A stretch of DNA of 64,000 bases from Candidatus Aminicenantes bacterium (GCA_963743205.1 CAVUOW010000004.1:133327-197326); one strand, 5' to 3'. Positions 1 through 64,000 are shown, counted from the stretch's first letter. Translations and numbers: made by a program. Notes: generated by a model from the sequence alone, not told the origin.

Positions 1-453
1 GAATCCGGCCATCAGTGTCCGCTCGCAGTGGATCACGGCCTCGATCGTCCGATAGGCGAGCGGCTCCTTGAGGACCTGATCGTTCCAGAGCGTCTCGTTA
101 TAGGGGTGAAGGAAGATGTGCGAGTGAATGTCCATGAGCCCGGGTAGCAGGGTCGTTCCGGCGAGCTCGATCGTCTTCGCGCCTTCCGGGACAGCGACCT
201 GCGCCGCCGGCCCGACGGCGGCGATCTTGTCTCCCTTTACCAGGACGACCCAACCCTCGTGCGTCTTGCCGTCCTCCGCGTCGAACACCCGTGCCGGCTT
301 CAGAAGGATGTTGGCCGGACTTAGGGCATCGCCGGGGGAATTCCGGTTGACGTTTCTTTGGGGGGCCGCCGACGCCAACGAAAGGACAAGCCCCGTGCCG
401 AGGAGAATGACGAACGCCTTCCCGCTCCTCCGATCGATCGCCGCGTGTTTCAT
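1..453 (-). CDS. amidohydrolase family protein, N-terminal part (gene runs off the window start)
   Basis: Minus-strand frame is open from ATG (complement of 451-453) to position 1. Translation MKHAAIDRRSGKAFVILLGTGLVLSLASA... (signal-like) then GTTLLPGLMDIHSHIF, the HxH metal motif of amidohydrolases. Absent from the ORF track because it has no stop in the window. Confidence 0.75.
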   Translation of the reverse strand, partial: MKHAAIDRRSGKAFVILLGTGLVLSLASAAPQRNVNRNSPGDALSPANILLKPARVFDAEDGKTHEGWVVLVKGDKIAAVGPAAQVAVPEGAKTIELAGTTLLPGLMDIHSHIFLHPYNETLWNDQVLKEPLAYRTIEAVIHCERTLMAGF

Positions 454-468
454 CGGACTCCTCCGCCG

Positions 469-1881
469 CTATTTCGGGCCGGACTTGAAGACCGTCCAGG
501 GCTGAGCGGGACGGCTCTTCAAGTAGCCTTTGAGATAGTCGTACTGCCGGTGCTCCTTAAGGAACTTCTCGGCATCGAACGCAATGTCGCAGGAGCTTCC
601 CCATTTGGCCCAAAAGGTCATCTCCCCGGCCATCTTGGCGTCCACGACCTTGCCGTCCAGCGCCCCGGCCGGATAAAAAGGCTTGGCCCAGGTGTCGCTG
701 GCGCCGCCAGCCGGGTCCGACGCGAGTTCCCAGTGGCCGCAGATCGTGCGGTCCCCCGGCATATCCTTGCCGGCATAGACGTCATAATGGTCGCCCAGCA
801 TGAGCTTGCCGCGCTCGGCGTCGATCTTCCCCATCCACAGGTCGAACAGATCGAGCCAGCGCACCCGTCTGGCGATGTCGGAATGCTTGACGTTGTCGAA
901 ATCCGCGTCGGTCTCCCGGCGGAGCAGGGGAATGTTCTCCGTGATGTTCGAGCCGGAATAGAAGCCGTCCCGGGTCCGCTCGACGGAGTGGAACTTGAGG
1001 CCCAGCTCCAGCCGGGCGATCTCGTTGCTGCGCACGTCCCCGAAGAGCCAGGTGTTGGCGTAGCCGCCGTTGTTGCCGTCGATCATGATCTTGAGCGCCT
1101 CATCGAGGTTGCGGGCGTACTGCATGGCCTTGCGGATGCGGACGAACTCGGGCATCCCGGCCGGATCGAATCCCTTGAAGTAGTCGATCGTCGTCTCGGT
1201 CCCCACGAGTCCCGACGAGCAGATGAAGAAATCCGTGCCGCTGTGGATGCCGCCGGGGAATGCCTGCATCAGGATCCGGGACCCTTTGTCCGGCCGCAGA
1301 TCGATGATCACGTTCGTGTCGGCCGGCACGAAGAAGGACCACGTGTTGTGGGCCATGACAATGCGGCCGTCGGCCGTGGCTTTCCCCGTGGCGATGAAGG
1401 CGCTGCAGCCGCCGGTCTTCAGCGGCGGACTGTTTTCCTGGTGAGAGGGATACCAGTAGCCCATGATCTCGGACGACGCGTTGAGGAGGACGATGTCCCC
1501 GTAGCTCGCGTCGACTCCGGCCTTGCGGGCGCCGGCGGCGATCCCCTCCATTTCTTCGCGGAATTCGGGGTCGATCTTCGGGGCGAACATCTTCAGGGTC
1601 TGTTCGACGAAATAGGGCCACTCCCGGCCCGTGTCCCACCAGGTCATGTGCTTTTCGACGCGCAGGCTCTCCGCGATCTCCTTGGCCAGGAGGTAGCCGT
1701 GCTGGAAACCGCGGGCAAAGGGCTGGCCCTCGATGTGCAGGGTGACCCAGCCGTTCCGCGTTTCCCGGGAGGCCTTGGCCACCCAGGACTGCTCGTCCTT
1801 GGTCAGATCGGCGGCGAACAGGGCGCTTGCGCCGGCCACGGCGATGAGCAAAAAGGATGCGATCTTCTTCGGCAATGACAT
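469..1881 (-). CDS. secreted Ntn-hydrolase, peptidase C45 / phospholipase B-like family
   Basis: 470-aa ORF with a signal peptide (MSLPKKIASFLLIAVAGASALFA). The internal GGCSAFIATGKATADGRIVMAHNTW block is typical of a Cys-nucleophile Ntn hydrolase. Coding-like composition. Family assignment is from memory. Confidence 0.6.
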   Translation of the reverse strand: MSLPKKIASFLLIAVAGASALFAADLTKDEQSWVAKASRETRNGWVTLHIEGQPFARGFQHGYLLAKEIAESLRVEKHMTWWDTGREWPYFVEQTLKMFAPKIDPEFREEMEGIAAGARKAGVDASYGDIVLLNASSEIMGYWYPSHQENSPPLKTGGCSAFIATGKATADGRIVMAHNTWSFFVPADTNVIIDLRPDKGSRILMQAFPGGIHSGTDFFICSSGLVGTETTIDYFKGFDPAGMPEFVRIRKAMQYARNLDEALKIMIDGNNGGYANTWLFGDVRSNEIARLELGLKFHSVERTRDGFYSGSNITENIPLLRRETDADFDNVKHSDIARRVRWLDLFDLWMGKIDAERGKLMLGDHYDVYAGKDMPGDRTICGHWELASDPAGGASDTWAKPFYPAGALDGKVVDAKMAGEMTFWAKWGSSCDIAFDAEKFLKEHRQYDYLKGYLKSRPAQPWTVFKSGPK

Positions 1882-1936
1882 CGGCCCTCTCCTGTCGACC
1901 GGGATTCTTGTCCTGGAGGCCTCCCGTCGCGCACCG

Positions 1937-1966
1937 ATGATATGCTTTGCCTCGAAGGGCTGTCAA
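1937..1966 (-). promoter_or_regulatory. sigma70-type promoter for the 469-1881 gene
   Basis: Minus strand reads TTGACA-18 nt-TATCAT, about 50 nt upstream of the start codon at 1881. Confidence 0.4.
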
Positions 1967-2052
1967 GAAAAGGGCCGCCCCGCCGCCCGGGTCTTGAATA
2001 TTCTGATCCGAACGTGTTACATAGACTACGAAATCTGGGAAGGCGGTCGATC

Positions 2053-3240
2053 ATGAAGACAGCCCGTTTGCCCGCGCTTCAGGTCCTTTGGCGAAATCCG
2101 CACATGCTCAAGGTCCGGCCCTCGCTGAGCCTGTTCTTCTTCGACTACATGCGCAAGTTCAGGGTCCGGAAGGTGGGCGAGAACCTCATCCTGCATTCCC
2201 ACCTTCCGCCGCTCAACAGCCCTGCCTACTCCCGATTCATCCGCGAACAGCTCATCGAGAGGAGCGAAGGGCCCTCGCACGCCCAGGTCGGGTTGACCGC
2301 CGAGTGCCCCCAGAGATGCGGCTACTGCTACAACCGGGATCGGACAGGCCAGGCCATGGACTCCGCGGAGATCCGGGCCGTGGTCCGGGAATTGAAGCGC
2401 CTGGGCATCCTCTGGCTGGGCTGGACGGGCGGAGAGCCGCTTCTGAACAAGGACATCGTCCGCCTGACGGAAGAAGCGTCGGACGGCTGCGCCGTCAAGC
2501 TGTTCACCACGGGCAGCACGCTGACCCCGGGGATGGCGCGGGACCTGAAAGCCGCGGGGCTGTTCTCGGTATCGGTGAGTCTGGACCATTGGAAGCCGGA
2601 GGTCCACGACAGGAACCGGGGCGTCGAGGGGGCCTTCGCCACCGCCTTGCGGGCCGTCGAGATCTTCAGGAACGTGGACGGCCTCCACGTGGGCGTTTCC
2701 GCGGTCCTTTCGAGGGACATGATCCGGCAGGGCCAGACCGACGAGTTCTTGGGCTTTCTCGAGGGCCTGGGCATCCACGAAGCCTGGCTGAGCGAGCTTA
2801 AACCCTCGGTCCAGGCGTTCTGGAACGACGGGAACGTCATCAGCGAGGACGAGCGCGTCGGTCTCGTACGGCTCCAGGACCGGTATAACAAGCGGAACGG
2901 CATGACGGTCAATTATCTCGGCCATTTCGAAGGGCGGGAGCATTTCGGGTGCAACGCCGGCCGCAAGATGATCTACGTCGACGCCTTCGGCGAGGTCAGC
3001 CCCTGCGTCTTCACCCCGATGACGATGGGCAACGTCCGCGCGAGGCCGCTGGCCGAGATCGTCCGGGACATGCGGGAGCGCTTTCCTTCGGAGGACTCCT
3101 GCTTCATGAACAGGAACTATCGATTGTTCCAGGCCCATTCGAAGGGAACGATCCCCATCGCGCGCGAGGACGCGCTCGAACTGCTCGAGAACGTGACCTT
3201 CGCCCCCATGTCCAAGTTCTTCAAGCTCTATGATTCTTGA
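2053..3240 (+). CDS. radical SAM protein with C-terminal SPASM/twitch-like Cys cluster
   Basis: CPQRCGYCYN (CxxxCxxC) motif, GGEPLL, and a C-terminal GCNAGRKMIYVDAFGEVSPCVF...DSCF cysteine cluster. Start taken at ATG 2053 (MKTARL...) inside track ORF 1942-3240. Confidence 0.85.
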   Translation: MKTARLPALQVLWRNPHMLKVRPSLSLFFFDYMRKFRVRKVGENLILHSHLPPLNSPAYSRFIREQLIERSEGPSHAQVGLTAECPQRCGYCYNRDRTGQAMDSAEIRAVVRELKRLGILWLGWTGGEPLLNKDIVRLTEEASDGCAVKLFTTGSTLTPGMARDLKAAGLFSVSVSLDHWKPEVHDRNRGVEGAFATALRAVEIFRNVDGLHVGVSAVLSRDMIRQGQTDEFLGFLEGLGIHEAWLSELKPSVQAFWNDGNVISEDERVGLVRLQDRYNKRNGMTVNYLGHFEGREHFGCNAGRKMIYVDAFGEVSPCVFTPMTMGNVRARPLAEIVRDMRERFPSEDSCFMNRNYRLFQAHSKGTIPIAREDALELLENVTFAPMSKFFKLYDS

Positions 3241-3682
3241 GGACATGACGATCATGACCGAGCGATCCCGGACGTCGTATCGAGTTTTCAGTCTCGGTTT
3301 GGCCGTGGTCTTCGCCTCGGTCGGCGGGGTGTTTCTTCTCTGGCCTCGCGAGATGCTGGCTTTCTTCAACGCCGTCGCCCGGCGCCTGGGCATGAGCGAA
3401 GGGCCGGTTGACCGGTCCTTCTTCGGGGTCCTCGCGGCGGCCTATATGTACATCGTGACGATCCTGGCCTGGTTCATGTATCGGTTTCCCGGAGAAAAGA
3501 TCTATCCCCTGATCCTCTGCCAAGCCAAGCTCGCCAGCTCGCTCCTGTCCTTCCTGATGTTTTTCTTCCATGCGCCGTGGCTCGTCTATCTCGTGAACGG
3601 GATCGTCGACGGCGGGCTCGGCCTGGTCGTGCTCCTGATGTTCTTCCACGTGCGCGCGGCGGCGGGGCGGGGAGTGCGTTGA
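3230..3682 (+). CDS. small integral membrane protein (about 4 TM), function unknown
   Basis: 150-aa ORF overlapping the radical SAM stop. Hydrophobic segments include VFSLGLAVVFASVGGVFLLW, FFGVLAAAYMYIVTILAWFMY, LASSLLSFLMFFF and GGLGLVVLLMFF. The start could instead be 3245 or 3254. Confidence 0.55.
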   Translation: MILEDMTIMTERSRTSYRVFSLGLAVVFASVGGVFLLWPREMLAFFNAVARRLGMSEGPVDRSFFGVLAAAYMYIVTILAWFMYRFPGEKIYPLILCQAKLASSLLSFLMFFFHAPWLVYLVNGIVDGGLGLVVLLMFFHVRAAAGRGVR

Positions 3683-3692
3683 GGAAGTCCCG

Positions 3693-4238
3693 TTGAACGG
3701 GCGCCTCTTTCTGGCCCGCCTTTATCTTCCGGCCGGGCTCAGGAAGCGGAAGCTGGAGGAGCTCCTTCTCCTGACGGCCCGGGCCTTCGATGCGCCGCCG
3801 CCTTCCACCCGGGGGCTTTCCGGGGAAGAGCGGCTTCAGAAGTTTGCCGAATTTTCCCGGGAGATGGCCGAAAAGACGCTGGCTTCTCCCTCAAGATCGG
3901 CGGCGGCCGAGAGAAGGCTTTTCGACGGGGCCAGGCAAATAGGGCAGGAGATCGGCCGGACGTTGCACGTCTCCACGCGAGAAGAGGCGATGGCGGCCGC
4001 GAGGATCCTCTACCGGTGCCTCGAGATCGATTTCCGGGGCGATCCCGGAGGCGACATCATCATCAGGAGCTGCTATTTCAGCCGGCTCTATTCCCCCGAG
4101 ATCTGCCGCCTGATGTCCTTCCTGGACGCGGGCATCCTGTCCGGCCTGGCCGGGGGCGGCGGCCTCGAATTCACGCAGCGTCTCACCGAGGGCCGCGACT
4201 GTTGCCGGGCCCGCTTTTCCTTCAAGGACGGGGCCTGA
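3693..4238 (+). CDS. hypothetical protein, possibly ATC-hydrolase-like (PF14196-type) Cys-containing domain
   Basis: 181-aa ORF with a TTG start. The C-terminal pattern CRLMSFLDAGILSGL..LEFTQRLTEGRDCCRARF resembles the C..D...tlaeG..CdF signature, recalled from memory. Its stop overlaps the next start (TGATG). Confidence 0.4.
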   Translation: MNGRLFLARLYLPAGLRKRKLEELLLLTARAFDAPPPSTRGLSGEERLQKFAEFSREMAEKTLASPSRSAAAERRLFDGARQIGQEIGRTLHVSTREEAMAAARILYRCLEIDFRGDPGGDIIIRSCYFSRLYSPEICRLMSFLDAGILSGLAGGGGLEFTQRLTEGRDCCRARFSFKDGA

Positions 4239-5468
4239 TGCCGACCGCGATCGTGGTCGGGACCGGCGCGGGCGGCGCCGCGGTCGCCAAAGAGCTCCAG
4301 GGGTCCTTCGACGTGCTGATCCTCGAGGCCGGACGGGAATTCCGCCCGCTGTCCCTGAACCTTCGCGTTCCGGAGAGGCTCAAGAAGCTCGGTCTTCTCT
4401 TCGACGAGCGCGAGATCAGCCTTCTCTTCCCGGCCATGAAGATCCAGAAGACGCGCGAGGGGATGGTCCTGGTGCGCGGCATCGGGACAGGCGGGACGAC
4501 GACCTTGGCCACGGGCAACGCCTTGCGCTGTGATCGGGGATTGAAAGCCATCGGCATCGACCTCGCCGCGGAGTTCGCGGAGCTCGACCGTGAGATCCCC
4601 ATCTCGATCGCCCATCAACGCCTCTGGAACGAAACGACGCAGCGTCTGTTTTCGGTTTTCCAGGAGATGGCGCTCGAACCCCGGCCCTTGCCGAAAATGA
4701 GACGGAATGAGTCTTGCCGGAACTGCGGCCGCTGCGTCCTGGGATGTCCTTCCGGAGCGAAGTGGGACAGCCGCGAGTTCCTCCGGTTGGCCATGGACCG
4801 CGGCGCCCGCCTGATCACGAATTGTCCCGTCCGTGCGGTGGTCTTCAAGAACGGACAGGCGGCCGGCGTGGAGGCCGGTCACGGCCCGAGGCGCCGATTC
4901 TATCCCGCGGATGTCGTCGTCCTGGCCGCCGGCGGATTGGGGACCCCGGTCATCCTTCAGAGGTCGGGAATTCCCTGCGATCCGGCGTTGTTCGTCGATC
5001 CCGTTCTCTGCGTGGCCGGTCCCTGGAACAAGGCGCTTCAGCAAAGGGAGATCTCCATGCCCTTCGCCGCGCAGCGGGAGGGCTACATTCTGTCTCCGTA
5101 TTTCGACTATTTGAGCTATTTCTTCAACCGCCAATGGGTTCCGGGGGCGGGCAACATCGTCAGCCTCATGATCAAGCTGGCCGATGCCGGATCGGGGACC
5201 GTCTCCGGGCGAAAGGTCGATAAGAGCCCTCACTCATGAAGATACCATAACCCTGAAAGCGGCCGCCGACGTCTGCGTGGACATCCTCCGACGGATGGGG
5301 ATCCGGAAAAGCGATATGTTCTTCGGGACTCTCAACGCCGGGCACCCGGGCGGCATGCTTCCCCTGACGGGCGAGGACGCGAAAACGCTTCGGCCGAGCC
5401 GTCTTCCCGAGAACCTCTTTCTGGCCGACGCCACGCTGCTTCCCGAATCGCTGGGGAATCCTCCCATC
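4238..5468 (+). pseudogene. GMC-family FAD oxidoreductase, interrupted by a frameshift near 5227-5232
   Basis: N-terminal MPTAIVVGTGAGGAAVAKEL..LILEAG dinucleotide-binding fold. This frame stops at 5239, and the GMC C-terminal domain (LTHEDTITLKAAADV...GTLNAGHPGGMLPL...LFLADATLLPESLGNPP) continues in the next frame (track ORF 5184-). Removing one C from the CCC run at 5227-5229 restores ..KVDKSLTHED... Confidence 0.65.
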
Positions 5469-5936
5469 TGGGGAATCGGAAATCCTCCTAATCGGCGTCG
5501 CAGCGCCCATCGTTTACAGCCGGACGAAGAAGAACGGCCGGGCGACGTCGCCTTCGGTCTCGCCTCGGGGTTCCTCCTGGCCCTCGGGCAGATCTACAGC
5601 AAGGCGTTCATGAGCGGATTCAACGAAGGGCAAAGCCTGTCCGTCACGGCGGCGACTCCGATCTGGTGGGCCTTCATCCTTCTACTGGCGATCGGCAACC
5701 TGGGTAACATGGTCGCACTCAATACGGATTCCAGAGAGGGAAGCGGTGGTCGTCGCCACGCTGGCCCAAGTCGTGGGCCTCTTGGGGGGCGTGATCGGCG
5801 GGGTCGTCATCTCATGAGTGGGACGGTCTTGCGTCCGAGTCCGGTGCTGAAGATCGGAGCCGTGGCAGCCATCCTCCTGGGGGTGATCATCCTCTCCCGG
5901 AGAACCGGAGAAGCGAGGCCGCCGCGCGCCGTCTGA
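5469..5936 (+). pseudogene. remnant of a small EamA/DMT-like membrane protein, with several frame changes
   Basis: Hydrophobic transporter-like segments are spread over three frames: EILLIGVAAPIVYSR; FGLASGFLLALGQIYSKAF...TPIWWAFILLLAIGNLGNMVALN; EAVVVATLAQVVGLLGGVIGGVVI; LKIGAVAAILLGVIILSRR. The single 250-aa track ORF 5184-5936 is a chimera with the GMC C-terminus. Confidence 0.4.
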
Positions 5937-6014
5937 CCATCATGGCCCTGTCGGCCAAGAAGATCGGCAAAGTCATCCAGGGATTCGCGAGGACCGCGAG
6001 CTAGGAGCCGGACA

Positions 6015-8375
6015 ATGATCCATCCTTTGACGCCCGACGTCCTCGAAAGAATGAACGCCTGGTGGCAGGCCGCGAACTATCTCTCGGTCGGCCAGATCTA
6101 CCTCCTTGCGAACCCCCTCCTCAAGGAACCGCTCAAGCTCGAGCACATCAAGCCGCGCCTTCTCGGCCACTGGGGCACGACGCCCGGCCTCAACTTTGTC
6201 TATCTCCACATGAACCGGGTCATCAAAAAGTTCGACCTCGACGCGATCTTCGTCACCGGTCCCGGCCACGGCGGTCCCGGGCTCGTCGCCAACACCTACC
6301 TCGAGGGGACCTACAGCGAGGTCTATAACGCCGTCTCCCAGGACGAAGACGGGCTGAAGCGGCTGTTCCGGCAATTCTCGTTCCCCGGCGGCATCCCGAG
6401 CCACGTCGCGCCGGAGACCCCGGGCTCGATCCACGAGGGCGGAGAGCTGGGCTACTCCCTGGCGCACGCCTTCGGCGCGGCCTTCGACAACCCGGACCTC
6501 CTCGTCTGCTGCGTCGTCGGCGACGGCGAAGCCGAAACAGGCCCCCTGGCGACGGGCTGGCACTCGAATAAATTCCTCAACCCGGCGACCGACGGCGCCG
6601 TCCTGCCCATCCTGCATCTCAACGGCTATAAGATCGCCAACCCGACGGTGCTGGCCCGCATCCCGCGCCAGGAGCTCGACGACCTGCTGCGCGGCTACGG
6701 CTGGGCGCCGCATTACGTCGAAGGCGCCGAGCCCGAGGCGATGCACCAGCTCATGGCCGCGACCCTGGACGAGGTCGTGGCAGGGATCAGGCGCATCCAA
6801 GTCGCGGCGCGCGTCGAAGGCGTCACCCGACGTCCCACCTGGCCGATGATCGTCCTGCGTACACCCAAGGGCTGGACCGGCCCGAAAGAGGTCGACGGGA
6901 AACCGGTCGAGGACACCTGGCGGGCGCACCAGGTCCCGATCGACGAGATGGCCGCCAAGCCCGGCCACATCGCCCTGCTCGAAAGCTGGATGAAGAGCTA
7001 CGAACCCGAGAAGCTCTTCGACGCGGCGGGCCGGCTCCGCCCGGAGATCGCCGAACTCGCCCCGAAGGGCGAGCGCCGCATGGGCGCCAACCCTCATGCG
7101 AACGGCGGCCTTCTTCTCAAGGACCTCAAGATGCCGGACTTCGAGTCCTACGCCGTGGCCGTGCCCCGGCCCGGGAAGGTCCGGGCCGAGGCCACCCGGG
7201 TCCTGGGCTCGTTCCTACGGGACGTCATGAAGCTCAACCTCGAGGCCCGGAATTTCCGTGTATTCGGCCCCGACGAAACGGCCTCCAACCGCCTCGAGGC
7301 GGTCTACCAGGTCACCGATAAGACGTGGCTGGAGGAGAAGCTCCCGACGGACGAGCATCTGGCCCCCGACGGCCGGGTCATGGAAGTCCTGAGCGAGCAC
7401 CAGTGCCAGGGCTGGCTCGAGGGATATCTCCTGACGGGCCGGCACGGGTTCTTTTCGTGCTACGAGGCGTTCGTCCACATCGTCGATTCCATGTTCAACC
7501 AACACGCCAAGTGGCTCAAGGTGACGCGGGAGATCCCCTGGCGTAGGCCGGTCGCCTCGCTCAACTATCTCCTGACGTCGCACGTCTGGCGCCAGGACCA
7601 TAACGGCTTCACCCACCAGGACCCCGGCTTCATCGACGTCGTCGTCAACAAGAAGCCCGATGTCATCCGCGTCTACCTCCCGCCCGATGCGAACACCCTG
7701 CTCTCCGTCGCCGACCACTGCCTCCGCAGCCGCAACGACGTCAACGTCATCGTCGCCGGGAAGCAGCCCGAGCTTCAATGGCTCGATAGGGATGCCGCCG
7801 TCAAGCACTGCACGGCCGGGATCGGCATCTGGGAATGGGCCTCGAACGACGCCGGCTGCGAGCCCGACGTCGTCATGGCCTGCGCCGGGGACGTCCCGAC
7901 CCTCGAGACTCTGGGCGCCGTCGACCTCCTGCGGCGCCACCTGCCGCAGCTTAAGGTCCGGGTGATCAACATCGTCGACCTGATGACGATCCAGCCGCAG
8001 TCGGAGCACCCGCACGGCCTGGTCGACAGGGATTTCGACCAGCTCTTCACGACCGACAAGCCGATCATCTTCGCCTATCACGGCTATCCCTGGCTCATCC
8101 ACCGCCTGACCTACCGGCGGACGAACCACGACAACCTGCACGTGCGCGGCTACAAGGAGGAGGGGACGACCACGACCCCGTTCGACATGACGGTCCGCAA
8201 CGACCTCGACCGTTTCCACCTCTTCGCCGACGTCATCGACCGGGTGCCCGGTCTCGCGGCCGGGGCGGCCCACCTCAAGCAGATGGCCCGCGACAAGCTC
8301 ATCGAGCACAACGAATACATCCGGGAGCACGGGCAGGATCTGCCCGAGATCCGCAATTGGGAGTGGCCGTACTGA
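6015..8375 (+). CDS. xfp: phosphoketolase (xylulose-5-P/fructose-6-P phosphoketolase)
   Basis: 786-aa ORF. N-terminus ..[55 protein letters not shown].. and [25 protein letters not shown] are hallmark phosphoketolase/ThDP motifs. Confidence 0.95.
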
Positions 8376-8406
8376 CCCGGGGACAGGGCTTTCTTTGCGA
8401 GGATCA

Positions 8407-10338
8407 TCATCCGGCCGGCCGGTCGAGGGCGCGGCGGATCGCGGCGGCCATTCCCCGGAGGGTGAAGGGTTTCATCACGAGCTCGCGGATCCCCAGGCTG
8501 GCGATCGACCTCTCGTCGATACGGTCGCCGAACCCGGTGCACAAGACGACGGGCAGGCCTTTGTGGATCTTCCGGGCCTCCTCCGCGAGCATCGTCCCGA
8601 CCAGGTGGGGCATGGCCTGGTCGGTGATGACGATGTCGAAGTCGCCAGGACGGGAGCGGAGGAGTCGAGGGCCTTGACGCTGTCCGTCTTAAAGGTCACG
8701 TCGTAGCCGAGATGTCTCAGCATGTTGCGGAGACCCTCGGCCTGGGTCCTTTCGTCGTCGATGACGAGGATCCGCTCGTGTCCCCTCGGAATAGGACCGG
8801 ACTGGTCCTCGTCCTGCACCGCGTCATCTTCCACGCGCTGGAAATAGACACGGAAGACGCTTCCCTTGCCGACTTCGCTCTCGACTAAAATGGCCCCGCC
8901 GTAGCCAGTAACGATCCCGTGGACAACCGCCAGGCCCATGCCCGTGCCTTCCGCCACCCCCTTGGTCGTGAAGAAAGGATCGAAGATCCGGGGGAGCAAA
9001 TCCGCGGGGATGCCGCTCCCGGTGTCCTCCACGGTCAGCCTCACGTAGGGACCGGTCTTGAGGTCCGGCACTCGCGACGCCGTTCCGTCATCGATATCGA
9101 CCGCGTCGAGCCCGACGGTCAGGACGCCTCCCGCCTCTCTCATGGCGTAGGCGGCGTTGGTGCCCAGGTTCATGAGGACCTGGTGGATCTCTGTCGCGTC
9201 GGACAGGGTGACACTGTCCTCCGCCGTGATGATTTCCCTGATCTCGACCGTCGCCGGCAGCGAGGCCCGCAGGAAGCGCAGGGCCTCGTGGATGACCGGG
9301 GCCAGTTTGACGGGCTTCGGTTCACGGCTCTTCTTCCGGCTGAACGCCAGGACCTGCTTGACCAGTTCTTTCCCCCGGTCGGCGGCCTCGAGCACGAGAG
9401 GAAAATACTGCTGCGATTCTCCCGGTTCCTGATCGTCGCTGAGCGCGAGCTCGGCATTGATGACGATGGCCGAAAGGATGTTATTGAAATCGTGGGCGAT
9501 GCCGCCGGCCAACGTGCCCAGGGCCTCCATCTTCTGAGCCTGGCGGGAGTGCTCGTCGAGTAGGACCTCGTGGGTGACATCGAGGAGGATCAGGATGATT
9601 CCCCGGACGCCGCCGTCAGGCCCGGTCAATCGGTGAACGCTCCGGTTGACGTAAACGGCCCCGCCGCCGGGCCCGGCTCCGCACGGGAGGGGCATCGCGT
9701 GATTGAAGGTGGGTCGGCCCGTTTCGAGGACGTCCCGGAACATCGCCTCGTCCGCCGGGCCAGGGAACAAGTCGAAGTAATTCTTGCCCTGGAAGTCCTG
9801 CGGTTCCCGTCCGTACGCCTGGGCGTAGGCGGGATTGACCCGAACGAAGGCGAAGGACTCGTCCATGTAAGCGACCATGACCTGGGTGATCGAAAAGACC
9901 TTCTCGAGAAGGGCGGTGGCTTCGTCGAGCTCGTCCTGGGCCGCTCTCCGGGCGCGTCGGACGCCGACTTCGCGGAGGCTCCCGGTCGACTGCGGGGACC
10001 AGGCGCTTCAGGTTATCTTTCATGATGTAATCGTGGGCGCCGGCCCGCATGGCGTCGACCGCGATGTCCTCGCCGATGTTCCCCGATACGATAATGAACG
10101 GCGCGTCTTGACCGCTCGCCTTGAAGCTGTCGAGCGCCGCAAAGCCGTCGAACTGGGGCATGAGATAATCTGAGATGACGAGGTCCCAGGTCCGCCTGGC
10201 CAGGGCCTCCCGCATGCCATCTGCGGAATCGACGCGCTCCCATCGCGGGTCGTAGCCGCCCCGCCGGAGCCCGTTCACGACGAGCAAGGCGTCGTCTTCG
10301 GAGTCCTCGACGATAAGGACGTTCAGGGTCGTTGCCAT
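8407..10338 (-). pseudogene. hybrid sensor kinase REC-PAS-HisKA-HATPase_c-REC, split by two frameshifts
   Basis: Track ORFs 9616-10338 (REC: LIVEDSEDD..DLVISDYLMP..), 8475-9878 (PAS, HisKA GGIAHDFNNIL, HATPase DTGSGI..GTGMGL, then start of REC ILVIDDE) and 8407-8613 (REC C-terminus) join into one protein if 1-nt indels are corrected near 9975-9985 (..VDRE/LREVGVRRAR..) and 8655-8670 (..KALD/LLRSRPGDFDIVITDQAMP..). Confidence 0.75.
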
Positions 10339-10361
10339 GATCTACGGCCTCGCTTTCCGGC

Positions 10362-10793
10362 TCAGGGCGCCTCGTTGAGGACCAGCCAGTAGAGACCCAG
10401 CTGGCGCACGGACTCGGCGAACTGGGCGAAATCGACGGGCTTGCGGATGTAGCTGTTGGCGCCGAGCTTATAGCTTTCGACCTTGTCCCGCTCCTCGCTC
10501 GAGGTCGTGAGGATGACGACGGGGAGCAGGCGCGTCTTCTCGTCGGCCCGGATGTGCCGAAGGACCTCGAGCCCGTCCAGGCGCGGCATCTTGAGGTCGA
10601 GGAGGATGACCTGTGGCAGGACGCACGGATCGCGGTCGGCGAATTTGCCCTTGCAGGCCAGATAGTCCAGCGCTTCGACCCCGTCGACCGCCAGGTCGAC
10701 TGAGTTGGCCACGTGGCTTTTCGCCAGGGCCCGCATCGTCAGCTCGACGTCGTCGGGATTATCTTCGACGAGCAGGATGCTTTTCGATGTCAT
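10362..10793 (-). CDS. single-domain response regulator (CheY-like receiver)
   Basis: [19 protein letters not shown]...[13 protein letters not shown]...SYIRKP. The ATG overlaps the upstream kinase stop (ATGA). Track ORF 10362-11729 over-extends through an out-of-frame stretch. Confidence 0.85.
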
Positions 10794-11729
10794 CGGACCT
10801 CTCTTTCTTCCGTTTTCTTGTTGAGCGTGAAATAGACTGTCGTGCCCTGGCCGGGCTGGGCCTCGATCCAGACCCGCCCCCCATGGCGCTCGATGATGCG
10901 CTTGACCGTCGCCAGGCCGATCCCCGTGCCGGGGAACTCGCCCATGGCATGGAGCCGCTGGAAGGGCTGGAAGAGCTTGCCGGCATAAGCCATATCGAAT
11001 CCCGTGCCGTTGTCCTTGATGAAATAGGCCTGGCCGCCGGCCCCCTTGATCGCTCCGAATTCGATCCGGGCCGTCTCGCGCCGGGAGGTGAACTTCCAGG
11101 CGTTGTCGACGAGATTCCTGAGCACGACGGCCAGCAGGCGGTCGTCGCCTGCGCCGACGAGGCCGTCGGCCACGACCCTCGGCTTGCCGTGCCGGGCGGG
11201 CCGCGCGCACCTCGTCAAAGATCTTGCGCACCAGGCGGCTCAGGTCGACCGGCGCTCGGCCCATTTCGACGCGCGTGACCCGCGAAAGGTTCAAGAGGTC
11301 GTCGATGAGCTGGCCCATCTTCTCGACCGCGGCTATGATCCGTCGAAGCGAGTCCTTGCTTTCCTCGTTGAGCTCGGGGCCGCAGTCCTCGAGGAGGACA
11401 TGGCTAAATCCGCCGATCGTCCGAAGCGGGGCCCTGAGGTCGTGGGAGACGGAATAGGCGAAGGCCTCGAGCTCCCGGTTCGCGGCGTCGACGGCCTCCT
11501 TGGCCAGGCGGAGCGATTCGAGCGCGACGCGGAGATCGCGGTTGGCGGCCTCGGTTTTCTCTCGTTCGCTGGCGAAGTCCTCGAGGAGGTTGAGCATGGC
11601 CCGCTGCGTATCTTCGTACCGGGCCTTCTCGGCGGCGAACTCCTCCGGGGCGTGGCGAAGGACCGTGGTACCGTCATCCCGGTCACGAAGCCGGGGAGCT
11701 CGAGACGGAAGTGACAGGCCATCGGTCAT
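10790..11729 (-). pseudogene. histidine kinase core (coiled coil-HisKA-HATPase_c), frameshifted near 11185-11200
   Basis: The HisKA block FAYSVSHDLRAPLR is in the frame starting at 11729. The HATPase_c block ([24 protein letters not shown]) is in track ORF 10790-11218. The junction ..FDEVRAARP|[10 protein letters not shown].. needs an indel. Confidence 0.7.
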
Positions 11730-13481
11730 GATGCTCCGGGGCCTCCGGGGTCGTCTTGGCGGAGCCTCTCGATCTCCCGGCGCAGCCGGTCGATCTCCTT
11801 CTTGAGCTCGATCATCTTGAGCTCGCGGCCGACGGTCAGCTTCTGGAAGCGCTCGAGCTCCGCCAGCCGCTCGAGTTCCCGGGCCTGCTGCTGCTCGCGG
11901 GCCCTTTGCTCCGCGACTTTGGCCTCGGCCTGCCTCTGGGCGGTGACATCGCGGGCCGCGGCGAAAACGCCCAGGACCACGCCCTGTGTGTCCAAGTAAA
12001 CGGACGCGTTGTAGAGGACCGATGTCAGCCGCCCGTCCCGGTGGCGGATCGTTAGAGGATAATCGGTGACGTAGCCTTTGGCGAAAACCTGCTCATACCC
12101 GCGACGCGCTTCATCCGGCTCGGTGAAGTAATCGGAGAAATCCGTTCCGATGAGCTCATCGCGCGGCACTCCTGTGACTTTGATCGTCGCTTCGTTAACG
12201 TCGGTGATCTTGCCCTCCGGGCTGATCGTAACAAGGGGATCGAGGCTGGCTTCGATCAGGCTCCGGGCATATTGGGCCGCCTGGCGCTGGGCGGTCACAT
12301 CTCGGGCCGCAGCAAAGACGCCCAGGACGTGGCCCTGGACGTCCTTGTAGACCGAAGCGTTGTAGAGGACGGAGGCCAGGCGGCCGTCCCGGTGGCGCAT
12401 GGTCAGCGGATAATCTGTAACATAGCCTTTGGCGAAGACCTGCTCGTAGCCCTTGCGGGCGTCCGCGGGTTCGGTGAAGTAGTTCGAAAAGTCCGTCCCG
12501 ATGAGCTCGTCGCGAAGGACGCCCGTGGCTCGAACCGTGGCCTCATTAACGTCGGTGATCTTGCCCTCCGGGCTGATGGTGACGAGCGGGTCGAGGCTCG
12601 CCTCGATCAAGCTTCGGGCGTAGTTCGCGGCGCTCCGGAGCTGCTTGTCCGCCAGGTTCCTCTCAGAGATGTCGTTGCTGATCAGGAGGTAGCCCATGGC
12701 CCTTCCGGAGGCATCATTGCGCCGCGTGATGACGAGGCTCGCCGCGAACCGCGTTCCATCCTTACGCATCCGTTCGATCTCGCCCTGGGCCAGCCCCTTA
12801 TCGGCCGCTTCGGTGATCAGCCGGTCGACGAGGCCCGACTGGATGTCCTCCGGCACATGCAAAACGGTGGCGTCTTTGCCGATGATCTCGTCGAAGACGT
12901 AGCCGTAGTTCCGGCGCGCCCCCTCGTTCCAGGACAGGACCCGGCGGTTGAGGTCGATGCTGATGATGGAGTACTTGGTCGAGCTCTCGAGGATGTTGTC
13001 AAGGAAATTCCTGGTCTCGGCGAACTCGCTCAGGATGCGCTTGGATTCCGTGACGTCGCGGGCCGCCGCGAAGACTCCAAGGACGTCGCCCTTAGCGTTG
13101 CGGTATACTGAGGCATTGTAGAGGACGTCGACGAGACCGCCATTCTTGTGCCGGATCGTCAGCGGGTAATCCGTGACCGAGCCGCAGCTCGAAGGCGCGC
13201 AGGTAGCCTTGTCGGGCCATCTCGGGTTCGGTGAAGTAGACCGAGAAATCAGTCCCGACGAGCTTCGACCGCGAGACGCCGGTGACCTTGACCGTCGCCT
13301 CGTTGACGTCGGTGATCTTGCCCTCCGGACTGATGGTCACGAACGGGTCCAGGCTGGCCTCGATCAGGCTTCTGACGTATTGGGCCGAGGCCTCCGGCGA
13401 GTCCGGGACGCTTGGGGAGGCCTGTTTTTTCGCGGCGGGCGATCTTCGGGACCGCTTGTCCCTGACGTCCGTGCCTTCCAT
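11726..13481 (-). pseudogene. multi-PAS sensor protein, upstream part of the kinase, frameshifted near 13178-13190
   Basis: Starts MEGTDVRDK... at 13481 with a first PAS (SLIEASLDPFVTISPEGKITDVNEA). The frame breaks at ..RAFEL|GSVTDYPLTIRHKNG.., which continues without a stop into track ORF 11726-12862 (two more PAS units plus the coiled coil GRELKMIELKKEIDRL). Its stop overlaps the ATG of 10790-11729 (ATGA), so either a true gene boundary or another frameshift. Confidence 0.7.
11921..12622. repeat. tandem intragenic duplication of a 351-bp PAS-encoding unit
   Basis: Two consecutive 117-aa units (YARSLIEASLDPLVTISPEGKITDVNEAT...GVFAAARDVTAQRQA) are near-identical at protein level. A third, more diverged unit lies around 13040-13390. 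Confidence 0.8.
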
Positions 13482-13576
13482 CGTCGGGCCTCCTTACGGG
13501 CGGGGTACGGGGCCTCGGACGAGGCCGGCGCCCCGGTCGGCGGGTGGCAAAAACCATCCGAAAGATGTCGAAAGCA

Positions 13577-13606
13577 ATTATCCGCCAACCGTCTCCGGGT
13601 TGTCAA
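13577..13606 (-). promoter_or_regulatory. sigma70-type promoter for the PAS/kinase operon
   Basis: Minus strand reads TTGACA-18 nt-GATAAT, about 95 nt upstream of the start at 13481. Confidence 0.45.
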
Positions 13607-13744
13607 TTTCCCGAGTGCCGTCCGCCGCTGATGGGCAGGTCCGCGTCTTGGGAACGCGACGACGGGGATGCGCCGGGCCGAGAAGCCTCAGACCGGCTTT
13701 TAGAACAGGGTGACGACGCCCGAGCCGAAGGTCTCCGACCCTCC

Positions 13745-14272
13745 TCACGGGCGGGCCCCCTTCTCGGAGGCGAGCAGATCCGACAGCTTATCGAACGATT
13801 GGTTCCAGCCCTCCCGGGCGCTCTTCATGTCTTCGCCGGGCGGGATGCCGGAGTGGCTCAAGGTCAGCTTCGTCTTTCCGCCGCTCTCCTCGAAGACCAC
13901 GATCTGCAGCATCTCCCTGGCGAAGTCGGGCCTCATCCCATAGGAGGTCGCCGACACGATGTTGCCCTTCTCGTCGGCGAAGCTGTCCGTGGCCACGATC
14001 CGCTCGAAGGGCACGATCTCGCGGTAGAAACCGGTGTTGCAGTAGTCCTTGCCCTCCGCCGATCGCATGCAGAAAAAATAAGTCCCGCCGACCCGGAGCG
14101 AGATCCGGCAGACGGGCGTGGTGAAGCCCTTGGGCCCCCACCAGCGCTTGACGAGGTCCGGGTCCGTCCAGGCTATCCAGACTCGCTCACGGGGCGCGTC
14201 GAATTCCCGCTCGATAACGAGGACCGAGCCGGGCGCCGGCTGCGCTAGAGATTCGCGGTCCTTCGGGTCCAT
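13745..14272 (-). CDS. SRPBCC / AHSA1-like domain protein
   Basis: REFDAPRERVWIAWTDPDLVKRWWGPKGFT...GGTYFFCMRS..GFYREI..ERIV is typical of this family. Start set at ATG 14272, preceded by GGGAGGA. The track ORF extends to 14362. Confidence 0.8.
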   Translation of the reverse strand: MDPKDRESLAQPAPGSVLVIEREFDAPRERVWIAWTDPDLVKRWWGPKGFTTPVCRISLRVGGTYFFCMRSAEGKDYCNTGFYREIVPFERIVATDSFADEKGNIVSATSYGMRPDFAREMLQIVVFEESGGKTKLTLSHSGIPPGEDMKSAREGWNQSFDKLSDLLASEKGARP

Positions 14273-14314
14273 GGTGTTCCTCCCTCGAATAGAACTCTTC
14301 CTGCCCCATAAGCA

Positions 14315-14331
14315 TGGCAAGAAACTTGCCA
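14315..14331. promoter_or_regulatory. perfect 7-3-7 palindrome TGGCAAG-AAA-CTTGCCA, candidate operator
   Basis: Lies 43-59 nt upstream of the SRPBCC start and overlaps a TTGGCA -35-like hexamer on the minus strand. Confidence 0.3.
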
Positions 14332-14499
14332 AGTTCCGGTCCCTCAGGGAAGGGGCAAGCACGCCTGATGAAAGCCCGGGAGCAAAGCCGGCGGTGCGGC
14401 CTGAGGGTTCGAATATCCTATGGCGCAGGACAGCTTCCTCTGAGAGGGGAACGGCAGGAACGTTCGGGCGACTTGGCCTTGGGGTCGGATTCGGAGATA

Positions 14500-16431
<1,932 letters not shown>

Positions 16432-16433
16432 GG

Positions 16434-17666
16434 TCAGGAGCGCGGCGCACAGGCGCGGAGGAGGATGCGCGGCCGGGCCCTGCGCAGGACGCGGCCGATG
16501 ACCGCGGCCTCGGGGACGCCCTTCTTGTGGAGGGCGGCGAGGAGGGCCGGGGCCTTGGACTTGCGCACGGCCATGAGCAGGCCGCCGGAGGTCTGGGGGT
16601 CGTAGAGGAGCGTTTCGAGGTCCTCGCCGGCGGACTTGTCGCGCTTGACGAACGGCGCGGCGTACTCGCGGTTGCGCTCGACCGCCCCGGAGACGACGTC
16701 GCCGCGGATGAGATCGAGGACGCCCGGGAAAACGGGGATGGAGGCGCCGTAGATCTCGATCTCGACGCCGCTCTGGGAGGCCATTTCGGAGAGATGGCCG
16801 GCCAGGCCGAAGCCGGTGATATCGGTCGCCGTCGTGACCCCGGCCGCGGACATGAGCCCGGCGGCGATGCGGTTGAGGGCGCGCATGGAGCGCTCGGCGG
16901 CGGCCAGGCCGTCGGCGGGGGCGCGGCCGATCTGGCGGGCGAAGCTCAGCGTGCCGGTGCCGAGGGGCTTGGTCAGGATGAGGAGATCGCCGGGCCGGGC
17001 TTTGCTGTTGACGGTCATCTTGCGCGGGTCGACGACGCCGGTTACGGCGAAGCCGAGCTTGATCTCGCGGTCCTTGATGCTGTGGCCGCCGAGGAGGGCG
17101 ACGCCGGCCTCGCGGAGCTTGTCGACCCCGCCCTGGAGCATCCGGTTCATGATCCGGGGCGACAGCGATTCGATGGGAAAGGCGACGATGGAGAGCGCGG
17201 TCAGTGGCTTGCCGCCCATGGCGTAGATGTCGCTGACGGAGTTGGCCGCGGCGATCTCGCCGAAGGCGTAGGGATCGTCGACGACGGGCGTGAAGACGTC
17301 GACCGACTGGACGAGGGCGGTGCGGGGCGTGAGCTGGTAGACGCCGGCGTCGTCGCAGGTCTCCGAGGACACGAGGACGCGCCGGTCGCGGATGCGGGGG
17401 AGGCCCGAGAGGGCCCGCTTGAGGTCCTCCTGGCTGATCTTCGAGGCGCAGCCGGCGTTCTCGACGAGGGTCGTCAGGGCCACGTCCTCGGGGGCGTCCT
17501 CTTCGCGCTCGCCGGCGCAGAGGCAGACGTTCTTCTGCTTGAAGAGATCGCAGGGGCAGGGGTTCCGGGGATTGCAGATGCAATGGCCGAGCGCGATCGA
17601 TCGGCCCATGATGCGCCGGCGCCTGGCAAAAAATGGGGACGTTTCTGTTTTTGGCGCCTTCATCAC
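16434..17666 (-). CDS. selD: selenide, water dikinase SelD with an N-terminal Cys-rich extension
   Basis: [10 protein letters not shown] (Cys form of the G-C/U-G-C-K loop), [27 protein letters not shown]. The start is GTG 17666 or ATG 17663 and overlaps the selA stop. Confidence 0.9.
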
Positions 17667-19096
17667 GACAGCGCCTTGATCAGCGTCTGTTCGATGACGG
17701 CGTCCTCGCCGGGCTGGATCGTCCGGAGGTCGAAGAGGACGGCGTCCTTGTGGATGCGGGCGAACACGGGCGGCGTCGAGAAACGGAGGCGCCGGGAGAG
17801 CTCCTCGGGCGCGAGTCCGGGCGTGCGGATGGCCAGGACCTTGGTCGGCAAGGTCTCGACCGGGACCGCGCCGCTTCCGACTTGGGACGCGCCGTCCTCG
17901 ACCGAAACGGCGACCGAGGCCGGCAGGGACTTGCGAAGGGAGGCGGCCAGCTTCTTCGCCCGGCGGGCGAGCTCGTCGGGGGTCAGGGCGAGCATGCGGT
18001 AAATGGGATGGCGCTCGGTGAGCTTGTCGGGCGCGAGGAAGAGCTTGAGCGTCGATTCGAGCGCCGCGAGGGTGAGCTTGCCGCAGCGGAAGGCCCGGGC
18101 GAGCGGGTTCTTGCGGATCTTCTGGATCCAGGGGGACTTGCCGATGATGATGCCGCTCTGGGGGCCGCCGATGAGCTTGTCGCCGCTGAAGCAGACGACG
18201 TCGGCCCCGGCGCGGACGCTCGACTGGACGAGGGGCTCGTCGGCCAGGCCGAAGGGGGCCAGGTCGACGAGGGCGCCGCTGCCGAGGTCGTCGACGACGG
18301 GAACGCCGCGGGCGCGTCCGAGGGCGGCCAGGTCCTCGATCGACGGCTCCTCGGCGAAACCGACGATGCGGTAGTTGCTGTGATGGACGCGGAGGATGGC
18401 CCCGGTCGCCTCGGTGACGGCGGCCTCGTAGTCGCGGAGGTGGGTCTTGTTGGTCGTGCCGACCTCGCGAAGGATGGCGCCGCTCGTGGCCATGACATCG
18501 GGCATGCGGAAAGAGCCGCCGATCTCGACGAGCTGGCCCCGCGAGACGACGACCTCCTTGCCCCGGGCGAGCGTGTTCAGGATGAGGACGGTCGCCGCGG
18601 CATTGTTGTTGGCGACGGTAGCGGCTTCGGCGCCGGTGAGCTCGCGGAGAAGCGATTCGACGTGCCGGTCGCGGGAGACGCGCTGGCCCGATTCGAGGGC
18701 GAGGGCGAGGGTTGAATAGCCCGATGCGACGGCGTTGAGGGAGTCGATCGCGGCGGCGGGCAGGACGGCCCGGCCGAGGCCCGAGTGCATGATGACGCCC
18801 GTGGCGTTGACGGCCGGGGCGAGGGAGGGGGCGAACTTGCTCTCGAGGCGCGCGCGAAGGCGGTCGATGAGGGCCGGGGCCGAAACGTCGGGAGCTTCAG
18901 GGGCGGCCGTGACGTCCGTGGCGGGCCCCGGGGACGCCGCGATCGCCGCCCGGACGTCGTCGAGGGCGTCCCGGGCGGAGGCCGTCACGGCCTCGCGTCC
19001 GAACCGGTCGACAAGGGGGCCGACGCCGGGCTCGGACAGAAAGGCATCGAGGGAGGGGATGCTTCGATAGGCCGTCGTTTTCGTCATGTCGGTCAT
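17663..19096 (-). CDS. selA: L-seryl-tRNA(Sec) selenium transferase SelA
   Basis: 477 aa. ..SIPSLDAFL.. N-terminus, NNNAAA, HHSNY, and FSGDKLIGGPQSGII (PLP lysine) are typical SelA blocks. Confidence 0.9.
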   Translation of the reverse strand: MTDMTKTTAYRSIPSLDAFLSEPGVGPLVDRFGREAVTASARDALDDVRAAIAASPGPATDVTAAPEAPDVSAPALIDRLRARLESKFAPSLAPAVNATGVIMHSGLGRAVLPAAAIDSLNAVASGYSTLALALESGQRVSRDRHVESLLRELTGAEAATVANNNAAATVLILNTLARGKEVVVSRGQLVEIGGSFRMPDVMATSGAILREVGTTNKTHLRDYEAAVTEATGAILRVHHSNYRIVGFAEEPSIEDLAALGRARGVPVVDDLGSGALVDLAPFGLADEPLVQSSVRAGADVVCFSGDKLIGGPQSGIIIGKSPWIQKIRKNPLARAFRCGKLTLAALESTLKLFLAPDKLTERHPIYRMLALTPDELARRAKKLAASLRKSLPASVAVSVEDGASQVGSGAVPVETLPTKVLAIRTPGLAPEELSRRLRFSTPPVFARIHKDAVLFDLRTIQPGEDAVIEQTLIKALS

Positions 19097-19117
19097 TGGC
19101 GGCGGGACCGGGTCCTT

Positions 19118-19669
19118 CTATTTTTGGAGGGTCTTGAAACGGATCTTGCCGAAGATCTCCGGATGAACGTCGGCGCCCACGCCGGACGCCGCCAAGGGCA
19201 CGGCGATCTCGAAGGTCAGCTCCTTCGGCGGCAGGCATGATTCGTTGTTGCAGGCCTGGTAGCTCAAGGCGCCCTTGAGCGTCCGGGGCCCCGCGGCCAG
19301 GCCGTCCTTGGCCTTGATGAGAGCTCCCAAGGAGACTTCGCCTTCGTAGACGACAAGCTCGGCCTCCGAATAGGCGAAGCGGGCCCGGCGGCCCTTGGGG
19401 TAGGAGATCTCGAGGACCTCGAAATCGGGGTTCTCATCGATGACGAGGGCGGTCGGGATCAAGAACTCGTCGAGGGGCGCGTTATCGTTGATGTGATAGG
19501 CTGCCTGGATTTTGAGGATGATCGCGGCCTTGAAGGTCTCGCCGGGGCGCACGCAATCGCGGGAGATGAGCGCTTTGGCCTCGACGACCTGAGCGTCTTC
19601 CTGGGCGAGGAGAGCCGGCGCGAGCATCAGCGCCGCCGCTGCGAAAACGAAGAATTTATTGCTGGACAT
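19118..19669 (-). CDS. secreted DsbD-alpha / DsbC-N-like thiol:disulfide domain protein
   Basis: Signal peptide MSSNKFFVFAAAALMLAPALLAQ. YHINDN and YQACNNESCLPP motifs resemble the DsbD N-terminal domain. Sits 22 nt upstream of selA. Confidence 0.55.
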   Translation of the reverse strand: MSSNKFFVFAAAALMLAPALLAQEDAQVVEAKALISRDCVRPGETFKAAIILKIQAAYHINDNAPLDEFLIPTALVIDENPDFEVLEISYPKGRRARFAYSEAELVVYEGEVSLGALIKAKDGLAAGPRTLKGALSYQACNNESCLPPKELTFEIAVPLAASGVGADVHPEIFGKIRFKTLQK

Positions 19670-19679
19670 CTCGCTGTCA

Positions 19680-19708
19680 ATTAGAGACGTTTACCCCCGT
19701 TTTGTCAA
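19680..19708 (-). promoter_or_regulatory. sigma70-type promoter giving a near-leaderless transcript
   Basis: Minus strand reads TTGACA-17 nt-TCTAAT. The -10 box ends only 10 nt before the ATG at 19669. Confidence 0.4.
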
Positions 19709-19709
19709 C

Positions 19710-21596
19710 CTACTTCCGGCGGTCTTTGCCGCCGGTTGCGCCCTTGACGCCCTCCTCGAAGGGTTCGGTCAGGATGGGCACGACCCAGCCCTCGGGGCTT
19801 TCCTTATACGTCTCGATATCTTCCTTGACGGCCAGCGGGTATTTCAGGGCATCGAACCGCTGGTCGAGATAGGGGCCGATCCCCTCCGTCTTCGGATAGG
19901 GGAACGTGATCCAGGCGCTGCGGTCGTAATAGACGCTCCCGGCCTTGACCGGCAGCATCCGCGTCTGGTTGTTCGTAGCGAACGAATAGACGTAACCCCT
20001 CGACACGTAATACCACGGCCCGTTCTGGATGTAGATGAACGGCTCTTCGAGCGAGGCCAGCCCGCCGTTGAGGTTCGGCGTGGCCTGGTCCAGGTACAGG
20101 GCCGCGAACCCGATGCCCTTGGCCTCGTCGAAGAAGCTGACCCACGGCGTGTCCGGCCGGAGCACGGCCGCGTGGTCCGGATGCATCTTGGCCGTCGCGA
20201 AATCCAGGATCTCCGTCCGTCCGCCCTCCTTGAACGCCGCCTTGGTGAAGACCGCCTTGTTGAACACGACCTCGGCATCGCGCAAGGCCATGACGAACGT
20301 GTCCTTGCCGACGGTCGTGACCGACTCGACCATGACGACCGGCGACCCGGCGTAAAAATGATACCTGATGCCGATGTCGATGCCCTCGGGCTGGGGCAGC
20401 TTCCCCTTGAGGTTGAGCGAGTAGAAGACCGGGCCGGCGACCTCCGTGGCCTCCGGGTTCGTCCAGTCCGAGCTGTGGTACCAGGCGTGCGGCGGCGCGT
20501 AGACGTCCGGGTTCCAGTGGATGGCGCCGTTCGTCTCGAGCTTGTGCTCGAGCTTGATCCCCGTCGACTTCTCGACGATCTCGTAGACGACGCCGCTCGT
20601 CTCGTGGAGCACGATCCTGTAAAAGTCGTTCTCGATCGTCCGGCCGAGGCCCTGGCCCTTTGTCACCGCGAGATCGGTCACGTAGGCGGGCTTCGGCGCC
20701 GCCGGATTGTCATAGAAGACGAGGTAGGTGGCTTTCGCTCCGGCCTTGACGTCGGCCAGAAAAGCGACGCTGAACGACGTCGTCGGATGGTAGCGGACGA
20801 CCTTCGTCCCGGTCTTCGCGTCTTTCTCATCGACGGCCAGGATCTTCGGGTCGTTCCAGGTGACGACGTCGTAGACCTGACTCGGGATCTCTTTATAGAC
20901 GACGTCCGTTCCATTCATCTCCGCCCGGACCACCCGGACCTCGTCCGGAGAGCGCATGTAGTTCGCCAGGATGCCGATCGTCGCATGGATCGGATAGCCC
21001 GTCCGCGCGAAGCCGTGCTCCTCCGACACGACGAGCGACATGTAGCTCCTCCAGGCCGGGTCCCAATAGCCCTTTCCCGCCGGCGCGCGGACCGACGTCG
21101 AGAGGCTCTTCTTTTCTCCCGACTTCGGTTCGATGAGATCGACGGTCATCTTTGTCGAGGCCCCCGGCTGCCAGACGTGTCGCGCCTTGACGACGAAATC
21201 GAGCTTCCCGCCGTCGGACTTGACGCCGTGCCTGTCGATCTCGCGTCCGCCCTGGAAGACGAGGAAGTCCCGCGCCCTGAGCCCGTCGACCTCGATCCGG
21301 TCGACGCTCCATGCCGCGCCCTCTAGGCCGGCCGGCACATCCGGCGCCGCCATGGGGAAGTTGACGAAGTACCAGGGCTCGCCCGCGACCGGGTAGCCGA
21401 ACATCACGGATTCTCCCTTATCGGCGGGGGAGGAGCCGGCCGGGGCGGCGATCTTGCTTGTGGCCGCCGCGGTGGCCGCGTCGCCGCCCGCCGCCGGGCC
21501 GCTCGGCGCCTTCCCGCAGCTCACCAGCGTTGCGCTGACCGTGCCCGCCACGGCCATGACGCCTGCGAAAAATAGAAACGTCCCCATCTTTTTCAT
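19710..21596 (-). CDS. hypothetical lipoprotein, probably carbohydrate-related
   Basis: 628 aa. MKKMGTFLFFAGVMAVAGTVSATLVSCGK lipobox. Its ATG overlaps the stop of the upstream symporter (ATGA). I recognised no family. Track ORF 19710-23240 is an over-extension. Confidence 0.6.
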   Translation of the reverse strand: MKKMGTFLFFAGVMAVAGTVSATLVSCGKAPSGPAAGGDAATAAATSKIAAPAGSSPADKGESVMFGYPVAGEPWYFVNFPMAAPDVPAGLEGAAWSVDRIEVDGLRARDFLVFQGGREIDRHGVKSDGGKLDFVVKARHVWQPGASTKMTVDLIEPKSGEKKSLSTSVRAPAGKGYWDPAWRSYMSLVVSEEHGFARTGYPIHATIGILANYMRSPDEVRVVRAEMNGTDVVYKEIPSQVYDVVTWNDPKILAVDEKDAKTGTKVVRYHPTTSFSVAFLADVKAGAKATYLVFYDNPAAPKPAYVTDLAVTKGQGLGRTIENDFYRIVLHETSGVVYEIVEKSTGIKLEHKLETNGAIHWNPDVYAPPHAWYHSSDWTNPEATEVAGPVFYSLNLKGKLPQPEGIDIGIRYHFYAGSPVVMVESVTTVGKDTFVMALRDAEVVFNKAVFTKAAFKEGGRTEILDFATAKMHPDHAAVLRPDTPWVSFFDEAKGIGFAALYLDQATPNLNGGLASLEEPFIYIQNGPWYYVSRGYVYSFATNNQTRMLPVKAGSVYYDRSAWITFPYPKTEGIGPYLDQRFDALKYPLAVKEDIETYKESPEGWVVPILTEPFEEGVKGATGGKDRRK

Positions 21597-23374
21597 TGTC
21601 CCTCCCAATCGATCCTGGCGATGATCTTCGACAGTCCCCAGGCCGCGACGCCTCCGGCCGCGAGGTAAACAGCGCCCCACGTCCAATCCATGAAGATGAT
21701 CTTGCCCACGCCGAAAAGCAGGCAGACGATCATGACCACGGCCAGAGCCCACCCGGCGAACGGGGCCGCCTGGAGCTTGTAGCTCCGGCCGTTGAGCTTC
21801 GCGATCGGCCCCCAGACGCCCCCCGGCCGGACCTTGCGGTAGAACGCGAGAAGCTTCGTCTCGTCGTCGGGCTTGGTCACGAACGTCGCCGTGATCCAGG
21901 CGACGGTCGTCACCGCCACGATGACGAGGATGCCGACGCCCCACGGGTCGACCGCGAATCCCGCTTTCTCGAGCGTTCTCCCCATCCCCCGTACGAGCGC
22001 GTTGTCCGGCACGATCTTGAGATAGATCGCCGTCGCCGCCGACGCGCACAGGGCCGCGATCTCCGACCAGGCGTTGATCCGCCACCAGTACCAGCGCAGG
22101 AGCAGCACCAGCCCGATCCCGGCCGAGAGCTCCATGACCAGCTGCCAGCCCATCTTGACGCTGCCCAGCACATAGGAGAAGCCCGCCCCGAGCAGGGAGA
22201 TGACGAGGACAAGGATCCTCGAGACCGCGACGTAGTGCTTCTCGCTCGCGTTCTTCTTGACGAACGGCCGGTAGAAATCGTTCATCAGGAACGACCCCGA
22301 CAGGTTGACGATCGACTCGATCGTCGACATAAAGGCGGCGAACAGCGAAGCGATGATGATGCCCGCGATCCCCTTGGGCACGAAGGCGATCATCCGCGGG
22401 TAGGCCGCCTCCATCTCGCCCGGCGCCGCGCCCGTCAATCCCGGGAAGACGACGATGGCCGCGAGGGCCGTCAGGATCCACGGCCAGGGCCGGACGACGT
22501 AGTTGGCGACGGTGAACCAGAGCGTCCCCTTGACGGCGTGCCGCGGGTCCTTCGCCGCCAGGATCCGCTGGGCGCTCCAGCCGCCTCCGCCCGGCTCGGC
22601 GCCGGGGTAGTAGACCGCCCACCACTGGACGAACAGGGCCACGAAAAAGGCCAGAGGCAGCGCTTTCCCCAACGGCGGGATGACCGACAGGTAGTCCTTG
22701 CCCGTCCCCGCACCCAAGGCCTTGATCGCGTCGACGAGCGCGCCGATGCCTCCGACCTTCTCCACGGATACGACCGAGAGGACGATCGACCCGGCCATGG
22801 CCACCCCGAAGAGGAGCATGTCCGTGGCCACGACTCCCCACAATCCGCTGAGCGTCGTGTAGAAGACCGTCAGCCCGAGGCAGATCACCAAGGCCGTGAC
22901 GCCGCTCGTGCCGAAGACCGTCCGGATGATCTTGACCATGGCCAGAGTCACCCAGCCGAAGGTGATGCAGGAGACGGGGATGCCGAGGTAGAGGGCCTTG
23001 AAGCCGCGCAGGAACCGGGCCGGCCGCCCGGAATAGCGGATGTCGATGAACTCGACCTCGGTCACGACCTCGGCCCGGCGCCAGAGGTGGGCGAAGAAGA
23101 GGACCGTCAGCGCGCCGCCGAGCATGAAGTTCCACCACAGCCAGTTGCCCGCGATGCCGTCCTTGACGACGATGCCCGTGACCGCGAGAGGCGTGTCGGA
23201 GGAGAACGACGTGGCCACCATCGACGTCCCCAGCAGCCACCAGGGCAGGCTCCGGCCGCTCAGGAAGTATTCGGAGATGCTTTTTCCGGCCCGCTTCGAA
23301 TAGTAGAGGCCGATGGCGATGGACAGGACGAAGTACCAGGCGATGAACAGCCAGTCGACCGCCGCAAGCTTCAT
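21593..23374 (-). CDS. sodium:solute symporter (SSS family)
   Basis: 593 aa, about 13 TM. N-terminal ..YYSKRAGKSISEYFLSGRSLPWWLLGTSMVATSFSSDTPL.. is the classic SSS signature region. Confidence 0.9.
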   Translation of the reverse strand: MKLAAVDWLFIAWYFVLSIAIGLYYSKRAGKSISEYFLSGRSLPWWLLGTSMVATSFSSDTPLAVTGIVVKDGIAGNWLWWNFMLGGALTVLFFAHLWRRAEVVTEVEFIDIRYSGRPARFLRGFKALYLGIPVSCITFGWVTLAMVKIIRTVFGTSGVTALVICLGLTVFYTTLSGLWGVVATDMLLFGVAMAGSIVLSVVSVEKVGGIGALVDAIKALGAGTGKDYLSVIPPLGKALPLAFFVALFVQWWAVYYPGAEPGGGGWSAQRILAAKDPRHAVKGTLWFTVANYVVRPWPWILTALAAIVVFPGLTGAAPGEMEAAYPRMIAFVPKGIAGIIIASLFAAFMSTIESIVNLSGSFLMNDFYRPFVKKNASEKHYVAVSRILVLVISLLGAGFSYVLGSVKMGWQLVMELSAGIGLVLLLRWYWWRINAWSEIAALCASAATAIYLKIVPDNALVRGMGRTLEKAGFAVDPWGVGILVIVAVTTVAWITATFVTKPDDETKLLAFYRKVRPGGVWGPIAKLNGRSYKLQAAPFAGWALAVVMIVCLLFGVGKIIFMDWTWGAVYLAAGGVAAWGLSKIIARIDWEGQ

Positions 23375-23377
23375 GGA

Positions 23378-23524
23378 CTATCGCTTGGCCCGGAAGATGA
23401 GCGTGCCGACGACGAGAAACACGGCCGCCAGGAGGAGGACCGTCCCGCGCTCGGCCGCAGTCTTGCAGAACAGGAGCCCGAACAATCCGAGCGGCAACCC
23501 GACGCCCCAGAATCCCAGGGCCAT
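23378..23524 (-). CDS. 48-aa two-TM membrane peptide preceding the symporter
   Basis: Own translation: MALGFWGVGLPLGLFGLLFCKTAAERGTVLLLAAVFLVVGTLIFRAKR. The stop lies 3 nt before the symporter ATG. Below the ORF-track length cutoff. SSS genes often have such small upstream partners. Confidence 0.4.
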   Translation of the reverse strand: MALGFWGVGLPLGLFGLLFCKTAAERGTVLLLAAVFLVVGTLIFRAKR

Positions 23525-23549
23525 GGGGCGGTATTCTTTCTTCAGCGGC

Positions 23550-24419
23550 CTACTTTTCGCGGGGAATGGCGTAGACGGGGACCTTGCTGTGGGCGATGAC
23601 CTTCTCGGTCGTGCTGCCCAGGAAGAGCCGGGCCAATCGCCGCACCGTCGTCGACATGACGATGAGCTCGAAGCCCTTCGTCTCGGCGTAGTCGATGATG
23701 CCTTCCCAGCCGTGCACGGCCTTGGTCACATCTTCGCTCATCTCGACGGCCTTGTGCTCCCGTTTCCTGCGGGCCTCGAGCTTCTTGAGCACCGAGTTGA
23801 ACATCTCGTCGGTCAGGCGGAAGTCGTGGCCGAAGATCTCGAGGACGTAGAGGAAGGTCAGGCTCGCGCCCAGTGTCTTGGCCAGCCGCCAGGCGTGGTC
23901 GCGCTCGACGTCCTCGGTGGCCGAGAAATCGGTCGGGACGAGGATCTTCTTGATGGCTTGGGGCTTGGCCGTGGTCCCCTTGGTCACGAGCACCGGGACG
24001 CGGGCGCCTCTCAGGATACGGTGGGTCACGCTGCCGATCAGGTTCTGCTCGTGCCCCGAGATCCCCCGCCGCCCGACGACGATGAGGTCGGAGCCTTCCT
24101 TCTTGGCCGTCCGGAGGACGACCGAGGCCGCCGAGCCCCCCTCGGCGATGATGACCTTGTTCGGGCAGATGCCTTGGGTCTCGCACATCTGGTCGAGCTT
24201 GATCTTGGCGTTGACCTTGCTGGCCTCGATCTGCCCGGCCAGCTCCGCCTGGACTTCGGGCCAGGCCTCGTAGAGGGCCGGGGCGAAATCGGGCACGACG
24301 TGGAGCGCGGTGAGCTTGGCTTTGAAGGCCTTGGTGAAGAAATCGGCGTAGGCCAGGGCCTCTTTCGATTCGTCGGAAAAGTCCGTGGCCCAGAGGACGT
24401 GCTTGATGGGTTTGGTCAT
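23550..24419 (-). CDS. universal stress protein, tandem Usp domains
   Basis: 289 aa with two UspA-like halves (..HVLWATDFSDES.. and ..ILVPTDFSAT..; G..G.S...GSV motifs). Confidence 0.85.
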   Translation of the reverse strand: MTKPIKHVLWATDFSDESKEALAYADFFTKAFKAKLTALHVVPDFAPALYEAWPEVQAELAGQIEASKVNAKIKLDQMCETQGICPNKVIIAEGGSAASVVLRTAKKEGSDLIVVGRRGISGHEQNLIGSVTHRILRGARVPVLVTKGTTAKPQAIKKILVPTDFSATEDVERDHAWRLAKTLGASLTFLYVLEIFGHDFRLTDEMFNSVLKKLEARRKREHKAVEMSEDVTKAVHGWEGIIDYAETKGFELIVMSTTVRRLARLFLGSTTEKVIAHSKVPVYAIPREK

Positions 24420-24493
24420 GGGTGTTCCTCCTTCACGAACGTTCGGGCGCCGGCCGGCGGGCCCGCCGGGATCGTCCTCAGTCTACAATAAAC

Positions 24494-25276
24494 TCAGTAC
24501 TTCTGCCAATCCGGCTTGTGCTCGTTGATCCAGACGTAGTAATCGGCCATCTTCAGGTCCGAGGCGGCGTCCTTGTCGAGGACGAGGATGGCCCGCGGGT
24601 GCATCTGCAGGATCGAGCCCGGGACCATGGCCGTGACCGGCCCCTCGGCCGCGAGCGAGATGGCCCGGGCCTTCTTCTTGCCGAAGGCGAGGAGCAGGCA
24701 CATCTTGCTGTCCATGATCGTGCCCAATCCCATGGTGATGACGTGGGTCGGCACGGCCTCCTCGCCGCCGAACGCGGCCGCGGCGTCGAGGCGCGTCTCC
24801 TCGGTCAGCGTCTTGATGCGGGTCCGCGACGAGAGCGAGGACGAGGGTTCGTTGAAGCCGATGTGGCCGTTCGTGCCGATGCCCAGGACCTGGATGTCGA
24901 CGCCGCCGGCCGAGCGGATGGCCTGCTCGTACTTGCGGCAGGCCGCGGGGATGTCGCTCGTCATGCCGTCGGGGATGTTGACCCGCTCCCGCGGCATGTT
25001 GATGCTGCTGAAAAGATGGGCCCACATGTAGCTGTGGAAGGAGGACGGGTGGGCCGGCGGGGTGCCGACGTACTCGTCGAGGTTGAAGCTGGTGACGTCG
25101 CTGAAGTCGAGCCCCGACTCCCGGTGCATGCGGACGAGGTTCCGGTAGAGCTGGAGCGGCGTGTTGCCGGTCGCCAGGCCAAGCACGGCGTGCGGCTTCT
25201 CGCGGACGGTGCGGGCGACGATGCGGGCGGCGAGCTCGCTGGCCTGCTGGCTGTTCGGCTGGATGATGATCTCCAT
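24494..25276 (-). CDS. nagB: glucosamine-6-phosphate deaminase
   Basis: 260 aa. ..VLGLATGNTPL..FNLDEYVG..GIGTNGHIGFNEP.. are canonical NagB blocks. Confidence 0.9.
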   Translation of the reverse strand: MEIIIQPNSQQASELAARIVARTVREKPHAVLGLATGNTPLQLYRNLVRMHRESGLDFSDVTSFNLDEYVGTPPAHPSSFHSYMWAHLFSSINMPRERVNIPDGMTSDIPAACRKYEQAIRSAGGVDIQVLGIGTNGHIGFNEPSSSLSSRTRIKTLTEETRLDAAAAFGGEEAVPTHVITMGLGTIMDSKMCLLLAFGKKKARAISLAAEGPVTAMVPGSILQMHPRAILVLDKDAASDLKMADYYVWINEHKPDWQKY

Positions 25277-25325
25277 GGGCTGTCCTCCTTCTCTCTCTGA
25301 GCTCTCGGTGGGCGCCGCGGCGCGG

Positions 25326-26186
25326 TCAGCGCTTCACGATCCAATACTTTTTGATCTTCTGGTCGACGCTGGCCCGGAACTTGTCGATGTGGCCGAGCAC
25401 ATAGTGGCCGACGTCGAGCTTGTCGTCACGGACGAGCGGCGTCAGGTCCATGGCGAACCAAAGCTCCTCGGCCTCGTCGGTCGCGTGCGACTGGAAGTAG
25501 ACGGCATTGGCCCGGCGCCGGCCGGCCGTCGCCAGGTCGTATCTCTTGCCGCCCTCGACCTGGGAGTCGTAGACGCCGATGAGTCCCGTGGACAGGGCCT
25601 CGCGGCGGCCCACGTCGAGCGGGACCTTGTCCTCGTCGTCCATCCAGTCGAGACCGCGCCAGACCTCGCAGCCGTAGACCGTCGTCGGGCGCTCGGCCGG
25701 GTCGAGCTCGCGCAGCGCCGCGAGCGCCGTAAAGGCGACGGCCGCGTGGGTGTCGTGCTTGTCGGCCGGGTTGTGCGTGTAGACGACCTCGGGCCGGACG
25801 AGCTCGAGGATCTTGACCAGGTCGGACTTCAGGCGGCCGGTGCCGACGTCCTTGGCCTCGGCGCTCGTGTAGTTGAGCTGGACGAGGGCGCCGTAGTTGC
25901 CGATGATGGCCGCCTTCTCCTGCTCGCGGCGCCGGAGCGCGGCCATGTCGGCGTCGCTCCACAAGGCGTATTCGCCGGCCCGCGGCGAGCCGGCCCCGTT
26001 CGTCGACGTCACCGCGCCGAACCAGAGCTCCCTGCTCGTGAAGCACTTCTGGATGCCGTGGAAGGCCATGATCTCGACGTCGTCCTGGTGGGCGCCGATG
26101 CCGAGATGGGTGACGCGGCGGAAGGCGTCGTCGGCGGCCATGCCGTCGGGGACGAACACGGCGGCGTCGGGTTTGAAGAATTTCAT
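25326..26186 (-). CDS. PIG-L/LmbE-family deacetylase
   Basis: GAHQDDVEI (the A-H-x-D-D motif), ..YTHNPADKHDTH... The ATG overlaps the stop of the upstream kinase (ATGA). Track ORF 25326-26612 over-extends. Confidence 0.8.
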   Translation of the reverse strand: MKFFKPDAAVFVPDGMAADDAFRRVTHLGIGAHQDDVEIMAFHGIQKCFTSRELWFGAVTSTNGAGSPRAGEYALWSDADMAALRRREQEKAAIIGNYGALVQLNYTSAEAKDVGTGRLKSDLVKILELVRPEVVYTHNPADKHDTHAAVAFTALAALRELDPAERPTTVYGCEVWRGLDWMDDEDKVPLDVGRREALSTGLIGVYDSQVEGGKRYDLATAGRRRANAVYFQSHATDEAEELWFAMDLTPLVRDDKLDVGHYVLGHIDKFRASVDQKIKKYWIVKR

Positions 26187-27547
26187 GGACGGACTCCTTG
26201 GATCTCGGGGAGGCTGGCCGCGGCGACGGCCTGGCCCACCCTCCGGCTCTTCTCGTCGAGCAGGTGGATGCGGACCCGGGCCGCGGTCGCGGGGGATTCG
26301 GCGGCCAGGACCTCGTTCGCCTTGTCGACGATGATCTTGCCTCCCGGCCCGGACATCACCCGGCCGAGAACGAGCAGGTTCCTGAAGCTGTAGAAGACCT
26401 CGTACCAGGGAACGGCGGAGCCGAGATAGGCGCCGATCTGCTCGAAGACGCGGGCGGCCTGCATGTTGCCCCGGGCCACGAGCCCCTGGACCTCCTTGAG
26501 GCGCTCCGGCAGCTTCATCCCGGCCGGGAAGGACAGGCCGGCCGCGAGGGCCAGCCGGTTGACGGCCTGCTGGGAAAAGTAGTTGGCCCCGACGCCGCGG
26601 TCGCGGGACCACTCGTCCATGGCGGCCTCGGGATTGAGATCGACCGGGGCGAACGCAAGCTCATCGAGCCAGCCGGGAATGTGGCCGTCGTTGTCGAGAA
26701 AGCCGGCCGCCTCGCTCGAGCCCATGGCCACGCCGAGGACACCCGTCTCGCCGAGCGACAGCCTCCCCGCGAGCGCGGTGACCTCGCCGTCGTTGATGAC
26801 CTCGAAGGGCACGCCCCACTCTTTGGCCAGCCGGTCGAAGAGGCCCTTGACCTTGGATTCGAACAGGGCCTCGGGGACGGAGCGGAAGAGGGAGGCGATC
26901 CGGATCTGCCGGCGGATGAGGATGCCGGCCGACGAGCCGCCGATGGCGTCGACGCGAGGGAGATGCGAGGCGGCCTTCTTCAGGCCGGCCTGAATGTGCT
27001 CGTAATGATACTCGGGGTCGGATTGCTCGCCCGGGGACCAGGGGATCTCCTCGCTCCAAACGGGCTCGCCGTCGATGACCGCGGCGACCTTGTAGTCGCT
27101 CGCGCCGAGGTCGAAGCCGATGCGGAACCCGTCGAGGTAGCCGCCGGGGAAATGGACGGCTTCGCGGGCCTCGGGAAAGGTCGCGGCGCTGTGCAGGGCG
27201 ACTTCAAAAGGACGCTCGTAGACGGCGCCCATCGTCCGGGCGTCGAAGGCCCGGGCGCCGGTCTCGGAATACTCGGCCTTGAGGCGCCGGCCGACCGCGG
27301 CCGGGCCCTGGAAGTGGATGCGCCAGCCGCCGCGCGACCAGAGCAGGAACTTGACCACGCGCTCGACGATGCGATAGGTCGATTCGGGATCGCCGTCCTT
27401 GACCGGGGCGACCGTCTGGAACACCGAGACGAGCCCGTCCTCGCGCTCGATGGCCACGCGGAGCGGCATCTCGCCCGAGGCCCGGGCCCTTTTGAGATAG
27501 GCGAGCCAGGCGGGATAGATGGGCTGAAAGCCGGGATCGTACATCAT
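26183..27547 (-). CDS. ASKHA-superfamily sugar kinase (ROK-like), with an N-terminal extension
   Basis: IGFDLGASDYKVAAV, AIGGSSAGI and INDGEVTALAG resemble ROK/glucokinase phosphate-binding motifs. No ROK CxCGxxGC zinc motif was seen. Confidence 0.6.
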   Translation of the reverse strand: MMYDPGFQPIYPAWLAYLKRARASGEMPLRVAIEREDGLVSVFQTVAPVKDGDPESTYRIVERVVKFLLWSRGGWRIHFQGPAAVGRRLKAEYSETGARAFDARTMGAVYERPFEVALHSAATFPEAREAVHFPGGYLDGFRIGFDLGASDYKVAAVIDGEPVWSEEIPWSPGEQSDPEYHYEHIQAGLKKAASHLPRVDAIGGSSAGILIRRQIRIASLFRSVPEALFESKVKGLFDRLAKEWGVPFEVINDGEVTALAGRLSLGETGVLGVAMGSSEAAGFLDNDGHIPGWLDELAFAPVDLNPEAAMDEWSRDRGVGANYFSQQAVNRLALAAGLSFPAGMKLPERLKEVQGLVARGNMQAARVFEQIGAYLGSAVPWYEVFYSFRNLLVLGRVMSGPGGKIIVDKANEVLAAESPATAARVRIHLLDEKSRRVGQAVAAASLPEIQGVRP

Positions 27548-28752
27548 TGAGCCTTGAATTCGATCTTCACCGGGACGAGGAGCCGGGCGGCCAGGTCGTC
27601 GACGCGGCGGGCCCAGCCTTTAGCCGGCGGGTCTTCCGGCGCGGAGAGGCCTCGTTCCCAGGCTCCGGCGACCCAGTAGGTGAGCTTGTGCCCGGCGCGC
27701 CCGGAGAGCTTGAGGGCGCGGTCGAGGCCGGCGTCGTCGACGCCCGAGAGATCGGCCGGGGCGAAGATCGCGGCCAGGCCCACGTCGCCGGCCTTGACCG
27801 CTCCCTTGCCCCAGGCGGTGAGAGAGCCCTTGGCCTTGTCGAGGGACCAGGTCTCGCCGGCGAGCTTCTGGATGCCCGGACCGAGGAGGATGGGGGCGTT
27901 GGATCTCGAAGCGATGACGACGTCCTGCCTCGAGTACGAATTATCGGCGAAGGCGGAGAAGAAGACCGTCAGGGTGACGTCGCCGCCGGCGGTCTTCACG
28001 GCCGGGTACTCCGCTTTGAGAAGGCCCCGGACCGGGCCGGGCGATATGACCGTCAGCTTGGCCTGCGGCGCGGCCGGCCCGAAGAGCGGGATGCGCGTCG
28101 CTCCGTCCCAGACGGACAGGCCCCCGAGGCCGGCCGATTCGCCTGGGTCGAGGACGTCCATGCCGGAGTCCTTGGACTTGGCCAGCGCGGCGGGAGACAT
28201 CTTGAGGATGAGCCCCGGCTGGAGCTTGCCGAAGAAGCCGATGCGTCCCTGAACGGATCTGTAGGCGGCCAGGTTCGATTCCCAGCCGGCCTCCGCGCCT
28301 CCGGCTTCAGAAGCGCCGCGGGCGAAGGCCTTCTGCGTCGCCATGAGCTGGAAGCTCCGTTCGGGGGTGTAGTAGCAGGCGAGCTTGGTCGTCGACGACG
28401 GGGGCAGGGTCCGGACGAGGACGATCTCGTCGTGGTAGCGGTCCTTGTCGAGGTCGTCGGCCTGGGAGACGACCAGGGCGTATTCGCCGCCCTTCGTGTC
28501 GAAGAGGGCGTACATATAAGTGTTGAAATCCGCGGCGACGGAGGCCCGGATCGCGGCGACGTCGATGACGACCGCCTGGTTCTCGAGGGTCAGGGGTGAC
28601 GGGTTGGTGATCTCGACGATGAAATGCTTCTTGAACCCGAGGACCTCGGGGCCCGCCGTCTGGGCGGCCGGCGAGGCGGCTGCGAGGGTGGCCGCGGCGA
28701 CGAAGACGAGAATAGCGATCGGGCGTCTTCGGGTGTCCGTTTCCTGGCGCAT
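27544..28752 (-). CDS. DUF4861-like secreted protein
   Basis: Signal peptide. The GWESNLAAYRSVQGRIGFFGK block matches my recollection of the DUF4861 signature found in sugar-acid loci. Confidence 0.55.
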   Translation of the reverse strand: MRQETDTRRRPIAILVFVAAATLAAASPAAQTAGPEVLGFKKHFIVEITNPSPLTLENQAVVIDVAAIRASVAADFNTYMYALFDTKGGEYALVVSQADDLDKDRYHDEIVLVRTLPPSSTTKLACYYTPERSFQLMATQKAFARGASEAGGAEAGWESNLAAYRSVQGRIGFFGKLQPGLILKMSPAALAKSKDSGMDVLDPGESAGLGGLSVWDGATRIPLFGPAAPQAKLTVISPGPVRGLLKAEYPAVKTAGGDVTLTVFFSAFADNSYSRQDVVIASRSNAPILLGPGIQKLAGETWSLDKAKGSLTAWGKGAVKAGDVGLAAIFAPADLSGVDDAGLDRALKLSGRAGHKLTYWVAGAWERGLSAPEDPPAKGWARRVDDLAARLLVPVKIEFKAQ

Positions 28753-28818
28753 CGACGGGGTCTCCTTTCCGGGGGGAAAATCCGGCCCTATTTTACTCCA
28801 ATTTCGGGCATTTGGGCG

Positions 28819-29667
28819 TCAAGTTATGAGGTGCGATTTGAAGCCCTTGCCGAGGACGTCGTAAGTGTCGTTGATGATGACGAAAGCTTCGGGGTCGGTC
28901 TTCTTGATGAAGTTCCGCAGGTCGGCGAGCTGCTTGCGGTGGATGACCGTCAGGATGAGCTCGCCCTCACGGTTGAGATAGAGGGAGCGCGAGCGCAGGG
29001 CCGTGCCGCTGCGGTCGAGGCCGCGGAGGATGAAATCGGCGATCTCGTCGGTCCGCGTCGAGGTGATGATGACCAGCTTCGAGTAGTTCCAGCCCTCGAG
29101 GACCATGTCGATGACCTTGGTCGAGAGGAAGAGGACGAGGTAGCCGTAGAGCGGCGCCTCGAGGCTGTGGAGGGCGAAGCCGGAGGCCGAGATGACGACG
29201 AAGTCCGTGATCATGATGCCGTAACCGAGCGACATGCCGGTGTACTTGCTCAGGATCATGCCGATGATGTCGGAGCCGCCGGTCGAGGCCCGGCCGCGGA
29301 AGACGATGCCCAGGCCGACGCCGAGCATGATGCCGCCGTAGATCGAGGCCAGAACGGGGTTGTCGGTGGCCGAGGGGAGCTTGAGGACCTTGTTGAACAG
29401 GTCGATGAACACGGACGAGACGACCATGCCGGCCAGGCTGTTGAGGACATACTTCTTGCCCATGGTCTTCAGGCCCAGGAGGAAGACGGGCACGTTGAGG
29501 ACGAGGATGAGCGCGCCGACGGGAAGCGCCGCGAAGTAGTTGAGGATGATGGCGATACCGGAGACGCCGCCGGGGACGAAGTGGTGGGGGATGAGGAACA
29601 GGGCGTAGGCCAGGCCGTTGATGATGCAGCCAACGAGGATGAGCAGCGCGTTCTTCGTCTTGTCCAT
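28819..29667 (-). CDS. YitT-family membrane protein (with DUF2179 C-terminal domain)
   Basis: 282 aa. ..LILVGCIINGLAYALFLIPHHFVPGGVSGIAIIL.. and the C-terminal ..AFVIINDTYDVLGKGF are typical YitT features. Confidence 0.85.
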   Translation of the reverse strand: MDKTKNALLILVGCIINGLAYALFLIPHHFVPGGVSGIAIILNYFAALPVGALILVLNVPVFLLGLKTMGKKYVLNSLAGMVVSSVFIDLFNKVLKLPSATDNPVLASIYGGIMLGVGLGIVFRGRASTGGSDIIGMILSKYTGMSLGYGIMITDFVVISASGFALHSLEAPLYGYLVLFLSTKVIDMVLEGWNYSKLVIITSTRTDEIADFILRGLDRSGTALRSRSLYLNREGELILTVIHRKQLADLRNFIKKTDPEAFVIINDTYDVLGKGFKSHLIT

Positions 29668-29771
29668 GGATACTCCGGATGTTTAGGCGGTATTCTACTC
29701 CGTTGCCCGGCCAAGTCAACGCTTTCCGGGACGCCCCCGGGTGTGCTATCTTTAGCGGCAAGGAGAGAGGG

Positions 29772-30800
29772 ATGGCCAATATCGCGACGTTCGGCGAGAT
29801 CATGCTCAGGTTGTCGCCGCCGGGGAGGGAGCTGCTCTTGCAGTCGCCGCGGCTCGAAGCGACGTTCGGCGGGGCCGAGGCCAATGTGGCCGTTTCGTTG
29901 GCCATTCTCGGACACCGGTCGCGCTGGATCTCGGTCGTGCCGGCGAACCCGGTCGGCGAGGCGGCGCTGAGAGAGCTCAGGCGATACGGCGTCGATGTCG
30001 GGGCCGTGGCGAGGGGCGGCCGTCGTCTCGGGATCTACTTCGCCGAAACGGGGGCGAACGAGCGGCCTTCCCAGGTCGTCTACGACCGCGACGGGTCCGG
30101 CATGGCCGAGGCCAAGCCGGGGGACATCGATTGGGCGGCCGCGTTCGCGGGCATGGACCGCCTCCACATCACGGGCATCACGCCCGCCCTGAGCGTCTCG
30201 GCCGCGGCGCTGACGGCGGAGGCCGTCGAGGCCGCCGGGGCGAACGGGATGCGCGTCTCGCTCGACCTCAACCATCGGTCCAAGCTCTGGAGGTACGGAC
30301 GTCCGGCGCCGGAGGTCATGCGCGGCATCGCCGCCCGCGTGGACATGCTCATCGGGAACGAGGAGGACTGCCAGAAGTCACTCGGCATCGGCCCGGAGTT
30401 CGACGCCGGCGCGGGCAAGCTGGATGTCGCGGCGTACGAGCGCCTGACGGCCGAGGTCATGTCCGCGTTCCCGAACCTCGAACGCGTGGCCATCACCTTA
30501 AGAGAAAGCGTGAGCGCCGATTGGAACCGCTGGTCGGCCGTGCTGAGGGACCGATCCGGATATTTCGCCGGGCCGATCTACGAGATCCGCGCGATCGTCG
30601 ACCGCATCGGCACGGGCGACGCCTTCGCCGCCGGCCTCATCCACGGGCTGGCGAGGTTCAAGACGGACGCCGAGGCGCTCGATTTCGCCGTCGCCGCCGC
30701 GACGCTCAAGCATTCGATCCCGGGGGACTGGAACCTGTCGACCGAGAAGGACATCCTGGCCCTGGCCAAAGGCGACCGGTCGGGCCGCGTGCGGAGATAA
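29772..30800 (+). CDS. kdgK: 2-dehydro-3-deoxygluconokinase (PfkB family)
   Basis: MANIATFGEIMLRLSP.., GGAEANVAV, DRIGTGDAFAAGLIHG. ATG 29772 is preceded by AAGGAGAGAGGG. The track ORF starts further upstream at 29679. Confidence 0.85.
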   Translation: MANIATFGEIMLRLSPPGRELLLQSPRLEATFGGAEANVAVSLAILGHRSRWISVVPANPVGEAALRELRRYGVDVGAVARGGRRLGIYFAETGANERPSQVVYDRDGSGMAEAKPGDIDWAAAFAGMDRLHITGITPALSVSAAALTAEAVEAAGANGMRVSLDLNHRSKLWRYGRPAPEVMRGIAARVDMLIGNEEDCQKSLGIGPEFDAGAGKLDVAAYERLTAEVMSAFPNLERVAITLRESVSADWNRWSAVLRDRSGYFAGPIYEIRAIVDRIGTGDAFAAGLIHGLARFKTDAEALDFAVAAATLKHSIPGDWNLSTEKDILALAKGDRSGRVRR

Positions 30801-30806
30801 AGAGAC

Positions 30807-31442
30807 ATGACGAGAGACCAGGTCCTCGACGCCCTTCTGGCCGCCAAGGTCGTCGCGGTCATGCGCATGAAGGACGCGGCCCGGCTCGCGGCGACGGCGG
30901 AGGCGCTGGGCAAGGGCGGCGTCACCGCCATCGAGATCACCATGACCGTGCCCGGCGCGGCCGACATCATCCGCGGGATGGCCCGATCGAAGGCCCCGGG
31001 GACGCTCGTCGGGGCGGGGACGGTCCTCGACGCGGGCATGGCCGCCGACGTCATCGGCGCCGGCGCCGACTTCGTCGTCTCGCCGATCACCGACCCGGGC
31101 ATGATCCGGGAGTGCCGCGCCGCCGGCGTTCTCGTCGCGCCGGGCGCTTTCACGCCGACCGAGATCGTCGCGGCCTGGAGGGCCGGGGCGGACATCGTCA
31201 AGGTCTTTCCGGCGACGTCGCTCGGTCCTCAGTTCCTGCGCGACGTGCGCGGGCCGCTGCCCCAGATCCGGCTCATGCCGACGGGAGGGGTGACGATCGA
31301 GAACGCGCGCGACTTTCTTGCGGCCGGCGCCTGCTGTGTCGGGATCGGCACGGCCCTCGTCGATCGGAAGGCGGTCGAGGCGGGCGACTGGCCGGCGCTC
31401 GAAGAGAGGGCCCGGCGGCTGATGGCCTCGCTCGCGTCGTGA
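30807..31442 (+). CDS. eda: KDPG / 4-hydroxy-2-oxoglutarate aldolase
   Basis: 211 aa. ..VVAVMR.., [26 protein letters not shown] are typical Eda blocks. Sits 6 nt after kdgK. Confidence 0.85.
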
Positions 31443-31474
31443 GGCCCGGCGGGTTCGGATCGTCCGGCGGCGCT

Positions 31475-31502
31475 TGCGTATCGCGCGTTATCTGCTATAA
31501 TG
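31475..31502 (+). promoter_or_regulatory. promoter with extended -10 (TTGCGT-16 nt-TGcTATAAT)
   Basis: Lies downstream of eda and about 125 nt upstream of the MFS start. Confidence 0.45.
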
Positions 31503-31612
31503 CAAGTAATCGCTTTGCTTCACTGGCTGTGCAAGGCAACAAGCTCCCCTCCTTTATTTCCCCATAAGCTTGTGATTCCCCAGAATAAAACAGCCAGCCT
31601 TCTTCCCATATC

Positions 31613-31621
31613 TGCTATACT
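31613..31621 (+). promoter_or_regulatory. second extended -10 (TGcTATACT), 9 nt before the MFS ATG; possible leaderless start
   Basis: Shares the 10-mer ATCTGCTATA with the upstream promoter (31491-31500 and 31610-31619). Confidence 0.3.
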
Positions 31622-31630
31622 GGCGGACCC

Positions 31631-32821
31631 ATGACGGACGAGCGTGGCCGGTCGTTCTGGAACAGGGACTTTCTGCTGGCTCTGGCGGGATATTTCTTCC
31701 TGTTCATGTCGGTCTCGCTTTTTTTCCTCTTCCCGGTCGTCCTGGAGAAGTTCGGTCCGCGGCAGAGCCGCATCGGGCTGATCATGGGCATCTATAGCGT
31801 CGTGGCCATCGCCATCCGGCCGTTCTTCGGGCGGATGATCGACGTGCGCGGCGGCCGGCGCATCGCCCTGCTCGGGCTGTTCCTGCTCATGGTCTCCGTG
31901 CCGTTCTTCCACTTCGTCGACGACGCGGGCTGGCTGCCCTTCCTGCTGAGGGCGCTGTCCGGGCTGGGCTGGGGCATCAGCATGACGGCGACGATCTCCA
32001 TGTGTTCCGACCTGGCGCCGGCGGACCGCCTGGCCAAATCCATGGGCGTCATCGGCGTGGCCGGGCTTGTCGCCAACGCGCTCGGGCCGCTGCTCGCGGA
32101 GGAGCTGATCCGTGGCGGGGGCGCGGGACGGCTGTATAACGTCAGCTTTCTGTTCCTGGCGGCGTCGGTCGGCTGCGTCCTGGCGGCTCGCGAATTTCCC
32201 AAGTCCGAGTGCGAGGCCGGCCAGGCGGCGGGGATGAAGGCGCTGAAGCTCGTGCCGTGGGCGCTCGCGGCTATCGTCGCCTCCGTGCCGGTTTTCCACG
32301 GGGCGATCCGCGGGGCGATGATCTATTTCATCGCCGTCTTCGGCCATTCGATCGGTATCAGCCGGATCGGGCCCTTCTTTCTCGTCTTCTCGCTGGCGGC
32401 GATCCTGACCCGGTTCCGGCTCGGCGACCTTTCGGACCGGCTCGGGAGGAAGACGGTCATTATGCCGGCGGCGCTGATCATCGTCGTCAATCTTTTTGTG
32501 ATCGCCCAGGTGAAGAGCTTCGCGCTGCTCCTCGTGACGGGGTTCGTCGGGGGGCTGGGCCAGGGGCTGATCTTCCCGGCGCTCAGCACTTACATCATCG
32601 ATTTCCTGGGACGCGAGAACAAAGGGCTGGCCATCAGCCTGTACAATTCGCTCTTCGACGTGGGGATGGGGCTGGGATCGCCCCTTTTCGGCTGGGTCTC
32701 GGACATGGCCGGATACCGGTGGATGTATCGGGTCGCGGGGATCTTCCTGCTCGTCTCGACGGCCGTGTTCATGCTCAAGGCGCCGGCGACGGAAGGCCGG
32801 CGGGCGCGGGGCCGGGCGTGA
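31631..32821 (+). CDS. MFS transporter
   Basis: 396 aa, about 12 TM, with the loop motif GRMIDVRGGRR typical of MFS TM2-3. Confidence 0.85.
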   Translation: MTDERGRSFWNRDFLLALAGYFFLFMSVSLFFLFPVVLEKFGPRQSRIGLIMGIYSVVAIAIRPFFGRMIDVRGGRRIALLGLFLLMVSVPFFHFVDDAGWLPFLLRALSGLGWGISMTATISMCSDLAPADRLAKSMGVIGVAGLVANALGPLLAEELIRGGGAGRLYNVSFLFLAASVGCVLAAREFPKSECEAGQAAGMKALKLVPWALAAIVASVPVFHGAIRGAMIYFIAVFGHSIGISRIGPFFLVFSLAAILTRFRLGDLSDRLGRKTVIMPAALIIVVNLFVIAQVKSFALLLVTGFVGGLGQGLIFPALSTYIIDFLGRENKGLAISLYNSLFDVGMGLGSPLFGWVSDMAGYRWMYRVAGIFLLVSTAVFMLKAPATEGRRARGRA

Positions 32822-32861
32822 GAGAGAATGGGTTGCGGCAAGAGGAAATCCGGGACAAGAA

Positions 32862-32946
32862 GGGGTCAAACCTTAATTCTTATAGTATTATTTGTGCGTT
32901 GGATTTGACATGAAACAGAAAATTATAAGAATTAAGGTTTGACCCC
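32862..32946. mobile_element. 85-bp miniature inverted-repeat element, family 2 (termini GGGGTCAAACCTTAATTCTTATA)
   Basis: Perfect 23-bp inverted termini at 32862-32884 and 32924-32946. A second copy lies at 53231-53323. Confidence 0.75.
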
Positions 32947-32969
32947 GTCTTTGAGAAAGGAGTCGAGCG

Positions 32970-33560
32970 ATGTGCCAAGACGACAAGATCATATTTGAAA
33001 CGATCGCCATGCGGCGGACGATACGCCGGTTCAAGCCGGAGCCCGTGCCGAAGGAGCTTCTCGAGCGATTGGTCGATGCCGCGCGGCTCGCGCCGTCGGC
33101 GGCCAATGTTCAGCCGCTCGAGTTCGTGGTGGTCGACGCGGAGGGGCCGAGGGCCGAGGTTTTTCCGTGCTTGAAATGGGCGGCGTACATCGCGCCGGCG
33201 GGGGACCCGCGTCCGGGGGAAGAGCCCGCGGCGTACGTCATCACCCTCGTCAACACGAAGATCCGGGAAAAGATGTTCGAGTACGACTTGGGTGCGGCCA
33301 TGGAGAACATGATCCTGGCGGCGCTCGACGAAGGCGTCGGGAGCTGCTGGATGCTGTCGATCGACCGGGACAAGCTGCGGGCGATCTTGGGCGTGCCGGA
33401 GCACTACCGTATTGATTCGGTGCTCGCGCTCGGATACCCGGCGGAAGAACCGGCCGTGGAGGTCATGGGCGAGTCCTGCCGCTACTGGAAGGACGAGGCG
33501 GGCCGCCTGCACGTCCCCAAGCGCCCCTTGGCGTCCGTCGCCCACTTCAATAAGTTCTAA
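32970..33560 (+). CDS. nitroreductase family protein
   Basis: 196 aa. ..RRTIRRFKPEPVP..L..ARLAPSAANVQPLEFVVV.. is the classic nitroreductase N-terminus. Confidence 0.85.
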   Translation: MCQDDKIIFETIAMRRTIRRFKPEPVPKELLERLVDAARLAPSAANVQPLEFVVVDAEGPRAEVFPCLKWAAYIAPAGDPRPGEEPAAYVITLVNTKIREKMFEYDLGAAMENMILAALDEGVGSCWMLSIDRDKLRAILGVPEHYRIDSVLALGYPAEEPAVEVMGESCRYWKDEAGRLHVPKRPLASVAHFNKF

Positions 33561-33561
33561 T

Positions 33562-33771
33562 GGGGTCGGACCACAGAAATACCCATAATAATCAGTAGTT
33601 TAAGTCCAGTTTTGACTGCCAAATTGGCCTTAAGTACGCGTTTCTGGGGGCAAAAACGCACCCGGCCGCATATCCACTTTTGGGCCAAAAAAGCGCGATA
33701 TAAGGCAGCTTCGGGCATCGAAAAATGGGCTAAATAGAAGAAAGATATAGTGATTCCTGTGGTCCGACCCC
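33562..33771 (+). mobile_element. MITE family 1, copy A (210 bp)
   Basis: GGGGTCGGACCACAG at 33562-33576 and CTGTGGTCCGACCCC at 33757-33771. AT-rich interior with no ORF. Starts 1 nt after the nitroreductase stop. Confidence 0.85.
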
Positions 33772-33794
33772 ATAGACGGCCATAGACGGACGGC

Positions 33795-33823
33795 TTGACT
33801 GGGAATCATGCGGATGATATATA
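33795..33823 (+). promoter_or_regulatory. sigma70-type promoter TTGACT-17 nt-TATATA
   Basis: Lies 50 nt upstream of the 33873 start and just outside MITE copy A. Confidence 0.45.
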
Positions 33824-33872
33824 AACATCACGGCGCGAGGGGCGCCGAGACGCCACTACAAGAGAGGGAAGC

Positions 33873-34670
33873 ATGAAAAAAATACGTGTCGTCCAGATCT
33901 CGCTGCTTGCAGTCCTCGTCTGCCTCGTCTTCGCCGCCGGCCAGGCGCGGGCCGACGTGTTCATGAAGCAGAAGACGCATACGGACGCGTTCCAGATGAT
34001 GGGCAAGAGCCAGCCGGCGAAAGACGAGATCATGACCTTTTGGCTGGGGGAGAACAAAGTCCGGACGGACATGGAGGGCGCGAAAACCTCATCGATCCTT
34101 CTCTCCGACAAGAAGATCCTGTACATGATCGACCACAACAAGATGCAGTACGCGGAGATGTCTCTCGATTTCGACAAGATGATCGGCGACGCGACGGCCG
34201 CGGGGGCCGGGGACGACCCGGACAAAGCCAAGGCCATGGAGAAGATGCCCGGCTTCATGAAGAACATGATGAAGGGCGCCATGGGCGACATGTCGGCCAA
34301 GGTGACCGAAACCGGCGAGACGAAAAAGATCGGCGATTGGAACTGCCGCAAGTACCTCATCGAGACGAACATGGGCATGGCCGGGACGACGGCGTCCGAG
34401 GCCTGGGCTACCGAGGACCTCAAGATCGACTACACGATAGCCTTCACGGCCGCCAACGCCACGGCGGCCAGCATGCCGGGCTTCGAGAAGATCATCCAGG
34501 AGATGAAGAAGGTCAAGGGTTTCGTCGTTTCCCAGACGAGCACCATCAAGATCATGGGTTCCGAGATCAAGTCGAGTTCCGAGCTCATCGAAGCCGGGAA
34601 CAAGGACGCCCCGGCCGGCAACTACGACGTTCCTGCCGGCTATAAAAAAGTCAAATCGATGGGCCGCTGA
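33873..34670 (+). CDS. secreted hypothetical protein (DUF4412-like)
   Basis: 265 aa with a signal peptide MKKIRVVQISLLAVLVCLVFAAGQARA. Met/Lys/Asp-rich. Family call is from memory only. Confidence 0.5.
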   Translation: MKKIRVVQISLLAVLVCLVFAAGQARADVFMKQKTHTDAFQMMGKSQPAKDEIMTFWLGENKVRTDMEGAKTSSILLSDKKILYMIDHNKMQYAEMSLDFDKMIGDATAAGAGDDPDKAKAMEKMPGFMKNMMKGAMGDMSAKVTETGETKKIGDWNCRKYLIETNMGMAGTTASEAWATEDLKIDYTIAFTAANATAASMPGFEKIIQEMKKVKGFVVSQTSTIKIMGSEIKSSSELIEAGNKDAPAGNYDVPAGYKKVKSMGR

Positions 34671-34747
34671 ACCCCGACTCCTTGATCCCTCCTTGCCGGT
34701 TGTGTTGGTGTGGCGATGGGACCTGGCCCCGATCGAGCTCGCCGAGA

Positions 34748-34813
34748 CTTTATTAGACATCAGACGTCCGTATAAATCAAAAAAAGCGCAAAGCTCAGTT
34801 TGGTCAGACCCCA
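34748..34813 (+). mobile_element. MITE family 1, truncated right-end remnant (copy F)
   Basis: An AT-rich stretch ends in TGGTCAGACCCCA (34801-34813), a 12/13 match to the right terminus TGGTCCGACCCCA. No left terminus is present. Confidence 0.45.
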
Positions 34814-34829
34814 AAGGGCTATGGGGGGA

Positions 34830-36518
34830 TCAGACGCCGTCGCCGGTGTATTTGCTCAGGAGCATCTTTCGCAGCTTGCGATAGAGGTCGACGAACTTCT
34901 CCATCCGCGAAACCGTCAGATCGGTGAGGTATTTCGCCGCGGCGGCGGGATCGCTCTTTAAGAGCTCCACCGCCTTGGCGTCCACTGCCGCCTGTTCGGC
35001 GAAAATAGCGGTCTCCACCGGATCTCGGGCGGCCTGGACGTCCTTCAGCGCCGGCTGCCAACGCAGGAGCATCAGCTTCTCGACGAAGTCATAAGCCCAG
35101 CGGGCGGAGTCCTCGCTGAATTCGCGAAAGTCGTAGGTCTCGTAGAGAGGGGAGACGGCGGTGACGCCGGCGTAGACCGGTGCGTAGGGTCCGACCATGG
35201 GGTTATCGACGTAGACCCAGTAAATGCCGCCGACCGCGTCGGGGAGCCACGACCGGAGCTGGGCGACCATGCCGTAGCCCTGCCCGGCGATCGTCCGGTG
35301 ATGGCGGATGCGCAGGACCTTCTCCATGTCGGCGGAGATGTAGGGCGAGGCCATCGGGCTCTTCTCGAGGCGTCCGCCGCCCGCCGGCACCATCCAGGCC
35401 GGGTCCAAGGTCATGTCGTAGATCGTGTTCTCGAAGGCGGAGCGCTGGAAGGCGAAGATGTCCTGGACCGTGATCTTCTTTTCCGGCTTGAACGAGTAGG
35501 GGTAGAAGGCGGCGCCTTCGAAGGGCTGGGCGTAGATCGTCCTCGGTGAGGCAGGGTCGTTCAGGCCCCGCTTCGGCCAAGCCTTGAGAGAGGGCGCGAG
35601 GCTGCTCGTGATGAGCCACATCCGGCTCAGGTTCCCTTCCAGGATGGCCGGCGCGTAGGCTTCCTGCCAGATGAAGGGCCGGCCGCTCTTCGGGTCGTAC
35701 CAGCCGCGGTCGGCGGCTTCCGTCATGTAGTTCGACGACGCCAGGACGTCGGGGCTCTTGGGGTCGACTTCGCGGATCCGGAAGTAGTTGGCGATGACGA
35801 CGACGTGATCGTCGGGGACGCGGCGCGCGACCCAGATGGCGCCGGGCTTGCCGCTCTCCGGGGTCCATTCCGTCCCGACGCTGCAGATCTCCATCGTCCA
35901 GAGTTCGCGCGGGTCGGCGATGCACAGGGCCTCGGAGCCGCCGCAAGAGGGGAGGAAACCGTACTTGTCGACGAGCGAGCCGATGAGCTTGACCGCCTCG
36001 CGCGCCGTCGCGCACCGCTCCAGGGCGAACACTTGAGCCTGCTCGACGGTCATGATCTGCCGGGTGAGGCCTTCGATGTAAGCGACGTCGAGATCGGCCC
36101 GCTGGGAGCAGGTGCTCTCGCCGATCGCCAGCTGCTTCTCGTTCATCTGGGAGTAGCCGGTGTGGAAATAAGTGAACGTCCGCTCGACTTGAGGGATCTG
36201 GCCGATGACCTTGCCGAAATCGCCGAGGGGCAGGGCATGGCGGTCGTCCTCGGCGCCGAAGTAGACCATGCCCCAGTGGACCGGTGCCATCGATCCCTTG
36301 GGATAGGTCCTGCCCGGGACGACCTGGATGCGGCATTCACTGCAGCAGTCGGTGTGCGATGTGATGACCGAGCCGTCGGCGGTGGCCAGGCGCCCGACCC
36401 CGATGACCGTACAGCTTTCCCGCTTGGCGCTTTCGGCGATGAGGCCGTCCGCTGTGAGGAGTGCGGCAGCGATGAGAAAGATGGCGCCAACCATTCCGGC
36501 GAGAGGTCGTCTAGTCAT
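34830..36518 (-). CDS. peptidase C69 family dipeptidase
   Basis: MTRRPLAGMVGAIFLIAAALL.. then ESCTVIGVGRLATADGSVITSHTDCC (N-terminal Cys nucleophile block). ATG 36518 is preceded by AAGGAGGAGA. The track ORF extends into the MITE terminus. Confidence 0.85.
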   Translation of the reverse strand: MTRRPLAGMVGAIFLIAAALLTADGLIAESAKRESCTVIGVGRLATADGSVITSHTDCCSECRIQVVPGRTYPKGSMAPVHWGMVYFGAEDDRHALPLGDFGKVIGQIPQVERTFTYFHTGYSQMNEKQLAIGESTCSQRADLDVAYIEGLTRQIMTVEQAQVFALERCATAREAVKLIGSLVDKYGFLPSCGGSEALCIADPRELWTMEICSVGTEWTPESGKPGAIWVARRVPDDHVVVIANYFRIREVDPKSPDVLASSNYMTEAADRGWYDPKSGRPFIWQEAYAPAILEGNLSRMWLITSSLAPSLKAWPKRGLNDPASPRTIYAQPFEGAAFYPYSFKPEKKITVQDIFAFQRSAFENTIYDMTLDPAWMVPAGGGRLEKSPMASPYISADMEKVLRIRHHRTIAGQGYGMVAQLRSWLPDAVGGIYWVYVDNPMVGPYAPVYAGVTAVSPLYETYDFREFSEDSARWAYDFVEKLMLLRWQPALKDVQAARDPVETAIFAEQAAVDAKAVELLKSDPAAAAKYLTDLTVSRMEKFVDLYRKLRKMLLSKYTGDGV

Positions 36519-36527
36519 GTTCTCCTC

Positions 36528-36766
36528 CTTGCATTGGGGTCGGACCACCTTGCATTGGGGTCGGACCACAGCAATATTAATATTAATCAGGACTTTGGGT
36601 CCAATCTTTGGGCACTATTCGGCTTAAAACCCGTGTTTTTGGTGGCAAAAACGCACTCAATCACTTATTCATTTTAGGGGCCAAAAAGGGCCAGTTAAGG
36701 CCGTTTTTGCCCTTAAAAAGAGGTCTAAGTAAAAGAAAAATATAGTTATTGCTGTGGTCCGACCCC
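36528..36766 (+). mobile_element. MITE family 1, copy B (210-bp unit at 36557-36766 plus a 21-bp tandem duplication of its left end)
   Basis: CTTGCATTGGGGTCGGACCAC occurs twice in tandem (36528-36548 and 36549-36569). The right terminus is at 36752-36766. Confidence 0.85.
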
Positions 36767-38788
36767 CAACTTGATCATGACTGCGGCGCCGCCGCCGGGG
36801 GCGAGCTTGAGCGTGAGCCGGTCGCCGGCTTTGACCGTCTTCTTTGTGATCTCGAGGCTCGTCGCTTCCACCGCCGCGTCGGCGCCGTCGGCGAAGATCG
36901 TCGCCTCATAGTCTCCCGCGCCGAGGAAATCGAGCGGCAGGTCGATGTCGCGCGCGTCCCAGCCGGTCATGGCGCCGATCCACCAGCCGTCCCCACTGCG
37001 CCGCGCGATCGCGACGAACTTCCCCGGCAGGCCGCCGAGCACCTTCGTGTCGTCCCAAACGGTCGGCACCTTCTCGATGAACTCGAGCCCCGGCTGGCCC
37101 TCGTACGCCTCCGGGTAATCGGAGACCATGACCAGCGGGCTTTCGTAGACCACATACATCGCCAGCTGGTGGGCCCTCGTGCCCTGCGCCATCGGCGCGA
37201 TGTCCTTCGCCTCGAACTGGCCCCGCGCCGCGTTCCTCATCGCCCCGGGCGTGAAGTCCATCGGCCCGGCCAGCATCCGCGTGAACGGGATGGTCACGTC
37301 GTATTCGGGCGTGATGCGGTCGCTCCACTTGCTGTACTCGAGCCCCATGACGCCCTCCCGCGTCAGGAGGTTGGGGTAGGCCCGCCGCAGCCCTGTCGGC
37401 TTGAACGCGCCGTGGAAGTCGACCGTGAGCCGGTGCGCGGCCGCCGTCTTCACCACCTTCTCGTAATAGTCGACCATGTCCTGGTCGTCGCGGTTCATGT
37501 AATCGACCTTGACGCCGGCGGCGCCCCATTTCTCGTAAAGGGCCATGGCCTCGTCCATGTGCCTCCCGAGGGCCTGCCACTCGACCCACAGCAGCGTCGC
37601 CACGCCCTTCGACTTCCCGTACGCGATGATCGCCGGGACGTCGACCTCGGGCCGGTAGCGCAGGATGTCTTCGATCCTCCCGTCCTCGGACATCGGCGCC
37701 CACCCGGCGTCGACGAGCATGTACTCGAACTTGTGCCTGGCCGCGAAATCGATGTAGTGCTTCATCGTGGCCGTGTTCATGCCCGGCTTGAACGCGACGC
37801 CCGTGGCGTAGCTTCCCGACCACCAGTCCCAGGCCGCCTTGCCCGGCTTGATCCACGACGTGTCGGCGATCGCGCACGGCGCGCTCAAGTCCAGAATGAG
37901 GTAGTTCCTCTCGATGAACCGTGCCGGGTCCGGCCCGACCATGACCACCCGCCAGGGGGTCGATTTCGGCGTCGTGCCCTTCACCGGCTGATCGAACCTC
38001 CGGCGCGGAGCGACGGACAGCCGCGCGGTCAGCGCATTGGGGACGCCCGCGACCCCGCCCACATAAAGCCCGGCGTAATCGGTGAGATCGGCCTCGAGCA
38101 GCGCGGCGTAGATCCCCGCCCCCGGCATCTCGACGAGGAGCGGCAGATTGACGAGCGAGGCCGGCTTGATGTCCTTGAGCGGCGTCCGGGCGTATTCTCC
38201 CTCGTTGCTCGTGTCCCAGCGCCCGAGGTTCAAGGCGAAGGCCGAGGCGTCCTGGGCGAAGTAGAATCCCGTCGTCTCCGACGCGATCGTGAACTCGCCG
38301 ATCGCCTCCTGCTTCGGCAGCACATAACGGAAGGCGACCCCCTCGTCATACGCCCTCAGCACGACGTCCATCTTCCGGTTGGGCGCGTTCTTCTCGCGCA
38401 GGGAGACCACGAGCTCGCTGTACTTGTCCGGCACCGTCCTCTTGGCCCCGAACGCGTTCTCCCAAGTCGAGTCGTTCGACCGCTTCTCCGACCCGACGAC
38501 CTCGAAGTCATGGTCGAGCGCATCGGCGCCCGCAAGATCCAGTCCGAGCGGCGAATCGGCCAAGACCGGCGCGCCCTTGTAGGTCACCCGATAGTAGAGC
38601 CGCTCGCCCGCGAGATACGGCTGCGGCTTGGCCGCCAGCGCGATCGATATGGTCAGGCTCCCGTCCGGCGATGAGACGGCCATCGGCCGCGTTCCCACCC
38701 CCGCGTCCTTCGCCGGGGCGCAGGCCCCGCCTATCAGCGTTGCGACCGTCAGAACGAGACCGGCGGCCAGTCTTTGCTTAGCGCACAT
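36746..38788 (-). CDS. glycoside hydrolase family 97 (alpha-glucosidase-like)
   Basis: 680 aa. Lipoprotein-like N-terminus, then SPDGSL..YRVTYKG.., GAAGVKVDYMNRDDQ and LTREGVMGLEY blocks typical of GH97. The last 6 codons and the stop lie in the MITE B terminus. Confidence 0.85.
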   Translation of the reverse strand: MCAKQRLAAGLVLTVATLIGGACAPAKDAGVGTRPMAVSSPDGSLTISIALAAKPQPYLAGERLYYRVTYKGAPVLADSPLGLDLAGADALDHDFEVVGSEKRSNDSTWENAFGAKRTVPDKYSELVVSLREKNAPNRKMDVVLRAYDEGVAFRYVLPKQEAIGEFTIASETTGFYFAQDASAFALNLGRWDTSNEGEYARTPLKDIKPASLVNLPLLVEMPGAGIYAALLEADLTDYAGLYVGGVAGVPNALTARLSVAPRRRFDQPVKGTTPKSTPWRVVMVGPDPARFIERNYLILDLSAPCAIADTSWIKPGKAAWDWWSGSYATGVAFKPGMNTATMKHYIDFAARHKFEYMLVDAGWAPMSEDGRIEDILRYRPEVDVPAIIAYGKSKGVATLLWVEWQALGRHMDEAMALYEKWGAAGVKVDYMNRDDQDMVDYYEKVVKTAAAHRLTVDFHGAFKPTGLRRAYPNLLTREGVMGLEYSKWSDRITPEYDVTIPFTRMLAGPMDFTPGAMRNAARGQFEAKDIAPMAQGTRAHQLAMYVVYESPLVMVSDYPEAYEGQPGLEFIEKVPTVWDDTKVLGGLPGKFVAIARRSGDGWWIGAMTGWDARDIDLPLDFLGAGDYEATIFADGADAAVEATSLEITKKTVKAGDRLTLKLAPGGGAAVMIKLGVGPQQ

Positions 38789-38879
38789 CGAAAACCTCCA
38801 TTATCTTTTCTTTAGAGCGGTGACTGTTCCCGGCGATTATATCTGCCCGTCCGGACCAACGCAATGGCGTCCCGCCGGC

Positions 38880-38907
38880 TTGACTTTCGGCGCGGCCATG
38901 TGCTAAT
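38880..38907 (+). promoter_or_regulatory. sigma70-type promoter TTGACT-16 nt-GCTAAT
   Basis: Lies 20 nt upstream of the ATG at 38928. Confidence 0.35.
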
Positions 38908-38927
38908 CCATCCGTCAACGGGGAAAC

Positions 38928-40160
38928 ATGTTCTGCAACAATTGCGGCGCCGCCGTCCCCCCAGGCGGCCGCTTCTGCGGGGCTTGCGGTTTTGCGGTCG
39001 GCGCGACCGCGGCCTTCGGGCCTCCCGGGCGGCCAGGCCCGGGATCCGGCTTCGCGCTCGACCCGCGGGAATTCGAGCACCCCTCGATGCAGAAGATGAA
39101 CCAGTTCTTCCGCAGCTCGGTCGTCCTGCGGAAATCCGCCGAGAGCCTGTCCCGGAAGATCGGCAAGCCCTGGTACGAGTCGACCTTCAACAGCATCCTC
39201 GCAACGGACAAACAGTACCCGCGCATTCTCGAGATCGGCCTCCTGGCGGCGCGCCGCCTGGGGGCCCGCCAGATACCGTCGTTCTATGTCGAGCTCGACC
39301 GCGGGTATCAGTCGTCCACCTACGGTTCCGAGGACGCCGCCTTCGTCAACGTCGGCGCCTTCCTGCCGCGCTTCCTCAATGACGAAGAGCTCCTCTTCGT
39401 CCTCGGTCACGAGGTCGGGCACCTCGTCAGCCAGCACGCCCTGTGGATGACGGTCAGCATGTTCCTCGTGGGCCAGCAGCGGCAGAACCTCATGGCCGAG
39501 GGCGTCATGGGTTTCATCTCCAACCCGCTCAAGCTCATCGAAGGCGGCGTCGAGTCGATCGTCACGAACTGGATGCGGGTGGCCGATTTCACCGCCGACC
39601 GGGCCGCGCTCCTCGCCGTCGGGAGCTTCGAAAAGGCCAAGCGGGCCATCTTCCTCCTCCATCTGAGATCGCGGCGCGAGCTCGACGAGATGGACATCGA
39701 CGAGTGGGTACGGCAGGCCGAGGCCCAGGACCAGACGATGAGCAAGCTCAGTCAAATGATGACCTCGTCGACGCCCTACCTGGGCGTGCGGTTGGTCGAG
39801 CTGAGGAACTTCGCCGCTTCGCCCCAGTACGAAACGCTGCGGCGGAAGGTCGAGAGCGGGAGCGGCGCCGTCCTCGACGGCCTCTTCGACGAAAAGGGCT
39901 ACCTGAAGAAGCTCAAAGCCGAAAAGAAAAAGCCGCCCGTGCCGACGCCGTCGCCGCCGATCGCAAAGGCGCCGAACGTCCCCGCCGGGCCGGCCCCGCC
40001 TCCGCCCGCCAAGGCCCGGATGCTCGAAGGCACCTGCCCGAGATGCCACGCGCCGTTCTCTTTCCGCCTGGTCGCGCTGCCGGGAAAGCCCTGGCTCGAC
40101 ATCCCCTGCAAATCGTGCGGCCGGAAATTCCGACTCCGGCTCGACGCCATAGATCAATAG
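38928..40160 (+). CDS. M48-family zinc metallopeptidase flanked by zinc-ribbon motifs
   Basis: N-terminal CNNCG..FCGACG ribbon, the HEVGH motif (FVLGHEVGHLVSQH), and a C-terminal CPRCH...CKSCG ribbon. Confidence 0.75.
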   Translation: MFCNNCGAAVPPGGRFCGACGFAVGATAAFGPPGRPGPGSGFALDPREFEHPSMQKMNQFFRSSVVLRKSAESLSRKIGKPWYESTFNSILATDKQYPRILEIGLLAARRLGARQIPSFYVELDRGYQSSTYGSEDAAFVNVGAFLPRFLNDEELLFVLGHEVGHLVSQHALWMTVSMFLVGQQRQNLMAEGVMGFISNPLKLIEGGVESIVTNWMRVADFTADRAALLAVGSFEKAKRAIFLLHLRSRRELDEMDIDEWVRQAEAQDQTMSKLSQMMTSSTPYLGVRLVELRNFAASPQYETLRRKVESGSGAVLDGLFDEKGYLKKLKAEKKKPPVPTPSPPIAKAPNVPAGPAPPPPAKARMLEGTCPRCHAPFSFRLVALPGKPWLDIPCKSCGRKFRLRLDAIDQ

Positions 40161-40179
40161 CTCATCAAGGAGGGCGGCC

Positions 40180-41227
40180 ATGGCCTATCCCGGGGGACTC
40201 GACCTTCAAGCGCTGGCCAAGCTCAACGACTTCGACCCGGCCGATTCCGGCGCCGGGGCCATCGGCTCGCGGGCGATCGACGCCGACGGCGACGGCCGGC
40301 CCGACCTCTACCTCGTCGACCTCGACGGCGACGGCTCCGTGGACGGCGTCGTCCGGGCCGTCGACAGCGACGGCGACGGAGTCAACGACACGTTCATCCA
40401 GTACGGCGATGACGGAAAGGTCGATTCGATCGGCCGGGTCGACCCGGCGACCGGGGAGCTTGACGTCGTCTACGAGCAGCCCGACGCCTTCGATGAGATC
40501 CTCGGCTCGCTCGGGCTCGTCGACCTCGAGTCTCCCGAAGAGGCCCTGTTCACGTCGTTCGAGGATCCCTACATCATGGACACCTACGGGACCTTCGGGG
40601 ACGAGGTCCCCGAGGCCTATCCGGCGTCGGAGGACGATGAAGAGCCCGTCGAGGTCACGGACGCTCACGTGACCGAAGTCGCCGGCGATCAACCGGCCGC
40701 GGCCGGAGGATTCCGCGCCCCCCGAAGTCGTCCCCAGGATCGTCGAGATCGAGGACCGGAGCGGGGGAGACGGCTCGAGCCTCTGGGCCAAGGTCGACGA
40801 GGACGCGGACGGGCTGGCCGACTCCGAAGCCAGGATCGACAAGACGAGCACCGGGACCTACTACGGCGATATCAACAAGGACGGCTATTCCGAGGACGTC
40901 GCCACCGACCTCGACCTGGACGGCCGGATCGACACCGTGGATACGACCGGCCAGGGGTCTTCGACCGACACGGTCGGCGCGGAGCAGGTCGTCGAGCCGG
41001 GCTCGGACCATCTCGTCGACCGGAATGAGGATGACGATGATGATGCCGGGGCCGCCTCGACGTCTTCGGTCGCCGACGCCGGAGCCGCGGACACGGACGC
41101 TGCGAGCGCCGGCTCAGACGCGGACGACGGTATCGCCTCCGGGTCCGATTACGACGCGGGGTCTTCGACGAGCGGAGGCTCCGGAGGAGACAGCGGCGGC
41201 TCCTCAGGCGGCGACGATACGGTTTAG
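40180..41227 (+). pseudogene. acidic DxDGDG-repeat (Ca-binding-like) protein, frameshifted near 40690-40730
   Basis: DADGDGRPDLYLVDLDGDGSVDGVV..DSDGDGVND in the frame of 40180. After ..VAGDQPAAA the sequence continues as EDSAPPEVVPRIVEIEDRSGGDGSS..DEDADG..DLDLDGRIDTVDTTG.. in the frame of track ORF 40937-41227. A G/C-rich site (GGCCGGAGG, C6 run at 40718-40723) sits at the junction. Confidence 0.55.
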
Positions 41228-41967
41228 AGGGCGAACAGACTCTCCGCCTGCTTCTTGAATCCCGAATGGGAGAGCGGCTGATAGACGGGCGTCGACCTGT
41301 GCATCAGAAGCTCCCGCGTGCCGAGCGAGACGACGACCGTAAACTCGAACGCCATCCAGTGTTTCGGCCAATGGGAGTCGAGGAATGCCCCGACCCCGGC
41401 ATCGACCGCCGGGGCGATGAGCACGGGATAGACGAGCAGCTGCTGGAACGCGTTCCTGGCGAAGAAGCCCTTTTTCGAAACGGCGAAATCGAAGACGGCC
41501 TTGCTGAAATCCTTGACGTAGGATGACGTCGCCGCCTCGGTCAGGGCCTTGACGCCGCAGACGGCGGTGACCATGCCGATCTGGGCCAGCTCGAACTTCT
41601 TCCGGCGCAGGAACCGGTCGAGGCCGAGCACGGCCGGCGGGTCGATCTTCTCGAACCCGTTCCCGGCCAGACGCGCGTCGAGGACGGCGAGATAGCCGGC
41701 CGCGGACGCGGATGCGCCGCCGCCTTGGGCGGGCCCGGCGACCGGGGGCGCCGATCCCTCCGCCGCGGCCCCGGCCGCCTCGAACCCCTTGCCGCAGGCC
41801 GTGCAGAACTTCGAATCGGCGGGGATCTTCGCGCCGCACTCCGTGCAGAACTTCGCCGGCCCCGCAGCCGCGGCTGCGGCCGGCGCGGGCCCGAGGGTCT
41901 TGCCGCAGGCCGTGCAGAACTTGCCGTCGTCAGGGTTCTCGAACGAGCAGGACGGGCACTTGATCAT
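41224..41967 (-). CDS. double zinc-ribbon protein with an uncharacterised C-terminal domain
   Basis: MIKCPSCSFENPDDGKFCTACG...KFCTECGAKIPADSKFCTACG. The start at 41967 was chosen over the 465-aa track ORF. Confidence 0.6.
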   Translation of the reverse strand: MIKCPSCSFENPDDGKFCTACGKTLGPAPAAAAAAGPAKFCTECGAKIPADSKFCTACGKGFEAAGAAAEGSAPPVAGPAQGGGASASAAGYLAVLDARLAGNGFEKIDPPAVLGLDRFLRRKKFELAQIGMVTAVCGVKALTEAATSSYVKDFSKAVFDFAVSKKGFFARNAFQQLLVYPVLIAPAVDAGVGAFLDSHWPKHWMAFEFTVVVSLGTRELLMHRSTPVYQPLSHSGFKKQAESLFAL

Positions 41968-41978
41968 GGGACTTCTCC

Positions 41979-42629
41979 TCAGGCCGTCAGGCCTTTCGTT
42001 TCGCGCGAGACGAGCATCCATCCCCAGACGCCTCCGGCCAGGAGCCCGGCATTGATGAGGATGAAGATGACGGGGCCGGAGAGTCCCCGGAGCAGGAAGA
42101 TCGCTCCGAGGACGGCCATGGCGATAAAAAGCCACTTGGCGTACTTGTGGTCGCCCTTGGCGATGAGGGTCATGGCGTAGACGTTGAGGCAGGCCAGCGC
42201 GGCATCGACGACGATCAGGAACCACTGGAGCCCGGTGCCGGGGACCTGGCTCGCGTAAGGGCCGTAGGCCGCCCTGATCTTTGCGAGCTCCGAGTACATC
42301 AGGAAGATGCCGAGCGCGTAGAGCGCCGCGCCGCCGCCGAGGAGCATCCTGATGCGTTGGCCGGTCTCGCTCGGCGCTTTCGGCCGCGCGGTCGCGACGA
42401 CGCCGCCCGCGCCCCCGGCACCGCCGCCCGAGGGCCCCGGCCCGCCCGGGATCGCGGCCGCGACGGCGGGCCTGCCGCAGCCCTTGCAGAACCGGCTGCC
42501 CTCCGGGCTCTCGGCCCCGCAGGAGGCGCAGCGGACGTTGACGGGGGTCTTGGGAAGCATCGCGCCGCATCCGGCGCAGAACTTGCTTCCGGGGGGATTC
42601 TCGGAGTTGCAGCCGGGGCACGTGGTCAT
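41979..42629 (-). CDS. double zinc-ribbon membrane protein (about 4 TM)
   Basis: MTTCPGCNSENPPGSKFCAGCG...VRCASCGAESPEGSRFCKGCG followed by hydrophobic helices. AAGGAGGG lies upstream of the ATG at 42629. Confidence 0.6.
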   Translation of the reverse strand: MTTCPGCNSENPPGSKFCAGCGAMLPKTPVNVRCASCGAESPEGSRFCKGCGRPAVAAAIPGGPGPSGGGAGGAGGVVATARPKAPSETGQRIRMLLGGGAALYALGIFLMYSELAKIRAAYGPYASQVPGTGLQWFLIVVDAALACLNVYAMTLIAKGDHKYAKWLFIAMAVLGAIFLLRGLSGPVIFILINAGLLAGGVWGWMLVSRETKGLTA

Positions 42630-42665
42630 GAGGCCCTCCTTTTGCTCCGTCCTACGATTGGCGTG

Positions 42666-42695
42666 ATTATAGATAGGCCCGGCGCTCGATGTCAA
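42666..42695 (-). promoter_or_regulatory. consensus sigma70 promoter TTGACA-18 nt-TATAAT
   Basis: Read on the minus strand, about 35 nt upstream of the start at 42629. Confidence 0.55.
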
Positions 42696-42701
42696 TCGGC
42701 C

Positions 42702-42730
42702 TTGAAGCCGGATTAACGGGCACATATACT
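42702..42730 (+). promoter_or_regulatory. divergent promoter TTGAAG-17 nt-TATACT
   Basis: Upstream of the 42781 (or 42817) start, back to back with the minus-strand promoter. Confidence 0.45.
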
Positions 42731-42780
42731 GGACCTGAAGCCCATGCCCATCCGACGAGGAGCCCGCGCATGACTAGCGG

Positions 42781-44976
42781 ATGCCGGCGCGTGCTCTTCT
42801 CGACGAGGAGGTCCGATTGAGGCGCCGGAGGAAAGCATCGGCGGCCGCCGTGGCCGCGATCGCCCTCGTCTGCGCTGCCCTCGGCTTGTGCTCCTGGGCC
42901 TGCCGCCGCAGCGCGGTCAGGCCGATCCGGATCGAACGTCAAGGGGCGGAATTTCGGCTCGTCTATGAGGGAAAGCCGATCGGGCTTTTTGCCGCCCCGG
43001 AGCTGGCCGCGAGCGGCCTGCCGCGGATCGAAGTCGGCAAGGCCGATGAGGCCGGATGGCGTCGCGTCCGTCTCAGCTGGGACGTCTCCCGCGCCGTCGC
43101 CCAGGATGAGCTTTCCGTCCGCTTCGATGTCGGCTTCGAACCGGACTTTTGGTGGGCCCCGCACCTCGCGCCCGAAGAGGGTTATGTCGTCGCCCAGCAC
43201 GTTTTCCGTTCGCCCGCGGTCATCGCGGCGCGCGGCCCGCTGACGCTCGCCGTCGTTCCGGACCTCGACATCGCCGGGAAGAACCCGGCGAATCCGTGGT
43301 TCCTCGACTACGATGCCGTGAACCGGAAGATGTGGCTGGGCCTGGTCAAGACCGAGATCCCCGAGCACGTCCTTTTCAAGAAGGCGCCGGGAATGACCTT
43401 CGCTGCGGGGACAGTCGAGCTGGGCTTCTACGTCGGCGCTTTCAGCGACCGCGGGGAGGTCCGGGATCCGTGGCGCGAGGTCGCGGCCTTCCTTTGGAAA
43501 CGCTGGGGCAGCCCGCTCTCCGCCAAGGGCGAGCCCATCGCGGGCCGGCTCGAGCCCTATGTCCGCCGGACCTACGACTGGGCGTTCCACGGCTGGAGCA
43601 AGTACGTCTGGCAGGAATTCGAACTCGGCGGCCGGCGCGTCGGGGCACCCCAATTCATCGTCAACATCTCCCAATCGCCCAACTATCCCGGGCCGTGGTA
43701 CCAGCGGGAGTTCCTGTCGATCTGGAACCAGGCCTGGTTCTCGTCCCTGCGGAGCGCCTCGGGGCTCTACCGCTACGGGCGCTTCCTCGGCGGCGCGGAG
43801 GGCGAAGCGCTCCAGGCTAAAGCCCGCATGACGAAGGAGCTGGCCCTGGCCGCGCCCATGACGGACGGCATCTTCCCGGCCGTGATCGGCACGCCGAACG
43901 ACATCGTCGAGATCGGCGGCCAAGAGCTGCGCCGGCCGCGCGGCTGGGACGAGGCCCGCTGGTCGAACTCGGACCGGACCCCCGACGACCACGGCATCAC
44001 GCCGGATTGGTTCCACGTCCTCGACATGAGCTGGACGGCGCTTCTCATGCTGCGCTGGCACGACGAGCTCGAGAAGGACCCGCGGCTCCTCGACTACGCC
44101 CGGGCCTACGGCGAGAGACTCCTCGCGCTCCAGGACGATCGCGGCTTCTTCCCCGGCTGGCTTCACCCGACGACGCATGCGCCGGGCCCGGTGATGAACC
44201 GGACGCCGGAGACGAGCCTGAGCGCGACATTCCTGCTCAAGCTGACCGATGCGACCGGGGAGGCGAGGTTCCGCCAGGCGGCGCTCCGGGCCGTCGACGC
44301 CGTGGTGGCGGACATCGTCCCCGACGGCAACTGGCTCGATTTCGAGACCTACTGGTCATGCAGCGCCTGGGGACGGGACAAGTACCTGGACCGGAAGATC
44401 GAGCGCAATGCCTTGCACAAGCAGAACACGCTCTCGATGTTCTGGACCGCGGAGGCGCTGCTCGCGGCCCACAGAGCGACGGGCGAGAGGCGCTACCTCG
44501 ATTGGGGCCGGCGGACGATCGACGAGCTGTCCATGGCCCAGCAGGTCTGGCAGCCGCCCTTCATCTACGTCCCGGCCCTCGGCGGGTTCGGGGTCATGAA
44601 CGCCGACGGCGAGTGGAACGACTCGCGCGAAACGCTTTTCGCCGAGCTCTTCCTCGACTACGCCAAAGCGACGGGCGAGCCGGCCTACTCCGAGCGGGGG
44701 ATGGCCGCGCTCAAGGCTGGCTTCGTCATGATGTACTGCCCGGAGAATCCCGCGGTCAAGGCCATGTGGGAGAAGGTCTATCCCTGGTTCGGTCCGGCCG
44801 ATTACGGGTTCACTATGGAGAACTACGGCCACGGCGGCGTAACCAGCCCCGAAGGCGAAGGCATGGGCGTCTTCACGATCTACGATTGGGGCAACGGCGC
44901 GGCGGCCGAGGCGGCGATGCGCATCCTCGATCACTACGGCCCTCTCGAGATCAAGGAGTCGCCGCCGAAGCGCTAA
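42781..44976 (+). CDS. large hypothetical membrane-anchored/secreted protein, family not recognised
   Basis: 731-aa intact ORF with coding-like composition and an N-terminal hydrophobic anchor AAAVAAIALVCAALGL. An alternative TTG start at 42817 follows GAGGAGG. Confidence 0.6.
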   Translation: MPARALLDEEVRLRRRRKASAAAVAAIALVCAALGLCSWACRRSAVRPIRIERQGAEFRLVYEGKPIGLFAAPELAASGLPRIEVGKADEAGWRRVRLSWDVSRAVAQDELSVRFDVGFEPDFWWAPHLAPEEGYVVAQHVFRSPAVIAARGPLTLAVVPDLDIAGKNPANPWFLDYDAVNRKMWLGLVKTEIPEHVLFKKAPGMTFAAGTVELGFYVGAFSDRGEVRDPWREVAAFLWKRWGSPLSAKGEPIAGRLEPYVRRTYDWAFHGWSKYVWQEFELGGRRVGAPQFIVNISQSPNYPGPWYQREFLSIWNQAWFSSLRSASGLYRYGRFLGGAEGEALQAKARMTKELALAAPMTDGIFPAVIGTPNDIVEIGGQELRRPRGWDEARWSNSDRTPDDHGITPDWFHVLDMSWTALLMLRWHDELEKDPRLLDYARAYGERLLALQDDRGFFPGWLHPTTHAPGPVMNRTPETSLSATFLLKLTDATGEARFRQAALRAVDAVVADIVPDGNWLDFETYWSCSAWGRDKYLDRKIERNALHKQNTLSMFWTAEALLAAHRATGERRYLDWGRRTIDELSMAQQVWQPPFIYVPALGGFGVMNADGEWNDSRETLFAELFLDYAKATGEPAYSERGMAALKAGFVMMYCPENPAVKAMWEKVYPWFGPADYGFTMENYGHGGVTSPEGEGMGVFTIYDWGNGAAAEAAMRILDHYGPLEIKESPPKR

Positions 44977-45192
44977 ATGGGGGACACAATACCTATTCCC
45001 CATTTAAAAGCTGATGTTGACCCCGGGGCGAGCTCGAGAGGTCGTCCATCGCGCCGCTAAATCGGGGACGCAATACCCATTTCCGATTTAATCGGGGAGG
45101 AGAAAGGGGGAGGAGACAGGGACATGTCCCTCGGGTTCCTGTCCCCGCCCGTTCTGTCTTTAATTGGGGAATAGGTATTGTGTCCCCGATTT
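44975..45192. repeat. nested cluster of three GGGGAC(A/G)CAATACC hairpin repeats plus an OMP-gene 3' remnant
   Basis: Units at 44975-45005 (+), 45059-45089 (+) and 45162-45192 (inverted). The outer two form an inverted pair around about 220 bp. A 14-bp palindrome AGGGACATGTCCCT lies at 45118-45131. Confidence 0.75.
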
Positions 45193-45847
45193 AAAATCCC
45201 AATTTGACCCCGAGGGCGAGCTCGAGCCCGTAGAGATGGAGCATGTTCTGGGCGAGCGGGTCATCGTCACGGATGGGGTAGGTCCTGCCCTCGTTCTCCA
45301 TCCAGGTCTTGACCAGGTTGTAGCGCCCTTTGAGGCAGACGGCGAGCTTTTGGGAGATCCGGACGTCCAGCCCCGCGCCGATCTGGAGAGCCAGGCGGTC
45401 TACGAAGACCCGGCGCGGCGTATCCGGGGGCCAGACGTCCGGCGCGTAGCCGAGGAACGTGAAGCCGATGCCCATCAGCGCGTACGGGAGGAGCCGTCCT
45501 TTGGTGAGCACATAGATCTGCTCGTTGATGAGCAGGGTCGTCATTGTCATCCGGCCCGCGGAAACGAGGCCCGCGGCGCCCGACTCGACGGGGACGCCGA
45601 ACCTCTCGAGGAAGAGCTCGATGCCCATCCTGTGGCCCGTCCTGAAAAATACGCCGCCGCCGTACTTCAGGCCGCTGCCGAATCCCGCTTCCCGGACGAA
45701 TACGGCTCCGGAATCGAGCTCGACCGCGAAGCGGGGGATGGCGCGATGGTCATCGCCCCGGACCGCGAGGGGCGTCAGGAGCAGGATCGACGCGAGCATG
45801 ATCCCGGCGCCGGCAGCCCGTTTCGCCGTGTGGGCCTTGTTCTTCAT
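45191..45847 (-). CDS. outer-membrane beta-barrel protein
   Basis: Signal peptide, alternating hydrophobic beta-strand pattern, and a C-terminal ..LELALGVKLGF with terminal Phe. Confidence 0.65.
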   Translation of the reverse strand: MKNKAHTAKRAAGAGIMLASILLLTPLAVRGDDHRAIPRFAVELDSGAVFVREAGFGSGLKYGGGVFFRTGHRMGIELFLERFGVPVESGAAGLVSAGRMTMTTLLINEQIYVLTKGRLLPYALMGIGFTFLGYAPDVWPPDTPRRVFVDRLALQIGAGLDVRISQKLAVCLKGRYNLVKTWMENEGRTYPIRDDDPLAQNMLHLYGLELALGVKLGF

Positions 45848-45861
45848 GGTCGATCTCCGCT

Positions 45862-47268
45862 TTAGAACTGCCACGTGACGAAGGCCCTGGCCTCGACGAG
45901 GTCCCTGTGGCCCTTGGGGAAATCCCTGAGGTCGAAGCGCCGCGCGCAATACTCGGCTTCGAATCCGACCCCGAAGCTCGACCAGACCGGGAACTCGAGT
46001 TGGCCCTGAAGGATGTCCCAGGTTTCACGGCCGACCCGGCTGCCGATGACGTCGAGGTCGAAAAGGTAGTAATGCCGCCAGATCAGGGTGACGTACTCGA
46101 ACCCTTTGAGCCCGACGCTCACATCGGCGGCCGCCGTCATGCCGGTGGCCAGGTTGTAGGACCGCCGTTCAGCCCCCGGCTCGGTCAAGAAGTCATCCGA
46201 TGCGCCGAGCCCGAGCCAGCCCAGCCGGGCGGACGTCGTCAGCCGGACGCCGGGATTGAACTCGAAGCGCGACGACCAGCCGCCGGTGAAGGACGTGCCG
46301 GAGAAGCGCATCGTCTCGAGGCCGTAATATTCGTAGTGCTGGTACACGCCGAGGAAATGGGAGGAGCCGCGGCGTCCGGCGAACGTCTTTCCGATGAGCG
46401 CGCCGTGGATGAGGAGCGAAAGGTGGGGCCGGTCGGGCCCCCAACGGAGGCGACCCGCGACCGTGAACACGTCGAAGGGACGGCCGGACCAGCCCGCGCC
46501 GGCCGGATCGCCGTACCTCAGCGTGAAGCCGACGAGGGGGGCGACCCGGGTGCCTGTGAGCTCGGCGCTCCGGGTGACGACGGGTCCGGTCAGCATGAGC
46601 TCGCCGTTGAGGATGCGGCCGGCGTCCGGGCTCCCGGGCAGGCCGGGGTAGGTGTCGTTGCGGCCGTTGAGGAGACGGTTAGCCCCGCCGACCGGGTCGA
46701 GGACGGCCCCGACGGCCTCGCGCCAGATGCGTCCGAGGCCGTGGGCGCCCCTCTTGCGGACGAGCGCGGAGAACCGGTAGCCGATCTCGCCGTAGACGAT
46801 CCCGCCGGCGGTCGTCGTGATCAGGTCGTTGATGCTCGGACGGTACTTCTCCATCATCATTTCCCACATAAAGCTGCCGCCAAGGGCGGCCGCGGACGAG
46901 CCCCAGAAGTCGAGCCCGTTGGCCCGGCCGGCGTTGAAATAGAGGTAGCCGTGATAGGGGTGGTGATAGAAATTGATGAAGTAGCGGCTGCGGTCCCACT
47001 CCCAGCCGTCGCGGATGTTGTCGCGGAGCGTCTCCCAGCTGATGTAAGAATAGGATTCGTTCGCGACGTAGTGCAGGAAGGCCCAGACGCCGAGGTTGAT
47101 GCCGGCCACTTCGGCGGCGGCGGTGAGCGGCTCGGGTTTGAGGTGGAGGGCAGGGGGCGGCGGTGCGGGAGAAGGCGAGGGCGACGGCGAGGGCGGTAGC
47201 GGGAGGATGCCGCCGCCGAGGATAAGGCGCAGAGCGATGCTCGAGATGGCCGTTGAGAGGGCGATCAT
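45862..47268 (-). CDS. DUF3943-like protein
   Basis: 468 aa. ..WEWDRSRYFINFYHHPYHGYLYFNAGRANGL.. matches my recollection of the DUF3943 signature. Pro/Ser-rich linker after the N-terminal hydrophobic segment. Confidence 0.55.
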   Translation of the reverse strand: MIALSTAISSIALRLILGGGILPLPPSPSPSPSPAPPPPALHLKPEPLTAAAEVAGINLGVWAFLHYVANESYSYISWETLRDNIRDGWEWDRSRYFINFYHHPYHGYLYFNAGRANGLDFWGSSAAALGGSFMWEMMMEKYRPSINDLITTTAGGIVYGEIGYRFSALVRKRGAHGLGRIWREAVGAVLDPVGGANRLLNGRNDTYPGLPGSPDAGRILNGELMLTGPVVTRSAELTGTRVAPLVGFTLRYGDPAGAGWSGRPFDVFTVAGRLRWGPDRPHLSLLIHGALIGKTFAGRRGSSHFLGVYQHYEYYGLETMRFSGTSFTGGWSSRFEFNPGVRLTTSARLGWLGLGASDDFLTEPGAERRSYNLATGMTAAADVSVGLKGFEYVTLIWRHYYLFDLDVIGSRVGRETWDILQGQLEFPVWSSFGVGFEAEYCARRFDLRDFPKGHRDLVEARAFVTWQF

Positions 47269-47329
47269 TTTTGGTCCCGTTCGAGAATCCCCATTCCGCC
47301 GACATCATGTTCCGCGAGGCGGGCGGAGT

Positions 47330-47358
47330 TGTCAAGAGCGTGTCAAGAATCTGTCAAA
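47330..47358. promoter_or_regulatory. three direct TGTCAA(G/A) repeats at exact 11-bp spacing
   Basis: Repeats start at 47330, 47341 and 47352 (TTGACA x3 on the minus strand), in the divergent region between 45862-47268 (-) and the 47437 gene (+). Confidence 0.4.
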
Positions 47359-47397
47359 AGGCGATCGGGGTGCGCGGACAAGGCTTGGATTGGAATG

Positions 47398-47419
47398 CGG
47401 AAATTGGTATTGTGTCCCC
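47398..47419 (+). repeat. 22-nt identical core CGGAAATTGGTATTGTGTCCCC, copy 1
   Basis: Ends 17 nt before ATG 47437 with AGGAGA in between. Contains TGGTATTGT, which is extended -10-like. Confidence 0.8.
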
Positions 47420-47436
47420 GAGTTAGGAGACGATCC

Positions 47437-49502
47437 ATGAGACGATTCGCCGCCCTGTTGCTCGTCGCGCTGGCCGCGCTGGGATTTCTCGCGTCCTGCG
47501 CCAAGTCGCAGGGGCGCCGCCCGGAAGAGCGGGGGCGAGCGGGCCTCCGGGAACGGGAACGGCGGCCCCGGGACCCGCGGCGATCGGGATCGACGAGCTG
47601 GCGCGCCTCGACCTGCTGCCGCAGCTCAAGCGGTCGGTCAAGGTCGGACTCGTCTCGAGCTACGACCGGAGCGGCGGCAACGACGACGGCTTCAGCGGCA
47701 AGTATTCGTTCATCCGCAAGGAGCCGGGCGGACTCGTCATTGCCGATCTCGAAGGTCCGGGGGCGATCTATCGCATCCACACGCCGACGCCGACGGACGA
47801 CATCGTCGAGTTCTATTTCGACGGCGAATTGGCTCCGCGGCTGAGCCTCAAGATCGCCGAGCTGTTCGACGGGACGCGGGCGCCGTTCCTCGCGCCGCTG
47901 GTCGGGTCGGGGTGGGCGGCTACACGTCTTATCTGCCGCTGACCTACAGGCGGTCGTGCAAGATCGTCGTCAAGGCCGAGACATTCCAGTTCTACGACAT
48001 CAACTACGCCGTGTTCCCGGCCGACGTCGAGGTCGAAACCTACGTGGACCCGCCGAAGACGGAGTTTCTGGCCCGGGTCGAGAAGGCGGCCGCGCTGTTG
48101 AGGCGGGCGGGAACGGACATCAGCGATGCGCTCGTCCCGGCGGGGACGCCGGTTTCGGGCGACCGGCAAGGCGAGACTGGAGCCCGGCGGGAAAGCGGTC
48201 CCTGCTGTGGGACGGCGAAGCCGGGACGGATCGTCGGGCTGCGTCTCGGTCCGGCTGCGGCGTTCGCGGGCGGCGGGCGTGACATTCTCATAAGGGCCTA
48301 CTGGGACGGCGCGGCCGAGCCGGCCATCGAATGTCCGGCGGGCGACCTGTTGGCTACAGCTTCGGCGATCCGGCGGTGCGGTGCCCATGCTCGGCACGAC
48401 GGCCGAGGGCGCGACGTCTCACTCCCCATGCCGTTCGAGCGCGGGGCACGGATCGAGCTCGGTTTCGGAAAGGGCGGCGGGGGGCGAGAGCGCCGGCGTC
48501 GATATCGAGGCCGAGATCGTCACCGCGCCGGTCGGGAAGAGATCCGTCGAGGGCCGCTTCTACGCGCGGTGGCGGCGCGAGATCCGTGCACGGAGGGGCA
48601 GCCCTACACGTATCTGCGGACGACCGGGAGAGGGCACGTCGTCGGGGTCATCCTCCAGGCCCAAGGGCTCGAGACCGGGAGCACGAACTTCTTCGAGGGC
48701 GACGACCGCGCCGTCATCGACGGGGGCGCTGGCCGTCCCCGGGACCGGCTCCGAGGATTCGTTCAACGGCGGCTGGTACGATGTGCCCGGGCGATGGGAG
48801 ACGCGGACGTCGCTCCCGATGAGCGGCTGCCTCGACTACAAGAAGCCGCAGGCGCGGACGGGCGGGTACCGGTTCTTTCTGCTCGATTCGTACGCTTATG
48901 CGAAATCGATCGACTACACGATCGAGCACGGCCCCGAAGGGAACGCCGTGCCGACCGACTACGCGAGCGTCGTCCTCTTCTATGCGCAGGACCGCCGCCG
49001 GCGGTCGAAGCGATGCGGCCGGTGGGAGAGCGGCGGGTCAGGGGCCTCGAGAGGCTCAGATTGATCCCCGGATGGGAACGTCCCCATCCAGATACGATGG
49101 TCGCTCCAGAACGCGGTCTGGACGAAGGCGTCGTCGGCCGTGGGCAGGGAGCGGGTGCGGGTGTCTGATGAAAACGAGCGGCGAGGACGTCTTCGGGCCG
49201 CAACGATGTGTCGTTTCGTTGCTGACCTCCGGAAGCGGGGCGGTATACGATCTCGGTCAAGGCCGTGCTGGGCCGGACCAGGGTCTTCTGAGGGTGTTCG
49301 AGCGGCGACAGACCGGCCGGGGAAGCGGTGGATCTTTATGCGGCGGGAACGGACCGTCGCCGGGCCGCTGCGGCTGGGAATCTTCGAGATGCGGAAAGGC
49401 GAGAACATCGTCTATCTGCATTTGGTGGGTGCCGATCCGCTGTCGAAGGGGATAGGATTCGAGATCGCGGAATTGATCTTTGAAAAGGCGAAGGAAGAGT
49501 GA
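47437..49502 (+). pseudogene. GH172/DUF2961-like lipoprotein gene with about ten frame changes
   Basis: Lipoprotein signal MRRFAALLLVALAALGFLASC. Conserved blocks are scattered over all three frames: SSYDRSGGNDDGFSGKY..GPGAIYRIHTP; GGYTSYLPLTYRRSCKIVV; GRIVGLRL; FGYSFGDP; LPMPFERGARIEL; GRFYARWRRE; GQPYTYLRTTGRGHVVGV..NFFEGDD; GTGSEDSFNGGWY. Confidence 0.7.
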
Positions 49503-49512
49503 GGAGAGACCC

Positions 49513-51354
49513 ATGTTCAAGATGAAGAAGCTGAAGATCGATCCGATCATCGTGCTCATCATGGCCGTCATTGCGGCCTTGCCGTTCCTGCCCTTCGCGT
49601 CTTCCCGATAGGGGAGCGCGGCGGTGCGGGCGCGGCGGCAGGGTCTTTCCGGCTCCGGCTCTCTCCCGATCGCTCACCGACGACGATGCCGCCTGGGTCC
49701 AGAAGACCCTGGCCGGGCTGACGCTGGAGAAGAAGATCGCCCAGATCATCACGGTGGACGCCGTCGGCGGCTATATCACGGACGACGATCCGCGTCTCGA
49801 CCGCTGGCTCTCCCTGGCCCGCGATCACGGGGTGGGCATGTTCGTCTTCTACGGCGGGACGCCACGCGACCGTCGCCCGCTTGCTCAACCGATTGCAGAA
49901 GGCCGCCGATATCCCGCTTCTCGTCAGCGCCGACTTCGAGGGCGGGCCGGGCCAGCAGGTGACGGGCGCGAGCGAATACCCGGCCAACATGGCCTTCGCC
50001 GCCGCCGGCTCCGACGATCTCATGTACCGAGCCGCCGCGGCCGCGGCCGTCGAGGGCCGGGCCATGGGCGTCCACCTGACGTACACGCCGGTCTGCGATA
50101 TCGCCTGGCGCCGCGGACAACCCGGGCCGAGCGTCCGCTCTTTCGGGGGCGATCTGGAGCTCCTCGGGCGCATGGTCAGGGCCTACGTCCGCGGCTACCA
50201 CGAGAACGGCATGCTGACGTCGGCCAAGCATCTTCCGGGACGGGGCGACGTCGAGAACATGCCGCAAAATCCCGGCTGGGCCTGGATCAACAAGCCGGCG
50301 GCGGACGTCGAAGCGGAGGAGTTCCGGGCATTCAAGCAGGGGATCGACGCCGGCGTCGATTTTGTCATGACCGAACACATCGCCGTGCCGCTCGGTGACC
50401 GGCGGGTCGGAGCTGCCGGCGAGCGTCGAGAAGAAGCTCGTCACCGGCTGGCTCAAGGGCAGGCTGGGATTCACCGGGGTCGTCACCTCGGACGACCTCT
50501 GGTACGACAACGTGATCGCGCGATTCGGGGCCGAGGAGGTGGCCGTGAAGGCCTTCGAGGCCGGCCACGACGTCATCCTCAAGCCGAAAGATCCGGTCAA
50601 GGCGATCGCGGCGCTCGCGGACGCGGTCCGGTCCGGCCGCATCCCGAAGAGCCGGGTCGACGAGGCCGTGAGCAAAGTTCTGACGCTCAAGGCCAGGCTT
50701 GGCCTGTACAAAGCTCGATTCGTGGACGAAGCGCGCGTCGGGGAGTTCGTCGGGACGGCGGCGCATCAGGCCATCGTCCAGGAGGCCGCCGACCGGTCGT
50801 TGACCATGCTCAAGAACGACGGTGTCCTGCCGTTGAGTGCGGCGGGTGCTGGCGCGGGCGCGGCGCGGAAGATCGTCAACATCAACGTCCAAAAGGTCGA
50901 CGGTGATCCCATGCCGGCCGCACTCGCGGCCAAGCTCGCGGCGGCGTTCCCGGGGACGAGGAGCTTCGCTCTGCGACCCGACATGGACGCGGCCTATTAT
51001 GAGACTGTCTGGAAAGCGGTGGGGGAGTCCGACGTCGTTGTGTTGTCGCTTTTCGTGGCCAGGAACAGGATGGGAGACGCGGCGCCTTTCCGTGACGGCG
51101 ACCTCGCCTTCTTGAGAAGGGTCATCGCGGCCAAGCCGAAAGCAGTCGTGGCCATGGCCTACGGCAATCCTCAGCTCGTCAGGAAGATCCCCGACGTTCC
51201 CGCATTCCTCGTCGGCTACGGCGAGCGCGGCTGGTTCGGGAACCAGGGGGTCTATTTCGATTCGTTCATCAAGGCCCTCAAGGGCGAGCTCAAGCCCTCA
51301 GGGCGCCTGCCCGTCCACGTCAGCATGCAGTACCCCATCGGAGCTGGTCTGTAA
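49513..51354 (+). pseudogene. glycoside hydrolase family 3 (NagZ-like beta-hexosaminidase), with three frameshifts
   Basis: Signal MFKMKKLKIDPIIVLIMAVIAALPFLPFA. GH3 blocks are spread over successive frames: KKIAQIITVD, ADFEGGPGQ, SFGGD, KHLPGRGD, GFTGVVTSDDL. Frame changes lie near 49600, 49865 and 50395. Confidence 0.75.
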
Positions 51355-51367
51355 GGGGGTTTGTAAG

Positions 51368-51622
51368 GGGGTCGGACCACAGGAGTTTCTTTACTTTTCA
51401 GCAACTTAGTTAAGATTTTAGTTCGTTTTTAGCCTTATTTATGGCACTTTTGGCCCCAAAAAGACCTAAGATAGCGGAAGGGACTTTGGGAATATCTCGC
51501 CCCAGAGTCCCGGATCCTAATCTTTCATTTTCGGGGTTAAAAACCCCTGAGTTAAGCCAAAATATCTGCAAAAAATGGTGTTAAGTTATTGATAAATAAT
51601 TGAATTGCTGTGGTCCGACCCC
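51368..51622 (+). mobile_element. MITE family 1, copy C (255 bp)
   Basis: Termini at 51368-51382 and 51608-51622. The 11-bp TGTAAGGGGGT is duplicated at its left edge (51350-51360 and 51362-51372). Confidence 0.85.
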
Positions 51623-51631
51623 ATTAATCTC

Positions 51632-53179
51632 TTACTCAGGCCAGAGCCGGAACATAGCGACCCCATGGCGGGCGACGTAGGCCGTGAAGGAGCCGTCGAA
51701 GACGCCAATGTCCTTCCGCCGCCACAGGTCGCGGACCTTTTGCGGCCCAGAGGCGCCGAGGTCGGACCAGAGGGCGGTGACCTCGGCCAGCCGGTCGCCG
51801 CGGTTGAACAGGCCGAAGGCCTTCGAGCCATCCTCGAGCTCACGCACCCAGACCTCGATAGCGCCGTTCTTCGAGACGCGTCGGCCGGGCTTTCCGAGCG
51901 GGTCCTGATCGACGTCGATAATATCGTCGTTCGTGAGCAGGCCGAGGGTGAAGTCGTCGAGGCGGGTGATGTCGCCGCTGAAAATGAGCGGCGCCGCGAC
52001 GAGCGACCACAGCGAGACGTGGGTGTATTGTTCGTTCGGCGAGAGGGGCGAGGCCTCGTTGCCGCCCTCCTTGTCATCGACGAAGACGGAGCTGAGGATG
52101 CCGATGAGGAGATAATCGGGGTCGTTCCAGCCGCCCGGGCCGCCGTAGCGGTGGAGCTCGTTCGTGGAGTAGACGTCGAAGCCGTCGCGGAAGAGGTTGC
52201 CGACGACGTCGTGGCCGAGGTCGCCCGCGGTGCGCCAGCTGTTGCCGCCGACCTCGCGGCCCCATTCCCAGACGTTGCCCATGCCGTACTGGCACAGGTT
52301 GAGGACGATGTCGCGCGGCTGCTTGGCGATGATGGAGCTGATGAGGCGGTAGGGCTTCTGGAGCTCGTCGCGGCTCTTCTCGTCCGTGGCGATGCTTCCG
52401 TAGGAGCACCAGTCGTACTTCAGGAAATCGAAGCCCCACTCGACGAAGCGCCGGACGTCGAGCTCCTCATGCTGCCAGGCCGCGGTGTAGCCCGCGCAGG
52501 TCGTCGGGCCGGGCGAGGTGTAGATGCCGGCCTTGAGGCCCTTCGCATGAATGTAGTCGGTCATGGCCTTCATGTCCGGGAAGCGGCCATTGGCGTTGAT
52601 CATGCCGTGGGGGTCGCGGGGCTCGCCGCGGAGGGAGGGATCGTCGGCCTCGGGGCGGACGGACCAGCAGTCGTCGATGTTGACGTACTGGTAGCCGTGG
52701 TCGATCATGCCGGTCGAGACCATGGCGTCCGCGGCGCGGCGCATGATCTCGTCGGTGACGCGGTTCTCCCAGACGTACCAGCTGTTCCAGCCCATGTGCG
52801 GCGTCAGGGCCAGGGTGTGGCCGCAGACGATCTTGAACGGCCGCGAGTCTGTGCCGAGGCGGTTGGTCGCGGTGAAGGTGACGGGATAGCTGCCAGGAGC
52901 GGCGAGAGCGCCGGTGATCTGGCCGGTCGCCGTGTCGAGCATGAGGCCTTCGGGGAGGTTCTCGACGGCGAAAGTCATCGGCCGCTCGCCCGTCGCCGGG
53001 ATGGTGAAAAGGAATGGCGATCCGGGACGGACGCCGAAGACGCGGGCGCCGTTGACGCGAGGCTCCGGGCCAGGCTTAGGAGTGAGGACGATCTTCGGCT
53101 CGGCGGCGAGAGCGACCGAAACGAGCGCTATAGCAGCGATGGCGCCGGTCAGGATCGAGGCGCGGGTCTTTTTGTTCAT
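51632..53179 (-). CDS. alpha-galactosidase, glycoside hydrolase family 27
   Basis: TPHMGWNSWY and YQYVNIDDCW catalytic-region motifs, with an N-terminal Ig-like region and signal peptide MNKKTRASILTGAIAAIALV. ATG 53179 is preceded by GAAGGAG. Confidence 0.85.
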   Translation of the reverse strand: MNKKTRASILTGAIAAIALVSVALAAEPKIVLTPKPGPEPRVNGARVFGVRPGSPFLFTIPATGERPMTFAVENLPEGLMLDTATGQITGALAAPGSYPVTFTATNRLGTDSRPFKIVCGHTLALTPHMGWNSWYVWENRVTDEIMRRAADAMVSTGMIDHGYQYVNIDDCWSVRPEADDPSLRGEPRDPHGMINANGRFPDMKAMTDYIHAKGLKAGIYTSPGPTTCAGYTAAWQHEELDVRRFVEWGFDFLKYDWCSYGSIATDEKSRDELQKPYRLISSIIAKQPRDIVLNLCQYGMGNVWEWGREVGGNSWRTAGDLGHDVVGNLFRDGFDVYSTNELHRYGGPGGWNDPDYLLIGILSSVFVDDKEGGNEASPLSPNEQYTHVSLWSLVAAPLIFSGDITRLDDFTLGLLTNDDIIDVDQDPLGKPGRRVSKNGAIEVWVRELEDGSKAFGLFNRGDRLAEVTALWSDLGASGPQKVRDLWRRKDIGVFDGSFTAYVARHGVAMFRLWPE

Positions 53180-53211
53180 CGGCGGAGACTCCTTCACGAC
53201 GGCGTGCCGGT

Positions 53212-53238
53212 ATTATAACAAGTTAAAGAAGGGGTCAA
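53212..53238 (-). promoter_or_regulatory. TATAAT box with -35-like TTGACC contributed by the family-2 element terminus
   Basis: Minus strand reads TTGACC (complement of 53233-38, inside the terminus)-15 nt-TATAAT (complement of 53212-17), 33 nt upstream of the GH27 ATG. The spacer is short. Confidence 0.3.
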
Positions 53239-53323
53239 ACCTTAATTCTTATAATTTCCTATGACTTCGCCGGACCGGCCCGACCAGGTCTTCCCGAAAT
53301 TATAAGAATTAAGGTTTGACCCC
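53231..53323. mobile_element. 93-bp miniature inverted-repeat element, family 2, copy 2
   Basis: 28-bp perfect inverted termini GGGGTCAAACCTTAATTCTTATAATTTC. The interior is unrelated to copy 1. Confidence 0.75.
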
Positions 53324-53343
53324 TTCAGGCTTGCCGGGGAATT

Positions 53344-53365
53344 CGGAAATTGGTATTGTGTCCCC
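53344..53365 (+). repeat. 22-nt identical core CGGAAATTGGTATTGTGTCCCC, copy 2
   Basis: Ends 16 nt before ATG 53382 with GGAGG in between. Confidence 0.8.
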
Positions 53366-53381
53366 AAATTGGAGGCGAATC

Positions 53382-56300
53382 ATGACCAAGTCCCGACGCC
53401 TTGTCCGCACGATCTCCCCGATCCTGCTCCTAGCGCTCGTCTCTGTGGCGATCCTCGTCGCCGCGACCGCGCAAAGCGGCCCGGGAGACCGCGCCCCCCG
53501 AGTTGACTGTCAAGTGCCGTCCCGACCCGCATCCCTGGCCGCCCCAACTCAGACCTCTTCAGCTCAGGTCCAGGCCAAGAACCCCTACGCGCCTGACACC
53601 GTCGAGCCGGGGTCGGTCGAGGCCATCGCCAAGGACACGACCGAGCCGCGCTTCGGCAATCCTTGGGTCGCTTACCTGCCCGATTCGGCCACTGTGCCCT
53701 CGCCGGCGGAATATCTCGGCCATGCCGTCGGCGCCTCCGGCGAGCTCTCCTCGACGGCCAAGATCTACGGCTACTTCCGCAAGCTTGCCGAGACTTCGCC
53801 CCGCGTCCGCGTCCAGACGATCGGCCGGACCGAGGAGGGCCGCGAGATCCTCCTCGCCGCCGTCGCTGACGAAGACGGCATCCGCGACCTCGACCGCCTC
53901 AAGGAGGCGACCGCCGCGCTGGCCGACCCGCGCAAGACGACACCCGAGGCCGCCGAAGCCGTCATCGCCTCCGCGCGCCCCGTCTATTATTTCAACGCCG
54001 GGCTCCATTCGACCGAGACCGGCAGCCCTGAGATGGTCATGGAGATGGCCTACCGGCTGGCCGTATCCGACCAGCCGATGATCCGCAAGATCCGCGGCGA
54101 GGTCCTGGTCCTGATCAACCCCGTCTCGGAGCCCGACGGCCGCGACAAGGCGGTCGACTGGTTCTACCGCTACCTCAAGGGCAAAACGGACTTCGACGCG
54201 CTCCCTCCCGATTCGCCGCCCTACTGGGGCTTCTACGTCTTCCACGATAATAATCGCGACTCGCACCAGGAGTCGCTGCAGCTGTCCAAAGCCGTCGGCC
54301 GGATGTTCTTCGAGTATCACCCGACGGTCATCCACGACCTCCACGAGTCGATCCCGCTTCTCCAGACCTGGAACGGCACGGGGCCGTTCAACGTCAACAT
54401 CGACCCGATCCTTCTCAACGAGTGGTTCGCCATGTCGATGGCCGAGCTCGGCGCGCTGACGTCGGCCGGCATGCCCGGCGTCTGGACGTGGGGCTTCAGC
54501 GACGGCTGGGAGCACGTCTTCCTCGATTCGATCGGCGTCAACCATAACAGCATCGGCCGCGGCTACGAGACCTTCGGCAACGGCACGGCCGAGACGGTCG
54601 AGCGCATCCTGAGGCCGGACGAGGAGCGCTACGCCGGGCGCCCGGTCACGAGCCGGGAATGGTACCGGCCGATGCCGCCGCCGCGCAAGTTCATGTGGTC
54701 CCTGCGCGACAACACGAACTACATGGAGAGCGGCTGCCTCGCGGCGCTCGATTACACGGCCAAGAACGCCAAGGAGATGCTGCGCGATTTCTATCGCAAG
54801 AGCTACAACTCCTGGCAGAAGGGCGTCAAAGGCGAGCCGTACGCGTTCGCCATCGCGGCCGAGCAAGGCGACAGGCGGCGGGTGGCCGACATGGTCAGCC
54901 TGCTGATGCAGCACGGCATCGAGGCCGGGAAGGCGACCGCCGCGTTCAAGGTCGCGGAAGGGGAGTTCCCCGCGGGGACTTACATCGTGCGGCTCGATCA
55001 GCCGTATCGAAATTACGCCGTGGACCTGCTCACGCCGCAGATCTTCCCGCCGGACGCCGTGTATGAGCCCTACGACGACGTGTCGTGGTCGCTTCCGATC
55101 CACTACGGGCTCGAGGCCAAGCGCATCAACGACGTCAAGATCAAGGATGTGGCGCTCGAGGCCCTCAAGGTCGGCTTCGCGACGTCAGGGAACGTGAACG
55201 GAGCGGGGCCGGTGCTCTTATTGAAAGACACGGGCCAGGAGGGACTGCTCGCGCTGCGCGCGCGCCTCGCCGCGTTCAAGGTCGAGATCGCCGAGAAGGC
55301 GTTCAAGGCCGGGGACAAGGATTATCCCGCCGGGTCATGGATCATGGCCGACCAGAAAGGGCTCGCGGAAGCGGTCAAGCGGGCGGCGGCGGAGCTGGCG
55401 CTCGATTTCGAAAGCGCCGCGGCGGCGCCGGATGTCGCGCGCCACGAGTCGAAGCTGCCGCGCCTGGCCGTCTGGCACACGTGGGCGGATACGGAAGCCG
55501 TCGGCTGGATCCGATTCGTCCTCGACCGGGAAAGAGTCCCTTATACGTACATCCGCGACGAAGATGTGCGCGCCGGCCGCCTCAAAGACCGCTTCGACGT
55601 CATCATCTTCGGCCACAACTATCTCGATCTGCAGGACCAGATCCTGGGCGTCGACAAGAAGTGGGGCCCGCTGGCCTACAAGAAGACGAAAGAGACGCCC
55701 AACCTCGGCGTTCCCGACGCGTCCGAGAACATCACCGGGGGGATCGGCTGGGCCGGCATGGCCAAGCTCGAGGAGTACCTCAACGCCGGCGGCGTGTTCG
55801 TGACGCTCGGCAACGGCTCGGCGATCGCCCTTCAGGGCGGGCTCGTCAGGGACGTCTCTCGGAGGGGCGGGTCCGTGTTCACGCCCGGGTCGGAGCTCAA
55901 GGCGAAGTTCGTGCGGCCGGACCATCCCCTGGCATACGGCTTCCCGGAGGTGACGTCGGCCTTCCGGTCGATGCTGCCCGTTTACGATATCGCCCGGTCA
56001 GGTCGGGGAGGGGTCGTTCTGCAGTGGGGCGCGAAGCTCAGGGCCGAGGATAGGGAAGAAGAGAAACCGGACGCCGCGAAGGCGACGGACGTGGCGGCAG
56101 GGGCGGCAGGTACTGCGGCTGCGGCGGCGGGCACGGCGGGCGCGAAAGAGTCCGGGACGGCCGGTGCGCCGGGGCAAGCCGCGACCGCAACGGCGAAAAA
56201 AGAAGAGGTCAAGATGCTCGTCAGCGGCGCCATCAAGGGCGATGACGAGCTCGAGGGCCGCCCCGCTATCCTGGATCTCCCGGCCGGCAAGGGTCGCGTC

Positions 56301-56411
56301 ATCGCCTTCCTTTTCAACCCGATCCACCGCGACCTCAACCGCTCCGACCATCGCTTCCTCTGGAACGTCCTGTTGAATTGGGAAAAGATTGGGGTCGGAC
56401 CACAGCTTTAG
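53382..56411 (+). CDS. M14-family zinc carboxypeptidase-like protein (large, secreted)
   Basis: 1009 aa. Signal/anchor, GLHSTETGSPE (HxxE zinc motif) and NPVSEPDGRD. The last 6 codons and the stop lie in the MITE D terminus (..GVGPQL*). Confidence 0.75.
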   Translation: MTKSRRLVRTISPILLLALVSVAILVAATAQSGPGDRAPRVDCQVPSRPASLAAPTQTSSAQVQAKNPYAPDTVEPGSVEAIAKDTTEPRFGNPWVAYLPDSATVPSPAEYLGHAVGASGELSSTAKIYGYFRKLAETSPRVRVQTIGRTEEGREILLAAVADEDGIRDLDRLKEATAALADPRKTTPEAAEAVIASARPVYYFNAGLHSTETGSPEMVMEMAYRLAVSDQPMIRKIRGEVLVLINPVSEPDGRDKAVDWFYRYLKGKTDFDALPPDSPPYWGFYVFHDNNRDSHQESLQLSKAVGRMFFEYHPTVIHDLHESIPLLQTWNGTGPFNVNIDPILLNEWFAMSMAELGALTSAGMPGVWTWGFSDGWEHVFLDSIGVNHNSIGRGYETFGNGTAETVERILRPDEERYAGRPVTSREWYRPMPPPRKFMWSLRDNTNYMESGCLAALDYTAKNAKEMLRDFYRKSYNSWQKGVKGEPYAFAIAAEQGDRRRVADMVSLLMQHGIEAGKATAAFKVAEGEFPAGTYIVRLDQPYRNYAVDLLTPQIFPPDAVYEPYDDVSWSLPIHYGLEAKRINDVKIKDVALEALKVGFATSGNVNGAGPVLLLKDTGQEGLLALRARLAAFKVEIAEKAFKAGDKDYPAGSWIMADQKGLAEAVKRAAAELALDFESAAAAPDVARHESKLPRLAVWHTWADTEAVGWIRFVLDRERVPYTYIRDEDVRAGRLKDRFDVIIFGHNYLDLQDQILGVDKKWGPLAYKKTKETPNLGVPDASENITGGIGWAGMAKLEEYLNAGGVFVTLGNGSAIALQGGLVRDVSRRGGSVFTPGSELKAKFVRPDHPLAYGFPEVTSAFRSMLPVYDIARSGRGGVVLQWGAKLRAEDREEEKPDAAKATDVAAGAAGTAAAAAGTAGAKESGTAGAPGQAATATAKKEEVKMLVSGAIKGDDELEGRPAILDLPAGKGRVIAFLFNPIHRDLNRSDHRFLWNVLLNWEKIGVGPQL

Positions 56412-56545
56412 GAACATAATCAACAATTTAGGTCCAGTTTTGGGGATCGCATGGGGTTAAATGTGGTGTTTTTGGGCCCAAAAATGAAAGGGCTTTTCGG
56501 AACTTTGATTTGATCGCGATCGTTAAGATTGAAACGAATCGATGA
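56391..56545 (+). mobile_element. MITE family 1, copy D (left end only; right boundary approximate)
   Basis: Left terminus at 56391-56405. The interior is homologous to copy A, including the perfect palindrome TTTTTGGGCCCAAAAA (56469-56484). No right terminus. Confidence 0.65.
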
Positions 56546-56567
56546 CACTCATGGACACGGAGGGATC

Positions 56568-58394
56568 GTGAAAGATCAGAACCTGGTGCCCCTTTGCCTG
56601 GCAGTATGCCTTGCCCTCGTCACGGCCACGGCATTTGCTGACCCTGGCACTCCCTCGTCGGCGCCCGTCCGCCTGGCTCCATCGAGCGGCCAATCTCCGG
56701 ACCCGAACACTGCGGCCGTTACTGAGACCAAGACCTATCTTCGGCGCCTCGAGAAGCTCGGCTTTGCGGGGGTCGTCCTTGTGGCTAAAGGCGATGTGCC
56801 CCTGGTGGCCGAGGGCTTCGGCCTGGCCGATCGGGAACACGGAATAAGATGGACCCCCGGCTCTGTATCGGATATCGGTTCGATCACCAAGCAGTTCACC
56901 GGCGCGGGCATTCTCAAGCTGGAAGAGGACGGCAAGCTGAGCGTCGTCGATCCCATCTCCAAATACTTCGACGGCGTCCCGGCCGACAAGTCGGCGATCA
57001 CCCTTCACCAGCTCCTAACACATTCCTCCGGCCTCGGAGACCCCGACATCGGCGACTTCGATCCCGTTCCGCTCGGCGAATACCTGAAACAGGTCTTCGC
57101 CAAGCCCCTCCTCTTCGCTCCAGGGAAGGGATACACCTATTCAAACGCCAATTTCAGTCTTCTCGGTGCCATCATCGAGAAGCTCTCCGGCAGGACCTAC
57201 GAGACCTTCGTGCGCGAGCGGCTTTTCCTGCCGAACGGCATGTACGAAACAGGATATACCATGCCGGCCTGGGGTGAAAGCCGTTTCGCCCAGGGTTATG
57301 AAGCCGATGGAGGGCGTTGGGGCACGTTCCTCGAGCGCCCGACGGCCGCCGATGGGCCTCATTGGGCGCTTCGCGCCAACGGCGGCATCCACACCACGGT
57401 CTATGATATGCTCCGTTGGGCGCGAGCCCTTCTCACCGGCCGCGTCCTCGCGCCCGAGTCGATGAAGAAGCTTTGGACGCCCCACGTCAGCGAAGGCGGC
57501 GATACATACTACGCGTACGGCTGGTCGATCGCCAAGGCGCCCGATGGGACGAAGATCGTCACCCATAACGGCGGCAACGGCATCTACTTCGCCGACCTGG
57601 CCATCGTGCCGGACACCGGACTCGTCGTCTTTCTCATGACCAACGTCATCGCCGAAAACCGGTCGGCGAATTCGCTCCTCGAGCAGATCGGGATGCGCTT
57701 CCTCGCGGGCCAGCCCTATCCGGACATTCCCGAGGTCAAGGATATGAGCGCGGCCGCGCTCGCCTCATTCGCCGGGACGTACAGCCTCCCGGCCGGTGCT
57801 GGAGCCTATCGCCTATCCTTGGACGGCCAGGCCCTCTTCATCGAAGCGGAAGGACGGAAGGCTTTCGCGCTTCTGAATTCTGTCAGCGACGCCGAACCCG
57901 GCCGCCTCGACAAGCTATCCAAGCTCATGGCGGGCATTATCGCCGCGAATATGAAGGGGGATTTCATCCCGCTCTCCAAAGCCTACGGCGGGGAAGTGGC
58001 CCCGGAGCGCTTGAAGGCCCGTTGGGCGGATCTGATCGCGGAGAGCGAGAAGGTCCGTGGCCGCTTCCAGCGCTTTGAGGTCCTGGGCACGGCCCGGACC
58101 CAGGACTGGGACGAGTCCGTCATCCGTTTCTTCTGCGAGAGAGGCACGGTCGACCTGACCTACGTCTGGGACCTCAAGGAGGAAGGCCGTCTCCGCGGCC
58201 GGTCGGCACGCGGCCTGACCGTGCGGATGCGCCTCTATCCTTCGGGCGAACGGGACTTCTTCACTTGGGATGGAGGGATCCGGCCGCCTAAGGCCGTCCA
58301 TATCGAGGCGGGCCCTGACGGCAACCTGCGCCTCAAGCTGGGCGATGTGGCGACCGCCGCCGTGAGGTCTAATGGGGTCGGACCACAGCAATAA
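56568..58394 (+). CDS. beta-lactamase-fold serine hydrolase
   Basis: SITK (SxxK) motif in GSITKQFTGAGILKL, and a signal peptide from GTG 56568 (VKDQNLVPLCLAVCLALVTATAFA). The track start at 56529 is possible. The C-terminus ..NGVGPQQ* lies in the MITE E terminus. Confidence 0.75.
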   Translation: MKDQNLVPLCLAVCLALVTATAFADPGTPSSAPVRLAPSSGQSPDPNTAAVTETKTYLRRLEKLGFAGVVLVAKGDVPLVAEGFGLADREHGIRWTPGSVSDIGSITKQFTGAGILKLEEDGKLSVVDPISKYFDGVPADKSAITLHQLLTHSSGLGDPDIGDFDPVPLGEYLKQVFAKPLLFAPGKGYTYSNANFSLLGAIIEKLSGRTYETFVRERLFLPNGMYETGYTMPAWGESRFAQGYEADGGRWGTFLERPTAADGPHWALRANGGIHTTVYDMLRWARALLTGRVLAPESMKKLWTPHVSEGGDTYYAYGWSIAKAPDGTKIVTHNGGNGIYFADLAIVPDTGLVVFLMTNVIAENRSANSLLEQIGMRFLAGQPYPDIPEVKDMSAAALASFAGTYSLPAGAGAYRLSLDGQALFIEAEGRKAFALLNSVSDAEPGRLDKLSKLMAGIIAANMKGDFIPLSKAYGGEVAPERLKARWADLIAESEKVRGRFQRFEVLGTARTQDWDESVIRFFCERGTVDLTYVWDLKEEGRLRGRSARGLTVRMRLYPSGERDFFTWDGGIRPPKAVHIEAGPDGNLRLKLGDVATAAVRSNGVGPQQ

Positions 58395-58605
58395 GCTATC
58401 TTATCAGTGATTTATCACTGTTTTCGGCCTCCAAAAAGGGCTTATCTTGATCTTTTTTGGGGTAAAAACGACCTCATCCCGAATTTGCAAAGGCAATCGT
58501 CTGCGCTTCTGTTTTTAGGGCTAAAAACACCTCGGTTAGGCCGAAAACAGGCCAAAAAATGGGCGTATCATATTGATAATATTCTGATAGCTGTGGTCCG
58601 ACCCC
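58374..58605 (+). mobile_element. MITE family 1, copy E (232 bp)
   Basis: Termini at 58374-58388 and 58591-58605. A perfect TATAAT (58612-58617) lies 6 bp outside the right end. Confidence 0.85.
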
Positions 58606-58649
58606 ATTGTGTATAATAGCCCGGTAATACCCAAGGAGGTGCGAAGGAT

Positions 58650-60857
58650 ATGAAAGGCAAAGCCATGACCATTCTTGTCGTCGCGATCGGGATCGTCGTC
58701 GTTGCGGCGGTCGCCTGCAAGAGCGAAAAGCCGACCTCGCCGGCCGTGCCCGCCACCGGGCCGCTGACCGCGGCGGTCGCCCCGAACACGCTCCCCGCCG
58801 ATAATCCCGAGAACCCCTTCTTCAAGCCCTTCGGCACGCCGTTCAACGTCCCGCCGTTCGACCGCATCAAGACCGAGCACTTCCTGCCGGCCATCGAGGA
58901 AGGCATCGCGCGCGAGCAGGCCGAGGTCGACGCCATCGTCAATAACCCCGACAAGCCGACCTTCGCTAACTCGGTCGCCACGCTCGACCACACCGGTCTT
59001 TTCCTGTCCGAGGTCAATAGCGTCTTCGGCGCCCTCCAAGGCGCCCTGACCAACAAGGACCTCCAGGCCGTCGCCCGCACGACCGCGCCCCTGCTGGCCG
59101 CGCACCGCGACAATATCGCCCTCAACGAGAAGCTCTTCGCCCGCGTTAAAGCCGTCTATGATGATCGCGCCAAGCTCGATCTCGGCCGCGAGGAGCTCTT
59201 CCTCCTCGAAAACACCTACAAGGACTTCGTCCGCGGCGGCGCCCTCCTCGACCCCGTCACCAAGACCCGCTTCCGTGAGCTCAATCAGGAGCTCTCGCTC
59301 CTCAGCCTCAAGTTCGGCGAGAACGTCCTGGCCGAGACCAACGCCTTCCAGCTGGTCATCGACAGCAAGAGCGACCTGGCCGGCCTTCCGCCTTCCGTCG
59401 TCGACATGGCCGCCGTCACCGCCAAGCAGGCCGGGCTCCCCGAGGGCAAGTGGCTCTTCACCATCCAGGTTCCGAGCATGACCCCGTTCCTGACCTATTC
59501 TGAGCTGCGCCCACTCCGCGAAAAGCTCCACCGCGCCTACACGATGAAGGGCGACAACGATAACGAGTTCGACAACAAGGAGAGCCTCCGCAAGATCGCC
59601 GCCCTCCGTCTCGAGCGGGCCAAGCTCCTCGGCTATCCGAGCCACGCCGCTTACGTCCTGGAGCTCAACATGGCCAAGACACCGGCCCGCGTCAACGACT
59701 TCCTGGCCCAGCTCTGGAAGCCGACGATCGTCAAGGCCCGGCAGGAGGCGGCCGCGCTCCAGGTCCTCGCCGACCGCGACGCGCAGGCCGGCAAGACCGC
59801 CAAATTCACTATCGCCTCCTGGGACTGGTGGTATTACACCGAGAAGCTGCGCCAGGAAAAATACGCCCTCGACGACTCCGCCCTCCGGCCCTATTTCAAG
59901 ATCGACAACGTCCGCGACGGCATCTTCGCCCTCTGCGGCAAGCTCTACGGCCTGAAGTTCATCGCCAAGCCCGAGCTGCCGCGCTATCACCCCGACGTCC
60001 AGGTCTTCGAGGTCCAGGAGGCCGACGGCCGCCACACCGGCATCCTCTATATGGATTTCTTCCCCCGGCCGAGCAAGCGCAGCGGCGCCTGGTCCGGGGC
60101 CTTCCGGCGCGCCTACTACGAAAAGGGCGAGCGCGTCCCGCCCGTCTCCTCGATCACCTGTAATTTCACCGCGCCCACGGCCGACGCCCCGGCGCTCCTC
60201 TCGACCGACGAGGTCGAGACGTTCTTCCACGAGTTCGGCCACTCGCTGGCCACGCTCTTCTCGCAGGGCCGCTACCGCAATCGCACCGTGGCCCGCGACT
60301 CGGTCGAGCTGCCGTCGCAGATCATGGAGCACTGGTGCTTCGAGCCCGACCTCCTGGCTGTCTACGCCAAGCACTACAAAACCGGCGAGGTGATCCCCGC
60401 CGAGCTCGTCGCGAAGATCGAGAAGAGCAGCCTCTTCAACCAGGGCTTCATCACCGCGGAGTATCTGGCCGCCTCGATCCTCGACATGGACTGGCACACG
60501 GCCGCAGACCCCGGCGCCGCCGACGTGCGCGCGTTCGAGAAGGACGCCATGGACCGCCTCGCGCTCATCCCGGCGATCGTGCCCCGCTACCGTTCGACCT
60601 ACTTCAGCCACATCTTCAGCGGCGGGTACTCGGCCGGCTACTACGCCTACATTTGGTCCGAGGTCCTCGACAGCGACGCCTACGAGCTCTTCCAGCAGAA
60701 GGGTATCTTCGACCGGGCCACGGCCGATTCGTTCCGCAAGAACATCCTCGAGCCGTTCGGCACCGAGGACATGATGACCCAGTACGTGCGCTTCCGCGGC
60801 GCCGAGCCCAAGATCGACGCCCTGCTGCGCAACCGCGGCCTGGATATCAAGGAGTAG
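58650..60857 (+). CDS. dcp: M3-family peptidyl-dipeptidase (Dcp-like) lipoprotein
   Basis: 735 aa. Lipobox VVAAVACK, the HEFGH zinc motif, and a typical M3 C-terminal region. Confidence 0.85.
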   Translation: MKGKAMTILVVAIGIVVVAAVACKSEKPTSPAVPATGPLTAAVAPNTLPADNPENPFFKPFGTPFNVPPFDRIKTEHFLPAIEEGIAREQAEVDAIVNNPDKPTFANSVATLDHTGLFLSEVNSVFGALQGALTNKDLQAVARTTAPLLAAHRDNIALNEKLFARVKAVYDDRAKLDLGREELFLLENTYKDFVRGGALLDPVTKTRFRELNQELSLLSLKFGENVLAETNAFQLVIDSKSDLAGLPPSVVDMAAVTAKQAGLPEGKWLFTIQVPSMTPFLTYSELRPLREKLHRAYTMKGDNDNEFDNKESLRKIAALRLERAKLLGYPSHAAYVLELNMAKTPARVNDFLAQLWKPTIVKARQEAAALQVLADRDAQAGKTAKFTIASWDWWYYTEKLRQEKYALDDSALRPYFKIDNVRDGIFALCGKLYGLKFIAKPELPRYHPDVQVFEVQEADGRHTGILYMDFFPRPSKRSGAWSGAFRRAYYEKGERVPPVSSITCNFTAPTADAPALLSTDEVETFFHEFGHSLATLFSQGRYRNRTVARDSVELPSQIMEHWCFEPDLLAVYAKHYKTGEVIPAELVAKIEKSSLFNQGFITAEYLAASILDMDWHTAADPGAADVRAFEKDAMDRLALIPAIVPRYRSTYFSHIFSGGYSAGYYAYIWSEVLDSDAYELFQQKGIFDRATADSFRKNILEPFGTEDMMTQYVRFRGAEPKIDALLRNRGLDIKE

Positions 60858-60860
60858 TCT

Positions 60861-61556
60861 TTATTTCGCGGCGGGTTTATTGAGCGCGACGACCAGGCCG
60901 AGCGAGATCGCGAAGGTCACTTTGTCATCGTCGAAGGTCAAGCCGGGCCGCAGGGCGAGCAACGCTCTCTCGGAGACCCCGTAAACGACGGGCAGGCCGA
61001 GGCCGAACGAAGCCAGGTTGTGCTTTCCGCTTATGGTCAGCCCGTCGGCATTCCTGATCTTCAAGCTCGTGCTCGCGTAGCCGAGCCCGGCATAGGGCTG
61101 AAGATAGAGCCCGGCGACGACAGGGACGTCCCGATAGACCGTCGCTCCGACGAGGATCGTGTTCGCCCACATGGTGAAGCCTTCGGCATCGAGGTCCGGC
61201 GAGGAATAATTGTCCCTCACGTACCCGGCCGTGATCGCAAGGGAAACGGGGGACCTGGACGAATTCTGTTTGATGACGTGGGCCGTGAGTTCGGGCATGA
61301 TCGACGTCGACGTGAGAGCGTTGAAGCCGCTCGAGACGGGGTCATAAGAGGGGCGGCCGACCGAGAACGAAAGATCGTAAATCCCCCCGAGCGAGACCGC
61401 GGCCGTGCCTGACCACCCGGACGCCTCGTTGCTCGTCGCGTACGCGCCGCTCAACCCGAACCCGCTTTGACCCTTTTTCAGGAAGCTGCTCTGCGGGAAC
61501 GTGACGAGCGCCGAGAGGAAGAACAGGGCGCAAGAAACGGTTAGGGACTTCTTCAT
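60861..61556 (-). CDS. putative outer-membrane beta-barrel protein
   Basis: 231 aa. Signal peptide MKKSLTVSCALFFLSALVTF and a Gly/Ser/Tyr-rich alternating pattern. Confidence 0.5.
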   Translation of the reverse strand: MKKSLTVSCALFFLSALVTFPQSSFLKKGQSGFGLSGAYATSNEASGWSGTAAVSLGGIYDLSFSVGRPSYDPVSSGFNALTSTSIMPELTAHVIKQNSSRSPVSLAITAGYVRDNYSSPDLDAEGFTMWANTILVGATVYRDVPVVAGLYLQPYAGLGYASTSLKIRNADGLTISGKHNLASFGLGLPVVYGVSERALLALRPGLTFDDDKVTFAISLGLVVALNKPAAK

Positions 61557-61644
61557 GACGACTCCTCGAGAGTTAGCCGCTCTCTCGCTTCCGGCAATCT
61601 GGCTCCATTATAGCCCTTGTCCGGATAAATCGGGGAGATAAACC

Positions 61645-61666
61645 GGGGACACAATACCAATTTCCG
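61645..61666 (-). repeat. 22-nt identical core CGGAAATTGGTATTGTGTCCCC, copy 3 (on the minus strand)
   Basis: Lies 88 nt upstream of the minus-strand start at 61556. A partial extra unit AAATCGGGGA is adjacent at 61627-61636. Confidence 0.8.
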
Positions 61667-61691
61667 AATTAAACGCAGGAAATTGGCGGCC

Positions 61692-64000
61692 CTAAAGAGC
61701 CGCGAGCCGCTTGCGGGCGTCGGCCGGCTCCGGCAGACCCGGGTCGGCGTCCTTCCATATCTCGAGGAACTTCTCGTAATTCCGCCGTGCGCCGGCCTTG
61801 TCCCCCTGTTTCTCGGCGATCAGCCCCAGCCGGTAGAAGCTCAAGGCATAGAGATACCCGCCAAAGATCCGGCCCGTCGTCAGCCTCTGCAGGCCTTCAT
61901 AGGTCTTGCGGGCGTTCTCCAGGTCGCCGGTCCCCTCGTATGCCCTGCCCAGAGCCGCGTAGTAATATGCGTCCGGATTCGAATAGGCCGATTGGGGCTC
62001 GAGCGAGTCCACCGCGGCCTTCGCATTCTCGACGGCCCGGCTGAAATTCCCGTTGGCCAGATCGATCTGGGCCTGGAGGCTCAGGAACCCTCGGATGGAC
62101 TTCTTGTTAAAGGACCGCTCGACCAGCGCCTTTCCGTCATCGGCCGCCTTCTGGGCCTCGGACAGCCGGTCCAATCCGACCAAGGCGGCCCCCCGGGCGA
62201 ACAAGGCGTATCGCATCATCGCCAGGCTCCCGTCCGCTTCGGCGATGCGGTATGATTGCTCGGCGGCCCCCAGAGCTTCCGCATGTCGCCCGGCGCCGTT
62301 GTAGACGAGGGTGGCGAAGAAATTGAAGGGCGCCAGCCACGTCGGCTCCCCGACCTTGCGCGCTTCCTCCATGACCAGGCCCATCTGTTCCAGGGCCTTC
62401 TCGAACCTCCCCTGAGCCATATAGAGGCAAACCAGGCCCCGTCGCCTCCAGGGCGTCTTGGCCTGGTCGGCCGCCGCGGCCAACCGGCCAAATTCGGCTT
62501 CGGCCCTGGCGAAGTCCCCCTTGAGCATCGCGGCTTCCCCGGCCGTGGCCATGACGTTCATATCCGTCGGCGCGAGGGTGAAGGCTTTGTCCGCCTCGGC
62601 CAGAGCGAGATCGTATTTCCCCTCAAAGGTCAGGACGCTGGCCAGATCGTCATGCGCGGGTGCGGAGTCCGGGACCGTTTTGAGGTAGCCCTCGAGAAGC
62701 TTCCGCGATTCGTCATATCGTCCCATCCGCGAGTAAGTCGAGACCAGGTTTCCGTAATAGAGGTAGGGCGCCCCCGGCTGCCTGACGCAGATCTCATAAC
62801 ACGCCGCCGACTTCTCGTGCTCCTCGATGCTTCCGTAGGCCATGCCAAGGCCGTTGTTGGCCAACGGATCGTCCGGATAGAGATCGACGACCTTCCGGAA
62901 TGCTGCGATGGCCTTGTCGACTGTCGCTTCCGACCTGGAATAATACGTCCCTTCGATGAGCCAGCGCTCACGGTCGGAGATCCGGTCGGTGAGGGCCATG
63001 GCCTTGCGCCGGTACTCGTCGGCCTTCGTCCGGAACCCCATGTTCGAGTAGGCCGTGCTCAAGCTCCGGTAGGCCATGGCAAACCCGGGGTCGATGGCTA
63101 CGGCCTTCTCCATCATGGCGATCGAGCTCTTGTAGTCGCGGGCCATATGGTAGGCCCGGCCCTGGGCGTAGAGCTTGTAGGCCTCGGGCGAGGCGCTCGT
63201 GATCTTCCCGACGTCCAAGTCGATATCGGCGGCGATCTCCCCCGAGGACAGACGGAGCCCCGCCTTGACCTTGCGTCCGAGCTCGTCGACCATCGTGTGG
63301 AAGCTCTCTTCGCCGATGCCCTCGACCATCTCGGAACTCAGGAGCTTTCCCGACGCGGCTTCCTCGAGGGTCGTGTTGATCCGGAAGGACTTGCCCGCCC
63401 GGGTCAAGGTTCCTTGAAGAATGTGGGTTGCCCGGGTCTTCTCGGCGACGCGTTTGAGATCTTCGGGAGCATAGGCCGGGGTGTTCATGAGGCCGAGCTC
63501 TCTCAGCACGCCATAGATCTGGCTGTCGCTGGCGACGTCGATGAAGCGGGACTGGGAGAGGTCGGCGATGATGAGCTCGGGCAGGGCCTGCCGCCAGACG
63601 TCCAGCGACGCGTCCCCCGTGCTGTTCTTAAAGTAGAGGACGGCCAGCGTGGGCTTGGCCCCGGCCGAAGGCAGAACGATGTGCTTCTTCAAGACGATGA
63701 GCCAGAGGACGAGCGCCGCCGCGATGACCACGACGCCGGCGACCGCCGGCACGACGAGCCTCTTGACATTGAACGTGACCGTCACCTGCTTCGACGTGTG
63801 CGGCCGCTGCTTCGGCACGATGCGCTCGGTCGTCGGCAGGGTCTGCTCGATGTGCTCCAATTCCGCGATGAGCTCGCCGGCGCTTTGGAACCGCTTCTCC
63901 TTGTCTTTTTCGAGACAACGCAGAATGAGCCGCGCCAGGTCCGCCGGGATCGCAGGATTGAGCTCGAGCGGGTCCCGCGGCGCCTCGCTCTTGTGCTTGA
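61692..64000 (-). CDS. Ser/Thr protein kinase with TM segment and TPR-repeat sensor region (N-terminus outside the window)
   Basis: The frame stays open upstream of the track start. 63861-64000 encodes ..PAIPADLARLILRCLEKDKEKRFQSAGELIAELEHIE (kinase subdomain XI), followed by a TM helix and many TPR-like repeats. Confidence 0.8.
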   Translation of the reverse strand, partial: KHKSEAPRDPLELNPAIPADLARLILRCLEKDKEKRFQSAGELIAELEHIEQTLPTTERIVPKQRPHTSKQVTVTFNVKRLVVPAVAGVVVIAAALVLWLIVLKKHIVLPSAGAKPTLAVLYFKNSTGDASLDVWRQALPELIIADLSQSRFIDVASDSQIYGVLRELGLMNTPAYAPEDLKRVAEKTRATHILQGTLTRAGKSFRINTTLEEAASGKLLSSEMVEGIGEESFHTMVDELGRKVKAGLRLSSGEIAADIDLDVGKITSASPEAYKLYAQGRAYHMARDYKSSIAMMEKAVAIDPGFAMAYRSLSTAYSNMGFRTKADEYRRKAMALTDRISDRERWLIEGTYYSRSEATVDKAIAAFRKVVDLYPDDPLANNGLGMAYGSIEEHEKSAACYEICVRQPGAPYLYYGNLVSTYSRMGRYDESRKLLEGYLKTVPDSAPAHDDLASVLTFEGKYDLALAEADKAFTLAPTDMNVMATAGEAAMLKGDFARAEAEFGRLAAAADQAKTPWRRRGLVCLYMAQGRFEKALEQMGLVMEEARKVGEPTWLAPFNFFATLVYNGAGRHAEALGAAEQSYRIAEADGSLAMMRYALFARGAALVGLDRLSEAQKAADDGKALVERSFNKKSIRGFLSLQAQIDLANGNFSRAVENAKAAVDSLEPQSAYSNPDAYYYAALGRAYEGTGDLENARKTYEGLQRLTTGRIFGGYLYALSFYRLGLIAEKQGDKAGARRNYEKFLEIWKDADPGLPEPADARKRLAAL

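Follow-up and report, generated by a model that had tools for sequence, protein, structure and literature searches.

The question raised by this locus is what its AT-rich repeats with identical 15-bp ends are and which kind of enzyme could have moved them. The window analysed here is a 64-kb stretch of Candidatus Aminicenantes DNA with a GC content of 65.4%. The family of miniature inverted-repeat elements described in it by the sequence-only reading is real. The terminus GGGGTCGGACCACAG (short form, GGGGTCGGACC) occurred 9 times exactly in the window, compared with 0.26 occurrences expected by shuffling, and 11 sites were found when up to 2 mismatches were allowed. The exact sites formed four inverted pairs (33562+/33771-, 36557+/36766-, 51368+/51622-, and 58374+/58605-) and one unpaired terminus (56391+), corresponding to four complete elements and an additional solo unit of ~105 nt (Table 1). 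The interiors were 37–43% GC, which bears out their description as AT-rich.

Table 1. Positions of the repeat copies, of their internal and junction features, and of gene-carrying elements in other genomes (the latter in their own coordinates).
Feature	Coordinates	Strand	Description
Copy c1	33562..33771	.	210-bp doublet, two inverted ~105-nt TIR units; nhmmer E=1e-56
Putative truncated copy, membership not confirmed	34748..34813	-	AT-rich, tip GGGGTCTGACCAAAC 12/15, 20 nt from C69 peptidase stop codon
c2 left-junction tandem duplication	36536..36556	+	21 bp
Copy c2	36557..36766	.	210-bp doublet
c3 left-junction tandem duplication	51350..51361	+	12 bp, tgtaagggggtt / tgtaagggggtc; includes GH3 stop codon
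Copy c3	51368..51622	.	255-bp doublet
Exact match TATCAATAACTTA to IHF consensus	51582..51594	-	c3 right unit, 29 nt from terminus
Solo TIR unit p5	56391..~56495	+	E=2.7e-23 against half-unit profile
Exact match AATCAACAATTTA to IHF core consensus WATCAANNNNTTR	56418..56430	+	in p5, 28 nt from terminus
Perfect palindrome T5-GGGCCC-A5, TTTTTGGGCCCAAAAA	56469..56484	.	positions 79-94 from solo-unit terminus
Copy c4	58374..58605	.	232-bp doublet
Gene-carrying element, L068	4820-5764		Kiritimatiellae; exact termini
Gene-carrying element, L096	2513-3561		Aminicenantia; exact termini
Gene-carrying elements, L128 and L142			exact termini; Y1/HUH sole enclosed gene
Gene-carrying element, L134			variant termini GGGGTCAGACCCCAG; Y1/HUH sole enclosed gene

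The true inverted repeat was longer than 15 bp, namely a ~105-nt modular unit in which the terminus is followed by a box with the IHF consensus at +28, a conserved TTA(A/C)G ~40 bp inside the terminus, a GGCCTTAA box at ~+65, and a T5-GGSCC-A5 palindrome at ~+80. The IHF consensus was present at its fixed position exactly in 7/31 units and with at most one mismatch in 17/31, compared with 0.01 and 0.30 in shuffles. The A/T-tract palindromes noticed earlier, including the perfect one in p5, were confirmed and are conserved across phyla, the module lying at ~+77 to +98 in most of the 31 units. Its covariation was moderate only, so the palindrome may be a double-stranded protein-binding site. As single-stranded DNA, c2 folded with -50.5 kcal/mol (z=-8.8), the doublet forming a long hairpin, and inverted arms of 25–45 nt were detected. 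A single ~105-nt unit did not fold by itself (z-scores of -2.6 to +1.0).

This architecture changes how the copies are to be read. The profile also matched the complete copies on the reverse strand (nhmmer, E ~1e-25), which makes each copy a quasi-palindrome. Outside the 15-mer, identity was 52.6% among left halves, 55.5% among right halves, and 52.5% between left and right halves; left halves were as similar to right halves as to fellow left halves, and the copies were ~50% identical to one another. Co-orientation was demonstrable for c1 and c2 only (64% and 70%). The copies are thus pairs of inverted units, and the claim that all of them share one orientation is not borne out. Without a consistent polarity of the elements, uniform polarity can no longer be invoked for a transcribed or protein-bound function. 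The copy at 56391, taken for a truncated left end, is a complete solo unit. The supposed right-end-only copy at 34748-34813 had no nhmmer match to the copy or half-unit profile at E≤10, and in another genome a short palindrome of the GGGGTCAA type occupied the orthologous site; this stretch can be at most the degenerate remnant of a unit from a related family.

A tblastn screen of the 64-kb window for homologues of the Y1 tyrosine transposase gave none, in agreement with the earlier remark that the window holds no transposase. The longer element with the same termini and a transposase that had been envisaged was found in other genomes. At five independent loci (L068, L096, L128, L142, and L134), all in related genomes and not in the source genome, the 15-mer termini or their L134 variant enclosed ~1-kb elements (945–1,057 bp) with a Y1 transposase as the sole gene. 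The L068 and L096 proteins matched Pfam Y1_Tnp (E=2.9e-10 and 1.1e-5) and scored 76.3 and 66.8 bits with NCBIfam REP_Tyr_transpos, whose cut-off is 80. The HUH motif and a conserved RY motif with the presumed catalytic tyrosine were kept in 48 homologues, and H87/H89 and R131 were invariant (alignment A3). An AlphaFold model (pLDDT 82.6) matched the E. coli RAYT 4ER8 best (E=1e-6, TM 0.75), followed by the TnpA proteins of IS608 and ISDra2. The C-terminal region of ~100 aa was helical and conserved.

The modules of the window units recurred at either end of the gene-carrying elements, so that the window doublet corresponds to a left end plus a right end. The internal palindromes, which recurred there too, belong to the transposon end architecture. 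Single and tandem ends were also found at other loci. The gene order Adenine_glyco, TIRtron, Pyr_redox_2 was kept in four lineages with protein identities of 54–90%; this conserved locus of the Aminicenantes TIRYT gene may reflect vertical inheritance.

We conclude that the window elements are probably gene-less TIRtron derivatives, in which two ~105-nt ends are joined tail to tail and the gene is missing, and that the copy at 56391 is one such end by itself. The TIRtron/TIRYT class is already known and has barely been studied; the passages on the class in two publications report no biochemical test of any TIRYT (PMC3733652, PMC6006769).

The flanks of the four complete copies were CTAAT/ATAGA, GCATT/CAACT, GTAAG/ATTAA, and CTAAT/ATTGT; a 5-bp target duplication was absent at all four. 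The sequence-only reading had likewise identified no convincing target-site duplication. Ahead of the GGGG, A was found at -3 in 30/44 termini and T at -1 in 26/44. Termini adjoined stop codons next to a ..AAT flank, and each window copy had a terminus beside the 3' end of a gene. The c1 left terminus begins 1 nt past the nitroreductase stop codon (33558-33560), and c3 lies between the convergent GH3 (stop 51352-51354) and melibiase (stop 51632-51634) genes. Three genes end within a copy: the GH97 gene (36746-38788, minus) runs 6 codons into the c2 right terminus (..LGVGPQQ*), the beta-lactamase-family gene (56568-58394) runs 6 codons into c4 (..AVRSNGVGPQQ*), and the M14 peptidase gene (53316-56411) terminates within p5 (..IGVGPQL*), which lies ~70 nt upstream of the following gene start (56568). 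On its right side, c4 adjoins a conserved TTGTGTATAAT box that precedes the M3 peptidase gene (58650). The 21-bp duplication at the c2 left junction consists of 7 nt of flank (ttgcatt) and 14 nt that are 13/14 identical to the terminus (GGGGTCGGACCACc).

We infer a single-stranded hairpin intermediate, the position of cleavage, and the part played by the inner modules by analogy with RAYT/REPIN and IS200/IS605 chemistry. In this scheme, a TIRYT gene outside the window would supply the enzyme, which would act in trans on single-stranded DNA. The doublet would fold back through its inverted units so that the two ..AAT|GGGG junctions meet, the tyrosine would nick at the ..AAT|GGGGTCGGACCACAG junction, and the element would be excised and re-inserted without a target duplication. 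Insertion would favour a neighbouring A/T-rich trinucleotide, and because such trinucleotides lie mostly at stop codons in a 65% GC genome, a terminus would come to stand beside the stop codon of a gene. The inner modules (IHF box, GGCCTTAA box, and palindrome) may act as accessory sites in shaping the end complex.

Comparison of orthologous sites supports mobility of the elements. The c4 site was empty in the related lineage L120, and in other Aminicenantes lineages it held family A, B, C-like, or D repeats or nothing. At the empty L120 site, the imperfect alignment does not define the exact insertion point. In L143 (93% amino acid identity), c1 has lost one end, and c2 stands 1 nt past an intact TAA stop, with a shorter version of its junction duplication. 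Only a 45-nt stub with an exact terminus was left of c3 in L120, where the 12-bp junction duplication was also present; in L121, an 11-bp duplication spans the right junction of c3. Decayed remnants occupied the p5 site in L120 and L123. Since c1, c2, c3, and p5 are common to lineages differing by 14–32% at third codon positions, recent transposition is not shown by these sites; the window copies are old residents and not recent jumps.

Alternatively, the repeats may primarily serve the host, for example as IHF or nucleoid-protein anchors or 3'-end RNA hairpins under host selection, any mobility being historical. Such a role fits the terminus that all copies place at a gene 3' end, the fixed position of the IHF box and palindrome across phyla, and the synteny of the TIRYT gene across lineages, which resembles that of domesticated RAYTs. 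It also fits the resident termini, which changed far less than the interiors (0/75 positions against ~4% elsewhere in the comparison with L121, and 2/45 against ~16% elsewhere with L143), although GC-biased substitution could slow the decay of GC-rich termini as well. However, the interiors of resident orthologous copies drift at about the third-codon rate, sister lineages have lost or shortened copies without consequence (c3 and p5 in L120; c1 in L143), and the same site is empty or holds unrelated families. Promoter and terminator signals did not exceed chance, and Rfam, searched for a known ncRNA family, gave 0 matches at the gathering score in the whole window. We therefore consider a host function unlikely as the explanation of these elements.

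Tn3 ends carry GGGGTC.GAC on the outside and TTA.G ~40 bp in, and in gamma-delta an IHF-type box lies beside the terminal site. The element ends GGGGTCTGACGCTCAG resemble the Tn3 ends GGGGTCGGAC-CACAG, and from the GGGGTC-GAC start the sequence-only reading had taken a Tn3-derived miniature element as one hypothesis. The elements would then be TIMEs, moved by a DDE transposase of the Tn3 family that reads the GGGGTC..GAC outer end; TTA(A/C)G ~40 bp in and the IHF-type box also fit this view. This derivation is rejected and has hardly any probability left: the four complete copies lack a 5-bp duplication, a Y1/HUH gene is the only one enclosed at the five loci, no DDE_Tnp_Tn3 gene lay beside any terminus examined, and gene-carrying elements of ~1 kb are too small for a Tn3 transposase. 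Another enzyme might move the elements with the Y1 gene as a frequent passenger between the ends, given that long, double-stranded-looking inverted repeats are atypical of Y1 enzymes, which normally read hairpins. However, Y1 proteins that are only 38% identical and come from two phyla (L068 and L096) are the sole genes of ~1-kb units with identical termini, and the diverged TIRYT of L134 (54% identity) has co-varied termini. A gene enclosed in all cases makes passenger status unparsimonious and, in our judgement, very unlikely. As four of the five sites are common to related lineages, ancestral intergenic DNA without any past mobility might be considered, but the modular unit is found in several phyla at loci unrelated to one another, and lineages differ at the c4 site in whether a repeat is present and in its family. 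The variation at c4 and the spread across phyla together refute this reading, which has virtually no probability. Gene-less TIRtron derivatives accordingly remain our reading of the window elements, and it is as such that they are compared with known systems.

Correia/NEMIS elements and IHF-site BIMEs (RIP/RIB) are likewise miniature palindromic repeats with an IHF site next to genes, but have unrelated termini. Correia elements also duplicate TA, and BIMEs are built from GTAG REPs. Tn3-derived TIMEs are similar in size, in the outer GGGGTC..GAC, and in the inner TTA.G of a ~40-bp end; they differ in their 5-bp duplications and DDE dependence, neither of which was seen here. The IS200/IS605 family and PATEs share the Y1/HUH fold, the lack of target duplication, and a short A/T-rich sequence at the end. 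The ends of IS200/IS605 are not inverted repeats but different left and right subterminal hairpins read on one strand, whereas the ends described here are inverted copies of one modular unit.

The REPIN-RAYT system (Bertels and Rainey 2011; Bertels et al. 2017, PMC5581495) is similar in its gene-less doublets of inverted units that fold as a long hairpin, in a related Y1 transposase at what may be one conserved chromosomal locus, and in old, vertically inherited copies between genes, mostly at 3' ends. In contrast, the present unit has ~105 nt and starts with GGGGTC, unlike the 20–40-nt GTAG-tagged REP palindrome, and the doublets are AT-rich and 210–255 bp long. In that work, flanking repeats were found in abundance for no RAYTs other than groups 2 and 3 of Gammaproteobacteria (PMC5581495).

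The closest system is the TIRtron/TIRYT class, described as a RAYT-like Y1 gene between long inverted repeats starting GGGG[AT][CG], with the 3' end of the gene overlapping the TIR (Di Nocera et al. 2013, PMC3733652; Quentin et al. 2018, PMC6006769). The TIR motif given there is GGGGWSAS (PMC3733652). The terminus GGGGTCGG fits this motif at 7/8 positions, and the L096 left end and L134, both GGGGTCAG, fit it at 8/8. TIRYTs are also covered as TnpA_REP subclass 2.1 (PMC6006769), for which a C-terminal HTH is reported; among six proteins here, Pfam gave no match to Bac_DnaA_C, HTH_23, or HTH_28 at E≤5. Aminicenantes do not appear as hosts in the passages on the class (PMC3733652, PMC6006769). 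The present elements also differ in their ~105-nt modular unit with IHF box and palindrome and in their density, the 64 kb containing 19 termini that belong to three families. TIRs of the class are dispersed as singles, dimers, and clusters (PMC3733652, PMC6006769), and the window likewise contains four dimers and one single.

The 15-mer GGGGTCGGACCACAG occurred exactly nine times in the window, as four inward-facing pairs bounding the complete copies c1–c4 (see table) and as a single occurrence at 56391; in shuffles, 0.26 matches were expected even with two mismatches permitted. The GC contents of the element interiors were 37–43%, against 65.4% for the window. These results bear out the sequence-only reading in that a family of miniature inverted repeats (family A) with AT-rich interiors lies in GC-rich surroundings. 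A profile built from the four complete copies recovered all four and the unit at 56391 (p5), which had been taken for a left-end truncation and is instead a complete solo unit. The truncated sixth copy proposed at 34748–34813 was not counted: the profile gave no match there even at E ≤ 10, its end GGGGTCTGACCAAAC agreed with the terminus at just 12 of 15 positions, and the orthologous site in another genome held a different, short palindrome of the GGGGTCAA type. No Rfam family matched the window at gathering score. A scan of 51–59 kb for sigma-70 promoters and intrinsic terminators gave nothing above chance; the elements had no promoter, and one terminator-like match inside c4 (58530–58546) was within chance expectation.

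The profile also matched the reverse strand of each complete copy (E about 1e-25), and in each copy the right 105 nt, once reverse-complemented, aligned with the left 105 nt as one common unit. Outside the 15-mer, the left-left, right-right, and left-right identities were 52.6, 55.5, and 52.5%, respectively. These alike values indicate that each element is a tail-to-tail doublet of one unit of about 105 nt, and they dispose of the uniform polarity earlier ascribed to the copies; co-orientation was demonstrable only for c1 with c2. The layout of the unit was taken from alignment A2, which comprises 31 units from the window and other genomes. The box at positions 28–40 equals the IHF core consensus (PMC9452768, PMC10380432) exactly in 7 of the 31 units and with at most one mismatch in 17, compared with 0.01 and 0.30 in shuffles. 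The T/A core of the T5-GGSCC-A5 palindrome was nearly invariant, and its outer stem positions showed moderate covariation (0.212, against 0.148 shuffled; 3 of 500 shuffles reached the score), which was highest at zero slide. The whole doublet c2 folded at −50.5 kcal/mol (z = −8.8). A REP-like hairpin inside the single unit was rejected, as its folding was no better than that of shuffled sequence.

Coordinates of the repeats, their modules, and related features (L-numbers, loci of other genomes)
Feature	Location	Size	Description
c1	window 33562–33771	210 bp	bounded by inward-facing GGGGTCGGACCACAG
c2	window 36557–36766	210 bp	bounded by inward-facing GGGGTCGGACCACAG
c3	window 51368–51622	255 bp	bounded by inward-facing GGGGTCGGACCACAG
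c4	window 58374–58605	232 bp	bounded by inward-facing GGGGTCGGACCACAG
Invariant terminus GGGGTCGGACCACAG	unit positions 1–15		alignment A2
Box, consensus [AT]ATCAANNNNTTA	unit positions 28–40		IHF core consensus WATCAANNNNTTR
GGCyTTAA box	unit positions about 65–72		alignment A2
T5-GGSCC-A5 palindrome	unit positions about 77–98		
Family B termini	window 44974–45193, 47406–47419, 53352–53365, 61645–61658		six termini vs 0.15 by chance
Family B doublet	window 45064–45187	124 bp	several solo units besides
Third family, termini GGGGTCAAACCTTAATTCTTATAATTTC	window 32857–32951, 53228–53326	95–99 bp	two doublets
L068 element	Kiritimatiellae	945 bp	single gene bounded by family termini
L096 element	Aminicenantia	1049 bp	single gene bounded by family termini
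Aminicenantes TIRYT and termini	L096, L128–L133, L134–L141, L142		between Adenine_glyco (tag) and Pyr_redox_2 genes
Read-through into terminus	window 36746–36766, 56391–56411, 58374–58394; L143 8748–8790		tail GVGPQ[QLE], then stop
Junction duplications	window 36536–36556, 51350–51361; L121 c3 right end; L143 5953–5975		
Junction duplications, other loci	L128 2422–2500; L142 2373–2395; L068 5765–5785		

Scanning one genome per species with the 15-mer gave 119 loci. Most were chance matches in GC-rich genomes, and about 20 had the AT-rich subterminal pattern; the hosts of the latter were Aminicenantes, Acidobacteria, Planctomycetaceae, Kiritimatiellae, Lentisphaerae, and some Gamma- and Deltaproteobacteria. 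At the Streptomyces loci among L003–L118 (e.g. L014, L038, L069), the conserved 15-mer was followed by CATG.. and conserved GC-rich sequence; judged from the sequence, it resembles the beginning of a conserved opposite-strand gene (ATG CTG TGG TCC GAC CCC) unrelated to the repeats. The longer relative with a transposase that had been envisaged was found twice, in L068 and L096, as elements of about 1 kb with a Y1 gene inside. They have the form of a TIRtron, in which one RAYT-like Y1/HUH transposase gene (TIRYT) lies between long terminal inverted repeats. Both proteins matched Pfam Y1_Tnp and scored just under the cut-off of 80 bits for NCBIfam REP_Tyr_transpos (L068, 76.3; L096, 66.8). They shared only 38% identity, and their termini were equal save one base (L096 left end, GGGGTCAGACCACAG). 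The transposase family comprised 6,669 clusters at E ≤ 1e-10; the HUH histidines were conserved, as was an RY motif with the presumed catalytic tyrosine (R131 invariant). A PDB sequence search with TIRYT gave no match, and the link to RAYTs came only from the fold search: the nearest fold to the AlphaFold model of protein P0121 (pLDDT 82.6) was the E. coli RAYT-REP complex 4ER8 (E = 1e-6, TM 0.75), followed by IS608 and ISDra2 TnpA. No homologue of the gene was found within the window. Both gene-carrying elements had the boxes and palindromes of the window units at both ends, which indicates that the window doublets are pairs of such ends that have lost the intervening gene.

In four Aminicenantes lineages, the TIRtron lay between the Adenine_glyco (tag) and Pyr_redox_2 genes, and the TIRYT proteins were 54–90% identical. 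At L134, the termini had changed to GGGGTCAGACCCCAG together with the protein. Synteny and this change suggest that TIRYT has been inherited vertically and has co-evolved with its ends. The neighboring Pyr_redox_2-domain oxidoreductase is possibly sulfide:quinone oxidoreductase-like. An apparent tRNA gene (L068 4717–4810) lies directly upstream of the Kiritimatiellae TIRtron.

No target duplication was found at any copy, in agreement with the earlier observation. Across 44 termini, the outward flank was ..A(−3) A/T(−2) T(−1). Models with TA or AT duplication were rejected: AT stood on both sides in just 2 of 4 copies, and a preference for ..AAT flanks at every terminus is the better reading. 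The suggested derivation from Tn3 was abandoned as well, as there were no 5-bp duplications and the termini enclose a gene of the Y1/HUH type. In every window copy, a stop codon and one of the termini were no more than about 20 nt apart, and three window genes read six codons into the terminus, with the tail ..GVGPQ[QL]. The frame in which the terminus is read is common to all genes with a GVGPQ[QLE] tail, and the element provides their next stop codon. Comparison with orthologues indicates that these tails are products of stop-codon loss, the stop having originally lain just outside the terminus. Some TIRYT proteins also end inside their own terminus (P0173, ..GVGPQEIP). Tandem duplications of 10–21 bp covering terminus tip and flank were observed at at least seven junctions, each independent of the others; nicking and resealing by the transposase may have left them as footprints. 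A box (A)TTGTGTATAAT (window 58606–58620), which precedes the M3 peptidase gene, is kept in L120, L124, and L126. It directly adjoins the c4 terminus in the window, and the insertion therefore replaced sequence formerly upstream of this −10-like box.

The genes beside the repeats assign their source to Aminicenantes. The copies c3, p5, and c4 were all shared with L121 (about 97% DNA identity), where the elements differed by 2.9–4.7% and third codon positions by 4.5%; the elements held 25 substitutions, and none fell in 75 terminus positions. L143 (GH97, 93% amino acid identity) shared c1, minus one end, and c2; c2 differed by 15.7% (third codon positions, 14–32%), and 2 of the 45 terminus positions had changed. 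In regards to L120 (86% amino acid identity), only stubs were present at the c3 site (45 nt with an exact terminus) and the p5 site (about 35 nt), and the c4 site was empty; this sole empty orthologue differs from the window in an 11-nt spacer segment and gives no clean before/after comparison. L120 also holds the gene pair for M14 peptidase and beta-lactamase twice (3086–7800 and 10405–13800) with identical BLAST statistics, as would result from recent duplication in tandem or from an artefact of assembly. A metagenome scan with the M3 peptidase protein gave 19 further orthologous loci, at which the 3' flank of the gene preceding the c4 site held a repeat of family A, of the second family (GGGGACACAATACC), or of a third (GGGGTCAAACC), a short palindrome of a fourth kind, or no repeat. 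A 33-nt pattern taken at the start of M3, used to seek empty sites in the metagenomes, gave no matches, and the exact protein sequence of the window's M3 peptidase had no matching record. The presence/absence polymorphism at this hot spot indicates that the elements are or were mobile, and most window copies are ancient.

Other families share these sites. Family B, with GGGGACACAATACC termini that fit GGGGWSAS exactly, formed a perfect hairpin of about 55 bp at the c4 and p5 sites of other Aminicenantes lineages. The arms of the third-family doublets (31–33 nt) were 91–100% complementary, and a form related to this family occupied the c4-equivalent site of L148. At L162 860–900, a family A doublet bordered, with no gap, what is left of a family B terminus (tgtattgtatcccc abutting ctattcgtataat), so one family inserts into another or takes its place at a shared position.

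Among orthologous resident copies (L121, L143, L120), 3 of 150 positions in the 15-nt termini had changed, whereas the interiors changed at about the third-codon rate (4–16% or more). Selection, gene conversion, or GC-biased substitution may account for the conserved termini. These unusually well-kept ends would suit repeats that primarily serve the host, as would the maintenance of TIRYT at one conserved locus, which recalls domesticated RAYTs (PMC5581495). We nevertheless consider a primarily host-functional role quite improbable, because the interiors show neutral drift and copies are readily lost. For gene-less TIRtron ends, analogy with RAYT/REPIN and IS200/IS605 suggests that TIRYT, acting in trans, would nick single-stranded DNA at the ..AAT/GGGG junctions, which fold-back of the doublet would bring together, and would move the element leaving the target unduplicated. 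Insertion would be into A/T-rich trinucleotides, clustered at stop codons in this GC-rich genome. The IHF-type box and the positioned palindrome, as a hairpin or duplex site, would shape the end complex.

It is possible, if somewhat doubtful, that Aminicenantes possess a REPIN-like replicator system built on TIRYTs and not on classical RAYTs. In such a system, the transposase may be fixed between the tag glycosylase and Pyr_redox_2 genes and vertically inherited; the co-resident families GGGGTCGGACC, GGGGACACAATACC, and GGGGTCAAACC may provide about one terminus per 3–4 kb; resident termini may be kept intact well beyond neutral expectation; and the cross-phylum IHF-consensus box and positioned palindrome may reflect a host-factor-assisted, hairpin-dependent mechanism. 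The model of a domesticated transposase plus a persistent repeat population, known to date from gammaproteobacterial RAYT groups 2 and 3, would then reach a distant phylum with a different end type, and the data suggest REPIN-like repeat populations with a syntenic transposase outside Proteobacteria. The elements offer testable material on the way in which long inverted repeats would be processed by a Y1 enzyme that reads hairpins: a 15-nt terminus invariant across phyla despite the low identity of the proteins, the ..AAT/GGGG junction, accessory modules at fixed positions, and recurrent junction-spanning tandem duplications. They also explain several oddities of annotation, namely AT-rich islands at the 3' ends of genes and ..GVGPQ[QL] tails after stop loss.

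A literature search with the 11-mer GGGGTCGGACC gave unrelated papers only. In the literature searched, TIRYT was named only in PMC3733652 and PMC6006769, and the accessible portions of these papers report no biochemical test. According to the accessible portion of Di Nocera et al. [quoted passage not shown] Most TIRYTs are assigned to TnpA_REP subclass 2.1 with a C-terminal HTH-like extension in the accessible portion of Quentin et al. 2018 (PMC6006769), whereas no Pfam HTH was detected in the C-terminus of the TIRYTs related to the window repeats. The window elements are gene-less doublets of the TIRtron/TIRYT family, a class that is known but poorly studied. Besides the undetected HTH, one further reservation applies: the first eight bases of the window terminus fit the GGGGWSAS given in the accessible description of that class at just 7 of 8 positions, although some ends (GGGGTCAG) fit at all 8.
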